Assembly: GCA_964016885.1 (NCBI GenBank)
Contig: OZ024764.1
Location: forward strand, 5,270,001 to 5,334,000
Length of the DNA stretch: 64,000 nt
Source of the DNA: Eledone cirrhosa
Lineage: Eukaryota
Reading direction: 5' to 3'
Part shown: positions 1-64,000 of the stretch, piece by piece
Layout: each line of letters begins with the position of its first letter
How positions within the stretch are numbered: the stretch's first letter is position 1
Program-made: the position numbers and the translations under genes
Notes under the pieces: model-generated
Database searches by the model: none
What the model was told of the DNA's origin: nothing
Seen by the model: only the letters and a program-made list of their open reading frames with translations

Positions 1-23
1 CCAAATTAATAAATGAATATGAA

Positions 24-1050
24 ATGCGAGTTACCAAGCACCCATGCAAAGCTTTAATTCAGAGACAGGAAGCATACACACCCCACTGCAAAAATTCACC
101 CTTTCCCACGAGTGGTGGCAAATGCCCAAAACTCCGAGTTGGAACCATCAATGTAAGCACAATGAAAGGAAGAGCAGGAGAAATTGTAGAGATGCTAGAG
201 CGAAAGAAAATTGATGTATGCTGTGTGCAAGAGACTAGATGGAGAGCAGAGTCCGCTGGAGTCCTTGCAGGCAGAAGTCAGTGCTACCAATTTGTCTGGG
301 TAGCAAATGACAACAGGATGGGAGGTGTAGCTATCCTATTAGCTGACAAATGGGTAGATAAGGTAATCTCAGTGAACAGGGTGAATGCAAGAATAATGAA
401 ACTTGGACTAGTCCTGAATAAAACAATTGCCACAATAATATCAGCTTACGCACCCCAATTGGGGTTGCCAGCTGACTATAGCGGGGAATTTAGTTTAGAG
501 GTCGGTGTCCACCAGGGCTCTGTTCTTAGCCCACTCCTGTTCGTTAAAGTATTGCAAGCAATAATGGAGGTGATTATGACCGGATGCCCATGGGAACTCC
601 TATATGCGGATCATCTCACACTTATAGCCGAATCTATGGTGGAACTATACTTGCTCAGTATGTAGGAAAGGAGTAGGCTGGCTGCAAAAGGTTTTCCCCT
701 CAAAATGAAAAGCAGACTGTATGATGTGGGTATACGAATAGCAATGTTACATAGTAGTGAAACCTGGGCGCCGTCTGTGGAAGACTTGCATAGATTAGAA
801 AGAAACGAAGCCTGCATGCTCCGATGGATGTGTAATAGTAATATACGCAAACGGCAAAGCATAAATGAATTGAGAGAGTGACTGAGCATAAGAGGAATGA
901 AATGCTGTGTGCAGGAGAGGATGTTGCATTGGACATGTGATGCGTATGAAGGATGACAGCTGTATAAAAAGGTGTAGAGCAGTAGAAGTCGATGGAAGCC
1001 GTGGAGTGGGGAGACCCAAGAAGAGCTGGGATGAGGTGATAAAAGCCGGA
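24..1050 (+). mobile_element. Internally deleted RTE-clade LINE (APE endonuclease fragment joined to an RT fragment)
   Basis: LRVGTINV...CCVQETRW...ISAYAPQ joined to GVHQGSVLSPLLF...LLYADH, with stops and frameshifts downstream. End is approximate. Confidence 0.9.
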
Positions 1051-1477
1051 CTCACTGTAAATGAGGTTGGTGTTAGGAAGGGCATCCAGCTGTAGGAATC
1101 AAGCCAGAATCAGTTCCTGTATGAGCAAGACAAGGTCAGCTGAACAGACACTGCCCACAACAGGACAACCCGTCTAACCCATGCTTGCGTGGAAGAATGG
1201 ACGTAAAACAGTGATGAAGATGATATATCATATATGCCAGTGTACTATTTGACATTTGGAGCCTAAAAATATCTCTCCAAAACCAGGGGTCGACTTGTCT
1301 GCTGAATATAGTATGTTACCTTTACCACTGAGGGGTAAACAGTGAAACTGCCTGCCTAACACTTGTTGTACACCACTTACCATAACTCTAGCAACCCACC
1401 ACATTTATTTCTACTGAATCTCATATTTGTTAAGTTTAACGTAGAGATTATAGTAATATCAATGTCTTGCTGTAGCT

Positions 1478-2455
1478 TATAGGGTAGGATACTGTAGCGT
1501 AGGTTACCATAGGGCAAGTTACTGTAGGGTAGGTTACTATAGGGTAGGTTACCATAGGGTAGGTTACTGTCTGGTAGGTTACTGTAGGGTAGGTTACTGT
1601 CTGGTAGGTTACCATAGGGTAGGTTACTGTATGGTAGGTTACTGTAGGGTAGGTTACTGTATGGTAGGTTACCATAGGGTAGGTTACTGTAGGTTAGGTT
1701 ACTATAGGGTAGGTTACTATAGGGTAGGTTGCGATAGGGTATGTGACCATAGCGTAGGTTACTATAGGGTAGGTTACCATAGGGTAGGTTACTACAGTGT
1801 AGGTTATTATAGGGTAGGTTACCATAAGGTAGGTTATTATAGGGTAGGTTACCATAGGGTAGATTACTATAGTGTAGGTTACCATAGGGTAGGTTACCAT
1901 AGGGTAAGTTACCTCAGGGTAGGTTACTATAGGGTAGGTTACCATGGGGTAGGTTACCATAGGCTATATTATCATATGGTAGGTTACGGTAGGGTAGGTT
2001 ACTATAACATAGGTTACCATAGGGTAGATTACTATAGGGTAGGTTACCATAGGGTAGGTTACCATGGGGTAGGTTACCATAGGCTATATTATCATATGGT
2101 AGGTTACTATACGGTAGGTTACTGTAGGGTAGGTTACCATAAGGTAGGTTACTGTAGGGTAGGTTACCATAGGGTAGGTTAAGGTAGGGTAGGTTACTAT
2201 AACATAGGTTACCATAGTGTAGATTACCTTAAATTAGGCTACCATAGGGTAGGTTACTATAACATAGGTTACCATAGTGTAGGTTACCATAGGGTGGCTT
2301 TCCATGGGTTAGGTTACTATAGGGTTGGTTGCCATAGAGTAGGTTACCATGGAATAGGTTGCCATAGGGTATGTTACCATACCATAGGGCTGGTTATCAT
2401 AGGGTAGGTTATTATAAGGTAGGTTACCATATGTTTGTTAAGGTTAGGCTAGGCT
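1478..2455. repeat. 15-bp G-rich minisatellite, consensus AGGGTAGGTTACCAT
   Basis: Direct reading. Gives VGY.R / VTYP 5-aa periodic ORFs. Confidence 0.97.
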
Positions 2456-2599
2456 GGTCTACTCGGTGAGTTAAAACTCACTTGTGACTGTAGTGTTATA
2501 GAAGAAGTGTCTTAATCTTTAGTGCGCCACTAAATTTTTTAACTATTTCCCCTGAAACTGCCTTATTTTTTGGGTGTCGTCTTATGAATCGAATAGTGT

Positions 2600-4580
2600 C
2601 GTATAGGACTATCTGGCATGTTTTCTATGGCTGGATGCCCTTCCTAACACCAACCACGTTTACAGTGTGGGGACTGGGAGGTTTTTACCATGTTAACTAC
2701 ACGGCCAATTTACAGCGTGGACTGTGTGTTTTATTGTCATGACACCTACACAACCTCATTTATTTAGAACTGGATGTTGTGTGACCAACATAATTTTACA
2801 GAGATGGGGGTGGGGGTAGGGGTAGTGGGATGGGGGCGTATATTTGGTTAAGAGGTGCCTACTGACTGTAGGTTTCGTTTTGTACTTAGGCAAGGCGGGT
2901 CTTCTGTATTACTGCGTAGCGCCAAAGAGCTCGGTCCAGTGACATTGTCTTAGAGAGGTGTAAGTGTGTAAGGTCGGAATTTATCAAATCGTCCCAGGTT
3001 TTTCTGGGTCTGCCTACTCCGTAACTTCCGTCAATTTTGATCACCCTGCACTTTTTTATACAGCTGTCGTCTTACATGCGCATCACGTGACCATACCAAC
3101 GTAGTCTTCTCTCGAGTAAACAGCATCTGATCCCTCTTATTCCTAATTTCTCACTTAGTTCATTTATGCTTTGCCGTTCACGTATATTACTATTACACAT
3201 CCAGCGGCGTATTCATGCTTCGTTCCTCTCCAGTCTGAAACAAACTTCAACAAATGAGACAACCACTTAATAACCTATAGATCAAGTGAGCCCACCAGCC
3301 AGATAGATTTCATTGTTACCAGAAGACAGAGTGACTGTTATAAACACAAAGTCCCTCCCTAGTGAAGAATGCACCTCCCAAAATACGTTAGGAGACAACC
3401 TGGAAGAAAAGAGTATAGATCAAAATCAAAAGGTCTTAAAGTCAATTTGGTAAAGACTAAAGTTCTAGTAAGTAGAAAGGAAAGCTGGGCCCAGATCTCT
3501 TCAGGTAAACTGTCCTGCTCAGTGATATATGCAAATGGCAATATATGTAAATGGCAAAACATAAATGTACTGGGAGAGAAATTAGGCATAAGAGGGATTA
3601 GATGCAGTGTGCAGGAGAGGGATTGTTTTGGTACAGACATGTGATGTGTATGAAGGGTGACATCAATATAAAAAGGTGCATAACGCACAAAGTTGACAGA
3701 AGCCGTGGAGTGGGCAGGTCTAGGAAGACTTAGGATGAGGTAAGGAAAGCTGACTTTGTACAATTACACCTAGCTAAGGCAATACAGGATGGTGACCTCT
3801 GGCGCTATGCACAATTATAGAGGACCTGCCCTCATAAATCCACGAGCTGAGGCATATATCTAGTATGTAACACTTTCCCCACCATCATCCCTCCCAAACA
3901 TCTTAATTGATGTTATCATCCCACCCCTATAACTACATCAACAATCCACAAGACATTTTCCCCACCAACACCACACACAAGTTCCCAAACCTCACCATAA
4001 CGTGGTCCCACTGCAGCCATGACAAATGTGCCCAGTTCACTCTGTAAAGTGGTATTGTAGGTGTCCCTACAAAAAGCACCCAGCACACTGTGCAAATGTG
4101 GTTGGCATTAGAAAGGACATCCAACCATAAAAACCAAGCTAAAATCAGTTCCATGTGAGTGAAACATGGTCCTCTGACCTGATCTCCCACAATGGGACAA
4201 CCCAGCCAACACATTGCCATTACTTAAGTGCCTTTCCAGAGATCAAGGCCACCTGGCACACACAAGTCAGTCAGAGAACACCTTCTTTATTTAAGGCTTT
4301 TAACATCTCGAGCCAGATTTCATCTTCCCCAGCAGTTTTACCACATTTGAGCACTTTAACTGCTCTTGTGACCTCAGCCTCTGAGAGATTAGTCACCACT
4401 CCCAGATACACCTCATCTACATCCAAAGATGCTGTTGTGATCGGGTTTAGGAGGTCAGCAGCATATTCTCCCACCTTGTGAGGATGCACCTTTCTGAAGA
4501 TAAGAGAACCCAGGTTTCATACTTGATAGCAGGTGTGGAGGAGGGCTTCATATTACGAAGTCGGTGGATGATCTGCCAAA
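2600..4580. mobile_element. Nested RTE-type LINE fragments: ~2600-3237 (-), ~3240-3830 (+), ~4210-4580 (-)
   Basis: Homology to the RT C-terminal fragments elsewhere in the window. GKTAGEDEIWLEMLKAL motif on the minus strand. Boundaries are approximate. Confidence 0.75.
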
Positions 4581-4619
4581 ACATTTTATGTGCATATGTA
4601 TGTATATATATACATATAT

Positions 4620-6470
4620 TTCATCATCATCGTTTAATGTCCATCTTCTACGCTAGCATGGGTTTGGACGGGAATTTTCCCACTTGAGGCAAGATTGGTT
4701 ATCTTGCACGTATAGGACTGTCTGGCAGGTTTTCTACGGCTGGATGCCCTTCCTAACACCAACCACGTTTACAGTGTGGACTGGGAGGTTTTTACCGTGT
4801 TACCTACACGGCCACATTACAGCGTGGACTGTGTTTTTTTTTGTCGTGACACCTACACGACCTCATTATTTCGGGCTGGATGTTGTGGTACCAACATAAC
4901 TTTACATCGAGAGGGGTGGTGTGGATGGGGTGGGGGTAGTTGGGCGGGGGTGTATTTTGGTAAGAGGTGCCTACTGAGTGTAGGTTTCGCTTTGCACTTA
5001 GGCAAGGCGGGTCTTCTGTATTACTGCATAGCGCCAAAGATCTCGGTCCAGTGACATTGTCTTGGAGAGGTGTAAGTGTGTGAGATCGGAATTTATCAAT
5101 TCGTCCCAGGGTTTTCTGGGTCTGCCTACTCCGAAACTACCATCTATTTTGATCGCCCTGCACTTTTTTATACAGCTGTCGTCTTTCATGCGCATCACGT
5201 GACCATACCAACGTAGTCTTCTCTCGAGTAAACAACATCTGATCCCTCTTATTCCTAATTTCTCACTTAGTTCATTTATGCTTTGCCGTTCACGTATATT
5301 ACTATTACACATCCAGCGGAGCATGCAAGCTTCGTTCCTCTCCAGTCTGCGTATATGCTCTGCACACAATGCCCAGGTCTCACTGCCATGTAACATTGCT
5401 GTTCGTATACAGGCATCATACAGCCTGCCTTTCATTTTTAGAGAGAACCCTTTAGCGGCCAATAGTGGTATAATCTCTCTGAACTTTTTCCATCCAGTTC
5501 TGACTCTAGCTACTGTACTTTCAGAGCACCCTCCACCACTGCTGATTTTGTCACCCAAGTAACGGAAGGTGTCCACTATATCTATAAAAGCATCTGTGCA
5601 ATGGAATGAGCTAGTATTCTGTGGGCACTTTCCCGCTACTTATTGCACCTGAGCACCGGCCACATATAAAATCTATATTCTTAGTTAGCTTACCTGTGAT
5701 CCCACTACATCTTTTATGCACCCACACTTTGCATTTGGGACATAAAAGGGAGTTTCTGCCTACTCCTTTCCTGAGCATGGCCATTTCCCAGATGGGATCA
5801 GTGCCCTATTTTCCCTCCTACATACTAGAACTTTAGTCTTAGGCAGGTTAATTTTAAGGCTTTTTGATTCTAGGCCATGCTTCCATGTTTCGAATTTCTT
5901 CTCTAGTTCAGCCATTGATTCAGCTATAAGCGTTAGATCATATGCGTATAGGAGTTCCCATGGGCAGCCACTCTTGAACTCCTCTGTTATAGCATGAAGG
6001 GCAATAATAAATAGTAGGGGGCTGAGGACGGAGCGCTGATGAACACCAACTTTTACGCTAAACTCTTCACTATATTCGTTGTTAATTCTAACCTTGCTGA
6101 CTGTTTCTTTATACATGGCTTGTATAGCTCTCACAAGCCATTCATCAACACCTAGTTTTCTGAGAGCCCACCAGATAATGGGGCGTTGGACTCTGTTAAA
6201 GGCGTTCCCCAAGTGAAAAAAAGCTAAGTAAAGGGGTTTACTTTTAGCTAGGTACTTCTCCCGTAGTTGTCATACAATGAAAAGAGCGTCTGTGATACTT
6301 TTACTTGACACAAACCCAAACTGCATTTCATCTAGATCAATTCTCCCTCTGATTAGTTGCGCTATTACTTTTTCTGTGACCCTCATGAACTGGTCTATTA
6401 ATTTAATGCCTCTATAGTTTCCCCTATCTAGGGCATCTCCTTTACCCTTGTAGCAGTTAATGATGATGAT
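4620..6470 (-). mobile_element. 5'-truncated RTE LINE (RT domain, C-terminus, 3' UTR with (TGA)n tail)
   Basis: ORFs 5760-6212 and 4998-5576 (GVHQRSVLSP, FRYLG, RLRWYGHVMR) and a catcatcat tail at ~4622. Confidence 0.9.
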
Positions 6471-6604
6471 ATATATATAAAAGAATTAGGATTTCGCTTC
6501 AAGCATATCTTTATACAATATGTATAAATATTTTGTATCTCCAAAGAAATACGGTTTTAGGAAGCCTTAGCTCTGCAAACCCTGGGGGGGGGGGGGGCTA
6601 ACGT

Positions 6605-6769
6605 CCTCTGCTGATGTCCAGCAGAAGCAAGGGGGACAACCGTCTATGCATTTCAGGCTTAACTGGCCATCGTCAGGACAGTCCCGCTCACTGCTTGCGA
6701 CTGCTGGCCAGTTAAGCATGAAATGCATAGACGGTTGTCCCCCTTGCTTCTGCTGGACACCACCAGAGG
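6605..6769. repeat. 165-bp GC-rich inverted repeat (65-bp arms, 35-nt loop); copies at 9534, 24055, 26784, 35842, 38610, 51317, 54051
   Basis: cctctg.tgatgtccagcagaagcaagggggacaaccgtctatgcatttcaggcttaactggcca is followed by its reverse complement with a few mismatches. Confidence 0.92.
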
Positions 6770-6886
6770 CCTTGAAACCTTAAGTCCCTTTTGCTCTGTG
6801 TATGAACAGAAATAAATAATGTAATATATATATATGTGTGTGTGTGTATCTATTTATATATTTAACTATATTTTTTGTAATCACAG

Positions 6887-6928
6887 GAGACTTGATATGG
6901 AGAGAGATCTTTTATACTTCGATTATAG
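6887..6928 (+). CDS. Candidate micro-exon, 42 nt, phase 2-2: RLDMERDLLYFDY
   Basis: tttaactatattttttgtaatcacAG|gaga...ttatag|GTAAGT. Length is divisible by 3. Phase 0 has TGA. Confidence 0.7.
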
Positions 6929-7041
6929 GTAAGTTTTAGTTTTACACACTATCTAACCTTTATACAATCTGCTCCTTCCCGTCTCTCTCTCTCTCTCTCT
7001 CTATTGCTCCAGTTTACTCAGCTGTAGAAATGAGATGATAG

Positions 7042-7074
7042 GATATGCTTCACTAATATAAAAAAGAAATTGAT
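7042..7074 (+). CDS. Candidate micro-exon or pseudo-exon, 33 nt, phase 2-2: ICFTNIKKKL; original acceptor replaced
   Basis: Paralog of the 24338-24367 exon (+3 nt) with an intact GTAAGT donor. Upstream is SINE-derived gagatgatAG with no adjacent pyrimidine tract. Confidence 0.45.
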
Positions 7075-7462
7075 GTAAGTGTTACCTTAACATACTGTCT
7101 AACCATTGTTTAATCTGCTCCTTCCTCTACCTCTCCCTTTATACACACACACACATATATACCCCTATATATATATGTATACACACACACACACAAATAT
7201 ATACACATATATACACACATATATATATAATCACATATATATATACATATATACAAGCGAGACACGGCCTGCTGACCAATCTCGCCTTAAGTGGGACAAA
7301 ACCGTCCAACCCATGCTAGCATGGAAGATGGACTTTAAATGATGATGATATATACACACTGACACATATATATACATATATATATACACATATATATACG
7401 CATATATTTATACATATATATATATACACATATATATACGCATATATATATATATATATATA

Positions 7463-7575
7463 TGAGTTCAAGTCCACCGAGGTTAACTTTGCCTTTCATC
7501 TTTACGAGGTCGATAAAATAAAGTACCAGTGGTGTACTGGGGTAATCGCTGGCCTTGTGCCAAAAGTAGAAACTA
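7463..7575 (+). mobile_element. 5'-truncated copy of the same SINE (also ~10184, 24716, 27434, 36561, 39263, 51986, 54706)
   Basis: gagttcaagtcc..gaggttaactttgcctttcatc...tcgataaaataaagtaccagt...ggccttgtgccaaaagtagaaac. Confidence 0.75.
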
Positions 7576-7688
7576 TAATTATATATATATAACCAAAGAT
7601 TAATATAGTTCGTTGATTACTCAACGAATACAGTTGTACAATAGATTAGAAGAACTCAACAGTGAAAGTTTTCCTGGACTTTTTAATA

Positions 7689-7942
7689 TTAACAAATGAA
7701 AAATATTCTCATAATCAAAATATATACTTTATTATATATATTTCAAAGGTATATGACATACCTCTACGGTCTTGATTCTTTAATTCCAGTATTGCAGTCA
7801 CTGCCAATACTGGAATTGAAGAATCAAGACCGTAGCGCTATGTCATAATCATATATTTTGTCTGATGAGGACGTACTGAAAAAACAACAATATATATAAT
7901 ATAGTATATATTTTGATTATGCGAATACTTTTCATTTGTTAA
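7689..7942. repeat. 254-bp AT-rich fold-back with a degenerate CTGATGA..GAAA core; copies 24944-25197, 36792-37045, 52212-52465
   Basis: Outer arms ttaacaaatgaaaaatattc.../...ttcatttgttaa and inner arms tatgacata..ccagtattg/caatactgg..tatgtcata. Confidence 0.85.
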
Positions 7943-7953
7943 CATTTTGAATA

Positions 7954-8005
<52 letters not shown>

Positions 8006-8071
8006 AGGTAAAATGAATAATGAAAGAGTTGCAAGCCTTTAAAACATATCTTTATAAAGCTCTTACATATG

Positions 8072-8129
<58 letters not shown>

Positions 8130-9812
8130 TCATTATCATTTTATGTCCGCTTTTCCCTGCTTGCAAGGGTAGGGCTCTCACCACCACTGGCCATGTTTTT
8201 CGTGGTCTTCCTTTTACTGGGATTTTTTAGCACCTCTTTACCCAGCAGTCATCCTCGATGCGCATCACTTGTCCATACCATCTCAGTCTTCTCTCCTGCA
8301 CACCACAACTCATCCCCAGTTTCTCTCTCAACTCATCTATGGTCTTGTCGTTCACGCACATTGACACACACACACACACACATATATATATATTAATTCT
8401 ATTGACTGATTAATAGCTCTTGTTAATTTTAAAACCATTCTGTTGAGAGCTTAATTCGTTCTGTGATATTTTGCAATTTTGCAATAACACACATACTGAA
8501 TTCATCCGCCAAAACTAAGGGCTGCCCCCCCCCCCCCTGTGAAGCCCCACGTGGGTTTTGATAACGGTCAGTCCTTGGCTTGGCACTGAACTAAAAGGCT
8601 GTTGAGAAAGTGACTTCCTTGTTCGATCATCATACCAAAAGCTTAACATTATTTGTCTAAGTAGACAGTACTTGATTTAGGAGTTGCAGAAACCCAATAC
8701 TGGATATTACCAACCTTCCAGGGGTCCGGGTATAATTTTCCATCATATTTTATTTGTTTTACTCGAATTACTTGGTCGTGTCTATGGCTGTGCGGATAAT
8801 TGTTTAACCATCGTCTCAGTGTGTTTGGCCTTTTAACTTATGTTGTTGCTCTAGTTCACTAGCTTCTATGGAGCGCCTGCCACACATCTCGGAAGTTGTT
8901 TTTCGTTAATTTCCAATAGCAGAAATGCAATTCTCGCTAATTTATATATATATATATATATATATATACACGTATAAGGGATAACAAAATATCGTTATAG
9001 GTAATCCAGGTAGAAGTTGTGAATACTCTGTATTGTGGTTAGTCTTAGTCTACGGCGTTGTTTGACTCAACAAGAGGTTTCCGTAGGTGGCAAGTATTTG
9101 AGTTCTCTTGAATTTCTATGTAAGTTTATCTTGGAGTAATAATATTGAAAGCGTGAAGAATAACATGGTCAACAGTACAAAAGAAGGTTTTTATTTACAG
9201 TATTAACAATTGTTTCACTGATTAAGTTGTCTAAAAATCGCTGAAAACTTAAAGCTGTGCCACTCAATCTACTATATATATTGGAAGTGGTCGGACGTTG
9301 TATATTTAAGTAAATAAGTAGGTGTAGTCGGATAAACGTCGAAACGGCTTGGTAGAATGCAGCGAAAATTTACACAGTTATGCAGAATTGTAGCAGTTAA
9401 TGATGATATATATGTAAAAGAAATAGGATTTCGCTTCAAGCATATCTTTATACAATATGTATAAATATTTTGTATCTCCAAAGAAATACGGTTTTAGGAA
9501 GCCTTAGCTCTGCAAACCCTGGGGGGCTAACGTCCTCTGGTGATGTCCAGCAGAAGCAAGGGGGACAACCGTCTATGCATTTCAGGCTTAACTGACCATC
9601 GTCTGGACAGTCCCTCCCACTGCTTGCGACTGCTGGCCAGTTAAGCGTGAAATGCATAGACGGTTGTCCCCCTTGCTTCTGCTGGACATCACCAGAGGCC
9701 TTGAAACCCTAAGTCCCTTTTGCTCTGTGTATGAACAGAAATAAATAATGTAATATATATATATGTATGTGTGTATCTATTTATATATTTAACTATTTTT
9801 TTCTCATTACAG

Positions 9813-9845
9813 CACCAATCATTCCTTCGCTTACAAGAAATTTAT
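9813..9845 (+). CDS. Candidate micro-exon, 33 nt, phase 2-2: TNHSFAYKKF
   Basis: tttaactatttttttctcattacAG|cacc...tttat|GTAAGT. Confidence 0.75.
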
Positions 9846-10894
9846 GTAAGTGTTACCTTAACAAACTGTCTAACCATTGTTTAATCTGCTCCTTCCTCTA
9901 CCTCTCCCTTTATACACACACACACATATATACCCCTATATATATATGTATACACACACACACACAAATATATACACATATATACATATATATATACACA
10001 CATATATATACATATATACAAGCGAGACACGGCCTGCTGACCAATCTCATCTTAAGTGGGACAAAACCGTCCAACCCATGCTAGCATGGAAGATGGACTT
10101 TAAATGATGATGATATATATACACTGACACATATATATACATATATACAAATATATATACGCATATATCTATATATATATATATGAGTTCAAGTCCGCCG
10201 AGGTTAACTTTGCCTTTCATCTTTACGAGGTCGATAAAATAAAGTACCAGTGGTGCACTGGGGTAATCGCTGGCCTTGTGCCAAAAGTAGAAACTATATT
10301 TATATATATATAACCAAAGATTAATATGGTTCGTTGATTACTCAACGAATACAGTTTTACAATAGATTAGAAGCACTCAACAGTGAAATTTTCCTGCAGT
10401 TTTTAATATTATTCAAAATATTAACAAATGAAAAATATTCTCATAATCAAAATATATACTTTATTATATACATTTCAAAGGTATATGACATACCTCTACG
10501 GTCTTGATTATTCAATTCCACTATTGGCAGTGACTATATATTTATAGGCAAAATGAATAATGAAAGAGTTGCAAGCCGTTAAAACATATCTTTATAAAGC
10601 TCTTACATATGTTATATATATATATATCATCATCATCATTATATGTCCGCTTTTCCCTGCTTGCAAGGGTAGGGCTCTCACCACCACCGGCCATGTTTTT
10701 TGTGGTCTTCCTCTACTGCGTCTTCCTTCTACTGGGATTTTTTAGCACCTCTTTACCCAGCGGTCATCCTCGATGCACATCACTCGTCCATACCATCTCA
10801 GTCTTCTCTCCTGCACATCACAACTTATCCCCAGTTTCTCTCTCAACTCATCTATGCTCTTGTCGTTCACGCACATTGACACACACACATACAC

Positions 10895-10925
<31 letters not shown>

Positions 10926-11254
10926 TATAAGGGATAACAAAATATCGTTATAGGTAATCCAGGTAGAGGTTGTGAATACTCTGTATTGTGGTTAGTCTTA
11001 GTCTACGGCATTGTTTGACTCAACAAGAGGTTTCCGTAGGTGGCAAGTATTTGAGTTCTCTTGAATTCCTATGTAAGTTTATCTTGGAGTAATATTGAAA
11101 GCGTGAAGAATAACATGGTCAACAGTACAAAAATAGGTTTTTATTTACAGTATTAACAATTGTTTCACTGATTAAGTTGTCTAAAAATTGCTGAACACTT
11201 GAAGCTGTGCCACTCAATTTTAAATATGTTGTTAGCTTAACCAGATCATCAGAA

Positions 11255-11321
<67 letters not shown>

Positions 11322-11799
11322 TACAAATTATGTCCATAGAACCATTTGATAAGATATATACACCATTTCCTCTCCCAATTAGCATAATCAACCACACAAA
11401 AAATCAATTAGGCCAGGCTATAAGATTAAAAGGCACCTATGATAAAATAGTAGATAAATAAACGACAGCATTTCAATAGCATGTGGAAATCAATTAAATA
11501 TATCGTCAACCATACACAATTAGGTATAAAATTAAAGTTAGAAGAAAAAATGCATATACACATACCAGGATTACGTTTCTACGCTTTAGGGTTTCGTTTG
11601 CATTTGGAAATATACTATCAAGGATAAATTCGATATAAATTCTATAAATTTATCAAGGATAAATTTATAGTATATTGCTCTGATTATTTAATTTATTAAT
11701 TCATCATTGAGCCACATCGTGAATGGTTGCCAAAAACATATATATCTATGACTTTGTCTAGTTTGTGTATATGTAAATCTTTATATTGATTGTTCCTTA

Positions 11800-14580
11800 T
11801 GTAGCACAGCCTTTCAGATTCCATCTTTGCGCACAAGTCTACAGCAAGCTGGTTGAAGAGTACTCTTGCACGGTGGAACAGCAACGTAGTAAGTAAGGCA
11901 ATCAAAGATATGAAGATGGGGAAGGCAACCGGTCCATCGGGTATAGCTGCCGAGATGCTGAAGGCATCTGGGTCTGTAGGTCACACTATAACCACACGTA
12001 TTGTTAACCAGGTAATACTAGAAGGTGTCATACCAAAAGATTGGTGCAGTAGCATCATTGTCAACTGCTACAAAAGTAAAGGTGATGCACTAGATAGAGG
12101 AAACTATAGAGGTATAAAGCTGATGGACCAGGTCATGAAAGTAACAGAAAGAGTTATAGCACAGTTGAAGAGGCACCACTGATGCCCTCTTCCTTGTCAG
12201 GCAGTTACAGGAAAAGTACCTAGCTAAAAGTAAGCCACTCTACCTGGCATTTGTCGACCTTGAGAAAGCCTTTGACAGAGTTCCACGTGCTGTAATCTGG
12301 TGGGCTCTTAGAAAACTAGGAGTAGATGAATAGCTTGTGAAAGTGGTACAAGCCATGTATAGGGGAGCAGTCAGCAAAGTTAGGATTAGCAATGAGTATA
12401 GCGAGGAATTTAGCGTACAGGTTGGGGTCCATCAGGGCTCTGTTCTTAGCCCCCTCCTGTTCATCATTGTCCTGCAGGCAATAACGGAGGACTTTAAGAC
12501 CGGATGCCCATGGGAACTCCTGTATGCTGATGACCTCGCACTTATAGCTGAATCTATGGTAGAACTAGAGAAGAAATTCCAAACTTGGAAGCAGGAACTA
12601 GAAAGAAAGGGTCTCAAAGTCAACATGACAAAGACTAAGGTCCTTGTAAGTAGACGAGAAAACAGAACCCAGATCCCCTCAGGGAAATGGCCTTGCTCAG
12701 TATGTAGGAACTCCATTCTCTGCCCCAAATGCAAACAATGAGTACACAAGAGATGTAGCGGGATCTCAGGAAGCTTAATTAAGAATGTAGGCTTCACATG
12801 CAGCAGCTGTGCTGGGACAGCAAGCAGCAAACAGCCACAGGAAACAAGTACCACCAATCTCTGGGAGGGCTCTGTAGAAACAGTAGACAGCTTCTGCTAC
12901 CTAGGTGACCGAATTAGCAGCGGAGGTGGGTGTTCAGAAAGTACAATAACTAGGGTAAGAATGGAATGGAAGAAGTTTAGGGAACTACTATCACTGCTAG
13001 CTGCAAAAGGCTTCTCCCTCAAAATGAAAGGCAGACTGTATGATGCGTGTATCCGAACAGCGATGTTGCATGGTAGTGAGACCTGGGCTCTGAAGGTGGA
13101 AGACTTACGTAGATTAGAGAGAAACGAAGCCTGCATGCTCCGATGGATGTGTAACAGTAATATACGCGAACGACAAAGCATAAATGAATTGAGAGACTGA
13201 GCATAAGAGGAATCAAATGCTGTGTGCAGGAGAGGCGGTTGCGCTGGTATGGACATGTGATGCGTATGAAGGATGACAGCTGCATAAAAAGGTGCAGAGC
13301 ACTAGAAGTCGATGGAAACCGCGGAGTGGAGTGACCCAAGATGAGGAGAGAAAGAGTGTGAGAGAGAGAGAGTGAGATAAAGAGAGGGAGTGAAAGAGAG
13401 AAATAGAGGGATTGAGAGAGATACATTAAAACAATAACAGAAGGTCTGACTGGAGAATTTACTTTAGAATTTTAAGAGAAAAGAGGAAGGTTTCAGACTT
13501 CTGGAATTCCTTCACGAAAATGTCCTATATATCTGGAACACAAACTTCAAAAAATGAGACAACCACTTAATAACCTATAGATCATGTGAGCCCACCAGCT
13601 AGATAGATTTCATTGTTACCAGAAGACAGAGTGACTGTTATAAACACAATGTCCCTCCCTAGTGAAGAATGCACCTCCCAAAATACCTTAGAAGACAACC
13701 TGGAAGAAAAGAGTAGAGATCAAAATCAAAAGGTCTTAAAGTCAATTTGGTAAAGACTAAAGTTCTAGTAAGTAGAAAGGAAAACTGGGCCCAGATCTCT
13801 TCAGGTAAACTGTCCTGCTCAGTGTGCAGAAAAGGAGTAGGTAGAAATTCCCATCCTATGTCCCATATAGAAATGATGGGTACACAAAAGATGTTGTGGG
13901 ATCTCAGGGAGGCTAACAAAGAACGTAGCTTCTACATGTGGCCAATGAACAGGAGCAGTAAATAACAAGAACTCTCAGGTTACAATCTCCTTCAAATACC
14001 CAGAAGTCTCTGTAGAGGTGGTAGATAGTTTCTGTTACCTAGGTGACTAAATCAGCAGTGGAGTAGGGTGGTCCAAAAATTCAGTAACCAGAGTGAGATT
14101 AGATTGGAGAAAGTGCAGGGATCTACTACTACTGCAAACTACAAAACATTTTTCCATCAAAATGAAGGGCAGACTGTATGACGCAGGTATACAAACAACA
14201 ATGTTGCACAGCAGCGAGACCTGGGCACTGTGTGTAGAAGATCTGTAAAGATTGGAAAGAAATGAGCCTCCATGCTTCAATGGATGTGCCATAGTAATAT
14301 ATGCAAATGGCAAAACATAAATGTACTGTGAGAGGATTTAGGCATAAGAGGGATTAGATGCAGTGTGCAGGAGTGGGATTGTTTTGGTATAGACATGTGA
14401 TGTGTATGAAGGGTGACAGCTGTATAAAAAGGTGCCAAACGCACAAAGTTGACAGAGGCCGTGGAGTGGGCAGGTCTAGGAAGACTTGGGATGAGGTAAG
14501 GAAAGCTGACTTTGTACAATTACACCTAGCTAAGGCAATGACACAGGATGGTGACCTCTGGCGCTATGCACAATTATAGA
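11800..14580 (+). mobile_element. Two decayed RTE LINE fragments (~11800-13340 with YADD; ~13440-14580)
   Basis: GKATGPSGIAAEMLK, NYRGIKL, GVHQGSVLSP, LLYADDL, with multiple stops and frameshifts. Confidence 0.9.
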
Positions 14581-14782
14581 GGACTACATCCACAATCCAC
14601 CAGACATTTTCCCTACCAACACCCCACACAAGTTCCCAAACCTCACCATAAAGTGGTCCCGCTGCAGCCATGACAAACGTGTCCAGTCCACACTGTACAG
14701 TGGTCTTGTAGGTGTCTTGCCAAAAATCAATATTGGGCCTTAAAACCTTGAGTCCCTTTTGTTCTGTGTATGAACATAAATA

Positions 14783-15117
14783 ATTGTTTCTAGTTTTGGC
14801 ACAAGGCCAGCAATTATCCAGTGCATTACTGGTACTTTATTTTATCGACCCCGTAAGGATGAAAAGCAAAGTTAACCTCGGCGGGATTTGAACTCAGATC
14901 ATACAAGGAGGTAACTATGCTTCAAAGCATGGCGTCCGACTCTCTACCGATACTGCCAATCCACCGCCTGAACATAAATAAATAATTGGTTCTACTTTAG
15001 GCACAAGGCCAGCAATTACCTAGTACATTACTGGTACTTTATTTTATCGACTCCGTAAGGATGAAAGGCAAAGTCAACCTCGGAGGGATTTGAACTCAGA
15101 TCGGAAAGGGACGTAAC
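14783..15117 (-). mobile_element. Two tandem tRNA-like SINE copies (copies ~28461-28795, ~43843-44177, ~60086-60420)
   Basis: Minus-strand A box TGGCAGTATCGG and B box GAGTTCAAATCC. Inserted in the aacataaataa motif upstream of the 42-nt exons. Confidence 0.75.
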
Positions 15118-15197
15118 TAAATAAATAATGTAGTATATATATATATATTTGTGTGTGTATCTATTTATATATTTAAGTATATTTTTTGTAATCACAG

Positions 15198-15239
15198 GAC
15201 TGATACAGAGGAGGGTACCGCTCCAGAAAATAATGACGA
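15198..15239 (+). CDS. Candidate micro-exon, 42 nt, phase 2-2: TDTEEGTAPENND
   Basis: attttttgtaatcacAG|gact...gacga|GTAAGT. Phase 0 is closed. Confidence 0.72.
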
Positions 15240-15551
15240 GTAAGTTTTACATACTATCTAACCATTATTCTATCTGTTCCTTCCCGTCTCTCTCTCTCTT
15301 TATATATATATATATATATATAGTAAGGTGTATTACTGGTTGTGTAAAACGGTCCAATAAATTTTTGTTAGCAATATTAAGTCTCCACGCTTTTGTATAT
15401 CTCCAATTCCATTCAAGGGAACAGCTAGATGATGTAAAACGGAGTATTTCTATCAAAATGAAAATCCGAAGGCAAGGTAAAATTTCCAATCATTTTAATC
15501 ACATCGTGATTAAAATGATTGGAAATCTTACCTTCCTTTGGATTTTCATTT

Positions 15552-15596
<45 letters not shown>

Positions 15597-15815
15597 TAAG
15601 TTAAAAATGTACATTTACATATGCATACTGAAATACTAGTGTGTATATGAATACACACACGTATACATATGTAGGTGTAACAAGTCTTTCACTGGTTGCT
15701 TTACTGTGAGCAACCCAGCTATTCCGTATGTAAACACACAGACAAACCGGTTTTTAGAGTCATACTGGTTTTCGGGGGAACACCTTCCCTCTATTCTCCA
15801 GAAAGTCAGACAAGG

Positions 15816-15860
15816 AATATTGAACTAGTTTCGTTGTTGTTACAACTCATCAGCAATATT
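15816..15860 (-). ncRNA. Minimal type I hammerhead ribozyme motif
   Basis: Reverse complement of the 16546-16590 motif. Confidence 0.75.
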
Positions 15861-16545
15861 TACCTATCTACCGGCCCCTCTGGAGAATTGTAAAAGCACA
15901 TATCGTTATATGCTTTTTCTATGAAAATTAGTAGTGGGCAGACTAATTTGCATAGAGTGTGAGTACGCACCGGTTCAGCGGAGACGATAAAAACAAATAA
16001 CAAAACGAAATTAAATTTCGTTTCGTTTGTAACTCACTTTTGTATGACTGACGCTTAAACAATTAAGTTAAAAATGTACATCTACATATGCATACTGAAA
16101 TACTAGTGTGTATATGAATACACACACGTATACATATGTAGGTGTAACAAGTCTTTCACTGGTTGCTTTACTGTGAGCAACCCAGCTATTTTGTATGTAA
16201 ACACACAGACAAACCGGTAGCTGGGTTGCTCACAGTAAAGCAACCAGTGAAAGACTTGTTACACCTACATATGTATACGTGTGTGTATTCATATACACAC
16301 TAGTATTTCAGTATGCATATGTAGATGTACATTTTTAACTTAATTATTTAAGCGTCAGTCATACAAAAGTGAGTTACAAACGAAACAAAATTTAATTTCG
16401 TTTTGTTATTTGTTTTTATCGTCTCCGCTGAACCGGTGCGTACTCACACTCTATGCAAATTAGTCTGCCCACTACTAATTTTCATAGAAAAAGCATATAA
16501 CGATATGTGCTTTTACAATTCTCCAGAGGGGCCGGTAGATAGGTA

Positions 16546-16590
16546 AATATTGCTGATGAGTTGTAACAACAACGAAACTAGTTCAATATT
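16546..16590 (+). ncRNA. Minimal type I hammerhead ribozyme motif
   Basis: AATATTG-CTGATGA-GTTG(taacaa)CAAC-GAAA-CTAG-TT-CAATATT: 7-bp stem I, intact core, 4-bp stem II, palindromic minimal stem III and a GUU cleavage triplet. Confidence 0.78.
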
Positions 16591-17012
16591 CCTTGTCTGG
16601 CTTTCTGGAGAATAGAGGGAAGGTGTTCCCCCGAAAACCAGTATGACTCTAAAAACCGGTTTGTCTGTGTGTTTACATACAAAATAGCTGGGTTGCTCAC
16701 AGTAAAGCAACCAGTGAAAGACTTGTTACACCTACATATGTATACGTGTGTGTATTCATATACACACTAGTATTTCAGTATGCATATGTAGATGTACATT
16801 TTTAACTTAATTGTTTAAGCGTCAGTCATACAAAAGTGAGTTACAAACGAAACGAAATTTAATTTCGTTTTGTTATTTGTTTTTATCGTCTCCGCTGAAC
16901 CGGTGCGTACTCACACTCTATGCAAATTAGTCTGCCCACTACTAATTTTCATAGAAAAAGCATATAACGATATGTGCTTTTACAATTCTCCAGAGGGGCC
17001 GGTAGATAGGTA

Positions 17013-17057
17013 AATATTGCTGATGAGTTGTAACAACAACGAAACTAGTTCAATATT
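17013..17057 (+). ncRNA. Minimal type I hammerhead ribozyme motif (467 bp after the previous copy)
   Basis: Identical to 16546-16590. Confidence 0.78.
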
Positions 17058-17389
17058 CCTTGTCTGGCTTTCTGGAGAATAGAGGGAAGGTGTTCCCCCG
17101 AAAACCAGTATGACTCTAAAAACCGGTTTGTCTGTGTGTTTACATACGGAATAGCTGGGTTGCTCACAGTAAAGCAACCAGTGAAAGACTTGTTACACCT
17201 ACATATGTATACGTGTGTGTATTCATATACACACTAGTATTTCAGTATGCATATGTAGATGTACATTTTTAACTTAATTGTTTAAGCGTCAGTCATACAA
17301 AAGTGAGTTACAAACGAAACGAAATTTAATTTCGTTTTGTTATTTGTTTTTATATATATATATATATATATATGACTCTGTCTCTTATA

Positions 17390-17657
17390 AACCACGTTGG
17401 CTATTATGACACTCTCTCCAACACAGAGAGCTATGTTGGCTAATATGACTATCTCTCTCTATGTTGGCTATTATGACTCTCTCTCTCTCTCTCTCTCCCT
17501 CCCTCTCTATGTTGGCTAATATGACTCTCTCTCTCCCTCTCTATGTTGGCTATTATGACTCTCTCTCTCTCTATGTTGGCTATAATGACTCTCTCTCTCT
17601 CTATGTTGGCTATAATGACTCTCTCTCTCTCTATGTTGGCTATTATGTCTCTCTCTG
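17390..17657. repeat. Compound minisatellite tatgttggctattatga(ct)n (copies ~29270-29540, ~44695-44932, ~60950-61160)
   Basis: Direct reading. Copy number and CT length vary among units. Confidence 0.9.
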
Positions 17658-18010
17658 TTCAAGGTTTATGAAGTTAGATGAACATCTTCAAAGTCCTCCC
17701 ATATTCGCCTCGTCTAATATGCGTTCTTGTACCTGATTATTTCCCCCAAATCTCCTGGGATGTTATAAACCATGATGGCTACCTATCTCACAATTTCTCT
17801 CCTGCCCACCCCCTCATACCACCATAGTCTATTCGACCAATCAAACCTCAGAAACATGTCCCCACCCATTACCAACCCCAACAAACTGCCATTACTACTA
17901 CTTCTACTTTTCTTCTAGCCCTTACCAGCCCCAACAAACCCTGACATTATTACTACTATTGTCCTTCTAGCCATGGGCTGAGGATAAATGGGGCTACCCC
18001 AAATTAATAA

Positions 18011-19050
18011 ATGAATATGAATCCGCAAGTTACCAAGCACCCATGCAAAGCTTTAATTCAGAGACAGGAAGCATACACACCCCACTGCAAAAATTCACCC
18101 TTTACCACGAATGGTGGCAAATGCCCAAAACTCCGAGTTGGAACCATCAATGTAAGCACAATGAAAGGAAGAGCAGGAGAAATTGTAGAGATGCTAGAGC
18201 GAAAGAAAATTGATGTATGCTGTGTGCAAGAGACTAGATGGAGAGCAGAGTCCGCTGGAGTCCTTGCAGGCAGAAGTCAGTGCTACCAATTTGTCTGGGT
18301 AGCAAATGACAACAGGATGGGAGGTGTAGCTATCCTATTAGCTGACAAATGGGTAGATAAGGTAATCTCAGTGAACAGGGTGAATGCAAGAATAATGAAA
18401 CTTGGACTAGTCCTGAATAAAACAATTGCCACAATAATATCAGCTTACGCACCCCAATTGGGGTTGCCAGCTGACTATAGCGGGGAATTTAGTTTAGAGG
18501 TCGGTGTCCACCAGGGCTCTGTTCTTAGCCCACTCCTGTTCGTTAAAGTATTGCAAGCAATAATGGCGGTGATTATGACCGGATGCCCATGGGAACTCCT
18601 ATATGCGGATCATCTCACACTTATAGCCGAATCTATGGTGGAACTATACTTGCTCAGTATGTAGGAAAGGAGTAGGCTGGCTGCAAAAGGTTTTCCCCTC
18701 AAAATGAAAAGCAGACTGTATGATGTGGGTATACGAATAGCAATGTTACATAGTAGTGAAACCTGGGCGCCGTCTGTGGAAGACTTGCATAGATTAGAAA
18801 GAAACGAAGCCTGCATGCTCCGATGGATGTGTAATAGTAATATACGCAAACGGCAAAGCATAAATGAATTGAGAGAGTGACTGAGCATAAGAGGAATGAA
18901 ATGCTGTGTGCAGGAGAGGATGTTGCATTGGACATGTGATGCGTATGAAGGATGACAGCTGTATAAAAAGGTGTAGAGCAGTAGAAGTCGATGGAAGCCG
19001 TGGAGTGGGGAGACCCAAGAAGAGCTGGGATGAGGTGATAAAAGCCGGAC
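18011..19050 (+). mobile_element. Deleted RTE LINE copy (unit 2)
   Basis: Near-identical to 24-1050. Confidence 0.9.
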
Positions 19051-19476
19051 TCACTGTAAATGAGGTTGGTGTTAGGAAGGGCATCCAGCTGTAGGAATCA
19101 AGCCAGAATCAGTTCCTGTATGAGCAAGACAAGGTCAGCTGAACAGACACTGCCCACAACAGGACAACCCGTCTAACCCATGCTTGCGTGGAAGAATGGA
19201 CGTAAAACAGTGATGAAGATGATATATCATATATGCTAGTGTACTATTTGACATTTGGAGCCTAAAAATATCTCTCCAAAACCAGGGGTCGACTTGTCTG
19301 CTGAATATAGTATGTTACCTTTACCACTGAGGGGTAAACAGTGAAACTGCCTGCCTAACACTTGTTGTACACCACTTACCATAACTCTAGCAACCCACCA
19401 CATTTATTTCTACTGAATCTCATATTTGTTAAGTTTAACGTAGAGATTATAGTAATATCAATGTCTTGCTGTAGCT

Positions 19477-20840
19477 TATAGGGTAGGTTACCATAGGGCA
19501 GGTTACTGTAGGGTAGGATACTGTCTGGTAGGTTACCATAGGGTAGGTTACTGTAGGGTAGGTTACTGTAGTGTAGGTTACTGTAGGGTAGGTTACTATA
19601 GGGTAGGTTACTGTAGGGTAGATTACTCTAGGCTAGGTTACCATAGGGTAGGTTACTGTAGTGTAGGTTACCATAGGGTAGGTTACCACAGAGTAGGTGA
19701 CCATAGGGTATGTTATTATAGGGTAGGTAACTGTAGGTTAGGTTACTGTAGGGTAGGTTACCTTATGGTAAGTTACTATAGGGTAGGTTACCATAGTGTA
19801 GGTTACCTTATGGTAAGTTACTATAGGGTAGGTTACCATAGGGTAGGTTACCTTATGGTAGGTTACTTTATGGTAAGTTACTATAGGGTAGGTTACCATA
19901 GGGTAGGTTACCTTATGGTAAGTTACTATAGGGTAGGTTACCATAGTGTAGGTTACCTTATGGTAAGTTACTATAGGGTAGGTTACCATAGGGTAGGTTA
20001 CCTTAGTGTAGGTAAGAATAGGGTAGGTTACCATAGGTTAGGTTACTGTAGGGTAGGTTAGCATAAGGTAGGTTACCATAGGGTAGGTTACTGTAGGGTA
20101 GGTTACCATAGGGTAGGTTACTGTAGGTAGGTTACCGTAGGTTAGGTTACTGTAGGGTAGGTTAACATAGGGTTGGTTACCATAGGTTAAGTTCATATAG
20201 GTTGTTACCATATGGTAGGTTACTGTAGGGTAGGTTGCTATAGGGTAGGTTATCGTAGAGTAGGTTACCATAAGGTAGGTTACCGTAGGGTAGGTTACTA
20301 TAGGGTAGGGTATCATAGGATAGGTTACCATAAGGCAGGTTACCATAGAGTAGGTTACCTTAGGGTAGTTTACTATAAGATAGGTTACCATAGTGTAGCT
20401 TACCATAGGGTAGGTTGTTACCATAGGCAAGGTTACTATAGGGTGGGTTACCATAGGGTAGTTTATGATATGGTTGGTTACCATAGTGTAGGTTACTATA
20501 ACATAGGTTACCATAGTGTAGGATACCTTAGATTAGGTTACCACAGGATAGGTTACTGTAGGTTAGGTTACCATAGGTTAGGTTAGCAATGGGTAGGTTA
20601 CTATAGGTTGTTACCATAAGGTAGGTTACTGTATGGTGGGTTACCATAGGGTAGGGTACCATAAAGTAGGTTATTATAGTGTAGGTTACCTTAGGATAGG
20701 TAACCATAGGGTAGGTTACTATGGGGTAAGTTACCATAGGGTAGGTTCCCATAGGGTAGGTTAACATAAGCTAGGTTACCTCAGGGTAGGTTACCATACC
20801 ATAAAGTAGGTTACCATAGGTTTGTTAAGGTTAGGCTAGG
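19477..20840. repeat. 15-bp minisatellite (second block in this unit at ~22306-22837)
   Basis: Direct reading. Confidence 0.97.
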
Positions 20841-21073
20841 CTGGTCTACTCGGTGAGTTAAAACTCACTTGTGACTGTAGTGTTTTAGAAGTGTCTCAAT
20901 CTTTCATGCACCACTAAATTTTTTAACTATTTCCCCTGAAACTGCCTTATTTTTGGGGGTCATCTTATCAATCGAATAGCGTCCTAAATCTAAATTATAC
21001 TTCAGAATTTTAGGGGCCGACTTATGTACCGGATAGACTTGTACACCGGCATATATGGTATATATATATATAT

Positions 21074-21412
21074 GCATGGAGGCACATGGCTTAGTGGTTA
21101 GAGCATTGGTCATGCAATCGAAAGGTTGTGAGTTCAATTCTCAGACCGGGTGATGTGTTGGTTCCTTGAGCAAGACACTTTATTTCACATTGCTCCAGTT
21201 TACTCAGCTGTAGAAATGAGATGATAGGGACTGGGGTCCCTATCATTCCACTGCAAAGTGGTCGTGGAGGTGCCACGGCAAAAAAAGCACCCAGCACTCA
21301 CTGTAAATGAGGTTGGTGACAGGAAGGGCATACAGCTGTAGAAATCAAGCCAGAATCAGTTCCCGTCCCGCCCTTGCAAGCAGGGAAAAGTGGACGTAAA
21401 ATGAAATGATGA
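21074..21412 (+). mobile_element. tRNA-derived SINE with an RTE-like 3' tail (copies ~32861-33200 and ~48453-48790)
   Basis: A box TGGCTTAGTGG, B box GAGTTCAATTC and tail ...gtggacgtaaaatgaaatgatga. Confidence 0.8.
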
Positions 21413-21439
21413 AAGAGAGATAGAGAGAAAGAGAGGGAG

Positions 21440-22306
21440 TGAGAGAGATACATTAAAACAATAACAGAAGGTCTGACTGGAGAATTTACTTTAGAATTCC
21501 TTCACGGAAATGTCTTATTTATCTGTAACACAAACTTCAAAAAACAAGACAACCACTTAATAACCGATAGATCAAGTGAGCCCTCCAGCTAGATAGATTT
21601 CATTGTTACCAGAAGACAGAGTGACTGTTATAAACACAAAGTCCCTCCCTAGTGAAGAATGCACCTCCCAAAATACCTTAGAATACAACCTGGAAGAAAA
21701 GAGTATAGATCAAAATCAAAAGGTCTTAAAGTCAATTTGGTAAAGACTAAAGTTCTAGTAAGTAGAAAGGAAAACAGGGCCCAGATCTCTTCAGGTAAAC
21801 TGTCCTGCTCAGTGTGCAGAAAAGGAGTAGGTAGAAATTCCATCCTATGTCCCATATAGAAATGATGGGTACACAAAAGATGTCGTGGGATCTCAGGGAG
21901 GCTAACAAAGAACGTAGCTTCTACATGTGGCCAGTGAACAGGGGCAGGAAATATCAAGAGCTCTCGAGTTACAATCTCCTTCAAATGCCCAGAAGTCTCT
22001 GCAGAGGTGGTAGATAGTTTCTGTTACTTAGGTGACTAAATCAGCAGTGGAGGAGGGTGGTCCAAAAACTCAGTAACAAGAGTGAGATTAGATTGGAGAA
22101 AGTGCAGGGATCTACTACTACTGCTAACTACAAAACATTTTTCCATCAAAATGAAGGGCAGACTGTATGATGCAGGTATACAAACAACAATGTTGCACAG
22201 CAGCGAGACCTGGGCACTGTGTGTAGAAGATCTGTAAAGATTGGAAAGAAATGAAGCCTCCATGCTTCAATGGATGTGCCATAGTAATATATGCAAATGG
22301 CAAAAC
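21440..22306 (+). mobile_element. Decayed RTE fragment cut by the 15-bp satellite (copies ~33230-34093 and ~48820-49685)
   Basis: Homologous to 13440-14320 and ends at ggcaaaacata|ggttacc. Confidence 0.85.
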
Positions 22307-22984
22307 ATAGGTTACCATTGGGTAGGTTACTGTAGGGTAGGGTACCATAGGGTGGGTTACCATAGCGTAGGTTACTGAATGGTAGGTTACATTTCGTTAG
22401 GTTACTGTAGGGTAGGTTACCATAGGGTAGGTTACCATAGGGTGGGTTACCATAGGGTAGGTTATTGTAGGGTAGGTTACCATAGGGTAGTTATGTAGGG
22501 TAGGTTACCATAGTGTAGGTTATGTAGGGTAGGTTACCATAGAGTAGGATACTGTAGGGTAGGTTACCATAGGGTAGTTATGTAGGGTAGGTTACCATAG
22601 TGTAGGTTACTGTAGGGTAGGTTACCATAGAGTAGGATACTGTAGGGTAGGTTACCATAGGTTATGTCACTGTAGGGTAGGTTACCATAGGGTAGGTTAT
22701 TATAGGGTAGGTTACCATAGGTTAGGTTACTATAGGGTTGGTTGCCATAGGGTATGTTACCATAGGGTAGGTTACTATAAGGTAGGTTACCATACCATAG
22801 GTTAGGTTACCATATGTTTGTTAAGGTTAGGCTAGGCTGGTTTACTCGGTGAGTTAAAACTCACTTGCGACTGTAGTGTTTTAGAAGAAGTGTCTTAATC
22901 TTTAGTGCGCCACTAAATTTTTTAACTATTTCCCCTGAAACTGCCTTATTTTTTGGGTGTCGTCTTATGAATCGAATAGTGTCG

Positions 22985-23928
22985 TATAGGACTATCTGGC
23001 ATGTTTTCTATGGCTGGATGCCCTTCCTAACACCAACCACGTTTACAGTGTGGAGACTGGGAGGTTTTTACCATGTTAACTACACGGCCAATTTACAGCG
23101 TGGACTGTGTGTTTTATTGTCATGACACCTACACAACCTCATTTATTTAGGACTGGATGTTGTGTGACCAACATAATTTAACAGAGATGGGGGTGGGAGT
23201 AGTGGGCTGGGGGCGTATATTTGGTTAAGAGGTGCCTACTGACTGTAGGTTTCGCTTTGTACTTAGGCAAGGGTGGTCTTCTGTATTACTGCGTAGCGCC
23301 AAAGATCTCGGTTCAGTGACATTGTCTTGGAGAGGTGTAAGTGTGTGAGATCGGAATTTATCAATTCGTCCCAGGGTTTTCTGGGTCTGCCTACTCCGTG
23401 GCTACCATCTATTTTGATCGCCCTGCACTTTTTTATACAGCTGTCGTCTTTCATGCGCATCACGTGACCATACCAACGTAGTCTTCTCTCGAGTAAACAA
23501 CATCTGATCCCTCTTATTCCTAATTTCTCACTTAGTTCATTTATGCTTTGCCGTTCACGTATATTACTATTACACATCCAGCGGAGCATGCAAACTTCAT
23601 TCCTCTCCAGTCTGCGTATATCCTCTGCACACAATGCCCAAGTCTCACTGCCATGTAACATTGTTGTTCGTATGCAGGCATCATACAGCCTGCCTTTCAT
23701 TTTTAGAGAGAACCCTTTAGCGGCCAATCGTACAATGAAAAGAGCGTCTGTGATACTTTTACCTGACACAAACCCAAACTGCATTTCATCTAGATCAATT
23801 CTCTCTCTGATTAGTTGCGCTATTACTTTTTCTGTGACCCTCATGAACTGGTCAATTAATTTAATGCCTCTATAGTTTCCCCTATCTAGGGCATCTCCTT
23901 TACCCTTGTAGCAGTTAATGATGATGAT
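22985..23928 (-). mobile_element. Internally deleted RTE fragment (copies ~34773-35716 and ~50247-51190)
   Basis: Derivative of 4620-6470 lacking the RT core (LFIVR joined to LAAKGF). Confidence 0.85.
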
Positions 23929-24337
23929 ATATATATAAAAGAAATAGGATTTCGCTTCAAGCATATCTTTATACAATATGTATAAATATTTTGTATCTCC
24001 AAAGAAATACGGTTTTAGGAAGCCTTAGCTCTGCAAACCCTGGGGGGCTAACATCCTCTGGTGATGTCCAGCAGAAGCAAAGGGGACAACCGTCTATGCA
24101 TTTCAGGCTTAACTGGCCATCGTCAGGACAGTCCCTCCCACTGCTTGCGACTGCTGGCCAGTTAAGCATGAAATGCATAGACGGTTGTCCCCCTTGCTTC
24201 TGCTGGACATCACCAGAGGCCTTGAAACCCTAAGTCCCTTTTGTTCTGTGTATGAACAGAAATAAATAATGTAATATATATATATATGTATGTGTGTGTA
24301 TCTATTTATATATTTAACTATATTTTTCTCATTACAG

Positions 24338-24367
24338 GATATGCTTCACTAATATAAAGAAATTGAT
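24338..24367 (+). CDS. Candidate micro-exon, 30 nt, phase 2-2: ICFTNIKKL
   Basis: tatttttctcattacAG|gata...ttgat|GTAAGT. Phases 0 and 1 both contain TAA, so only phase 2 is open. Confidence 0.75.
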
Positions 24368-25342
24368 GTAAGTGTTACCTTAACATACTGTCTAACCATT
24401 GTTTAATCTGCTCCTTCCTCTACCTCTCCCTTTATACACACACACACACACACATATATACCCCTATATATATATGTATACACACACACAAATATATACA
24501 CATATATACATATATATATACACACATATATATATAATCACATATATATATACATATATACAAGCCAGACACGGCCTGCTGACCAATCTCGCCTTAAGTG
24601 GGACAAAACCGTCCAACCCATGCTAGCATGGAAGATGGACTTTAAATGATGATGCTATATACACACTGACACATATATATACACATATATATACGCATAT
24701 ATTTATATATATATATGAGTTCAAGTCCGCCGAGGTTAACTTTGCCTTTCATCTTTACGAGGTCGATAAAATAAAGTACCAGTGGTGCACTGGGGTAATC
24801 GCTGGCCTTGTGCCAAAAGTAGAAACTATATATATATATATATATAACCAAAGATTAATATGGTTCGTTGATTACTCAACGAATACAGTTTTACAATAGA
24901 TTAGAAGCACTCAACAGTGAAAGTTTTCGTGAACTTTTTAATATTAACAAATGAAAAATATTCTCATAATCAAAATATATACTTTATTATATACATTTCA
25001 AAGGTATATGACATACCTCTACAGTCTTGATTCTTCAATTCCAGTATTGCAGTCACTGCCAATACTGGAATTGAAGAATCAAGACGGTAGCGCTATGTCA
25101 TAATCATATATTTTGTCTGATGAGGACGTACTGAAAAAACAACAATATATATAATAAAGTATATATTTTGATTATGCGAATATTTTTCATTTGTTAACAT
25201 TTTGAATAATATATATAAATATATATATATATAAACATATATATATATAAACATATATATATATATATATATGTATAGGTAAAATGAATAATGAAAGAGT
25301 TGCAAGCCGTTAAAACATATCTTTATAAAGCTCTTACATATG

Positions 25343-25380
<38 letters not shown>

Positions 25381-25612
25381 TCATTATCATTTTATGTCCG
25401 CTTCTCCCTGCTTGCAAGGGTTGGGCTCTCACCACCACTGGCCATGTTTTTCGTGGTCTTCCTTTTACTGGGATTTTTTAGCACCTCTTTACCCAGCGGT
25501 CATCCTCGATGCGCATCACTTGTCCATACCATCTGTGTTCTCTCCTGCACACCACAACTCATCCCCAGTTTCTCTCTCAACTCATCTATGCTCTTGTCGT
25601 TCACGCACATTG

Positions 25613-25644
<32 letters not shown>

Positions 25645-27062
25645 TAATTCTATCGACTGATTAATAGCTCTTGTTAATTTTAAAACCATTCTGTTGAGAG
25701 CTTAATTCGTTTTGTGATATTTTGCAATTTTGCAATAACACACATACTGAATTCATCCGCCAAAACTAAGGGCTGCCCCCCCCCCCCTGTGAAGCCCCAC
25801 GTGGGTTTTGATAACGGTCAGTCCTTGGCTTGGCACTGAACTAAAAGCCTGTTGAGAAAGTGACTTCCTTGTTCGATCATCATACCAAAAGCTTAACATT
25901 ATTTGTCTAAGTAGACAGTACTTGATTTAGGAGTTGCAGAAACCCAATACTGGATATTACCAACCTTCCAGGGGTCCGGGTATAATTTTCCATCATATTT
26001 TATTTGTTTTACTCGAATTACTTGGTCGTGTCTATGGCTGTGCGGATAATTGTTTAACCATCGTCTCAGTGTGTTTGGCCTTTTAACTTATGTTGTTGCT
26101 CTAGTTCACTAGCTTCTATGGAGCGCCTGCCACACATCTCGGAAGTTGTTTTTCGTTAATTTCCAATAGCAGAAATGCAATTCTCGCTAATTTATATATA
26201 TATATATATATATATATACACGTATAAGGGATAACAAAATATCGTTATAGGTAATCCAGGTAGAAGTTGTGAATACTCTGTATTGTGGTTAGTCTTAGTC
26301 TACGGCGTTGTTTGACTCAACAAGAGGTTTCCGTAGGTGGCAAGTATTTGAGTTCTCTTGAATTTCTATGTAAGTTTATCTTGGAGTAATAATATTGAAA
26401 GCGTGAAGAATAACATGGTCAACAGTACAAAAGAAGGTTTTTATTTACAGTATTAACAATTGTTTCACTGATTAAGTTGTCTAAAAATCGCTGAAAACTT
26501 AAAGCTGTGCCACTCAATCTACTATATATATTGGAAGTGGTCGGACGTTGTATATTTAAGTAAATAAGTAGGTGTAGTCGGATAAACGTCGAAACGGCTT
26601 GGTAGAATGCAGCGAAAATTTACACAGTTATGCAGAATTGTAGCAGTTAATGATGATATATATGTAAAAGAAATAGGATTTCGCTTCAAGCATATCTTTA
26701 TACAATATGTATAAATATTTTGTATCTCCAAAGAAATACGGTTTTAGGAAGCCTTAGCTCTGCAAACCCTGGGGGGCTAACGTCCTCTGGTGATGTCCAG
26801 CAGAAGCAAGGGGGACAACCGTCTATGCATTTCAGGCTTAACTGACCATCGTCTGGACAGTCCCTCCCACTGCTTGCGACTGCTGGCCAGTTAAGCATGA
26901 AATGCATAGACGGTTGTCCCCCTTGCTTCTGCTGGACATCACCAGAGGCCTTGAAACCCTAAGTCCCTTTTGCTCTGTGTATGAACAGAAATAAATAATG
27001 TAATATATATATATGTATGTGTGTATCTATTTATATATTTAACTATATTTTTCTCATTACAG

Positions 27063-27095
27063 CACCAAACCCTTTACCAAGTACGAGAATATTAT
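27063..27095 (+). CDS. Candidate micro-exon, 33 nt, phase 2-2: TKPFTKYENI
   Basis: ttttctcattacAG|cacc...attat|GTAAGT. Confidence 0.75.
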
Positions 27096-28875
27096 GTAAG
27101 TGTTACCTTAACAAACTGTCTAACCATTGTTTAATCTGCTCCTTCCTCTACCTCTCCCTTTATACACACACACACATATATACCCCTATATATATATGTA
27201 TACACACACACACACAAATATATACACATATATACATATATATATACACACATATATATACATATATACAAGCGAGACACGGCCTGCTGACCAATCTCGT
27301 CTTAAGTGGGACAAAACCGTCCAACCCATGCTAGCATGGAAGATGGACTTTAAATGATGATGATATATATACACTGACACATATATATACATATATACAA
27401 ATATATATACGCATATATCTATATATATATATATGAGTTCAAGTCCGCCGAGGTTAACTTTGCCTTTCATCTTTACGAGGTCGATAAAATAAAGTACCAG
27501 TGGTGCACTGGGGTAATCGCTGGCCTTGTGCCAAAAGTAGAAACTATATTTATATATATAAAACCAAAGATTAATATGGTTCGTTGATTACTCAACGAAT
27601 ACAGTTTTACAATAGATTAGAAGCACTCAACAGTGAAATTTTCCTGGAGTTTTTAATATTATTCAAAATATTAACAAATGAAAAATATTCTCATAATCAA
27701 AATATATACTTTATTATATACATTTCAAAGGTATATGACATACCTCTACGGTCTTGATTATTCAATTCCACTATTGGCAGTGACTATATATTTATAGGCA
27801 AAATGAATAATGAAAGAGTTGCAAGCCGTTAAAACATATCTTTATAAAGCTCTTACATATGTTATATATATATATATCATCATCATCAGCAGCGAGACCT
27901 GGGCACTGTGTGTAGAAGATCTGTAAAGATTGGAAAGAAATGAGCCTCCATGCTTCAATGGATGTGCCATAGTAATATATGCAAATGGCAAAACATAAAT
28001 GTACTGTGAGAGGATTTAGGCATAAGAGGGATTAGATGCAGTGTGCAGGAGTGGGATTGTTTTGGTATAGACATGTGATGTGTATGAAGGGTGACAGCTG
28101 TATAAAAAGGTGCCAAACGCACAAAGTTGACAGAGGCCGTGGAGTGGGCAGGTCTAGGAAGACTTGGGATGAGGTAAGGAAAGCTGACTTTGTACAATTA
28201 CACCTAGCTAAGGCAATGACACAGGATGGTGACCTCTGGCGCTATGCACAATTATAGAGGACTACATCCACAATCCACCAGACATTTTCCCTACCAACAC
28301 CCCACACAAGTTCCCAAACCTCACCATAAAGTGGTCCCGCTGCAGCCATGACAAACGTGTCCAGTCCACACTGTACAGTGGTCTTGTAGGTGTCTTGCCA
28401 AAAATCAATATTGGGCCTTAAAACCTTGAGTCCCTTTTGTTCTGTGTATGAACATAAATAATTGTTTCTACTTTTGGCACAAGGCCAGCAATTATCCAGT
28501 GCATTACTGGTACTTTATTTTATCGACCCCGTAAGGATGAAAGGCAAAGTTAACCTCGGCGGGATTTGAACTCAGATCATACAGGGAGGTAACTATGCTT
28601 CAAAGCATGGCGTCCGACTCTCTACCGATACTGCCAATCCACCGCCTGAACATAAATAAATAATTGGTTCTACTTTAGGCACAAGGCCAGCAATTACCTA
28701 GTACATTACTGGTACTTTATTTTATCGACTCCGTAAGGATGAAAGGCAAAGTCAACCTCGGAGGGATTTGAACTCAGATCGGAAAGGGACGTAACTAAAT
28801 AAATAATGTAGTATATATATATGTATTTGTGTGTGTATCTATTTATATATTTAAGTATATTTTTTGTAATCACAG

Positions 28876-28917
28876 GACTGATACAGAGGAGGGTACCGCT
28901 CCAGAAAATAATGACGA
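28876..28917 (+). CDS. Candidate micro-exon, 42 nt, phase 2-2: TDTEEGTAPENND
   Basis: Identical to 15198-15239 with the same splice signals. Confidence 0.72.
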
Positions 28918-29896
28918 GTAAGTTTTACATACTATCTAACCATTATTCTATCTGTTCCTTCCCGTCTCTCTCTCTCTTTATATATATATATATATATATA
29001 GTAAGGTGTATTACTGGTTGTGTAAAACGGTCCAATAAATTTTTGTTAGCAATATTAAGTCTCCACGCTTTTGTATATCTCCAATTCCATTTAAGGGAAC
29101 AGCTAGATGATGTAAAACGGAGTATTTCTATCAAAATGAAAATCCGAAGGCAAGGTAAAATTTCCAATCATTTTAATCACATCGTGATTAAAATGATTGG
29201 AAATCTTACCTTCCTTTGGATTTTCATTTTGATATATATATATATATATATGACTCTGTCTCTTATAAACCACGTTGGCTATTATGACACTCTCTCCAAC
29301 ATAGAGAGCTATGTTGGCTAATATGACTATCTCTCTCTATGTTGGCTATTATGACTCTCTCTCTCTCTCTCTCTCTCCCTCCCTCCCTCTCTATGTTGGC
29401 TAATATGACTCTCTCTCTCCCTCTCTATGTTGGCTATTATGACTCTCTCTCTCTATGTTGGCTATAATGACTCTCTCTCTCTCTCTATGTTGGCTATAAT
29501 GACTCTCTCTCTCTCTATGTTGGCTATTATGTCTCTCTCTGTTCAAGGTTTATGAAGTTAGATGAACATCTTCAAAGTCCTCCCATATTCGCCTTGTCTA
29601 ATATGCGTTCTTGTACCTGATTATTTCCCCCAGATCTCCTGGGATGTTATAAACCATGATGGCTACCTATCTCACAATTTCTCTCCTGCCCACCCCCTCA
29701 CACCACCATAGTCTATTCGACCAATCAAACCTCAGCAACATGTCCCCACCCATTACCAACCCCAACAAACTCTGCCATTACTACTACTTCTACTTTTCTT
29801 CTAGCCCTTACCAGCCCCAACAAACCCTGACATTATTACTACTATTGTCCTTCTAGCCATGGGCTGAGGATAAATGGGGCTACCCCAAATTAATAA

Positions 29897-30912
29897 ATGA
29901 ATATGAAACCGCGAGTTACCAAGCACCCATGCAAAGCTTTAATTCAGAGACAGGAAGCATACACACCCCACTGCAAAAATTCACCCTTTCCCACGAGTGG
30001 TGGCAAATGCCCCAAACTCCGAGTTGGAACCATCAATGTAAGCACAATGAAAGGAAGAGCAGGAGAAATTGTAGAGATGCTAGAGCGAAAGAAAATTGAT
30101 GTATGCTGTGTGCAAGAGACTAGATGGAGAGCAGAGTCCGCTGGAGTCCTTGCAGGCAGAAGTCAGTGCTACCAATTTGTCTGGGTAGCAAATGACAACA
30201 GGATGGGAGGTGTAGCTATCCTATTAGCTGACAAATGGGTAGATAAGGTAATCTCAGTGAACAGGGTGAATGCAAGAATAATGAAACTTGGACTAGTCCT
30301 GAATAAAACAATTGCCACAATAATATCAGCTTACGCACCCCAATTGGGGTTGCCAGCTGACTATAGCGGGGAATTTAGTTTAGAGGTCGGTGTCCACCAG
30401 GGCTCTGTTCTTAGCCCACTCCTGTTCGTTAAAGTATTGCAAGCAATAATGGAGGTGATTATGACCGGATGCCCATGGGAACTCCTATATGCGGATCATC
30501 TCACACTTATAGCCGAATCTATGGTGGAACTATACTTGCTCAGTATGTAGGAAAGGAGTAGGCTGGCTGCAAAAGGTTTTCCCCTCAAAATGAAAAGCAG
30601 ACTGTATGATGTGGGTATACGAATAGCAATGTTACATAGTAGTGAAACCTGGGCGCCGTCTGTGGAAGACTTGCATAGATTAGAAAGAAACGAAGCCTGC
30701 ATGCTCCGATGGATGTGTAATAGTAATATACGCAAACGGCAAAGCATAAATGAATTGAGAGAGTGACTGAGCATAAGAGGAATGAAATGCTGTGTGCAGG
30801 AGAGGATGTTGCATTGGACATGTGATGCGTATGAAGGATGACAGCTGTATAAAAAGGTGTAGAGCAGTGGGGAGACCCAAGAAGAGCTGGGATGAGGTGA
30901 TAAAAGCCGGAC
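29897..30912 (+). mobile_element. Deleted RTE LINE copy (unit 3)
   Basis: Near-identical to 24-1050, with an extra 24-bp deletion near 30868. Confidence 0.9.
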
Positions 30913-31338
30913 TCACTGTAAATGAGGTTGGTGTTAGGAAGGGCATCCAGCTGTAGGAATCAAGCCAGAATCAGTTCCTGTATGAGCAAGACAAGGTCAG
31001 CTGAACAGACACTGCCCACAACAGGACAACCCGTCTAACCCATGCTAGCGTGGAAGAATGGACGTAAAACAGTGATGAAGATGATATATCATATATGCTA
31101 GTGTACTATTTGACATTTGGAGCCTAAAAATATCTCTCCAAAACCAGGGGTTGACTTGTCTGCTGAATATAGTATGTTACCTTTACCACTGAGGGGTAAA
31201 CAGTGAAACTGCCTGCCTAACACTTGTTGTACACCACTTACCATAACTCTAGCAACCCACCACATTTATTTCTACTGAATCTCATATTTGTTAAGTTTAA
31301 CGTAGAGATTATAGTAATATCAATGTCTTGCTGTAGCT

Positions 31339-32627
31339 TATAGGGTAGGTTACCATACGGTAGGGTACTGTAGGGCAGGTTACCATAGGGCAGGTTACTG
31401 TAGGGTAGGATACTGTCTGGTAGGTTACCATAGGGTAGGTTACTGTAGGGTAGGTTACCTTGGGTAGGTTACTGTAGTGTAGGTTACTGTAGGGTAGGTT
31501 ACTGTATGGTAGATTACTCTAGGCTAGGTTACCATAGGGTAGGTTACTGTAGTGTAGGTTACCATAGGGTAGGTTACCACAGAGTAGGTTACCTTATGGT
31601 AGGTTACCTTATGGTAGGTTACCATAGGGTAGGTTACCTTATGGTAAGTTACTATAGGGTAGGTTACCATAGTGTAGGTTACCTTATGGTAAGTTACTAT
31701 AGGGTAGGTTACCATAGGGTAGGTTACCTTAGTGTAGGTGAGAATAGGGTAGGTTACCATAGGTTAGGTTACTGTAGGGTAGGTTACCATAAGGTAGGTT
31801 ACTGTAGGGTAGGTTACCATAGGGTAGGTTACTGTAGGGTAGGTTACCATAGGGTAGGTTACCATAGGGTAGTTTACCGTAGGTTAGGTTACTGTAGGGT
31901 AGTTTACCGTAGGTTAGGTTACTGTAGGGTAGGTTAACATAGGGTATGTTAGCATAGGGTTGGTTACCATAGGTTAAGTTCATATAGGTTGTTACCATAT
32001 GGTAGGTTACTGTAGGGTAGGTTGCTATAGGGTAGGTTATCGTAGAGTAGGTTACTATAAGGTAGGTTACCATAAGGTAGGTTACCGTAGGGTAGGTTAC
32101 TATAGGGTAGGGTATCATAGGATAGGTTACCATAAGGCAGGTTACCATAGAGTAGGTTACCTTAGGGTAGTTTACTATAAGATAGGTTACCATAGTGTAG
32201 CTTACCATAGGGTAGGTTGTTACCATAGGCAAGGTTACTATAGGGTGGGTTACCATAGGGTAGTTTATGATATGGTTGGTTACCATAGTGTAGGTTACTA
32301 TAACATAGGTTACCATAGTGTAGGATACCTTAGATTAGGTTACTGTAGGTTAGGTTACCATATGGTAGGTTACCATAGGTTAGGTTAGCAATGGGTAGGT
32401 TACTATAGGTTGTTACTGTATGGTGGGTTACCATAGGGTAGGGTACCATAAAGTAGGTTATTATAGTGTAGGTTACCTTAGGATAGGTAACCATAGGGTA
32501 GGTTACTATGGGGTAAGTTACCATAGGGTAGGTTCCCATAGGGTAGGTTAACATAAGCTAGGTTACCTCAGGGTAGGTTACCATACCATAAAGTAGGTTA
32601 CCATAGGTTTGTTAAGGTTAGGCTAGG
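31339..32627. repeat. 15-bp minisatellite (second block at ~34093-34624)
   Basis: Direct reading. Confidence 0.97.
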
Positions 32628-35600
32628 CTGGTCTACTCGGTGAGTTAAAACTCACTTGTGACTGTAGTGTTTTAGAAGTGTCTCAATCTTTCATGCACCA
32701 CTAAATTTTTTAACTATTTCCCCTGAAACTGCCTTATTTTTGGGGGTCATCTTATCAATCGAATAGCGTCCTAAATCTAAATTATACTTCAGAATTTTAG
32801 GGGCCGACTTATGTACCGGATAGACTTGTACACCGGCATATATGGTATATATATATATATGCATGGAGGCACATGGCTTAGTGGTTAGAGCATTGGTCAT
32901 GCAATCGAAAGGTTGTGAGTTCAATTCTCAGACCGGGTGATGTGTTGGTTCCTTGAGCAAGACACTTTATTTCACATTGCTCCAGTTTACTCAGCTGTAG
33001 AAATGAGATGATAGGGACTGGGGTCCCTATCATTCCACTGCAAAGTGGTCGTGGAGGTGCCACGGCAAAAAAAGCACCCAGCACTCACTGTAAATGAGGT
33101 TGGTGACAGGAAGGGCATACAGCTGTAGAAATCAAGCCAGAATCAGTTCCCGTCCCGCCCTTGCAAGCAGGGAAAAGTGGACGTAAAATGAAATGATGAA
33201 AGAGAGATAGAGAGAAAGAGAGGGAGTGAGAGAGATACATTAAAACAATAACAGAAGGTCTGACTGGAGAATTTACTTTAGAATTCCTTCACGGAAATGT
33301 CTTATTTATCTGTAACACAAACTTCAAAAAACAAGACAACCACTTAATAACCGATAGATCAAGTGAGCCCTCCAGCTAGATAGATTTCATTGTTACCAGA
33401 AGACAGAGTGACTGTTATAAACACAAAGTCCTTCCCTAGTGAAGAATGCACCTCCCAACATACCTTAGAATACAACCTGGAAGAAAAGAGTATAGATCAA
33501 AATCAAAAGGTCTTAAAGTCAATTTGGTAAAGACTAAAGTTCTAGTAAGTAGAAAGGAAAACTGGGCCCAGATCTCTTCAGGTAAACTGTCCTGCTCAGT
33601 GGGCAGAAAAGGAGTAGGTAGAAATTCCATCCTATGTCCCATATAGAAATGATGGGTACACAAAAGATGTTGTGGGATCTCAGGAAGGCTAACAAAGAAC
33701 GTAGCTTCTATATGTGGCCAGTGAACAGGGGCAGGAAATATCAAGAGCTCTCGAGTTACAATCTCCTTCAAATGCCCAGAAGTCTCTGCAGAGGTGGTAG
33801 ATAGTTTCTGTTACTTAGGTGACTAAATCAGCAGTGGAGGAGGGTGGTCCAAAAACTCAGTAACAAGAGTGAGATTAGATTGGAGAAAGTGCAGGGATCT
33901 ACTACTACTGCTAACTACAAAACATTTTTCCATCAAAATGAAGGGCAGACTGTATGATGCAGGTATACAAACAACAATGTTGCACAGCAGCGAGACCTGG
34001 GCACTGTGTGTAGAAGATCTGTAAAGATTGGAAAGAAATGAAGCCTCCATGCTTCAATGGATGTGCCATAGTAATATATGCAAATGGCAAAACATAGGTT
34101 ACCATTGGGTAGGTTACTGTAGGGTAGGATACCATAGGGTGGGTTACCATAGCGTAGGTTACTGAATGGTAGGTTACATTTCGTTAGGTTACTGTAGGGT
34201 CGGTTACCATAGGGTAGGTTACCATAGGGTGGGTTACCATAGGGTAGGTTACTGTAGGGTAGGTTACCATAGGGTAGTTATGTAGGGTAGGTTACCATAG
34301 TGTAGGTTACTGTAGGGTAGGTTACCATAGAGTAGGATACTGTAGGGTAGGTTACCATAGGGTAGTTATGTAGGGTAGGTTACCATAGTGTAGGTTACTG
34401 TAGGGTAGGTTACCATAGAGTAGGATACTGTAGGGTAGGTTACCATAGGTTAGGTCACTGTAGGGTAGGTTACCATAGGGTAGGTTATTATAGGGTAGGT
34501 TACCATAGGTTAGGTTACTATAGGGTTGGTTGCCATAGGGTATGTTACCATAGGGTAGGTTACTATAAGGTAGGTTACCATACCATAGGTTAGGTTACCA
34601 TATGTTTGTTAAGGTTAGGCTAGGCTGGTTTACTCGGTGAGTTAAAACTCACTTGCGACTGTAGTGTTTTAGAAGAAGTGTCTTAATCTTTAGTGCGCCA
34701 CTAAATTTTTTAACTATTTCCCCTGAAACTGCCTTATTTTTTGGGTGTCGTCTTATGAATCGAATAGTGTCGTATAGGACTATCTGGCATGTTTTCTATG
34801 GCTGGATGGCCTTCCTAACACCAACCACGTTTACAGTGTGGGGACTGGGAGGTTTTTACCATGTTAACTACACGGCCAATTTACAGCGTGGACTGTGTGT
34901 TTTATTGTCATGACACCTACACAACCTCATTTATTTAGGACCTGATGTTGTGTGACCAACATAATTTTACAGAGATGGGGGTGGGAGTAGTGGGGTGGGG
35001 GCGTATATTTGGTTAAGAGGTGCCTACTGACTGTAGGTTTCGCTTTGTACTTAGGCAAGGGTGGTCTTCTGTATTACTGCGTAGCGCCAAAGATCTCGGT
35101 CCAGTGACATTGTCTTGGAGAGGTGTAAGTGTGTGAGATCGGAATTTATCAATTCGTCCCAGGGTTTTCTGGGTCTGCCTACTCCGTGGCTACCATCTAT
35201 TTTGATCGCCCTGCACTTTTTTATACAGCTGTCGTCTTTCATGCGCATCACGTGACCATACCAACGTAGTCTTCTCTCGAGTAAACAACATCTGATCCCT
35301 CTTATTCCTAATTTCTCACTTAGTTCATTTATGCTTTGCCGTTCACGTATATTACTATTACACATCCAGCGGAGCATGCAAACTTCATTCCTCTCCAGTC
35401 TGCGTATATCCTCTGCACACAATGCCCAAGTCTCACTGCCATGTAACATTGTTGTTCGTATGCAGGCATCATACAGCCTGCCTTTCATTTTTAGAGAGAA
35501 CCCTTTAGCGGCCAATCGTACAATGAAAAGAGCGTCTGTGATACTTTAACCTGACACAAACCCAAACTGCATTTCATCTAGATCAATTCTCTCTCTGATT

Positions 35601-36122
35601 AGTTGCGCTATTACTTTTTCTGTGACCCTCATGAACTGGTCAATTAATTTAATGCCTCTATAGTTTCCCCTATCTAGGGCATCTCCTTTACCCTTGTAGC
35701 AGTTAATGATGATGATATATATATAAAAGAAATAGGATTTCGCTTCAAGCATATCTTTATACAATATGTATAAATATTTTGTATCTCCAAAGAAATACGG
35801 TTTTAGGAAGCCTTAGCTCTGCAAACCCTGGGGGCTAACGTCCTCTGGTGATGTCCAGCAGAAGCAAAGGGGACAACCGTCTATCCATTTCAGGCTTAAC
35901 TGGCCATCGTCAGGACAGTCCCTCCCACTGCTTGCGACTGCTGGCCAGTTAAGCATGAAATGCATAGACGGTTGTCCCCCTTGCTTCTGCTGGACATTAC
36001 CAGAGGCCTTGAAACCCTAAGTCCCTTTTGTTCTGTGTATGAACAGAAATAAATAATGTAATATATATATATGTATGTGTGTGTATCTATTTATATATTT
36101 AACTATATGTTTCTCATTACAG

Positions 36123-36200
36123 GAACACCACTAATTTCTCCGAAAAATTTATTACTTCTCTCCTATGCAACCTTCCCTCCAATGATTACAGTAAATTTAT
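36123..36200 (+). CDS. Candidate compound exon, 78 nt, phase 2-2: NTTNFSEKFITSLLCNLPSNDYSKF
   Basis: ttctcattacAG|gaac...tttat|GTAAGT. The first 30 nt match the 51598 exon (1 difference) and the last 33 nt resemble the 9813 exon. Confidence 0.72.
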
Positions 36201-37056
36201 GTAAGTGTTACCTTAACATACTGTCTAACCATTGTTTAATCTGCTCCTCCCTCTACCTCTCCCTTTATACACACACACACATATATACCCCTATATATAT
36301 ATGTATACACACACACACACAAATATATACACATATATACATATATATATACACACATATATATATAATCACATATATATATACATATATACAAGCGAGA
36401 CACGGCCTGCTGACCAATCTCGCCTTAAGTGGGACAAAACCGTCCAACCCATGCTAGCATGGAAGATGGACTTTAAATGATGATGATATATACACACTGA
36501 CACATATATATATACATATATATATACACATATATATACGCATATATTTATATATATATATGAGTTCAAGTCCGCCGAGGTTAACTTTGCCTTTCATCTT
36601 TACGAGTCGATAAAATAAAGTACCAGTGGTGTACTGGGGTAATCGCTGGCCTTGTGCCAAAAGTAGAAACTATATTTATATATATATATATATAACCAAA
36701 GATTAATATGGTTTGTTGATTACTTAATGAATACAGTTTTGCAATAGATTAGAAGCACTCAACAGTGAAAGTTTTCCTGGACTTTTTAATATTAACAAAT
36801 GAAAAATATTCTCATAATCAAAATATATACTTTATTATATACATTTCAAAGGTATATGACATACCTCTACGGTCTTGATTCTTCAATTCCAGTATTGCAG
36901 TCACTGCCAATACTGGAATTGAAGAATCAAGACCGTAGCGCTATGTCATAATCATATATTTTGTCTGATGAGGACGTACTGAAAAAACAACAATATATAT
37001 AATATAGTATATATTTTGATTATGCGAATATTTTTCATTTGTTAACATTTTGAATA

Positions 37057-37088
<32 letters not shown>

Positions 37089-37158
37089 GTATAGGTAAAA
37101 TGAATAATGAAAGAGTTGCAAGCCTTTAAAACATATCTTTATAAAGCTCTTACATATG

Positions 37159-37206
<48 letters not shown>

Positions 37207-37438
37207 TCATTATCATTTTATGTCCGCTTTTCCCAGCTTGCAAGGGTTGGGCTCTCACCACCACTGGCCATGTTTTTCGTGGTCTTCCTTTTACTGGGAT
37301 TTTTTAGCACCTCTTTACCCAGCGGTCATCCTCGATGCGCATCACTTGTCCATACCATCTGTGTTCTCTCCTGCACACCACAACTCATCCCCAGTTTCTC
37401 TCTCAACTCATCTATGGTCTTGTCGTTCACGCACATTG

Positions 37439-37470
<32 letters not shown>

Positions 37471-38890
37471 TAATTCTATTGACTGATTAATAGCTCTTGT
37501 TAATTTTAAAACCATTCTGTTGAGAGCTTAATTCGTTCTGTGATATTTTGCAATTTTGCAATAACACACATACTGAATTCATCCGCCAAAACTAAGGGCT
37601 GCCCCCCACCCCCCCTGTGAAGCCCCACGTGGGTTTTGATAACGGTCAGTCCTTGGCTTGGCACTGAACTAAAAGCCTGTTGAGAAAGTGACTTCCTTGT
37701 TCGATCATCATACCAAAAGCTTAACATTATTTGTCTAAGTAGACAGTACTTGATTTAGGAGTTGCAGAAACCCAATACTGGATATTACCAACCTTCCAGG
37801 GGTCCGGGTATAATTTTCCATCATATTTTATTTGTTTTACTCGAATTACTTGGTCGTGTCTATGGCTGTGCGGATAATTGTTTAACCATCGTCTCAGTGT
37901 GTTTGGCCTTTTAACTTATGTTGTTGCTCTAGTTCACTAGCTTCTATGGAGCGCCTGCCACACATCTCGGAAGTTGTTTTTCGTTAATTTCCAATAGCAG
38001 AAATGCAATTCTCGCTAATTTATATATATATATATATATATATACACGTATAAGGGATAACAAAATATCGTTATAGGTAATCCAGGTAGAAGTTGTGAAT
38101 ACTCTGTATTGTGGTTAGTCTTAGTCTACGGCGTTGTTTGACTCAACAAGAGGTTTCCGTAGGTGGCAAGTATTTGAGTTCTCTTGAATTTCTATGTAAG
38201 TTTATCTTGGAGTAATAATATTGAAAGCGTGAAGAATAACATGGTCAACAGTACAAAAATAGGTTTTTATTTACAGTATTAACAATTGTTTCACTGATTA
38301 AGTTGTCTAAAAATCGCTGAAAACTTAAAGCTGTGCCACTCAATCTACTATATATATTGGAAGTGGTCGGACATTGTATATTTAAGTAAATAAGTAGGTG
38401 TAGTCGGATAAACGTCGAAACGGCTTGGTAGAATGCAGCGAAAATTTACACAGTTATGCAGAATTGTAGCAGTTAATGATGATATATATGTAAAAGAAAT
38501 AGGATTTCGCTTCAAGCATATCTTTATACAATATGTATAAATATTTTGTATCTCCAAAGAAATACGGTTTTAGGAAGCCTTAGCTCTGCAAACCCTGGGG
38601 GGCTAACGTCCTCTGGTGATGTCCAGCAGAAGCAAGGGGGACAACCGTCTATGCATTTCAGGCTTAACTGACCATCGTCTGGACAGTCCCTCCCACTGCT
38701 TGCGACTGCTGGCCAGTTAAGCGTGAAATGCATAGACGGTTGTCCCCCTTGCTTCTGCTGGACATCACCAGAGGCCTTGAAACCCTAAGTCCCTTTTGCT
38801 CTGTGTATGAACAGAAATAAATAATGTAATATATATATATGTATGTGTGTGTATCTATTTATATATTTAACTATTTTTTTCTCATTACAG

Positions 38891-38920
38891 TCCAACAGCT
38901 ACTACTTCCCTGAAATTTAT
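38891..38920 (+). CDS. Candidate micro-exon, 30 nt, phase 2-2: PTATTSLKF
   Basis: tttttttctcattacAG|tcca...tttat|GTAAGT. Phase 1 has TGA. Confidence 0.75.
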
Positions 38921-39971
38921 GTAAGTGTTACCTTAACAAACTGTCTAACCATTGTTTAATCTGCTCCTCCCTCTACCTCTCCCTTTATACACACACACAC
39001 ACACATATATACCCCTATATATATGTATACACACACACACACAAATATATACACATATATACATATATATATACACACATATATATACATATATACAAGC
39101 GAGACACGGCCTGCTGACCAATCTCGTCTTAAGTGGGACAAAACCGTCCAACCCATGCTAGCATGGAAGATGGACTTTAAATGATGATGATATATATACA
39201 CTGACACATATATATACATATATACAAATATATATACGCATATATCTATATATATATATATATGAGTTCAAGTCCGCCGAGGTTAACTTTGCCTTTCATC
39301 TTTACGAGGTCGATAAAATAAAGTACCAGTGGTGCACTGGGGTAATCGCTGGCCTTGTGCCAAAAGTAGAAACTATATTTATATATATATAACCAAAGAT
39401 TAATATGGTTCGTTGATTACTCAACGAATACAGTTTTACAATAGATTAGAAGCACTCAACAGTGAAATTTTCCTGGAGTTTTTAATATTATTCAAAATAT
39501 TAACAAATGAAAAATATTCTCATAATCAAAATATATACTTTATTATATACATTTCAAAGGTATATGACATACCTCTACGGTCTTGATTATTCAATTCCAC
39601 TATTGGCAGTGACTATATATTTATAGGCAAAATGAATAATGAAAGAGTTGCAAGCCGTTAAAACATATCTTTATAAAGCTTTTACATATGTTATATATAT
39701 ATATATATCATCATCATCATTATATGTCCGCTTTTCCCTGCTTGCAAGGGTAGGGCTCTCACCACCACCGGCCATGTTTTTTGTGGTCTTCCTCTACTGC
39801 GTCTTCCTTCTACTGGGATTTTTTAGCACCTCTTTACCCAGCGGTCATCCTCGATGCACATCACTTGTCCATACCATCTCAGTCTTCTCTCCTGCACATC
39901 ACAACTTATCCCCAGTTTCTCTCTCAACTCATCTATGCTCTTGTCGTTCACGCACATTGACACACACACAT

Positions 39972-40012
<41 letters not shown>

Positions 40013-40344
40013 TATAAGGGATAACAAAATATCGTTATAGGTAATCCAGGTAGAGGTTGTGAATACTCTGTATTGTGATTAGTCTTAGTCTACGGCGTTG
40101 TTTGACTCAACAAGAGGTTTCCGTAGGTGGCAAGTATTTGAGTTCTCTTGAATTCCTATGTAAGTTTATCTTGGAGTAATAATATTGAAAGCGTGAAGAA
40201 TAACATGGTCAACAGTACAAAAATAGGTTTTTATTTACAGTATTAACAATTGTTTCACTGATTAAGTTGTCTAAAAATTGCTGAACACTTGAAGCTGTGC
40301 CACTCAATTTTAAATATGTTGTTAGCTTAACCAGATCATCAGAA

Positions 40345-40381
<37 letters not shown>

Positions 40382-40859
40382 TACAAATTATGTCCATAGA
40401 ACCATTTGATAAGATATATACACCATTTCCTCTCCCAATTAGCATAATCAACCACACAAAAAATCAATTAGACCAGGCTATAAGATTAAAAGGCACCTAT
40501 GATAAAATAGTAGATAAATAAACGACAGCATTTCAATAGCATGTGGAAATCAATTAAATATATCGTCAACCATACACAATTAGGTATAAAATTAAAGTTA
40601 GAAGAAAAAATGCATATACACATACCAGGATTACGTTTCTACCCTTTAGGGTTTCGTTTGCATTTGGAAATATACTTTCAAGGATAAATTCGATATAAAT
40701 TCTATAAATTTATCAAGGATAAATTTATAGTATATTGCTCTGATTATTTAATTTATTAATTCATCATTGAGCCACATCGTGAATGGTTGCCAAAAACATA
40801 TATATCTATGACTTTGTCTAGTTTGTGTATATGTAAATCTTTATATTGATTGTTCCTTA

Positions 40860-43640
40860 TGTAGCACAGCCTTTCAGATTCCATCTTTGCGCACAAGTCT
40901 ACAGCAAGCTGGTTGAAGAGTACTCTTGCACGGTGGAACAGCAACGTAGTAAGTAAGGCAATCAAAGATATGAAGATGGGGAAGGCAACCGGTCCATCGG
41001 GTATAGCTGCCGAGATGCTGAAGGCATCTGGGTCTGTAGGTCACACTATAACCACACGTATTGTTAACCAGGTAATACTAGAAGGTGTCATACCAAAAGA
41101 TTGGTGCAGTAGCATCATTGTCAACTGCTACAAAAGTAAAGGTGATGCACTAGATAGAGGAAACTATAGAGGTATAAAGCTGATGGACCAGGTCATGAAA
41201 GTAACAGAAAGAGTTATAGCACAGTTGAAGAGGCACCACTGATGCCCTCTTCCTTGTCAGGCAGTTACAGGAAAAGTACCTAGCTAAAAGTAAGCCACTC
41301 TACCTGGCATTTGTCGACCTTGAGAAAGCCTTTGACAGAGTTCCACGTGCTGTAATCTGGTGGGCTCTTAGAAAACTAGGAGTAGATGAATAGCTTGTGA
41401 AAGTGGTACAAGCCATGTATAGGGGAGCAGTCAGCAAAGTTAGGATTAGCAATGAGTATAGCGAGGAATTTAGCGTACAGGTTGGGGTCCATCAGGGCTC
41501 TGTTCTTAGCCCCCTCCTGTTCATCATTGTCCTGCAGGCAATAACGGAGGACTTTAAGACCGGATGCCCATGGGAACTCCTGTATGCTGATGACCTCGCA
41601 CTTATAGCTGAATCTATGGTAGAACTAGAGAAGAAATTCCAAACTTGGAAGCAGGGACTAGAAAGAAAGGGTCTCAAAGTCAACATGACAAAGACTAAGG
41701 TCCTTGTAAGTAGACGAGAAAACAGAACCCAGATCCCCTCAGGGAAATGGCCTTGCTCAGTATGTAGGAACTCCATTCTCTGCCCCAAATGCAAACAATG
41801 AGTACACAAGAGATGTAGCGGGATCTCAGGAAGCTTAATTAAGAATGTAGGCTTCACATGCAGCAGCTGTGCTGGGACAGCAAGCAGCAAACAGCCACAG
41901 GAAACAAGTACCACCAATCTCTGGGAGGGCTCTGTAGAAACAGTAGACAGCTTCTGCTACCTAGGTGACCGAATTAGCAGCGGAGGTGGGTGTTCAGAAA
42001 GTACAATAACTAGGGTAAGAATGGAATGGAAGAAGTTTAGGGAACTACTATCACTGCTAGCTGCAAAAGGCTTCTCCCTCAAAATGAAAGGCAGACTGTA
42101 TGATGCGTGTATCCGAACAGCGATGTTGCATGGTAGTGAGACCTGGGCTCTGAAGGTGGAAGACTTACGTAGATTAGAGAGAAACGAAGCCTGCATGCTC
42201 CGATGGATGTGTAACAGTAATATACGCGAACGACAAAGCATAAATGAATTGAGAGACTGAGCATAAGAGGAATCAAATGCTGTGTGCAGGAGAGGCGGTT
42301 GCGCTGGTATGGACATGTGATGCGTATGAAGGATGACAGCTGCATAAAAAGGTGCAGAGCACTAGAAGTCGATGGAAACCGCGGAGTGGAGGGACCCAAG
42401 ATGAGGAGAGAAAGAGTGTGAGAGAGAGAGAGTGAGAGAAAGAGAGGGAGTGAAAGAGAGAAATAGAGGGATTGAGAGAGATACATTAAAACAATAACAG
42501 AAGGTCTGACTGGAGAATTTACTTTAGAATTTTAAGAGAAAAGAGGAAGGTTTCAGACTTCTGGAATTCCTTCACGAAAATGTCCTATATATCTGGAACA
42601 CAAACTTCAAAAAATGAGACAACCACTTAATAACCTATAGATCATGTGAGCCCACCAGCTAGATAGATTTCATTGTTACCAGAAGACAGAGTGACTGTTA
42701 TAAACACAATGTCCCTCCCTAGTGAAGAATGCACCTCCCAAAATACCTTAGAAGACAACCTGGAAGAAAAGAGTAGAGATCAAAATCAAAAGGTCTTAAA
42801 GTCAATTTGGTAAAGACTAAAGTTCTAGTAAGTAGAAAGGAAAACTGGGCCCAGATCTCTTCAGGTAAACTGTCCTGCTCAGTGTGCAGAAAAGGAGTAG
42901 GTAGAAATTCCCATCCTATGTCCCATATAGAAATGATGGGTACACAAAAGATGTTGTGGGATCTCAGGGAGGCTAACAAAGAACGTAGCTTCTATATGTG
43001 GCCAATGAACAGGAGCAGTAAATAACAAGAACTCTCAGGTTACAATCTCCTTCAAATACCCAGAAGTCTCTGTAGAGGTGGTAGATAGTTTCTGTTACCT
43101 AGGTGACTAAATCAGCAGTGGAGTAGGGTGGTCCAAAAATTCAGTAACCAGAGTGAGATTAGATTGGAGAAAGTGCAGGGATCTACTACTACTGCAAACT
43201 ACAAAACATTTTTCCCTCAAAATGAAGGGCAGACTGTATGATGCAGGTATACAAACAACAATGTTGTACAGCAGCGAGACCTGGGCACTGTGTGTAGAAG
43301 ATCTGTAAAGATTGGAAAGAAATGAGCCTCCATGCTTCAATGGATGTGCCATAGTAATATATGCAAATGGCAAAACATAATGGTACTGTGAGAGGATTTA
43401 GGCATAAGAGGGATTAGATGCAGTGTGCAGGAGTGGGATTGTTTTGGTATAGACATGTGATGTGTATGAAGGGTGACAGCTGTATAAAAAGGTGCCAAAC
43501 GCACAAAGTTGACAGAGGCCGTGGAGTGGGCAGGTCTAGGAAGACTTGGGATGAGGTAAGGAAAGCTGATTTTGCACAATTACACCTAGCTAAGGCAATG
43601 ACACATGATGGTGACCTCTGGCGCTATGCACAATTATAGA
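40860..43640 (+). mobile_element. Decayed RTE LINE fragments (unit 3 copy of 11800-14580)
   Basis: Near-identical ORF fragments. Confidence 0.9.
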
Positions 43641-44257
43641 GGACTACATCCACAATCCACCAGACATTTTCCCTACCAACACCCCACACAAGTTCCCAAA
43701 CCTCACCATAAAGTGGTCCCGCTGCAGCCATGACAAACGTGTCCAGTCCACACTGTACAGTGGTCTTGTAGGTGTCTTGCCAAACATCAATATTGGGCCT
43801 TAAAACCTTGAGTCCCTTTTGTTCTGTGTATGAACATAAATAATTGTTTCTACTTTTGGCACAAGGCCAGCAATTATCCAGTGCATTACTGGTACTTTAT
43901 TTTATCGACCCCGTAAGGATGAAAGGCAAAGTTAACCTCGGCGGGATTTGAACTCAGATCATACAGGGAGGTAACTATGCTTCAAAGCATGGCGTCCGAC
44001 TCTCTACCGATACTGCCAATCCACCGCCTGAACATAAATAAATAATTGGTTCTACTTTAGGCACAAGGCCAGCAATTACCTAGTACATTACTGGTACTTT
44101 ATTTTATCGACTCCGTAAGGATGAAAGGCAAAGTCAACCTCGGAGGGATTTGAACTCAGATCGGAAAGGGACGTAACTAAATAAATAATGTAGTATATAT
44201 ATATGTATTTGTGTGTGTATCTATTTATATATTTAAGTATATTTTTTGTAATCACAG

Positions 44258-44299
44258 GACTGATACAGAGGAGGGTACCGCTCCAGAAAATAATGACGA
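44258..44299 (+). CDS. Candidate micro-exon, 42 nt, phase 2-2: TDTEEGTAPENND
   Basis: Identical to 15198-15239 with the same splice signals. Confidence 0.72.
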
Positions 44300-44611
44300 G
44301 TAAGTTTTACATACTATCTAACCATTATTCTATCTGTTCCTTCCCGTCTCTCTCTCTCTTTATATATATATATATATATATAGTAAGGTGTATTACTGGC
44401 TGTGTAAAACGGTCCAATAAATTTTTGTTAGCAATATTAAGTCTCCACGCTTTTGTATATCTCCAATTCCATTCAAGGGAACAGCTAGATGATGTAAAAC
44501 GGAGTATTTCTATCAAAATGAAAATCCGAAGGCAAGGTAAAATTTCCAATCATTTTAATCACATCGTGATTAAAATGATTGGAAATCTTACCTTCCTTTG
44601 GATTTTGATTT

Positions 44612-44681
<70 letters not shown>

Positions 44682-45288
44682 CTGTCTCTTATAAACCACG
44701 TTGGCTATTATGACACTCTCTCCAACATAGAGAGCTATGTTGGCTAATATGACTATCTCTCTCTATGTTGGCTATTATGACTCTCTCTCTCTCTCTCTCT
44801 CCATCCCTCTCGATGTTGGCTAATATGACTCTCTCTCTCCCTCTCTATGTTGGCTATTATGACTCTCTCTCTCTCTATGTTGGCTATAATGACTCTCTCT
44901 CTCTCTCTATGTTGGCTATTATGTCTCTCTCTGTTCAAGCTTTATGAAGTTAGCTGAACATCTTCAAAGTCCTCCCATATTCGCCTTGTCTAATATGCGT
45001 TCTTGTACCTGATTATTTCCCCCAAATCTCCTGGGATGTTATAAACCATGATGGCTACCTATCTCACAATTTCTCTCCTGCCCACCCCCTCATACCACCA
45101 TAGTCTATTCGACCAATCAAACCTCAGAAACATGTCCCCACCCATTACCAACCCCAACAAACTCTGCCATTACTACTACTTCTACTTTTCTTCTAGCCCT
45201 TACCAGCCCCAACAAACCCTGACATTATTACTACTATTGTCCTTCTAGCCATGGGCTGAGGATAAATGGGGCTACCCCAAATTAATAA

Positions 45289-46328
45289 ATAAATATGAAT
45301 CCGCGAGTTACCAAGCACCCATGCAAAGCTTTAATTCAGAGACAGGAAGCATACACACCCCACTGCAAAAATTCACCCTTTCCCACGAATGGTGGCAAAT
45401 GCCCAAAACTCCGAGTTGGAACCATCAATGTAAGCACAATGAAAGGATGAGCAGGAGAAATTGTAGAGATGCTAGAGCGAAAGAAAATTGATGTATGCTG
45501 TGTGCAAGAGACTAGATGGAGAGCAGAGTCCGCTGGAGTCCTTGCAGGCAGAAGTCAGTGCTACCAATTTGTCTGGGTAGCAAATGACAACAGGATGGGA
45601 GGTGTAGCTATCCTATTAGCTGACAAATGGGTAGATAAGGTAATCTCAGTGAACAGGGTGAATGCAAGAATAATGAAACTTGGACTAGTCCTGAATAAAA
45701 CAATTGCCACAATAATATCAGCTTACGCACCCCAATTGGGGTTGCCAGCTGACTATAGCGGGGAATTTAGTTTAGAGGTCGGTGTCCACCAGGGCTCTGT
45801 TCTTAGCCCACTCCTGTTCGTTAAAGTATTGCAAGCAATAATGGAGGTGATTATGACCGGATGCCCATGGGAACTCCTATATGCGGATCATCTCACACTT
45901 ATAGCCGAATCTATGGTGGAACTATACTTGCTCAGTATGTAGGAAAGGAGTAGGCTGGCTGCAAAAGGTTTTCCCCTCAAAATGAAAAGCAGACTGTATG
46001 ATGTGGGTATACGAATAGCAATGTTACATAGTAGTGAAACCTGGGCGCCGTCTGTGGAAGACTTGCATAGATTAGAAAGAAACGAAGCCTGCATGCTCCG
46101 ATGGATGTGTAATAGTAACATACGCAAACGGCAAAGCATAAATGAATTGAGAGAGTGACTGAGCATAAGAGGAATGAAATGCTGTGTGCAGGAGAGGATG
46201 TTGCATTGGACATGTGATGCGTATGAAGGATGACAGCTGTATAAAAAGGTGTAGAGCAGTAGAAGTCGATGGAAGCCGTGGAGTGGGGAGACCCAAGAAG
46301 AGCTGGGATGAGGTGATAAAAGCCGGAC
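45289..46328 (+). mobile_element. Deleted RTE LINE copy (unit 4)
   Basis: Near-identical to 24-1050, with a premature TGA at ~45448. Confidence 0.9.
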
Positions 46329-46754
46329 TCACTGTAAATGAGGTTGGTGTTAGGAAGGGCATCCAGCTGTAGGAATCAAGCCAGAATCAGTTCCTGTATG
46401 AGCAAGACAAGGTCAGCTGAACAGACACTGCCCACAACAGGACAACCCGTCTAACCCATGCTTGCGTGGAAGAATGGACGTAAAACAGTGATGAAGATGA
46501 TATATCATATATGCTAGTGTACTATTTGACATTTGGAGCCTAAAAATATCTCTCCAAAACCAGGGGTCGACTTGTCTGCTGAATATAGTATGTTACCTTT
46601 ACCACTGAGGGGTATACAGTGAAACTGCCTGCCTAACACTTGTTGTACACCACTTACCATAACTCTAGCAACCCACCACATTTATTTCTACTGAATCTCA
46701 TATTTGTTAAGTTTAACGTAGAGATTATAGTAATATCAATGTCTTGCTGTAGCT

Positions 46755-48219
46755 TATAGGGTAGGTTACCATACGGTAGGGTACTGTAGGGTAGGTTACC
46801 ATAGGGCAGGTTACTGTAGGGTAGGATACTGTCTGGTAGGTTACCATAGGGTAGGTTACTGTAGGGTAGGTTACTATAGGGTAGGTTACCTTGGGTAGGT
46901 TACTGTAGTGTAGGTTACTGTAGGGTAGGTTACTATAGGGTAGGTTACTGTAGGGTAGATTACTCTAGGCTAGGTTACCATAGGGTAGGTTACTGTAGTG
47001 TAGGTTACCATAGGGTAGGTTACCACAGAGTAGGTGACCATAGGGTATGTTATTATAGGGTAGGTAACTGTAGGTTAGGTTACTGTAGGGTAGGTTACCT
47101 TATGGTAAGTTACTATAGGGTAGGTTACCATAGTGTAGGTTACCTTATGGTAAGTTACTATAGGGTAGGTTACCATAGGGTAGGTTACCTTATGGTAGGT
47201 TACCTTATGGTAAGTTACTATAGGGTAGGTTACCATAGGGTAGGTTACCTTATGGTAAGTTACTATAGGGTAGGTTACCATAGTGTAGGTTACCTTATGG
47301 TAAGTTACTATAGGGTAGGTTACCATAGGGTAGGTTACCTTAGTGTAGGTAAGAATAGGGTAGGTTACCATAGGTTAGGTTACTGTAGGGTAGGTTACCA
47401 TAAGGTAGGTTACTGTAGGGTAGGTTACCATAGGGTAGGTTACTGTAGGGTAGGTTACCATAGGGTAGGTTACTGTAGGTAGGTTACCATAGGGTAGTTT
47501 ACCGTAGGTTAGGTTACTGTAGGGTAGGTTAACATAGGGTATGTTAGCATAGGGTTGGTTACCATAGGTTAAGTTCATATAGGTTGTTACCATATGGTAG
47601 GTTACTGTAGGGTAGGTTGCTATAGGGTAGGTTATCGTAGAGTAGGTTACTATAAGGTAGGTTACCATAAGGTAGGTTACCGTAGGGTAGGTTACTATAG
47701 GGTAGGGTATCATAGGATAGGTTACCATAAGGCAGGTTACCATAGAGTAGGTTACCTTAGGGTAGTTTACTATAAGATAGGTTACCATAGTGTAGCTTAC
47801 CATAGGGTAGGTTATCATAGGCAAGGTTACTATAGGGTGGGTTACCATAGGGTAGTTTATGATATGGTTGGTTACCATAGTGTAGGTTACTATAACATAG
47901 GTTACCATAGTGTAGGATACCTTAGATTAGGTTACCACAGGATAGGTTACTGTAGGTTAGGTTACCATAGGTTAGGTTAGCAATGGGTAGGTTACTATAG
48001 GTTGTTACCATAAGGTAGGTTACTGTATGGTGGGTTACCATAGGGTAGGGTACCATAAAGTAGGTTATTATAGTGTAGGTTACCTTAGGATAGGTAACCA
48101 TAGGGTAGGTTACTATGGGGTAAGTTACCATAGGGTAGGTTCCCATAGGGTAGGTTACCTCAGGGTAGGTTACCATACCATAAAGTAGGTTACCATAGGT
48201 TTGTTAAGGTTAGGCTAGG
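46755..48219. repeat. 15-bp minisatellite (second block at ~49685-50098)
   Basis: Direct reading. Confidence 0.97.
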
Positions 48220-51200
48220 CTGGTCTACTCGGTGAGTTAAAACTCACTTGTGACTGTAGTGTTTTAGAAGTGTCTCAATCTTTCATGCACCACTAAATTT
48301 TTTAACTATTACCCCTGAAACTGCCTTATTTTTGGGGGTCATCTTATCAATCGAATAGCGTCCTAAATCTAAATTATACTTCAGAATTTTAGGGGCCGAC
48401 TTATGTACCGGATAGACTTGTACACCGGCATATATGGTATATATATATATATGCATGGAGGCACATGGCTTAGTGGTTAGAGCATTGGTCATGCAATCGA
48501 AAGGTTGTGAGTTCAATTCTCAGACCGGGTGATGTGTTGGTTCCTTGAGCAAGACACTTTATTTCACATTGCTCCAGTTTACTCAGCTGTAGAAATGAGA
48601 TGATAGGGACTGGGGTCCCTATCATTCCACTGCAAAGTGGTCGTGGAGGTGCCACGGCAAAAAAAGCACCCAGCACTCACTGTAAATGAGGTTGGTGACA
48701 GGAAGGGCATACAGCTGTAGAAATCAAGCCAGAATCAGTTCCCGTCCCGCCCTTGCAAGCAGGGAAAAGTGGACGTAAAATGAAATGATGAAAGAGAGAT
48801 AGAGAGAAAGAGAGGGAGTGAGAGAGATACATTAAAACAATAACAGAAGGTCTGACTGGAGAATTTACTTTAGAATTCCTTCACGGAAATGTCTTATTTA
48901 TCTGTAACACAAACTTCAAAAAACAAGACAACCACTTAATAACCGATAGATCAAGTGAGCCCTCCAGCTAGATAGATTTCATTGTTACCAGAAGACAGAG
49001 TGACTGTTATAAACACAAAGTCCCTCCCTAGTGAAGAATGCACCTCCCAAAATACCTTAGAATACAACCTGGAAGAAAAGAGTATAGATCAAAATCAAAA
49101 GGTCTTAAAGTCAATTTGGTAAAGACTAAAGTTCTAGTAAGTAGAAAGGAAAACAGGGCCCAGATCTCTTCAGGTAAACTGTCCTGCTCAGTGTGCAGAA
49201 AAGGAGTAGGTAGAAATTCCATCCTATGTCCCATATAGAAATGATGGGTACACAAAAGATGTCGTGGGATCTCAGGGAGGCTAACAAAGAACGTAGCTTC
49301 TACATGTGGCCAGTGAACAGGGGCAGGAAATATCAAGAGCTCTCGAGTTACAATCTCCTTCAAATGCCCAGAAGTCTCTGCAGAGGTGGTAGATAGTTTC
49401 TGTTACCTAGGTGACTAAATCAGCAGTGGAGGAGGGTGGTCCAAAAACTCAGTAACAAGAGTGAGATTAGATTGGAGAAAGTGCAGGGATCTACTACTAC
49501 TGCTAACTACAAAACATTTTTCCATCAAAATGAAGGGCAGACTGTATGATGCAGGTATACAAACAACAATGTTGCACAGCAGCGAGACCTGGGCACTGTG
49601 TGTAGAAGATCTGTAAAGATTGGAAAGAAATGAAGCCTCCATGCTTCAATGGATGTGCCATAGTAATATATGCAAATGGCAAAACATAGGTTACCATTGG
49701 GTAGGTTACTGTAGGGTAGGGTACCATAGGGTAGGTTACTGTATGGTAGGTTACATTTCGTTAGGTTACTGTAGGGTAGGTTACCATAGGGTGGGTTACC
49801 ATAGGGTAGGTTACTGTAGGGTAGGATACCATAGGGTAGTTATGTAGGGTAGGTTACCATAGTGTAGGTTACTGTAGGGTAGGTTACCATAGAGTAGGAT
49901 ACTGTAGGGTAGGTTACCATAGGTTAGGTCACTGTAGGGTAGGTTACCATAGGGTAGGTTATTATAGGGTAGGTTACCATAGGTTAGGTTACTATAGGGT
50001 TGGTTGCCATAGGGTATGTTACCATAGGGTAGGTTACTATAAGGTAGGTTACCATACCATAGGTTAGGTTACCATATGTTTGTTAAGGTTAGGCTAGGCT
50101 GGTTTACTCGGTGAGTTAAAACTCACTTGCGACTGTAGTGTTTTAGAAGAAGTGTCTTAATCTTTAGTGCGCCACTAAATTTTTTAACTATTTCCCCTGA
50201 AACTGCCTTATTTTTTGGGTGTCGTCTTATGAATCGAATAGTGTCGTATAGGACTATCTGGCATGTTTTCTATGGCTGGATGCCCTTCCTAACACCAACC
50301 ACGTTTACAGTGTGGGGACTGGGAGGTTTTTACCATGTTAACTACACGGCCAATTTACAGCGTGGACTGTGTGTTTTATTGTCATGAAACGTACACAACC
50401 TCATTTATTTAGGACTGGATGTTGTGTGACCAACATAATTTTACAGAGATGGGGGTGGGAGTAGTCGGGTGGGGGCGTATATTTGGTTAAGAGGTGCCTA
50501 CTGACTGTAGGTTTCGCTTTGTACTTAGGCAAGGGTGGTCTTCTGTATTACTGCGTCGCGCCAAAGATCTCGGTTCAGTGACATTGTCTTGGAGAGGTGT
50601 AAGTGTGTGAGATCGGAATTTATCAATTCGTCCCAGGGTTTTCTGGGTCTGCCTACTCCGTGGCTACCATCTATTTTGATCGCCCTGCACTTTTTTATAC
50701 AGCTGTCGTCTTTCTTGCGCATCACGTGACCATACCAACGTAGTCTTCTCTCGAGTAAACAACATCTGATCCCTCTTATTCCTAATTTCTCACTTAGTTC
50801 ATTTATGCTTTGCCGTTCACGTATATTACTATTACACATCCAGCGGAGCATGCAAACTTCATTCCTCTCCAGTCTGAGTATATCCTCTGCACACAATGCC
50901 CAAGTCTCACTGCCATGTAACATTGTTGTTCGTATGCAGGCATCATACAGCCTGCCTTTCATTTTTAGAGAGAACCCTTTAGCGGCCAATCGTACAATGA
51001 AAAGAGCGTCTGTGATACTTTTACCTGACACAAACCCAAACTGCATTTCATCTAGATCAATTCTCTCTCTGATTAGTTGCGCTATTACTTTTTCTGTGAC
51101 CCTCATGAACTGGTCAATTAATTTAATGCCTCTATAGTTTCCCCTATCTAGGGCATCTCCTTTACCCTTGTAGCAGTTAATGATGATGATATATATATAA

Positions 51201-51597
51201 AAGAAATAGGATTTCGCTTCAAGCATATCTTTATACAATATGTATAAATATTTTGTATCTCCAAAGAAATACGGTTTTAGGAAGCCTTAGCTCTGCAAAC
51301 CCTGGGGAGCTAACATCCTCTGGTGATGTCCAGCAGAAGCAAAGGGGACAACCGTCTATGCATTTCAGGCTTAACTGGCCATCGTCAGGACAGTCCCTCC
51401 CACTGCTTGCGACTGCTGGCCAGTTAAGCATGAAATGCATAGACGGTTGTCCCCCTTGCTTCTGCTGGACATCACCAGAGGCCTTGAAACCCTAAGTCCC
51501 TTTTGTTCTGTGTATGAACAGAAATAAATAATGTAATATATATATATGTATGTGTGTGTATCTATTTATATATTTAACTATATTTTTCTCATTACAG

Positions 51598-51627
51598 GAA
51601 CACCACTAATTTCTCCGAAAAATGTAT
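51598..51627 (+). CDS. Candidate micro-exon, 30 nt, phase 2-2: NTTNFSEKC
   Basis: tatttttctcattacAG|gaac...tgtat|GTAAGT. Phase 0 has TAA. Confidence 0.75.
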
Positions 51628-52472
51628 GTAAGTGTTACCTTAACATACTGTCTAACCATTGTTTAATCTGCTCCTCCCTCTACCTCTCCCTTTATACACA
51701 CACACACATATATACCCCTATATATATATGTATACACACACACACACAAATATATACACATATATACATATATATATACACACATATATATATAATCACA
51801 TATATATATACATATATACAAGCGAGACACGGCCTGCTGACCAATCTCGCCTTAAGTGGGACAAAACCGTCCAACCCATGCTAGCATGGAAGATGGACTT
51901 TAAATGATGATGATATATACACACTGACACATATATATACATATATATATACACATATATATACGCATATATTTATATATATATATGAGTTCAAGTCCGC
52001 CGAGGTTAACTTTGCCTTTCATCTTTACGAGGTCGATAAAATAAAGTACCAGTGGTGTACTGGGGTAATCGCTGGCCTTGTGCCAAAAGTAGAAACTATA
52101 ATTATATATATATAACCAAAGATTAATATAGTTCGTTGATTACTCAACGAATACAGTTGTACAATAGATTAGAAGAACTCAACAGTGAAAGTTTTCCTGG
52201 ACTTTTTAATATTAACAAATGAAAAATATTCTCATAATCAAAATATATACTTTATTATATACATTTCAAAGGTATATGACATACCTCTACGGTCTTGATT
52301 CTTCAATTCCAGTATTGCAGTCACTGCCAATACTGGAATTGAAGAATCAAGACCGTAGCGCTATGTCATAATCATATATTTTGTCTGATGAGGACGTACT
52401 GAAAAAACAACAATATATATAATAAAGTATATATTTTGATTATGCGAATATTTTTCATTTGTTAACATTTTG

Positions 52473-52528
<56 letters not shown>

Positions 52529-52594
52529 AGGTAAAATGAATAATGAAAGAGTTGCAAGCCTTTAAAACATATCTTTATAAAGCTCTTACATATG

Positions 52595-52638
<44 letters not shown>

Positions 52639-52872
52639 TCATTATCATTTTATGTCCGCTTTTCCCAGCTTGCAAGGGTTGGGCTCTCACCACCACTGGC
52701 CATGTTTTTCGTGGTCTTCCTTTTACTGGGATTTTTTAGCACCTCTTTACCCAGCGGTCATCCTCGATGCGCATCACTTGTCCATACCATCTCAGTCTTC
52801 TCTCCTGCACACCACAACTCATCCCCAGTTTCTCTCTCAACTCATCTATGGTCTTGTTGTTCACGCACATTG

Positions 52873-52904
<32 letters not shown>

Positions 52905-54331
52905 TAATTCTATTGACTGATTAATAGCTCTTGTTAATTTTAAAACCATTCTGTTGAGAGCTTAATTCGTTCTGTGATATTTTGCAATTTTGCAATAACA
53001 CACATACTGAATTCATCCGCCAAAACTAAGGGCTGCCCCCCCCCCCCTGTGAAGCCCCACGTGGGTTTTGATAACGGTCAGTCCTTGGCTTGGCACTGAA
53101 CTAAAAGCCTGTTGAGAAAGTGACTTCCTTGTTCGATCATCATACCAAAAGCTTAACATTATTTGTCTAAGTAGACAGTACTTGATTTAGGAGTTGCAGA
53201 AACCCAATACTGGATATTACCAACCTTCCAGGGGTCCGGGTATAATTTTCCATCATATTTTATTTGTTTTACTCGAATTACTTGGTCGTGTCTATGGCTG
53301 CGCGGATAATTGTTTAACCATCGTCTCAGTGTGTTTGGCCTTTTAACTTATGTTGTTGCTCTAGTTCACTAGCTTCTATGGAGCGCCTGCCACACATCTC
53401 GGAAGTTGTTTTTCGTTAATTTCCAATAGCAGAAATGCAATTCTCGCTAATTTATATATATATATATATATATATATACACGTATAAGGGATAACAAAAT
53501 ATCGTTATAGGTAATCCAGGTAGAAGTTGTGAATACTCTGTATTGTGGTTAGTCTTAGTCTACGGCGTTGTTTGACTCAACAAGAGGTTTCCGTAGGTGG
53601 CAAGTATTTGAGTTCTCTTGAATTTCTATGTAAGTTTATCTTGGAGTAATAATATTGAAAGCGTGAAGAATAACATGGTCAACAGTACAAAAGAAGGTTT
53701 TTATTTACAGTATTAACAATTGTTTCACTGATTAAGTTGTCTAAAAATCGCTGAAAACTTAAAGCTGTGCCACTCAATCTACTATATATATTGGAAGTGG
53801 TCGGACGTTGTATATTTAAGTAAATAAGTAGGTGTAGTCGGATAAACGTCGAAACGGCTTGGTAGAATGCAGCGAAAATTTACACAGTTATGCAGAATTG
53901 TAGCAGTTAATGATGATATATATGTAAAAGAAATAGGATTTCGCTTCAAGCATATCTTTATACAATATGTATAAATATTTTGTATCTCCAAAGAAATACG
54001 GTTTTAGGAAGCCTTAGCTCTGCAAACCCTGGGGGGGGGGGGGCTAACGTCCTCTGCTGATGTCCAGCAGAAGCAAGGGGGACAACCGTCTATGCATTTC
54101 AGGCTTAACTGACCATCGTCTGGACAGTCCCTCCCACTGCTTGCGACTGCTGGCCAGTTAAGCGTGAAATGCATAGACGGTTGTCCCCCTTGCTTCTGCT
54201 GGACATCACCAGAGGCCTTGAAACCCTAAGTCCCTTTTGCTCTGTGTATGAACAGAAATAAATAATGTAATATATATATATGTATGTGTGTGTATCTATT
54301 TATATATTTAACTATTTTTTTCTCATTACAG

Positions 54332-54361
54332 TCCCACAACTACTACTTCCATGAAATTTAT
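54332..54361 (+). CDS. Candidate micro-exon, 30 nt, phase 2-2: PTTTTSMKF
   Basis: tttttttctcattacAG|tccc...tttat|GTAAGT. Phase 1 has TGA. Confidence 0.75.
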
Positions 54362-55785
54362 GTAAGTGTTACCTTAACAAACTGTCTAACCATTGTTTAA
54401 TCTGCTCCTCCCTCTACCTCTCCCTTTATACACACACACACACATATATACCCCTATATATATATGTATACACACACACACACAAATATATACACATATA
54501 TACATATATATATACACACATATATATACATATATACAAGCGAGACACGGCCTGCTGACCAATCTCGTCTTAAGTGGGACAAAACCGTCCAACCCATGCT
54601 AGCATGGAAGATGGACTTTAAATGATGATGATATATATACACTGACACATATATATACATATATATATACACATATATATACGCATATATCTATATATAT
54701 ATATATGAGTTCAAGTCCGCCGAGGTTAACTTTGCCTTTCATCTTTACGAGGTCGATAAAATAAAGTACCAGTGGTGCACTGGGGTAATCGCTGGCCTTG
54801 TGCCAAAAGTAGAAACTATATTTATATATATATAACCAAAGATTAATATGGTTCGTTGATTACTCAACGAATACAGTTTTACAATAGATTAGAAGCACTC
54901 AACAGTGAAATTTTCCTGGAGTTTTTAATATTATTCAAAATATTAACAAATGAAAAATATTCTCATAATCAAAATATATACTTTATTATATATATTTCAA
55001 AGGTATATGACATACCTCTACGGTCTTGATTATTCAATTCCACTATTGGCAGTGACTATATAGTTATAGGCAAAATGAATAATGAAAGAGTTGCAAGCCG
55101 TTAAAACATATCTTTATAAAGCTCTTACATATGTTATATATATATATATCATCATCATCATTATATGTCCGCTTTTCCCTGCTTGCAAGGGTAGGGCTCT
55201 CGCCACCACCGGCCATGTTTTTTGTGGTCTTCCTCTACTGCGTCTTCCTTCTACTGGGATTTTTTAGCACCTCTTTACCCAGCGGTCATCCTCGATGCAC
55301 ATCACTTGTCTATACCATCTCAGTCTTCTCTCCTGCACATCACAACTTATCCCCAGTTTCTCTCTCAACTCATCTATGCTCTTGTCGTTCACGCACATTG
55401 ACACACACACATACACATATATATATACATATATATATATATACACACACACATATAAGGGATAACAAAATATCGTTATAGGTAATCCAGATAGAGGTTG
55501 TGAATACTCTGTATTGTGATTAGTCTTAGTCTACGGCGTTGTTTGACTCAACAAGAGGTTTCCGTAGGTGGCAAGTATTTGAGTTCTCTTGAATTCCTAT
55601 GTAAGTTTATCTTGGAGTAATAATATTGAAAGCGTGAAGAATAACATGGTCAACAGTACAAAAAAAGGTTTTTATTTACAGTATTAACAATTGTTTCACT
55701 GATTAAGTTGTCTAAAAATTGCTGAACACTTGAAGCTGTGCCACTCAATTTTAAATATGTTGTTAGCTTAACCAGATCATCAGAA

Positions 55786-55824
<39 letters not shown>

Positions 55825-56177
55825 TACAAATTATGTCCATAGAACCATTTGATAAGATATATACACCATTTCCTCTCCCAATTAGCATAATCAACCACAC
55901 AAAAAATCAATTAGACCAGGCTATAAGATTAAAAGGCACCTATGATAAAATAGTAGATAAATAAACGACAGCATTTCAATAGCATGTGGAAATCAATTAA
56001 ATATATCGTCAACCATACACAATTAGGTATAAAATTAAAGTTAGAAGAAAAAATGCATATACACATACCAGGATTACGTTTCTACGCTTTAGGGTTTCGT
56101 TCGCATTTGGAAATATACTATCAAGGATAAATTCGATATAAATTCTATAAATTTATCAAGGATAAATTTATAGTATA

Positions 56178-56998
56178 CTAGCAGTAAAGCCCGGCGTTGC
56201 TCGGGGTCGCTCAGTAGCTGTGTTAAAGTTACAATGTTAAGTTTCTTTTTTGGCTTAAAAACTGTAGTGTCTACTGTGCAGACTTGCATGTGGTGTTTTT
56301 GATTAATATTCCCTCAACCAACAATATGCCTTATGAAGTTAAGAAAACATAACGATAAACCAAATGTTATAACAAAAGAGGATGCTGGGGATAAAAACTG
56401 CACTGGTTATTTATTAACAAAGATCGAAAATGTAAACACTGCAACGCAGAGAAAAACATTAGCGTAACCAAATTATCAGTTATGTCTGTCTGCACGCCTA
56501 TATCACCTCTCTGCACGACTGTCTGTCTGCACGCCTGAAATATTTGCTTGTTTTACGTAGTCTTTAAATAGACTTGTTTTCAAGTAAAAATATTGTTTTA
56601 AAATGCTTTTAAATGGAAATGAAGCAAAACGGAAGCTTAGTGTTCGAACTGATGAATTTTGCAGGTCAATATTTTGCTGGCTCGACAACTGTTCGTGTAT
56701 TGTATTGTGTTAATGTCATTTTAAACGCTGAGAAAGCCAGCGTAATTTTTTACGTAAGACGCTCAATGTAAACAGAACAAAGGGAAATAACTGATAACTT
56801 ACGCTCAAAAATCGATACATTATATTCGATTTCGTCACATAGGGTGGGTCAATTTGAAATTTTTTTTTTTCCCATGTCTTCGCTAGGGCTCAATGTACAA
56901 GTATAGCAATTTCGGTGCAATTCCGTGAGAGATTCTAAGAGGAGATGTGTGCCAAAAATCGATAGACAGACAGACAACCACAGTTTTATATATATAGA
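56178..56998 (-). mobile_element. Non-autonomous Helitron, 821 bp
   Basis: The minus strand begins TC and ends CTAG, with a subterminal hairpin CCCGAGCAACGCCGGG. It is inserted between host A and T with no TSD. The empty site tagtata|ttgctc is present at ~11675 and ~40735. Confidence 0.9.
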
Positions 56999-57123
56999 TT
57001 GCTCTGATTATTTAATTTATTAATTCATCATTGAGCCACATCGTGAATGGTTGCCAAAAACATATATATCTATGACTTTGTCTAGTTTGTGTATATGTAA
57101 ATCTTTATATTGATTGTTCCTTA

Positions 57124-59883
57124 TGTAGCACAGCCTTTCAGATTCCATCTTTGCGCACAAGTCTACAGCAAGCTGGTTGAAGAGTACTCTTGCACGGTGG
57201 AACAGCAACGTAGTAAGTAAGGCAATCAAAGATATGAAGATGGGGAAGGCAACCGGTCCATCGGGTATAGCTGCCGAGATGCTGAAGGCATCTGGGTCTG
57301 TAGGTCACACTATAACCACACGTATTGTTAACCAGGTAATACTAGAAGGTGTCATACCAAAAGATTGGTGCAGTAGCATCATTGTCAACTGCTACAAAAG
57401 TAAAGGTGATGCACTAGATAGAGGAAACTATAGAGGTATAAAGCTGATGGACCAGGTCATGAAAGTAACAGAAAGAGTTATAGCACAGTTGAAGAGGCAC
57501 CACTGATGCCCTCTTCCTTGTCAGGCAGTTACAGGAAAAGTACCTAGCTAAAAGTAAGCCACTCTACCTGGCATTTGTCGACCTTGAGAAAGCCTTTGAC
57601 AGAGTTCCACGTGCTGTAATCTGGTGGGCTCTTAGAAAACTAGGAGTAGATGAATAGCTTGTGAAAGTGGTACAAGCCATGTATAGGGGAGCAGTCAGCA
57701 AAGTTAGGATTAGCAATGAGTATAGCGAGGAATTTAGCGTACAGGTTGGGGTCCATCAGGGTTCTGTTCTTAGCCCCCTCCTGTTCATCATTGTCCTGCA
57801 GGCAATAACGGAGGACTTTAAGACCGGATGCCCATGGGAACTCCTGTATGCTGATGACCTCGAACTTATAGCTGAATCTATGGTAGAACTAGAGAAGAAA
57901 TTCCAAACTTGGAAGCAGGGACTAGAAAGAAAGGGTCTCAAAGTCAACATGACAAAGACTAAGGTCCTTGTAAGTAGACGAGAAAACAGAACCCAGATCC
58001 CCTCAGGGAAATGTCCTTGCTCAGTATGTAGGAAACGTGTAGGTAGGAACTCCATTCTCTGCCCCAAATGCAAACAATGAGTACACAAGAGATGTAGCGG
58101 GATCTCAGGAAGCTTAATTAAGAATGTAGGCTTCACATGCAGCAGCTGTGCTTGGACAGCAAGCAGCAAACAGGCACAGGAAACAAGTACCACCAATCTC
58201 TGGGAGGGCTCTGGAGAAACAGTAGACAGCTTCTGCTACCTAGGTGACCGAATTAGCAGCGGAGGTGGGTGTTCAGAAAGTACAATAAATAGGGTAAGAA
58301 TGGGATGGAAGAAGTTTAGGGAACTACTACCACTGCTAGCTGCAAAAGGCTTCTCCCTCAAAATGAAAGGCAGACTGTATGATGCGTGTATCCGAACAGC
58401 GATGTTGCATGATAGTGAGACCTGGGCGCTGAAGGTGGAAGACTTACGTAGATTAGAGAGAAACGAAGCCTGCATGCTCCGATGGATGTGTAACAGTAAT
58501 ATACGCGAACGACAAAGCATAAATGAATTGAGAGACTGAGCATAAGAGGAATCAAATGCTGTGTGCAGGAGAGGCGGTTGCGCTGGTATGGACATGTGAT
58601 GCGTATGAAGGATGACAGCTGCATAAAAAGGTGCAGAGCACTAGAAGTCGATGGAAACCGCGGAGTGGGGAGACCCAAGATGAGGAGAGAAAGAGTGTGA
58701 GAGAGAGAGAGTGAGAGAAAGAGAGAAATAGAGGGATTGAGAGAGATACATTAAAACAATAACAGAAGGTCTGACTGGAGAATTTACTTTAGAATTTTAA
58801 GAGAAAAGAGGAAGCTTTCAGACTTCTGGAATTCCTTCACGAAAATGTCCTATATATCTGGAACACAAACTTCAAAAAATGAGACAACTACTTAATAACC
58901 TATAGATCATGTGAGCCCACCAGCTAGATAGATTTCATTGTTACCAGAAGACAGAGTGACTGTTATAAACACAATGTCCCTCTTTAGTGAAGAATGCACC
59001 TCCCAAAATACCTTAGAAGACAACCTGGAAGAAAAGAGTAGAGATCAAAATCAAAAGGTCTTAAAGTCAATTTGGTAAAGACTAAAGTTCTAGTAAGTAG
59101 AAAGGAAAACTGGGCCCAGATCTCTTCAGGTAAACTGTCCTGCTCAGTGTGCAGAAAAGGAGTAGGTAGAAATTCCCATCCTATGTCCCATATAGAAATG
59201 ATGGGTACACAAAAGATGTTGTGGGATCTCAGGGAGGCTAACAAAGAACGTAGCTTCTATATGTGGCCAATGAACAGGAGCAGTAAATAACAAGAACTCT
59301 CAGGTTACAATCTCCTTCAAATACCCAGAAGTCTCTGTAGAGGTGGTAGATAGTTTCTGTTACCTAGGTGACTAAATCAGCAGTGGAGTAGGGTGGTCCA
59401 AAAATTCAGTAACCAGAGTGAGATTAGATTGGAGAAAGTGCAGGGATCTACTACTACTGCAAACTACAAAACATTTTTCCATCAAAATGAAGGGCAGACT
59501 GTATGATGCACAGCAGCGAGACCTGGGCACTGTGTGTAGAAGATCTGTAAAGATTGGAAAGAAATGAAGCCTCCATGCTTCAATGGATGTGCCATAGTAA
59601 TATATGCAAATGGCAAAACATAAATGTACTGTGAGAGAAATTAGGCATAAGAGGGATTAGATGCAGTGTGCAGGAGAGGGATTGTTTTGGTATAGACATG
59701 TGATGTGTATGAAGGGTGACAGCTGTATAAAAAGGTGCCGAACAAACAAAGTTGACAGAAACCGTGGAGTGGGCAGGTCTAGGAAGACTTGGGATGAGGT
59801 AAGGAAAGCTGACTTTGTACAATTACACCTAGCTAAGGCAATGACACAGGAGGGTGACCTCTGGCGCTATGCACAATTATAGA
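57124..59883 (+). mobile_element. Decayed RTE LINE fragments (unit 4 copy of 11800-14580)
   Basis: Near-identical ORF fragments. Confidence 0.9.
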
Positions 59884-60499
59884 GGACTACATCCACAATC
59901 CACCAGACATTTTCCCTACAAACACCCCACACAAGTTCCCAAACCTCACCATAAAGTGGTCCCGCTGCAGCCATGACAAACGTGTCCAGTCCACACTGTA
60001 CAGTGGTCTTGTAGGTGTCCTGCCAAAAATCAATATTGGGCCTTAAAACCTTGAGTCCCTTTTGTTCTGTGTATGAACATAAATAATTGTTTCTACTTTT
60101 GGCACAAGGCCAGCAATTATCCAGTGCATTACTGGTACTTTATTTTATCGACCCCGTAAGGATGAAAGGCAAAGTTAACCTCGGCGGGATTTGAACTCAG
60201 ATCATACAGGGAGGTAACTATGCTTCAAAGCATGGCGTCCAACCCTCTACCGATACTGCCAATCCACTGCCTGAACATAAATAAATAATTGTTTCTACTT
60301 TAGGCACAAGGCCAGCAATTACCTAGTACATTACTGGTACTTTATTTTATCGACCCCGTAGGATGAAAGGCAAAGTCAACCTCGGAGGGATTTGAACTCA
60401 GATCGGAAAGGGACGTAACTAAATAAATAATGTAATATATATATATGTATTTGCGTGTGTATCTATTTATATATTTAACTATATTTTTTGTAATCACAG

Positions 60500-60541
60500 G
60501 ACTGATACAAAGGAGAGTACCGCTCTAGAAAAGAATGAGGA
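60500..60541 (+). CDS. Candidate micro-exon, 42 nt, phase 2-2: TDTKESTALEKNE
   Basis: tttaactatattttttgtaatcacAG|gact...gagga|GTAAGT. Phases 0 (TGA) and 1 (TAG) are closed. Confidence 0.75.
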
Positions 60542-60593
60542 GTAAGTTTTAGTTTTACATACTATCCAACCATTATTCTATCTGTTCCTTCCC

Positions 60594-60683
<90 letters not shown>

Positions 60684-61516
60684 AGGTGTATTACTGGTTG
60701 TGTAAAACAGTCCAATAAATTTTTGTTAGCAATATTAAGTTCTCCACGCTTTTGTATATCTCCAATTCCATTCAAGGGAACAGCTAGATGATGTAAAACG
60801 GAGTATTTGTATCAAAATGAAAATTCGAAGGCAAGGTAAAATTTCCAATCATTTTAATCACGTCGTGATTAAAATGATTGGAAATTTTACCTTGCCTTTG
60901 GATTTTCATTTTGATATATATATATATATATATGACTCTGTCTCTTATAAACCACGTTGGCTATTATGACACTCTCTCCAACATAGAGAGCTATGTTGGC
61001 TATTATGACTATCTCTCTCCCTCTCTATGTTGGCTATTATGACTCTCTCTCTCTCTCTCTCCCTCTCTATGTTGGTTATTATGACTCTCTCTCTCTCCCT
61101 CTCTATGTTGGCTATTATGACTCTCTCTCTCTCTCTATGTTGGCTATTATGTCTCTCTCTGTTCAAGGTTTATGAAGTTAGATGAACATCTTCAAAGTCC
61201 TCCCATATTCGCCTTGTCTAATATGCGTTCTTGTACCTGATTATTTCCCCCAAATCTCCTGGGATGTTATAAACCATGATGGCTACCTATCTCACAATTT
61301 CTCTCCTGCCCACCCCCTCATACCACCATAGTCTATTCGACCAATCAAACCTCAGCAACATGTCCCCACCCATTACCAACCCCAACAAACTCTGCCATTA
61401 CTACTACTTCTACTTTTCTTCTAGCCCTTACCAGCCCCAACAAACCCTGACATTATTACTACTATTGTCCTTCTAGCCATGGGCTGAGGATAAATGGGGC
61501 TACCCCAAATTAATAA

Positions 61517-62556
61517 ATGAATATGAATCCGCGAGTTACCAAGCACCCATGCAAAGCTTTAATTCAGAGACAGGAAGCATACACACCCCACTGCAAAAAT
61601 TCACCCTTTCCCACGAATGGTGGCAAATGCCCAAAACTCCGAGTTGGAACCATCAATGTAAGCACAATGAAAGGAAGAGCAGGAGAAATTGTAGAGATGC
61701 TAGAGCGAAAGAAAATTGATGTATGCTGTGTGCAAGAGACTAGATGGAGAGCAGAGTCCGCTGGAGTCCTTGCAGGCAGAAGTCAGTGCTACCAATTTGT
61801 CTGGGTAGCAAATGACAACAGGATGGGAGGTGTAGCTATCCTATTAGCTGACAAATGGGTAGATAAGGTAATCTCAGTGAACAGGGTGAATGCAAGAATA
61901 ATGAAACTTGGACTAGTCCTGAATAAAACAATTGCCACAATAATATCAGCTTACGCACCCCAATTGGGGTTGCCAGCTGACTATAGCGGGGAATTTAGTT
62001 TAGAGGTCGGTGTCCACTAGGGCTCTGTTCTTAGCCCACTCCTGTTCGTTAAAGTATTGCAAGCAATAATGGAGGTGATTATGACCGGATGCCCATGGGA
62101 ACTCCTATATGCGGATCATCTCACACTTATAACCGAATCTATGGTGGAACTATACTTGCTCAGTATGTAGGAAAGGAGTAGGCTGGCTGCAAAAGGTTTT
62201 CCCCTCAAAATGAAAAGCAGACTGTATGATGTGGGTATACGAATAGCAATGTTACATAGTAGTGAAACCTGGGCGCCGTCTGTGGAAGACTTGCATAGAT
62301 TAGAAAGAAACGAAGCCTGCATGCTCCGATGGATGTGTAATAGTAATATACGCAAACGGCAAAGCATAAATGAATTGAGAGAGTGACTGAGCATAAGAGG
62401 AATGAAATGCTGTGTGCAGGAGAGGATGTTGCATTGGACATGTGATGCGTATGAAGGATGACAGCTGTATAAAAAGGTGTAGAGCAGTAGAAGTCGATGG
62501 AAGCCGTGGAGTGGGGAGACCCAAGAAGAGCTGGGATGAGGTGATAAAAGCCGGAC
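61517..62556 (+). mobile_element. Deleted RTE LINE copy (unit 5)
   Basis: Near-identical to 24-1050, with a premature TAG at 62018. Confidence 0.9.
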
Positions 62557-62982
62557 TCACTGTAAATGAGGTTGGTGTTAGGAAGGGCATCCAGCTGTAG
62601 GAATCAAGCCAGAATCAGTTCCTGTATGAGCAAGACAAGGTCAGCTGAACAGACACTGCCCACAACAGGACAACCCGTCTAACCCATGCTTGCGTGGAAG
62701 AATGGACGTAAAACAGTGATGAAGATGATATATCATATATGCTAGTGTACTATTTGACATTTGGAGCCTAAAAATATCTCTCCAAAACCAGGGGTCGACT
62801 TGTCTGCTGAATATAGTATGTTACCTTTACCACTGAGGGGTAAACAGTGAAACTGCCTGCCTAACACTTGTTGTACACCACTTACCATAACTCTAGCAAC
62901 CCACCACATTTATTTCTACTGAATCTCATATTTGTTAAGTTTAACGTAGAGATTATAGTAATATCAATGTCTTGCTGTAGCT

Positions 62983-63945
62983 TATAGGGTAGGATACTGT
63001 AGCGTAGGTTACCATAGGGCAAGTTACTGTAGGGTAGGTTACTATAGGGTAGGTTACCATAGGGTAGGTTACTGTCTGGTAGGTTACTGTAGGGTAGGTT
63101 ACTGTCTGGTAGGTTACCATAGGGTAGGTTACTGTATGGTAGGTTACTGTAGGGTAGGTTACTGTATGGTAGGTTACCATAGGGTAGGTTACTGTAGGTT
63201 AGGTTACTATAGGGTAGGTTGCGATAGGGTATGTGACCATAGCGTAGGTTACTATAGGGTAGGTTACCATAGGGTAGGTTACTACAGAGTAGGTTATTAT
63301 AGGGTAGGTTACCATAAGGTAGGTTATTATAGGGTAGGTTACCATAGGGTAGATTACTATAGTGTAGGTTACCATAGGGTAGGTTACCATAGGGTAAGTT
63401 AACTCAGGGTAGGTTACTATAGGGTAGGTTACCATGGGGTAGGTTACCATAGGCTATATTATCATATGGTAGGTTACGGTAGGGTAGGTTACTATAACAT
63501 AGGTTACCATAGGGTAGATTACTATAGGGTAGGTTACCATAGGGTAGGTTACCATGGGGTAGGTTACCATAGGCTATATTATCATATGGTAGGTTACTAT
63601 ACGGTAGGTTACTGTAGGGTAGGTTACCATAAGGTAGGTTACTGTAGGGTAGGTTACCATAGGGTAGGTTAAGGTAGGGTAGGTTACTATAACATAGGTT
63701 ACCATAGTGTAGATTACCTTAAATTAGGCTACCATAGGGTAGGTTACTATAACATAGGTTACCATAGTGTAGGTTACCATAGGGTGGCTTACCATGGGTT
63801 AGGTTACTATAGGGTTGGTTGCCATAGAGTAGGTTACCATGGAATAGGTTGCCATAGGGTATGTTACCATACCATAGGGCTGGTTATCATAGGGTAGGTT
63901 ATTATAAGGTAGGTTACCATATGTTTGTTAAGGTTAGGCTAGGCT
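62983..63945. repeat. 15-bp minisatellite, same variant order as 1478-2455
   Basis: Direct reading. ORF 62953-63180 equals ORF 1448-1675. Confidence 0.97.
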
Positions 63946-64000
63946 GGTCTACTCGGTGAGTTAAAACTCACTTGTGACTGTAGTGTTATAGAAGAAGTGT

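Follow-up and report, generated by a model that had tools for sequence, protein, structure and literature searches.

A predicted array of 107 frame-symmetric micro-exons preceding the transmembrane segment of a neprilysin-like gene in Eledone cirrhosa

In Eledone cirrhosa, 107 small exon-like cassettes spread over 528 kb of contig OZ024764.1 (C25) are probably coding micro-exons of a single M13-family gene of ~760 kb, and would diversify its cytoplasmic tail by predicted skipping of the kind known from schistosome micro-exon genes (MEGs) and SmVAL6. The window analysed here, a stretch of 64,000 nucleotides (C25:5270001-5334000), lies wholly inside the array (C25:4871418-5399532), which reaches 398 kb upstream and 66 kb downstream of it. 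An initial annotation of the window had proposed that these are internal exons of one large gene, frame-symmetric and hypervariable, which multiplied by tandem duplication, and had named lengths not divisible by 3 and phase-2 stops at random frequency in further copies as an outcome that would speak against this. A scan of the flanking contig for such copies raised the count to 107 and supports the proposal: all 107 lengths are divisible by 3, and no cassette contains a stop in the phase-2 frame.

All 13 cassettes described in the window are real, and their coordinates, lengths (30, 33, 42 or 78 nt) and GTAAGT donors were reproduced exactly (Table 1), as were the stop counts, with 9 of 13 closed at offset 0, none at offset 1 and 5 at offset 2, the open frame being that of intron phase 2. 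They are, however, 13 of the 107 in the full array. The shared flanks ascribed to them hold in part, since "ccttgaaacc" lies upstream of 8 of 13, but the four copies in the third slot of the repeat unit (slot C) have another upstream flank. Similarly, the acceptor ascribed to every cassette is strong in 12 of 13, but at 7042 the acceptor block is missing altogether (pyrimidines make up 5 of 17 nt, against 11-14 elsewhere) and the cassette is probably weak or skipped; four copies of this sort occur in the whole array. The cassette flanks are young and repeat-rich. Over the entire array there are 36 minisatellite blocks, which may have served as crossing-over sites.

Table 1. Predicted exons and repeat blocks (positions are those of the window unless preceded by C25)
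Feature	Position	Strand	Remarks
C-type cassette exon, 42 nt	6887..6928	+	strongly diverged subtype (RLDMERDLLYFDY)
A-type cassette, 33 nt	7042..7074	+	donor intact, acceptor block lost; 113 nt behind previous exon
A-type cassette exon, 33 nt	9813..9845	+	YxxF motif at end
C-type cassette exon, 42 nt	15198..15239	+	acidic/Thr-rich
A-type cassette exon, 30 nt	24338..24367	+	basic; resembles last (juxtamembrane) exon of array
A-type cassette exon, 33 nt	27063..27095	+	with TxYxxI
C-type cassette exon, 42 nt	28876..28917	+	identical to 15198
A-type cassette exon, 78 nt	36123..36200	+	apparent fusion of A-slot 5' half and B-slot 3' end
A-type cassette exon, 30 nt	38891..38920	+	Thr-rich
C-type cassette exon, 42 nt	44258..44299	+	identical to 15198
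A-type cassette exon, 30 nt	51598..51627	+	
A-type cassette exon, 30 nt	54332..54361	+	Thr-rich
C-type cassette exon, 42 nt	60500..60541	+	
Minisatellite block, 15-bp G-rich	19478..20798	.	one per repeat unit
Further minisatellite blocks	1478-2431, 31340-32585, 46756-48177, 62984-63921		
Transmembrane exon	C25:5413283-5413395	+	entered in phase 2, 13,750 nt behind last cassette
19 M13-ectodomain exons	C25:5416317-5629521	+	VNAFY, HKIFH, ENIAD, stop

Along the array two cassette types, A and C, are interleaved, and several repeat units are near-identical triplicates. The exons are 27-78 nt long (9-26 codons) and fall into 7 length classes, whereas control lengths spread over the three remainders modulo 3 (2/2/2 and 2/3/2 for distinct flank lengths, 28/30/44 for spacers). 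In contrast to the open frame, the other two frames hold stops in 88 and 40 of the 107 cassettes. No cassette-cassette junction is able to form a stop, and inclusion of every cassette yields an open peptide of 1,292 aa. The 107 reduce to 56 distinct sequences encoding 50 peptides; stops occur in none of these in the open frame but in 42 and 22 of them in the other two frames, although the copies are related and so do not amount to 56 independent trials. In a test of 48 distinct exons, ~49% of shuffled versions were open. Strong acceptors are present in 103 of 107 cassettes, which rules out variable first exons of the protocadherin type; a splice site is damaged in 9 of 107, which weighs against our preferred interpretation. 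Spacers between strong-acceptor cassettes measure 953-9,942 nt, leaving no steric exclusion, and the mutually exclusive choice implied by the original analogy with Dscam1 is without support. A transposon origin was rejected, the cassette signature being confined to C25 (112 matches to two downstream patterns, 0 in reversed controls). Contig depth over assembled 31-mer copy number was ~5 in five of seven segments and ~9 in two, depth not being equal to copy number. In three sequencing runs from one sample, no cassette-cassette joint occurred among the joints listed, which are the smaller part of all joints; as the runs also cover introns, the reads behave as DNA and have no bearing on expression.

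Downstream of the array, on the same strand and outside the window, we identified 20 predicted constant exons (634 codons) with compatible phases throughout, AG/GT at every internal boundary, entry in phase 2 and a single terminal stop. By its sequence the host is a neprilysin-like member of the M13 family. VNAFY lies in the exon at C25:5453942, HKIFH in place of HExxH in that at C25:5618006, and QENIAD in that at C25:5624765. Four of 16 exon queries matched the Pfam M13 families at collinear positions, none over the whole-protein cut-off (Peptidase_M13_N, PF05649, E 0.0099; Peptidase_M13, PF01431, E 4e-05, 4e-04 and 0.013), and the last constant exon matched PDB neprilysin structures (E 1e-4). 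Homologue searches with single exons, which are weak, short queries, gave no matches; homologues were reached by a HMMER search with the last exon and a follow-up protein query (P0033). At E<=1, BLAST to Octopus sinensis XP_036361320.1 aligned 16 of 20 exons, some spuriously, against 4-8 for three arthropod M13 proteins; another near relative is O. sinensis XP_029655569.2 (MMEL1-like group). Genome-wide profile scans with PF05649 and PF01431 gave 19 and 9 matches on other contigs and none on C25, the host exons being unlisted. Since these scans are silent on the host and the cassettes are so short, standard annotation would miss this gene.

Behind the array come, in the same phase, a single hydrophobic exon and then the M13 ectodomain; the array itself has no hydrophobic segment (maximum 19-residue hydropathy 0.49, against 2.9 in the transmembrane exon). 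This arrangement predicts a type II membrane protein in which the array encodes the cytoplasmic N-terminal tail, and it speaks against the earlier reading of the variable region as extracellular and N-glycosylated. That reading could draw on the full-inclusion peptide, which has 37 N-x-S/T sequons and a Ser+Thr content of 24%, and on room for an upstream signal or anchor, as the start exon is not located (donor and ATG scans of C25:4810001-4871400 gave weak candidates alone). We nevertheless regard it as most improbable, as the sole hydrophobic segment lies behind the array, basic residues around it are more numerous on the array side, and the homologous O. sinensis modules are N-terminal of a single transmembrane segment, with no upstream signal peptide visible. 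One start-exon candidate, at 4860521, adjoins a high-copy repeat.

We linked the distinct cassettes in a minimum spanning tree and compared divergence along it between exons and flanks. A-type exons carried 96/1064 substitutions against 45/3257 in their flanks, and C-type exons 53/778 against 13/1812, so that exons diverged at 6-9 times the rate of intron flanks. In C-type exons pN exceeded pS (0.072 against 0.023, p=0.01; 39.5 replacements against 3.5 silent changes). Two results weigh against our preferred interpretation: close A-type pairs have a pN of 0.056, below a pS of 0.115, and stop avoidance along the tree is modest (p about 0.017 and 0.13). The A-type pS is 8 times the flank rate, for which positive selection on the peptide gives no explanation. 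This is what might be expected if few cassettes were spliced and the rest formed a germline (or somatic) donor pool, with short-tract gene conversion homogenising flanks and creating mosaic exons, and with a frame rule inherited from once-used donors. Reuse of 3' ends, with YKKF behind five different 5' halves and YENI behind three, would fit such a silent library, as would the transmembrane exon, which shows the same contrast between paralogues (65-72% identity in the exon against 93-99% in the flank). We consider it unlikely, however, since silent copies should collect frameshifts and stops, of which there are none in 107 although the flanks accept indels of any length, and since C-type changes are mostly replacements.

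Paralogues and homologues bear on two further explanations. The host gene (copy A) has three paralogues, of which B holds 6 cassettes and D at least 3, those of D having the same flanks but wholly different 36- and 42-nt exons (divisible by 3 and open in 3/3); none was found for C in the 6 kb examined or by exact patterns, the region upstream of C and D lying mostly outside the search. The HExxH position reads HKIFH in A, HEIFH in B and D, and HQIFH in C, and the terminal CxxW of M13 reads LxxW in A. The ectodomain of copy A, in which the catalytic Glu is replaced through one base in one assembly, is thus probably inactive. Between A and B the constant exons show 18 replacement changes and 4 silent ones, an about neutral ratio which, together with the loss in A of the catalytic Glu and a conserved Cys, is as expected of a relaxed duplicate. 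Copy A might then be decaying in an amplification-prone region, or the array might be over-expanded in the assembly, or B might be the other haplotype on the same contig; the near-identical triplicate units, the 97-99% identity of A and B and a satellite of 159 kb in one intron of A (5.9 kb in B) point in this direction. Yet mis-assembly cannot make 56 distinct exons and 50 peptides, all 20 constant exons are intact, decay would neither spare the frame nor focus change in exons, and collinear A-B identity stops near C25:4840935, leaving this explanation with little probability. It also seems improbable to us that most intact cassettes are constitutively included in one disordered tail of ~1,290 residues, which would vary in length and motif number by germline copy number between alleles or paralogues and not between transcripts. 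The low count in B, the open full-inclusion frame, the long spacers, and a strong acceptor with a consensus donor in 98 of 107 cassettes, nearly identical across copies, are compatible with this. But damaged copies persist, accurate inclusion of ~100 micro-exons across 528 kb would be unlikely given how splicing generally works, and the O. sinensis tails are only ~35-90 residues long, with two isoforms one module apart. The isoforms, XP_036361320.1 (X1, 777 aa) and XP_036361321.1 (X2, 763 aa), differ solely by a 14-residue tail module before the transmembrane segment, the size of the 42-nt cassettes in a comparison at the protein level, and XP_029639718.1 has three tandem 14-residue tail repeats. 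By analogy, the pair of isoforms lends indirect support to MEG-like exon skipping, which we regard as plausible.

For the favoured reading, skipping of coding micro-exons, we propose that the array began as two exons of phase 2-2, one acidic and 42 nt long, the other short, basic and juxtamembrane. Unequal crossing-over between units that carry a minisatellite would have multiplied this pair about fifty-fold, and the resulting exons would then have diverged far faster than their flanks while length and frame were kept. As any subset reads in frame, transcripts probably carry different subsets, and tails would vary in length, in charge and in how many tyrosine-based (YxxF/I/V) motifs they contain; 22 of 33 tyrosines have L/I/M/F/V at +3 (background 0.20), although the motifs share ancestry and are not independent. 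Such variation may adjust how an ectodomain that is probably non-catalytic is sorted or signals. A bolder version, doubtful but worth stating, would join a catalytically dead ectodomain acting as a binding module, cell-specific splicing of ~100 micro-exons writing ITSM/ITIM-like, endocytic and acidic motifs, and an arms race (in immunity, recognition or reproduction) under which copies or alleles range from 6 to >100 cassettes, giving Dscam-scale diversity on the inside.

If true, the favoured reading would place a MEG-like exon-skipping diversity generator outside flatworms, put hypervariability unexpectedly on the cytoplasmic side, and supply a concrete candidate for how cephalopods diversify their molecules, as well as a clear instance, inside one young array, of exons that outrun their own introns. 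Among the listings of the literature searched, mostly open-access, no prior description of a neprilysin-type micro-exon array in cephalopods appeared; octopus papers, in the portions available, mention neprilysin or metalloendopeptidase in passing. To our knowledge, the number of alternative exons exceeds that of any known M13 gene.

Arthropod Dscam1 is a gene for a cell-surface protein with some hundred duplicated alternative exons, which encode extracellular Ig half-domains and are mutually exclusive via docking/selector pairing. The host gene resembles it in exon number and setting; in contrast, its exons are small, symmetric, of two interleaved types and predicted to be cytoplasmic, with no sign of exclusivity. 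Among M13 proteins, ECE-1 varies its tail through alternative first exons, giving four isoforms, without a cassette array. The type II layout, VNAFY, the HExxH position and ENIAD are shared with neprilysin, but as many as 107 exons, and not just a few, would encode the tail here, and, unlike active M13 enzymes, copies A and C have Lys and Gln, respectively, in place of the catalytic Glu. Excerpts on the neprilysin family describe VNAFY and GENIAD motifs and invertebrate expansions with inactive members (PMC2259306). The available sections on schistosome MEGs report symmetric micro-exons in a repeat-rich setting, as here (107/107 symmetric), and raised dN/dS (PMC4350168), to which the fast exon divergence may be likened, with pN>pS in C-type exons only. 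MEG products are described there as mostly micro-exon-encoded, host-facing, carrying a signal peptide and restricted to platyhelminths (PMC4350168), whereas the variable part here precedes a membrane anchor, is predicted to be cytoplasmic and is attached to a peptidase-family body of ~630 residues. In the parts of the reports that treat it, SmVAL6 of Schistosoma mansoni has 38 exons and 35 isoforms in 67 clones, encodes a group 2 (intracellular) protein and carries tyrosines in its regulated exons (PMC2270263, PMC4350168). Both genes, as far as those parts describe SmVAL6, combine a conventional domain with a long series of small exons that share one phase. SmVAL6, however, has an SCP/TAPS domain and a C-terminal array in ~60 kb, whereas the E. 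cirrhosa gene has an M13 ectodomain and an N-terminal, membrane-proximal tail, with 107 cassettes over 528 kb in very recent tandem units and splicing predicted from sequence.

All 13 cassettes (each a micro-exon with its conserved flanks) placed in the window by the initial annotation were recovered with the same positions and lengths. The scan of the flanking contig that it had proposed enlarged the array to 107 cassettes on contig OZ024764.1 (C25; read without gaps from 4810001 to 5514000) of the 3.0 Gb Eledone cirrhosa assembly. The cassette array is real. It interleaves 54 C-type cassettes, every one 42 nt, with 53 A-type cassettes of 27, 30, 33, 36, 57 or 78 nt, giving 56 distinct sequences and 50 peptides. 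All 107 lengths are divisible by three; in the control, flank and spacer lengths scattered over all three residues modulo 3. Read in phase 2, with one base skipped, none of the 107 contains a stop, compared with 88 and 40 at offsets 0 and 2; in the window this frame is open in 13/13, as originally described, with stops at the other offsets in 9 and 5. No stop can arise at a cassette junction because no exon terminates in TA or TG. Signatures found downstream of cassettes are confined to C25: 104 belong to this array, 6 lie at 7.23-7.30 Mb in a copy on the minus strand and 2 at 25.15 Mb.

Strong acceptors and consensus donors were present in 98 of the 107 cassettes, with the donor altered in five and the acceptor lost in four. 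The cassette at window position 7042, counted among the 13, lacks its acceptor block, and the long upstream motif proposed as a shared part was present in 8 of the 13 rather than in all. Three 57-nt cassettes have lost four donor bases and remain multiples of three at the next GT; an internal acceptor-like AG lies 30 nt before it. The window, C25:5270001-5334000, is built as a mosaic from units of 12-18 kb; every unit carries a 15-bp minisatellite block. It also holds a 467-bp tandem repeat.

Coordinates of the array, its host gene (copy A) and related features
Feature	Location	Strand	Remarks
Cassette array	C25:4871418-5399532		107 cassettes
Transmembrane (TM) exon	C25:5413283	same as array	entered in phase 2, 13,750 nt past last cassette
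19 further constant exons	up to C25:5629521	same as array	downstream of TM exon
Candidate promoter and untranslated first exon	C25:4864515-4864935		6.5 kb 5' of first cassette
57-nt cassettes	C25:4902087, 5229117, 5252286
46-bp satellite, copy A	C25:5458400-5617369		fills intron preceding exon at 5617369
46-bp satellite, copy B	C25:7168113-7174013		5.9 kb
Copy B	C25:7150001-7332033	minus	inverted duplicate of A, 97-99% identical; HEIFH
Paralogue C	C25:7498748-7538295		HQIFH
Paralogue D	C25:25147305-25339188		HEIFH
467-bp tandem repeat	window:16218-17353		2.4 copies, 99% identical
More conventional M13 genes	C24:7510384-7821460; contigs C3, C2		three, clustered, on contig C24

The constant exons of the host gene are compatible in every phase and comprise 634 codons with a single terminal stop; their boundaries were set by splice-site scoring and likeness to motifs of M13 (the neprilysin peptidase family), and one small exon may be absent. 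Pfam M13 models were matched collinearly by 4 of 16 constant-exon queries, the last exon matches neprilysin structures, and VNAFY and ENIAD motifs were found; the nearest proteins found were Octopus sinensis neprilysin/MMEL1-like RefSeq models, which fits an octopod host. By sequence, the predicted protein belongs to the M13 family but not to its active peptidases; the zinc motif of copy A, HKIFH, indicates that this copy is probably inactive. Inactive members are described in invertebrate M13 expansions (PMC2259306). The catalytic Glu is absent from two of the four copies, through different substitutions. Donor and ATG scans upstream of the array (C25:4810001-4871400) did not find a start exon. 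Translation could begin at a cassette junction, because 30 of 97 adjacent junctions create an in-frame ATG. The candidate promoter region combines a strong donor with a GC box and short tandem repeats. In copy A the 46-bp satellite is ~159 kb long, of which 55 kb was read and the remainder inferred from both ends; its unit consists of the acceptor and first bases of the exon at 5617369, making it an amplified splice junction that supplies thousands of decoy acceptors.

No hydrophobic stretch occurs in the joined cassettes (maximum hydropathy 0.49 vs 2.9 for the TM exon), and the final one is basic; most M13 proteins have a type II layout (PMC2259306). Together these points argue that the array encodes a cytoplasmic tail. 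The extracellular, glycosylated region suggested initially does not agree with a hydrophobic segment found only after the array; an extracellular location is very improbable, and the N-glycosylation sequons pointed out there would be left unused. YxxL/I/M/F/V motifs, which share ancestry, hold 22 of 33 tyrosines (background 0.20) and occur in 21 of 98 intact cassettes. Three match TxYxxV/I and four an ITIM-like pattern, and these matches are not independent in ancestry. D+E make up 26% of the residues in the acidic C-type exons, which are also rich in Ser/Thr. In the short tail of O. sinensis XP_029640079.1 (residues 1-35), YSEV occurs twice at a spacing of 14 residues, once in an ITIM-like context, which suggests that tyrosine-motif modules occur in other members of the octopus subfamily.

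We consider it probable that an ancestral exon pair was multiplied through unequal crossing-over of minisatellite-bearing units, that the copies diverged under frame constraint, and that combinatorial skipping would now vary the tail. Mean pairwise identity is 0.53 for A-type exons and 0.71 for C-type exons, against 0.94-0.99 in flanks; substitution rates (minimum spanning tree, distinct cassettes) are 0.090 vs 0.014 for A-type and 0.068 vs 0.007 for C-type exons and flanks. C-type changes are mostly replacements (pN 0.072, pS 0.023, p=0.01). In close A-type pairs replacements do not predominate (pN 0.056, pS 0.115), a sign of conversion or local hypermutation in addition to selection, and A-type exons look mosaic; that the cassettes are mostly a silent conversion library is nevertheless unlikely. 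Constitutive inclusion, with variation in germline copy number, is equally doubtful. Copy B has only 6 cassettes. O. sinensis MMEL1-like isoforms X1 and X2 differ by exactly one 14-residue tail module, giving indirect support to cassette splicing. RefSeq isoforms generally rest on RNA-seq. Another O. sinensis paralogue carries three tandem 14-residue repeats in its tail.

A relaxed duplicate or an assembly effect seems less likely still. Between A and B the constant exons show 18 replacement changes against 4 silent ones, a ratio close to the neutral expectation and one that a relaxed duplicate would also give, along with in-frame indels, 6 and 3 nt long; copy B, which may be a paralogue or second haplotype, contains an internal duplication of ~18 kb whose duplicates are separated by ~30 kb of 15-bp minisatellite. 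As in the cassettes, TM exons of A, C and D diverge more than their flanks (identity 0.65-0.72 vs 0.93-0.99), and C and D have strongly diverged TM exons between nearly identical intron flanks. In D, unrelated exons of 36, 42 and 42 nt, all open in phase 2, lie inside the same cassette flanks.

No earlier description of such a cassette array was found in the literature searched. Dscam concerns a different domain, and Dscam-like exclusivity was not seen as far as tested. The octopod array differs from the schistosome MEGs in its large constant body, its cytoplasmic variable part and the lack of a signal peptide seen, which sets it outside that class. After SmVAL6, the MEGs are nonetheless the next closest likeness. 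SmVAL6 joins a domain to small exons of the same phase, and 67 clones gave 35 isoforms, as reported in PMC2270263 and PMC4350168; the octopod array, known here from genomic sequence, would work alike.

Follow-up and report, generated by a model that had tools for sequence, protein, structure and literature searches.

The question raised by this locus is how short coding segments can differ strongly from one another while the introns on both sides of them remain almost identical. The original prediction for a 64,000-nucleotide stretch of Eledone cirrhosa DNA (G000:C25:5270001-5334000; here called the window) held that divergence stops exactly at the splice sites. It offered two interpretations, i.e., strong diversifying selection combined with intron homogenization by gene conversion, or a mechanism that replaces or mutates only the exon.

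An array of symmetric candidate microexons with exon-confined divergence

The window is the middle part of a 528-kb microexon array (G000:C25:4871418-5399532). Pattern scans over the 3.0-Gb genome yielded 51 matches to the A/B donor flank, all on contig C25 (48 on the plus strand at 4.871 to 5.400 Mb and 3 on the minus strand at 7.23 to 7.30 Mb; control, 0), and 64 matches to the class C acceptor (54 at the array locus, 3 in an inverted copy, and 7 at 25.08 to 25.15 Mb). The array locus (locus 1) comprises 102 candidate microexons, 48 of class A/B and 54 of class C in mixed order, with a median spacing of 6 kb and a summed length of 1,347 codons. All 102 are on the coding strand, and 13 of them lie inside the window (Table 1). 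The original prediction mentioned neither the host gene nor the five class C exons of the window (6887, 15198, 28876, 44258, and 60500).

Table 1. Microexons and other features of the window (positions count from its first nucleotide)
Feature	Positions	Strand	Remark
Array portion of M13/neprilysin-like gene, 5' part	1..64000	+	Constant exons downstream of window
Class C microexon, 42 nt, phase 2-2 (RLDMERDLLYFDY)	6887..6928	+	
Class A microexon, 33 nt (ICFTNIKKKL)	7042..7074	+	Usual acceptor flank deleted; 113 nt past C exon
Palindromic MITE-like element, 165 bp	9534..9698	.	~115 bp upstream of exon
Class B microexon, 33 nt (TNHSFAYKKF)	9813..9845	+	
Class C microexon, 42 nt (TDTEEGTAPENND)	15198..15239	+	
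Class A microexon, 30 nt (ICFTNIKKL)	24338..24367	+	
Class B microexon, 33 nt (TKPFTKYENI)	27063..27095	+	
Class C microexon, 42 nt (TDTEEGTAPENND)	28876..28917	+	
78-nt exon	36123..36200	+	
Class B microexon, 30 nt (PTATTSLKF)	38891..38920	+	
Class C microexon, 42 nt (TDTEEGTAPENND)	44258..44299	+	
Class A microexon, 30 nt (NTTNFSEKC)	51598..51627	+	
Class B microexon, 30 nt (PTTTTSMKF)	54332..54361	+	
Class C microexon, 42 nt (TDTKESTALEKNE)	60500..60541	+	

A/B exons are 30, 33, 36, or 78 nt long (the 78-nt form occurs five times). The 54 class C exons include 52 of 42 nt that have the usual donor, one whose donor is dead (GA), and one whose donor is altered. Four A exons among the 48 A/B exons have no normal acceptor flank, and the class A exon at 7042..7074 has a purine-rich acceptor that is probably weak. 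In the 78-nt exon of the window, a 30-nt A exon and a 33-nt B exon appear to be fused in frame, with 15 nt that look like the remnant of an acceptor between them. Every cassette is symmetric (phase 2-2), and all share one open frame. None of the 51 A/B exons (48 in the array and 3 in the inverted paralog) is interrupted in frame +1, and all have lengths that are multiples of 3. Counted as distinct sequences (34 among the 48 A/B exons and 20 among the 52 C exons), frame +1 is open in 34/34 and 20/20, related exons not being independent, and the other two frames are open in 14 and 21 of 34 (A/B) and in 0 and 12 of 20 (C); fewer than half of shuffled exons are open, about half containing a stop. 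The 54 distinct microexons and the constant exons identified are all free of stops and frameshifts. The idea that each cassette is a separate small gene was rejected, as no further exon candidates were detected in the units and a single TM exon serves the array.

The divergence contrast was as predicted. The exons at 9813 and 27063 differ at 13 of 33 positions, their flanks differ at 1/150 bases upstream and 0/150 downstream (2/400 and 1/400 farther out), and every peptide named in the prediction was found in the window. Among 44 A/B cassettes with a standard acceptor, the mean pairwise difference was 0.448 in exons (39 exons of ≤36 nt; the five 78-nt exons were omitted) versus 0.020 upstream and 0.028 downstream (420 flanking bases). 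No variation was seen in the 12 bases just outside each splice site, and the first exon base has a heterozygosity of 0.6. In 28 long self-alignments of the window, the mismatch rate was 0.205 for exons, 0.050 for tandem repeats, and 0.011 for the remaining unique DNA. These alignments contained 94 divergence peaks (≥7 mismatches per 30 bases), with 13 at exons, 81 at tandem repeats, and none in the window's other nonexonic, nonmicrosatellite DNA.

The A/B cassettes also contain the MITE-like hairpin, whose arm has 1,021 exact matches genome-wide. A role for this upstream hairpin as a splicing selector was considered (z = −18.7) and rejected, since the element is genome-wide and was not seen in the flanks of paralogs 3 and 4. 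It was the sole strong hairpin examined and is self-contained; within this scope, no docking or selector structure was found.

An M13/neprilysin-like host gene and its paralogs

The TM exon (C25:5413283-5413395) is hydrophobic, lies 14 kb past the last cassette, starts in phase 2 like the cassettes, and is followed by a PCxDF-like exon; the last exon is at about C25:5629400-5629500. Downstream exon candidates were chosen with home-made splice-site scores and form a phase-consistent chain. Matches to PF01431 were obtained downstream on the array strand at C25:5629399-5629497 (25.2 bits; cut-off, 24.5), at 5617950-5618075 (21.5 bits), and in an exon of paralog 2 (25.5 bits). PF05649 weakly matched one constant exon (positions 344 to 372; E = 0.0099, below the cut-off) and none of four other exons. 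The HExxH exon matches ECE1/neprilysin PDB structures (E = 0.004 to 0.03), and an octopus ECE2-like protein aligns in order with the PCxDF-like, E6, HExxH, E10, ENIAD, E13, and last exons; the remaining middle exons gave no in-order alignment to this protein. Homologue searches with a 59-residue constant exon returned no match. A profile-search match to one repetitive protein was judged a chance hit, and the idea of an alpha-2-macroglobulin bait region was dropped (seven PF00207 matches, none on C25). A canonical M13 exon in the same genome is 88% identical to that of Octopus vulgaris and 77% identical to that of Argonauta, which makes the host an octopod.

The zinc-motif pentapeptide is HKIFH at locus 1, HEIFH in paralog 2, HQIFH in paralog 3, and HEIFH in paralog 4, the catalytic glutamate being replaced in loci 1 and 3. 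The ENIAD motif (third zinc ligand) is kept (about C25:5624789), the histidine of the HSP motif is a tyrosine (YSP) in loci 1 and 2, and the VNAxY exon was not found in paralog 2, where the whole interval was covered (at locus 1, coverage of the interval extended to all but 68 kb). Judged by its motifs, the host protein is probably a pseudopeptidase.

A single hydrophobic segment was detected, immediately past the array, and paired cysteines and many sequons occur in the M13 domain. M13 family members are type II membrane proteins, and the same orientation of the host protein would place the microexon peptides in the cytoplasmic tail; because the array sits directly before the TM exon, it would encode this predicted tail. 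The net charge of the last six residues is zero or more in 48 of 48 A/B peptides (34 positive) and zero or less in 52 of 52 C peptides, as expected if A/B exons abut the membrane. Five putative in-frame fusions of A and B exons have been retained, and a pair of consecutive juxtamembrane exons thus appears to be tolerated. Yxx-hydrophobic motifs, which can serve in sorting and SH2 binding, number 16 versus 4.4 after shuffling, and sequons number 20 versus 9.2 in the A/B peptides, both counts being inflated by related exon families; C exons have 0 sequons versus 4.6 expected. The abundance of sequons (N-x-S/T) in A/B peptides is odd for a cytoplasmic tail.

Counterparts of the TM exon occur in three paralogs. 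Locus 2 is an inverted duplicate (both flanks 97 to 99%) with 6 microexons. At locus 3, a lone A-type exon with many basic residues and cysteines lies 1.1 kb before the TM exon of that locus, and the covered parts of the 5' region of locus 4 contain nine exons (7 C and 2 A); the exon layouts of paralogs 3 and 4 reveal the ancestral layout. In both of these loci, the first coding exon is short and ends in phase 2. At locus 4, a new ATG in the same phase stands in for the original one, which has changed, and this argues that the exon is the real start. This first exon sits in a dispersed repeat, the best other match of that repeat being the locus 4 copy. The exon is absent at the matching place in locus 1 (57% of the array covered) and in locus 2; locus 1 and the two 5' blocks of locus 2 retain only ~115 bp of the sequence preceding the start exon and diverge beyond that. 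A search for a replacement start exon in loci 1 and 2 found none, and locus 1 candidates such as those at C25:4854891 and 4870373 are located in repeats and do not convince. The absent start exon is the main weakness of the gene reading; because an exon of two paralogs is missing at locus 1, the gene could be decaying.

Selection, conversion, and competing explanations

Across class C exon pairs in bins of rising divergence, pN was 0.074, 0.199, and 0.382 versus pS values of 0.002, 0.023, and 0.078, the pairs not being independent. The flank rate for these bins was 0.008 to 0.016 (0.009 for close pairs), and pS is near the flank rate in close pairs. On independent tree edges, the counts were 24:2 and ~56:8 (P = 0.059 and 0.054), and the excess of amino acid change in C exons is suggestive only. 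For A/B exons, pS and pN over all tree edges are about equal (0.19 and 0.17), and silent changes outnumber the flank expectation even between closely similar variants (6 in 94 sites versus 0.007; P = 6e-5), an excess that is also explained by conversion of flanks around older exons. A/B changes have no A/G excess, and all six substitution types occur. A signature of RNA editing or cDNA was rejected on this basis; in class C, 11 of 23 changes on close edges are A/G, unpolarized.

Flank SNPs frequently fail the four-gamete test (60/300 upstream, 32/78 downstream, and 83/325 between), and very different exons occur within almost identical flank haplotypes (1 to 2 SNPs apart). Cassettes carry private flank SNPs that are common to sub-families, and a mosaic exon at C25:4955376 combines an A-type base at +18 with flanks that are otherwise B-type. 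The first interpretation in the original prediction (i.e., diversifying selection plus conversion) draws support from this recombination and from the pN/pS values of the C exons, with the independent-edge tests being borderline. The single-copy TM exon differs by 28 to 35% among loci 1, 3, and 4 within introns that are 0 to 7% different (pS between paralogs, 0.19 to 0.53). As it has the same exon-over-intron pattern, the pattern is not special to cassettes; luminal exons E0 and E1 differ by 1 to 13% between paralogs. Over 14 constant exons, loci 1 and 2 are separated by 13 nonsynonymous changes and a single silent one (P = 0.19, or P = 0.049 when compared with the flank rate). This count omitted the ENIAD exon, the last exon, the end of E12, and the PCxDF exon, which contains an in-frame indel of 6 nt; neither of the two indels between these loci shifts the frame. 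The array contains many identical exon copies, and selection per copy should thus be weaker. We read these patterns as flank homogenization and shuffling of exon parts by conversion, together with selection on the tail and TM segment, a combination that would need no mutator.

We think it somewhat likely that the segments are symmetric microexons of a type II M13/neprilysin-like protein that would have many tail isoforms, diversified by conversion and selection. Two ancestral tail exons, one distal (C) and one juxtamembrane (A/B), would have been multiplied to 102 copies by tandem duplication and unequal crossover. Ectopic gene conversion would have kept flanks alike and shuffled exon pieces, and diversifying selection on the tail peptide would have retained and added exon variants. 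Since any subset of exons preserves the frame, many isoforms by variable inclusion seem most likely: when expressed, the gene would join some of the C exons to one A/B exon or a few of them, followed by the TM exon, giving a single extracellular domain with many cytoplasmic tails. The selective agent may be an intracellular antagonist, or selection may act on sorting or signaling through Yxx-hydrophobic motifs. A bolder possibility, which we hold as doubtful, is a cassette system of Dscam scale on the cytoplasmic side of a catalytically dead neprilysin-like surface protein. Its ~100 microexons would be spliced combinatorially and refreshed by exon-centered conversion or an exon-directed (possibly somatic) mutator, giving cells different tyrosine-motif tails for use as an immune, gamete, or self-recognition device.

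Nearly all exons could instead be spliced constitutively into one low-complexity tail of ~1,350 residues with a repeat per exon, the variation being fast repeat evolution. The seven near-identical C exons of paralog 4 are repeat-protein-like, in-frame fusion exons persist, the summed codons agree, and no docking or selector structure emerged from the one hairpin examined, a genome-wide element. However, general knowledge of microexon splicing makes the inclusion of every 30- to 42-nt exon at 6-kb median spacing unlikely, and A/B exons deep in the array retain basic ends; we regard such a tail as rather unlikely. Rather improbable, too, is a decaying locus whose diversity is a relic of selection, shuffled by neutral duplication and conversion. 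The lost start exon, HKxxH at locus 1, the missing VNAFY-type exon of paralog 2 (interval fully covered), one dead and one altered donor per 54 C exons, and four deleted acceptors per 48 A/B exons all fit decay, but the 54 distinct microexons and the constant exons identified lack stops and frameshifts, and both indels that separate loci 1 and 2 preserve the frame. Neutral concerted evolution should also erode exon and flank diversity equally fast, and paralog 3 has kept the start exon even though its catalytic glutamate is replaced as well.

The second interpretation in the original prediction, a process directed at exons (hypermutation or replacement from a template, in the germline or the soma and perhaps by way of RNA or cDNA) that rewrites only what lies between splice sites, is distinctly unlikely. 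Boundaries that are exact to the base, silent A/B changes above the flank rate (P = 6e-5 and 3e-8), highly different exons in flanks 1 to 2 SNPs apart, and the high pS of the TM exon (0.19 to 0.53) would suit it, whereas the near-flank pS of close C pairs, the lack of A-to-G bias among six substitution types in A/B exons, and the fact that zero stops arose, though about half of shuffled exons have one, would not; splice-site constraint plus conversion explains the sharp edges. That the microexon region is extracellular (a glycosylated stalk resembling a mucin, or a secreted peptide region, preceded by a new signal exon, with selection on an exposed surface) would account for the Thr/Ser/Asn-rich A/B peptides with excess sequons and for a locus without the ancestral start exon. 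It is nonetheless very unlikely: the sole hydrophobic segment found is right after the array, the paired cysteines and many sequons of the M13 domain should put that domain on the luminal side, and C exons have 0 sequons versus 4.6 expected. An assembly artifact might be suspected in so repetitive a region; it is extremely improbable, as errors would not yield 100 codon-multiple exons open in one frame, private flank SNPs are common to cassette sub-families, and related exons occur in three paralogs, one of them 20 Mb distant.

Relation to known exon arrays and significance

Tail isoforms are known from the M13 protein ECE-1. Like M13 proteins (neprilysin, ECE, and Kell), the octopod gene has a short tail, TM, PCxDF-like motif, HExxH, ENIAD, and C-terminal exon in order, but it is very divergent, with the catalytic glutamate replaced in 2 of 4 paralogs, the HSP histidine changed to tyrosine in loci 1 and 2, and multiplied tail exons. 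In Dscam1, duplication has produced a large tandem set of alternative exons; these are old, ~100 to 300 nt long, and code for parts of extracellular Ig domains. The octopod array is likewise a large duplicated set of putative alternative exons, but its exons are 30 to 42 nt long, have young flanks, and are predicted to be cytoplasmic, and the one strong hairpin examined yielded no docking or selector structure. Chelicerate sDscam genes have 5' cassettes (PMC4835542).

Schistosome micro-exon genes (MEGs) are described in excerpts of two papers (PMC4350168 and PMC10526429) as flatworm-restricted genes for secreted proteins, coded mostly by microexons, with very small symmetrical exons, proposed alternative-splicing variants, high dN/dS, and transposon-rich loci. 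Octopod exons are similarly short and symmetrical (30 to 42 nt, five of 78 nt; phase 2-2), but the cassettes are near-identical tandem duplicates, the 102-exon array is attached to a conventional M13 type II gene, and conventional M13 exons follow it, so that microexons do not make up most of the coding region. For brown algal ROCO LRR arrays, the excerpted sources (PMC3341825 and PMC11378527) report 72-nt exons, each a folded ligand-binding repeat, with inverted copies, inactivated exons, diversifying selection, and alternative splicing. The dynamic tandem array with one repeat per exon is shared, whereas the 102 octopod exons are all on the coding strand and encode short, unstructured peptides. 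In an opsin gene pair, introns are homogenized and exons are more divergent. Accelerated exon evolution in venom gene families is represented by Nakashima 1993/1995, as given in the reference list of PMC4963849. There, too, exons outdiverge introns among duplicates, but the duplicates are whole genes, whereas here the contrast peaks between internal cassettes of a single gene and in the tail and TM exon rather than in the extracellular domain. In how it would work, the array is most like the MEG, ROCO, and Dscam tandem exon arrays, but it appears to belong to none of them.

A literature search whose coverage excluded subscription journals and preprint supplements found no description of the gene or array. 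Octopus papers that mention neprilysin only list transcripts in the excerpted parts (PMC12607849 and PMC6522055), and the excerpt of PMC11703226 is unrelated to the array. On sequence grounds, the array looks like an undescribed device for varying a protein's inner tail, with its exons as candidates. Only a few genes are known to have large variable-exon arrays, which nearly always alter an exposed binding surface; in this gene, it is apparently the inner tail that varies. The array is young (flanks ~2% apart; paralogs with 1, 6, 9, and 102 exons), so that its origin can be tested, and it suits a test of whether selection and conversion suffice for base-exact, exon-only divergence. About 100 young, hypervariable microexons are carried by a probably inactive peptidase-family protein whose TM exon evolves just as fast, and this tail and TM pattern points to an unknown conflict or signaling code at the cephalopod membrane.

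Transmembrane and first coding exons

Among the paralogs, the single-copy transmembrane exon differs by 28 to 35%, with near-identical surrounding introns. This excess of exon over intron divergence is the same pattern as that of the microexon cassettes.

Paralogs 3 and 4 have their first coding exon within a dispersed repeat, and its start codon turns over with preservation of phase. In loci 1 and 2, the expected site of the start exon is occupied by an AT-rich insert, which carries a hammerhead-like terminal motif (CTGATGA...GAAA) and is presumably Penelope-like.

Locations of features (C25, contig OZ024764.1; L, working sequences)
Feature	Location
Transmembrane exon copies compared	C25:5413283-5413395, 7498831-7498919, 25176278-25176375
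First coding exon, paralogs 3 and 4	L111:60-79 and L168 about 650-670
AT-rich insert	C25:4869021-4870170
508-residue intronic ORF	C25:5422143-5423666
46-bp satellite, locus 1	C25:5458400-5544000 and beyond
MITE-like element	window 9534-9698
Local inverted repeat enclosing the 467-bp tandem duplication	window 15592-17353
Inverted repeat arms	window 15592-16218 vs 17281-16655
15-bp minisatellite	window 1478-2431, 19478-20798, 22308-22794, 31340-32585
15-bp minisatellite, further copies	window 34095-34582, 46756-48177, 49687-50056, 62984-63921
HExxH catalytic Glu codon	L101:6006-6073, L170, L171, L104
Weak PF01431 match	C25:24978256-24978339 (-)

Repeats in the array and in the downstream intron

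A young, palindromic MITE-like element is present in the window and in seven more A/B cassettes; its arms carry 0 to 1 mismatches per 50 positions in the copies scored, and an arm has 1021 exact matches across the genome. Every large unit of the window also includes a 15-bp minisatellite (matches of about 77%), and the tandem duplication is enclosed by a local inverted repeat with arms 99.7% identical. Downstream of the array, an intron of locus 1 is filled by at least 80 kb of a 46-bp satellite that covers only 6 kb in locus 2. The sense-strand intronic ORF resembles a LINE ORF1.

Catalytic residue and family membership

The catalytic Glu of HExxH is kept in two paralogs and lost in two others, being Lys in locus 1 and Gln in locus 3; these losses are independent replacements. 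The weak match to PF01431, the M13 C-terminal catalytic domain, may represent a fifth member of this divergent M13 subfamily.

Follow-up and report, generated by a model that had tools for sequence, protein, structure and literature searches.

A recent retrozyme insertion in the Eledone cirrhosa genome, likely made by a borrowed Penelope-like enzyme acting at two internal sites

How does an element that consists of a 467-nt unit alone, without the reverse transcriptase/GIY-YIG reading frame of an autonomous Penelope-like element, come to lie as two outward-facing arms inside a (TA)n microsatellite? The question arises from 64,000 nucleotides of the Eledone cirrhosa assembly (3.0 Gb; contig OZ024764.1, positions 5,270,001 to 5,334,000), called the window here, which sits in an array of units of ~12–18 kb. 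Positions 15592–17353 hold 3.8 near-identical units (unit-to-unit identity 99.4–99.7%, tandem period 467 bp, local GC 0.38) with three type I hammerhead motifs (Table 1). Unit position 1 is window 16546 throughout. An earlier note on this DNA had described tandem 467-bp monomers with a strand switch inside (TA)n and had located the three hammerheads; the sequence confirms both. Comparison of the unit with the local Penelope-like reading frame gave no credible protein match. Our reading, in which we have considerable confidence, is that the element is a recent copy of a non-LTR retrozyme, likely inserted through a borrowed Penelope-like reverse transcriptase/endonuclease by a two-site mechanism.

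Table 1. Features of the insertion and its surroundings, in window positions
Feature	Position	Strand	Remarks
Putative 42-nt micro-exon (cag...gtaagt)	15198..15239	+	352 bp upstream of the insertion
(TA)n target microsatellite, left flank	15554..15592		Run uninterrupted in paralogous array units
Left (inverted) arm	15592..16218	-	1.35 units, positions 110 to ~270; sense 3' end outward, stop ~269–272 ('short' end)
Type I hammerhead motif, copy 1	15816..15860	-	
Strand switch	16218..16218		5'-truncated arm ends (unit positions 110, 140) joined with 1-nt overlap
Right arm	16218..17353	+	2.43 units, positions 140 to 341; sense 3' end outward, stop 341 ('long' end)
Extended helix around hammerhead copy 2	16522..16609	+	16522–16528 pairs with 16603–16609; 6/7 pairs change on both sides between families
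Single complete 467-nt unit	16546..17012	+	
Type I hammerhead motif, copy 2	16546..16590	+	Stem I 7 bp, CUGAUGA, stem II 4 bp with 6-nt loop, GAAA, palindromic ACUAGU
Type I hammerhead motif, copy 3	17013..17057	+	
'Tail', ~70 nt spanning both fixed end points; inferred recognition site of the reverse transcriptase	17285..17353	+	Contains a 13-bp hairpin, 17313–17342, also in family B
(TA)n target microsatellite, right flank	17354..17372		

In the 157.6 kb around the window, three of 11 array units carry the same insertion and eight have an empty (TA)n site, so the earlier statement that it is present in unit 1 only holds within the window and fails over the longer span. Across 1,762 bases, one paralogous array copy has four differences; another copy is short of a unit. 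Six sequencing runs of unrecorded kind, none of them listed as RNA, contain the stretch, and contigs from four of the six have many variant copies.

The pattern CTGATGA-N4-30-GAAAC occurs three times in the insertion against 0.20 expected, a count reached in one of 100 shuffles, and a complete type I hammerhead is found in consecutive units. The comparison with Rfam hammerhead models that the earlier note had proposed gave a split answer. A scan of the window insertion returned no match at the gathering threshold, while by E-value all three motifs match the whole Hammerhead_HH9 model (RF02275) at 38.6–39.9 bits (cut-off 52; E 4e-8 to 9e-8). The match takes in the gatag/cuuguc extension of stem I, in agreement with the extended stem described before. 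The likeness to Hammerhead_HH9 consists of a full-length match, the extended stem I, an internal loop and a 6-nt loop 2; the motifs differ from it in scoring 12–13 bits under the gathering cut-off, in lacking the 5-nt loop 3 and in having U at N17, and Hammerhead_HH9 is a conserved intronic motif whereas the window hammerhead belongs to a multicopy mobile element. Matches to miRNA families in the same scan were rejected, being far under the cut-off and arising from the inverted junction and AT-rich hairpins.

Folding of the 45-nt core is weak (z -1.6) and that of the 101-nt extended form good (z -3.6); an intermolecular stem III duplex is predicted at -6.6 kcal/mol. Since the palindromic ACUAGU cannot close within a monomer, a dimer would be needed, as had been proposed. 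The cut triplet is GUU in the window family and GUC or GUA in sister families; going by standard hammerhead numbering, we take the cut of copy 2 to fall after the GUU at 16583. GUU is a poorer hammerhead cut site than GUC. The hammerhead is predicted to be a weak, dimer-dependent ribozyme. The earlier label 'minimal' has to be replaced. Cervera and de la Pena define the minimal form (min-HHR) by the absence of helix III/loop 3, a long helix II and a short helix I, and the canonical metazoan type I form by an unstable palindromic helix III, this form being thought to cleave as a dimer (PMC4209133). Here stem I has 7 bp plus its extension, stem II has 4 bp and the palindromic CUAG is there, so that under the definitions given in that paper the motif is a canonical metazoan type I hammerhead with a short palindromic helix III and not a min-HHR. 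Among Xenopus retrozymes, eight of nine dimers were reported as uncleaved in vitro (bioRxiv 10.64898/2026.07.22.740005).

The locus itself may be part of a gene. An intronic position of the insertion is suggested by stretches with conserved splice-site motifs that recur on its plus strand: putative micro-exons of 42 nt and 30/33 nt lie on this strand at 6887–6928, 9813–9845, 15198–15239, 24338–24367 and 27063–27095, with further ones at 28876–28917, 44258–44299, 51598–51627, 54332–54361 and 60500–60541. They have constant splice-site flanks and highly variable content over an array of at least 157 kb, and some contain stops in the likely frame. The earlier note had suggested that two sense hammerheads could cleave the host pre-mRNA. 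When the first 1,300 nt of the plus transcript are folded, the hammerhead at 16553 is predicted to pair with the inverted arm, which leaves one free dimer-dependent motif, and the host gene is proposed from splice-site motifs only; cleavage of the pre-mRNA is therefore unsupported. Each array unit also has a 15-bp tandem repeat of 60–95 copies (1478–2431, 19478–20798, 31340–32585, 46756–48177 and 62984–63921), which in neighbouring units is open as 5-residue repeats, YHRVG/YCRVG on the plus strand and GNLPY on the minus strand. At ~17960–18600 (+) lies a fragment of a LINE-type AP endonuclease frame that is repeated in array units (L031, L098, L101, L103, L105), and a 1,040-aa relative of this frame is inserted into a retrozyme copy in L070.

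Judged from its sequences, the window family is large and young. Its 31-nt core has 5,196 exact matches genome-wide (control 0), and a looser pattern allowing A or C at the cut site has 31,089 further matches (control 1), which brings a single lineage to over 36,000 hammerhead motifs within one animal genome. The family is dispersed and multicopy, in forms from monomers to multimers. A subfamily, A', is ~87% identical to the window family (family A) and has GUC; family B is ~66% identical, with units of roughly 420–500 nt and GUA. Family B (L052:3380–5401 (-); L136–L165) is ~6 times commoner than the window family and has a similar two-end anatomy; its hammerhead has a CUGAYGA core and a U-U mismatch at the base of stem II, as described for axolotl HHR_Amex2. 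In L091:2910–5124, L042 and L043 some array units carry hammerhead-core substitutions (alternate units in L091), which have spread by local duplication. The octamer ATGCAAAT at window 16920–16927 (+), unit positions 375–382, lies within the block ACTCAC...TATGCAAATTAG.CTGC, which families A and B both keep directly beyond the long end; the octamer is a possible promoter element.

The earlier note had asked for conservation of the core and covariation of the stems among genomic copies, and both were found. In nine aligned copies, which represent only ~3–4 lineages and are the same sequences from which the structure was named, both partners have changed in 12 of the 19 predicted pairs, in a compensatory way between families, and 94.7% of cells are paired; none of 500 shuffles scored as high, and slid controls gave 27–43%. 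All nine retain the palindrome ACUAGU and, bar one variable position, the core. Among the youngest copies 12 substitutions fall in the whole motif where 22.5 are expected (p 0.019; one region of the seven tested) and four in the catalytic core where 6.0 are expected (p 0.54), so that protection of the core is not significant. Only this substitution test was used; earlier region-wise variant rates, biased because 26 of the 65 loci were picked by exact hammerhead match, were set aside.

Insertions were mapped at 65 loci, comprising the window, the 38 loci of best identity and the first 26 exact-core loci of contig C1; L031, a duplicate of the window's insertion, was excluded from the counts. The arms almost always end at two different fixed points ~70 nt apart, one per arm. 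One long end (338–342) and one short end (262–273) are found at 42 of the 44 two-armed loci, the other two being L063, where two insertions are fused at the hairpin, and the irregular L076. The outer ends lie nearly always against (TA)n. The remaining 21 loci look single-armed (13 long, eight short); in five of them an opposite arm with the other type of end is present in short or deleted form. Exact junctions with (TA)n number 1,817 genome-wide for the long end and 523 for the short end, the latter being the forward count alone as the reverse count is inflated by overlapping matches. Among the C1 junctions listed (100 long, 62 short), whose loci partly overlap the mapped set, 27 of 29 pairs are mixed; of the others, an apparent long/long pair is two separate insertions and L245 is a true short/short insertion. 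In family B the two ends are 58 nt apart, and they are mixed at all five loci where both could be called (of 17 loci).

The inner ends behave differently from the outer ones. Their truncation points are scattered over the unit, with one of 113 falling within 3 nt of the predicted cut against 1.7 expected; 84 of the 113 arms are longer than one unit, and the longest has 13. The 39 arm junctions comprise 25 with an overlap of at least 1 nt, four that are blunt and 10 with extra bases. Linear cleaved monomers were rejected as a template, since inner ends do not lie at the cut site and most arms exceed one unit.

What the template was can be read in part from variants among the units. At positions 136–137, both arms of the window's insertion have GG in their outermost unit and AA in the one that follows. 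Variants run in phase from the outer ends in the window and in L034, L042 and L049, while in L054 one variant is out of phase between the arms; the phase is anchored at the outer ends and not at the centre, where a cruciform would pair. A rare substitution is common to both arms in 11 of 27 two-armed loci, so the two arms have the same source. This is explained most simply by a single RNA that comprises at least two different units and is copied from two sites within the same unit.

The classic retrozyme cycle, in which hammerheads release 467-nt monomers that a host ligase closes into circles, each insertion then arising as the enzyme rolls round one monomer circle, is the strongest competitor, though to our minds a doubtful one. 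Circular RNAs have been demonstrated for coral, mussel and axolotl retrozymes (PMC7229834), and the unit folded as a circle reaches -145.8 kcal/mol against -95.9 +/- 6.3 for 60 shuffles (z -7.9), which predicts strong self-pairing. The lack of a pile-up of inner ends at the cut site fits a circle, and so do the eight of 27 two-armed loci with a rare substitution in every covering unit of both arms and the ~18 almost identical units of L033. A homogeneous source array would, however, explain homogeneous arrays equally well, and the cycle has to contend with a GUU triplet and a stem III that cannot close in the monomer. A single monomer circle does not explain the GG/AA pattern of the window, nor the similar patterns in L034, L042 and L049. 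The window copy looks to have been templated by RNA of at least two different units, and for homogeneous insertions, L033 among them, a monomer circle may have served.

Rolling-circle copying is not proved by long or periodic arrays, as duplication and loss can be seen at the DNA level: in L091, L095 and L042 the period-2, -3 and -4 blocks either show internal boundaries or are confined to one arm. Dimer or tetramer circles behind period-2 and -4 arrays were dropped in view of these internal boundaries and of a 13-nt insertion in L034 that is absent from its outermost unit. RNA editing of the template was also rejected, as there is no excess of A>G over T>C (44 versus 40), and shared variants at positions 145–150 in L082, L084, L088 and L092 were ignored as alignment artefacts.

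A single priming event on RNA might also yield one long and one short end. A run starting at the long end would make a U-turn, copy its own cDNA and be resolved at a fixed point 70 nt short, and shared variants would keep their phase relative to the ends; palindromic junctions occur at a few loci (L064, L087, L060, L084), and self-priming has been proposed for Penelope (PMC3846280). We think such folding back improbable. At most loci the truncation points of the two arms lie at different unit positions that bear no relation to each other, and it is often the short-end arm that is longer (L034, L042, L059), which is impossible for a copy of the first arm unless slippage occurred. Eight loci have a short-end arm and little or no long-end arm, and both start sites are used on RNA in vitro (PMC11167929). 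Least credible of all, and in our judgement barely tenable, is spread as a satellite or foldback element at the DNA level, through recombination among (TA)n runs, with the hammerhead a dead remnant of a Penelope terminal repeat: arrays do gain and lose units in DNA after insertion, the core is without significant protection in young copies and Li et al. favoured local tandem amplification of terminal repeats (bioRxiv 10.64898/2026.07.22.740005), but the outer ends are fixed while inner truncations are random, single insertions are dispersed into empty (TA)n sites, a family encoding a reverse transcriptase has matching anatomy, and stems change in a compensatory manner between families only ~66% identical.

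That reverse transcriptase-encoding family belongs to the same genome. A 738-aa reading frame, P0001, adjoins one retrozyme copy, and its family, which we take from its motifs to be Neptune-like, has many uninterrupted frames of ~820 aa. Pfam gave no name for P0001 and only a sub-threshold RVT_1 match for the protein in L087; a PDB search with the Penelope-like protein gave no meaningful match, and four database relatives (31–42% identity) are without names. Insertions of the P0001 family have two ends 83 nt apart, downstream of their own hammerhead, with (TA)n beyond both, and have one end type per arm at 11 of the 13 loci where an inverted arm could be seen. This Penelope-like family (L106–L135) is very abundant, and its hammerhead has a long stem II and a palindromic AUGCGCAU; it is a candidate source of the enzyme for in vitro work.

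The earlier note had suggested looking for linkage of the monomer to Penelope reading frames. No homology to families A and B was found in the terminal repeats of five Penelope-like families, sampled by protein query out of tens of thousands of candidates and with two of the five repeats incompletely resolved; all matches between families A/B and Penelope-like loci are neighbouring retrozyme insertions or simple-repeat similarity and were discarded. The hammerheads of the sampled families, where found, have different stems. As none of the five families is a homologous autonomous element, the partner is proposed from the shared insertion anatomy only. Three Penelope-like families have in common a CGGTYGAGC motif just before the start of the reading frame (L121:1451–1465, L232:2119–2131, L237:1990–2002), and the antisense strand of family B has a similar word.

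Biochemistry of a related enzyme bears on this anatomy. Poseidon protein, once purified, makes nicks in both strands of AT-rich DNA and extends them, and its cDNA begins at two internal RNA sites that delimit the tail, which explains the Penelope tail; hammerhead cleavage is not required, uncleaved RNA being the main substrate (PMC11167929). A typical Penelope-like insertion has an inverted 5'-truncated copy and a 30–40 bp tail at one end (PMC3846280, PMC8557442).

The window element fits the non-LTR retrozymes, a described class, and the earlier description of a recent, non-autonomous, hammerhead-bearing element of the retrozyme/Penelope-like kind is supported. With the metazoan retrozymes, as presented in PMC7229834 and bioRxiv 10.64898/2026.07.22.740005, it shares short non-coding tandem units of GC under 45% with strong self-pairing, a single canonical type I hammerhead in each unit, its helix III short and palindromic, thousands of copies and co-occurrence with Penelope-like elements. 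Its 467-nt unit exceeds the 170–400 nt of the 2020 paper (PMC7229834) and lies within the 51–972 of the 2026 preprint. It differs from retrozymes as those texts describe them in its two-armed insertions with two fixed ends in (TA)n. The word 'inverted' is absent from the text of PMC7229834, and in the preprint and the review PMC7761336 it occurs only in a reference and 'tail' is absent; in the main texts of freely readable papers we found no description of two-armed, two-ended retrozyme insertions or of the window family, and Repbase-type annotations may exist.

The closer parallel in insertion anatomy is with endonuclease-bearing Penelope-like elements (Poseidon PAc, Neptune/Naiad/Chlamys, Adineta Penelope). 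They too have an inverted 5'-truncated copy, a tail at one end only, an AT-rich or (TA)n target and a hammerhead upstream of two fixed ends near a stem-loop. Unlike these elements, the window element has no reading frame, its tail is ~70 nt and not 30–40 nt, its family's arms reach 13 whole units and its hammerhead is canonical, not minimal. Non-autonomous Chlamys elements such as MRC1 likewise insert in multiple copies arranged head to tail, and are mobilised by a Penelope-like element, but they share 3'-end sequence with autonomous families, which is seen here with none of the five families, and the Chlamys group is without canonical hammerheads (PMC8557442).

Under the two-site mechanism that we prefer, the enzyme, probably as a dimer, would bind the hairpin region of the retrozyme RNA and nick both strands of a (TA)n run. 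Each nick would prime reverse transcription at its own internal site, unit positions ~341 and ~270, and the two cDNAs would extend toward one another across several units and then be joined, usually at short microhomology. The template would likely be several uncleaved or re-ligated units, as a multimer or circle, with both arms likely derived from the same RNA; once inserted, arrays also gain and lose units in DNA. Against the mechanism stand the short/short insertion L245, a spacing of ~70 nt that exceeds the printed 30–40 nt tail, and hammerheads that score below the Rfam cut-off. We put at about even chances the more specific proposal that each insertion is the footprint of one dimeric Penelope-type enzyme on one multimeric or circular RNA, acting at two internal sites with one subunit per strand and guided by a conserved hairpin rather than a shared terminal repeat.

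Since the class is known, the element itself is ordinary, and its value is as a test system for integration. The case for Penelope mobilisation of animal retrozymes has so far been built on terminal-repeat similarity and co-occurrence, and the later steps of Penelope integration await validation. In this genome, young 467-nt insertions in their thousands bear the tail signature of Penelope, each arm having its own single start site, and they lie alongside intact elements with reading frames that follow the same rule. Exact start positions, a candidate binding hairpin and the target sequence are now given for an in vitro test, including that of a circle versus an uncleaved multimer as template. 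If the dimeric-enzyme footprint is true, the rule of one long and one short end, together with the phase anchored at the outer ends, would be direct genomic evidence of how animal retrozymes integrate.

Follow-up and report, generated by a model that had tools for sequence, protein, structure and literature searches.

A chimeric 78-nt micro-exon in an in-frame micro-exon array of Eledone cirrhosa and its probable origin by template switching between DNA slots

The micro-exon array and the protein it would encode

The window analyzed here is a 64,000-nt stretch of the 3.0-Gb Eledone cirrhosa genome (positions 5270001-5334000 of contig OZ024764.1, C25); positions below are those of the window unless given as contig positions. 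It lies within an array of micro-exons that spans contig positions 4871418-5399532 (~530 kb). Reading 604 kb around the window, we catalogued 103 slots with the standard upstream flank (49 of type A/B and 54 of type C) and four orphan A exons, and these 107 slots appear to belong to one gene. Besides the 78-nt exon described below, the slots of the window include the following.

6887..6928, + strand: 42-nt C-type slot, RLDMERDLLYFDY
7042..7074, + strand: orphan A-type exon; acceptor flank replaced by intron sequence, with a 3-nt AGG microhomology at the exon edge
9813..9845, + strand: B-type slot, TNHSFAYKKF
15198..15239, + strand: 42-nt C-type slot
24338..24367, + strand: A-type slot, ICFTNIKKL
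27063..27095, + strand: B-type slot, TKPFTKYENI
28876..28917, + strand: 42-nt C-type slot
38891..38920, + strand: B-type slot after the 78-nt exon, PTATTSLKF; still present 2.69 kb downstream
44258..44299, + strand: 42-nt C-type slot
51598..51627, + strand: stand-alone A-type slot, NTTNFSEKC
54332..54361, + strand: B-type slot, PTTTTSMKF
60500..60541, + strand: 42-nt C-type slot

The slots are 27, 30, 33, 36, 42, 57 or 78 nt long and comprise 55 distinct sequences. All 103 standard slots have a length divisible by three, and 96 of them carry a GTAAGT donor. The phase-2 frame was free of stops in every distinct exon (0/55, against 41/55 and 21/55 in the other frames), and none of the 5253 ordered slot pairs creates a stop at the junction, so that any slot can be joined in frame to any other. 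The slots are thus predicted to be small symmetric coding exons, which together could encode up to ~1378 aa in the 103 standard slots, and exon skipping among them would be possible. In the C slots at contig positions 5084624 and 4960709, the donor is dead (GA) or altered, which we take as a sign that single cassettes can drop out with the frame unharmed.

Downstream of the array lie four constant exons whose phases fit.

Contig 5413283-5413395: 113 nt (phase 2 to 1), the transmembrane exon
Contig 5429774-5429952: 179 nt
Contig 5432947-5433066: 120 nt
Contig 5434100-5434162: 63 nt

The 113-nt exon encodes a hydrophobic helix with a Kyte-Doolittle value of 2.9 over 19 aa (2.2-2.8 in three paralogs), and the array most likely encodes the N-terminal side of a single-pass membrane protein. 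Because basic residues precede the helix and the candidate first exon seems to lack a signal peptide, a type II topology is suggested; this exon, tentatively delimited at its in-frame donor, contains no hydrophobic stretch. The three exons past the transmembrane exon form an unnamed domain, and the 120-nt exon of one paralog shows frame-keeping deletions.

The paralogs lie on the same contig.

Contig 7.19-7.33 Mb, minus strand: 4 slots (+2 in a partial copy)
Contig 7.48-7.52 Mb: 1 slot
Contig 25.07-25.18 Mb: 9 slots

Between paralogs, the transmembrane exon diverges fast inside conserved flanks, and in two of them the last slot before the helix encodes basic residues and cysteines. No match to the 179- or 120-nt exon was found in the 24 kb behind the transmembrane exon of one paralog (Q). 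A 31-kb run of a 15-nt satellite occupies contig 7.262-7.293 Mb.

Pfam returned nothing significant for the 78-nt peptide or for three constant exons, a homolog search with two constant exons gave no match, and the Atlas search yielded nothing at 0.9 or above. A search of protein representatives produced two matches, both to unrelated repeat proteins. The tachykinin motif is F-x-G-L-M; a tachykinin-type precursor was dismissed, as no G-L-M-G motif occurs on either strand of 624 kb. We also discarded a TATA-like site at contig position 4854729, which sits in a repeat.

The slots encode low-structure peptides of 8-13 aa and not parts of Ig domains. The pattern Y-x-x-hydrophobic, which may act as a sorting or signalling motif, was present in 15 of the 31 distinct A/B peptides (4.4 expected by shuffling, the copies not being independent) and in none of the 19 C peptides. 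An N-x-S/T pattern was seen in 13/31 distinct A/B peptides, and the topology would decide which of the two motifs matters.

Anatomy and copies of the 78-nt exon

The 78-nt exon occupies 36123-36200, with a canonical acceptor upstream and GTAAGT following, and its phase-2 frame reads NTTNFSEKFITSLLCNLPSNDYSKF. Its parts and flanks are as follows.

36101..36122, + strand: acceptor flank of an A-type slot, with a one-base variant found in 5/5 78-nt slots and 0/44 other A/B slots
36123..36152, + strand: A-type module of 30 nt at full length, NTTNFSEKF, one base different from the stand-alone exon at 51598 (29/30)
36153..36154, + strand: TA, which with the preceding AT would form the first half of a probable acceptor remnant (ATTA/CAG)
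36155..36167, + strand: putative 13-nt locally templated insertion, an out-of-frame near-copy (11/13) of 36172-36184
36168..36170, + strand: CAA (CAG in 3/5 copies), either completing the putative acceptor remnant or opening a 33-nt B exon
36171..36200, + strand: B-type (DYKKF-family) module, LPSNDYSKF, without an exact stand-alone copy in the genome
36185..36191, + strand: internal acceptor-like ATTACAG, owed to a 2-base change private to this copy; possible in-frame 9-nt exon at 36192-36200
36201..36230, + strand: donor flank of A type (T at +19), the first 18 nt being common to A and B slots

The exon is chimeric, with one part from an A-type micro-exon and the other from a B-type micro-exon of the DYKKF family, in agreement with a first-pass annotation that had read the slot as fused micro-exons. 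That annotation had also seen that the first 30 nt repeat the exon at 51598 apart from one base and run into TAC instead of GT, and its assignment of the flanks to slot A holds both upstream and downstream. The last 33 nt are indeed B-type, but their closest stand-alone relatives turned out to be the NLLMIDYKKF exons (24/33 for the window copy, 26/33 for two other copies) and not TNHSFAYKKF, the exon originally named. An 8-nt repeat terminates both the A and the B module. Direct reading of the sequence showed that a donor kept after the A module would give ATG-TAA in frame and that only joins at or before about this point could survive as a long exon; for this reason, the exact end of the A module is weak evidence for splicing.

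A search of the genome returned five matches, all of them full-length 78-nt exons 87-96% identical to the window copy, so that the exon is neither a chance feature nor an assembly slip. The five copies lie on one contig between 4.95 and 5.31 Mb. The open 78-nt frame and the normal upstream acceptor are kept in 5/5, and A-type flanks border each copy up- and downstream. Since all five share an acceptor variant that is absent from the 44 other A/B slots, they descend from one event. The intron between A and B is retained in four of the five, with an A/B slot 2.69-2.75 kb downstream, and the intron was therefore not lost. Variable sites number 15/78 in the exon, 16 in 1499 upstream columns and 29 in 1389 downstream columns, and site patterns conflict over the root among the five copies.

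The AG at 36191 had been put forward as the acceptor of an in-frame 9-nt exon. The frame does hold, and a minor 9-nt form may be produced; the acceptor, however, owes its existence to a change of two bases (AAG to AGT) that the window copy alone carries (1/5 copies), so it leaves the family unexplained.

A hairpin (MITE-like) element lies at 35830-36020, ~100 nt upstream of A/B acceptors. In contigs of two sequence runs, of unrecorded kind, this hairpin is highly repeated, the donor flank is covered (36184-36262) and 36056-36183 is uncovered, which is neutral with regard to splicing.

The middle segment and the origin of the fusion

Between the modules, positions 36155-36167 match 36172-36184 at 11/13 (p 0.007, shuffling the middle). 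The same comparison gave 12/13 in the copy at contig position 5066424 (0/3000 shuffles) and a non-significant 7-8/13 in the other three copies (p 0.27-0.63). The source starts 4 nt past the end of the 13-mer, and at the resulting offset of 17 nt the two versions are read in different frames, which is not expected of a homologous exon.

Deleting the 13-mer brings ATTACAG together across the join in 3/5 copies (7/7) and ATTACAA in 2/5 (6/7), and ATTACAG is the ending of 47 of the 49 A/B acceptors. When the majority middle was shuffled, TACAG remained in 238 of 100000 cases (~0.2%), a value to be read as optimistic, as the joint shuffle tests of the remnant were designed after the data had been seen. 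Both copies in which the repeat matches best have CAA instead of CAG. When the unedited 18-nt middle was compared directly with the acceptor, none of the five copies showed a significant match (p 0.15-0.88).

The simplest account of this arrangement would be an A end, five acceptor bases and a 30-nt B exon, split by a frame-restoring 13-nt templated insertion. Alternatively, the last 33 nt can be parsed as an exon starting CAACC, like the NLLMIDYKKF exons (24-26/33); CA would then be exon and not acceptor, and only TA would be unexplained. This parse still leaves a 15-nt non-exon piece between the modules, and in both parses the middle appears to be a local copy and not a spliced exon.

The first-pass annotation had proposed to look for the pieces as separate exons bounded by AG and GT. 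In this genome, none was found for the 15-, 18- or 48-mer: the array and the 7.2-Mb paralog hold no such sequence between AG and GT at up to ~28% mismatch, slots of 15 or 48 nt are missing from the 103 catalogued, and a genome-wide search for the 15-mer between AG and a consensus donor gave no match. A looser 15-nt exon pattern fared no better than its control (eight matches each) and had none on the array contig; the five that were inspected proved to be a 21-nt satellite (four) and a repeat fragment (one). The core of the 3' module, allowing one mismatch, is present in four of the 78-mers and in one unrelated place, a one-mismatch match on another contig (C4) whose context is not exon-like. 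Among the fused pieces, the A module thus exists as a separate exon and the B module only as relatives matching at 24-26/33. Within this genome, the 3' 48 nt were thus not found as an independent exon, the outcome that the annotation had named as refuting its proposal, and the middle is better accounted for by a templated local duplication within an acceptor remnant.

These observations make it likely that the 78-nt exon arose by a microhomology-guided template switch between paralogous DNA slots, accompanied by a locally templated, frame-restoring insertion. We infer a one-time event at the DNA level, in which an A-type exon would have broken at its 3' end and a paralogous B-type slot would have served as the repair template. 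Priming would have started from the A end (...TTTAT), paired by a short microhomology with the B acceptor (..CAT/TACAG) or the bases beside it, and one aborted round of synthesis would have left the 13-nt copy of the 5' part of the B exon. After crossing the B exon, synthesis would have returned to the A slot on its donor side, by way of the exon end and the first 18 intron bases, in which A and B slots agree. The microhomology is only 2 nt (AT) at the 5' join, and at the 3' join it comprises the exon end common to A/B slots and 18 nt of intron; a DNA template offers this latter stretch, and a spliced cDNA does not. As 30 + 5 + 13 + 30 = 78 keeps the frame, the exon survived, and segmental duplication would have raised it to five copies that diverged inside the exon within flanks ~99% identical. 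It would presumably be spliced whole into the N-terminal part of the membrane protein.

The pathway would be Pol theta-like end joining or microhomology template switching; MMBIR, too, has reportedly been described with templated insertions (PMC8421209). Pol theta joining is described as leaving insertions of 3-30 bp that copy the adjacent DNA exactly (PMC7165422), and the 13 nt that repeat their neighbor here at 11/13 to 12/13 conform to this. As in the joins described there, a short direct repeat lies a few bases from the junction and the microhomology is short; here, in contrast, the insertion accompanies the capture of a paralogous exon, was kept and was amplified, and the enzyme is presumed. 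Repair scars of this sort are ordinary, but this one is well preserved.

The first-pass annotation had attributed the precise join to the write-back of a cDNA. A spliced mRNA, containing an A exon, a 15-nt exon and a B exon or else an A exon and a since-lost 48-nt exon, would have been reverse-transcribed by a retroelement enzyme and would have converted an A slot, with the AAATTTAT exon end as the shared point of resolution. Such a route would suit an A module complete to its last base, the end-to-end alignment of the last 33 nt with 33-nt stand-alone relatives and the 8-nt repeat at the ends of both modules, and introns here do contain reverse-transcriptase fragments (RVT_1 in 3/4 scanned ORFs, one above the curated cut-off). 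A lost 48-nt exon is conceivable given a DYKKF-family exon that starts with TAC (contig 5069195), and stand-alone donors are often lost in this array, the tail of the 57-nt slot described below also being without one. We nevertheless regard this origin as unlikely, as neither the catalogue nor the genome holds a 15- or 48-nt slot, the middle is an out-of-frame copy of its neighbor that hides an acceptor end, and the A flanks and the intron are kept. Moreover, 15-18 nt lie between the modules in place of a clean junction, the exact A end counts for little under the ATG-TAA constraint, and C+A or B+C fusions are absent among the 103 slots. End joining can also yield precise intron deletions (PMC3020277). 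The 78-nt exon resembles the intron losses treated there in placing two exons in one open frame, but the join is unclean and both the intron and the downstream slot remain, which points to exon capture; it lacks three marks of cDNA-mediated intron loss that were tested here.

The template switch must also be weighed against an origin in two DNA steps, in which a B exon grew to 48 nt by internal tandem duplication and a 2-nt loss and was later joined cleanly to an A end by deletion or conversion, the restored ATTACAG being coincidental. This would account jointly for the 17-nt repeat and the CAACC start without any need of RNA; it requires two separate events, however, leaves the TA + CAG match (~0.2% by shuffle) unexplained and finds no surviving 48-nt slot, and it strikes us as improbable. 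That the functional unit is a shorter exon, entered through the AG at 36191 or, in three other copies, through the CAG that precedes the final 30 nt, with a decayed upstream part, is very unlikely. Both internal acceptors keep the frame (9 and 30 nt) and have a pyrimidine-rich tract ahead of them, but they exist in 1/5 and 3/5 copies, respectively, against 5/5 for the upstream acceptor and the open 78-nt frame. Such shortened forms are silent on the origin of the exon and could coexist as minor alternative splicing.

Other slots of the array carry joins as well. A 57-nt slot, present in three copies (contig 4902087, 5229117 and 5252286), links 18 nt of an A exon to a 30-nt exon through 9 nt that end in ATTACAG, and its join matches the acceptor at 14/16. 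The four orphan A exons are attached to an intron element that continues differently after AGG in 26 other places. The 57-nt slot and the orphan exons are joins made in DNA at or near exon edges, which spliced cDNA could not have produced, and serve as precedents for the 78-nt fusion. The donor of the 57-nt slot is weakened by a 4-nt loss, and this slot may be spliced in at 57 nt, in a 30-nt form, or left out altogether. In the window (6887-7074) and at contig positions 5100139, 5338386 and 5355120, an orphan A exon lies 113 nt behind a C exon that is divergent and rich in tyrosine.

Exon-limited divergence and related systems

Divergence among the slots is confined to the exons, as has long been known from venom and recognition genes. 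Across 46 A/B slots (57-mers left out), diversity was low in the flanks (0.02 over the 40 nt that precede AG, 0.05 over the 50 nt starting at GT) and high in the exons (0.54 in the first and 0.30 in the last 14 bases), and it leaps from ~0 to ~0.6 at the first exon base. Codon changes in 35 nearest-neighbor pairs (55 non-synonymous, 13 synonymous) were near the 20% synonymous share expected at random, and substitutions were adjacent in 22/87 cases versus 11.0 expected (p 0.007). The pattern fits a homogenization of flanks by duplication and conversion from which the exons would escape, together with short tract replacements. A cDNA, which had been offered as a possible cause of the divergence, is not required under this explanation.

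It is rather unlikely, in our estimate, that the array is a cassette diversifier, in which error-prone and possibly RNA-guided or RNA-templated repair would rewrite only the bases from AG to GT while the flanks are held identical, and the 107 in-frame cassettes would be spliced together in combinations, giving a lineage-specific membrane protein a variable N-terminal tail rich in tyrosine motifs. We keep this reading because of the diversity jump at the first exon base, the clustered substitutions and the neutral synonymous share; if it held, the 78-nt exon would be one frozen product. With 107 slots in near-identical flanks and paralogs of one, four and nine slots, the locus allows selection plus flank homogenization to be tested against targeted mutation.

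A literature search, which missed most subscription papers, returned no description of such an array. In outline only, the array is similar to accelerated segment switch in exons (ASSET) of snake three-finger toxin genes, with its conserved introns and short exon segments swapped for unlike sequence (PMC2474615); ASSET acts between separate small genes, whereas the exchange here is between slots of one gene, with no hint of a toxin. The resemblance to Dscam arrays is equally one of outline: they hold dozens of tandem paralogous exons per gene, but these are mutually exclusive Ig pieces of 130-160 nt, among which one study detected no gene conversion (PMC3236188), in contrast to exons of 27-42 nt in nearly identical flanks here. 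With schistosome micro-exon genes, MEGs (PMC4350168; bioRxiv 10.1101/2023.06.21.545858), the array shares small symmetric exons, long introns, fast change and a transposon-rich setting. MEGs have 10-20 micro-exons and a signal peptide; the array here is far larger, with 107 slots whose duplicated flanks are near-identical along 530 kb, and it lies upstream of a transmembrane exon, so that the likeness is one of architecture. The fusion would show how paralogous micro-exon slots can give rise to new coding cassettes with no RNA intermediate, and the array is far more striking than the single 78-nt exon.

Every repeat unit contains 15-nt satellite arrays (1479-2431, 19478-20798, 22308-22794, 31340-32585, 34095-34582, 46756-48177, 49687-50056 and 62984-63921), which are possible sites of unequal exchange expanding the micro-exon array. 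A 467-nt tandem repeat with an inverted copy, 99% identical, lies at 15592-17353.
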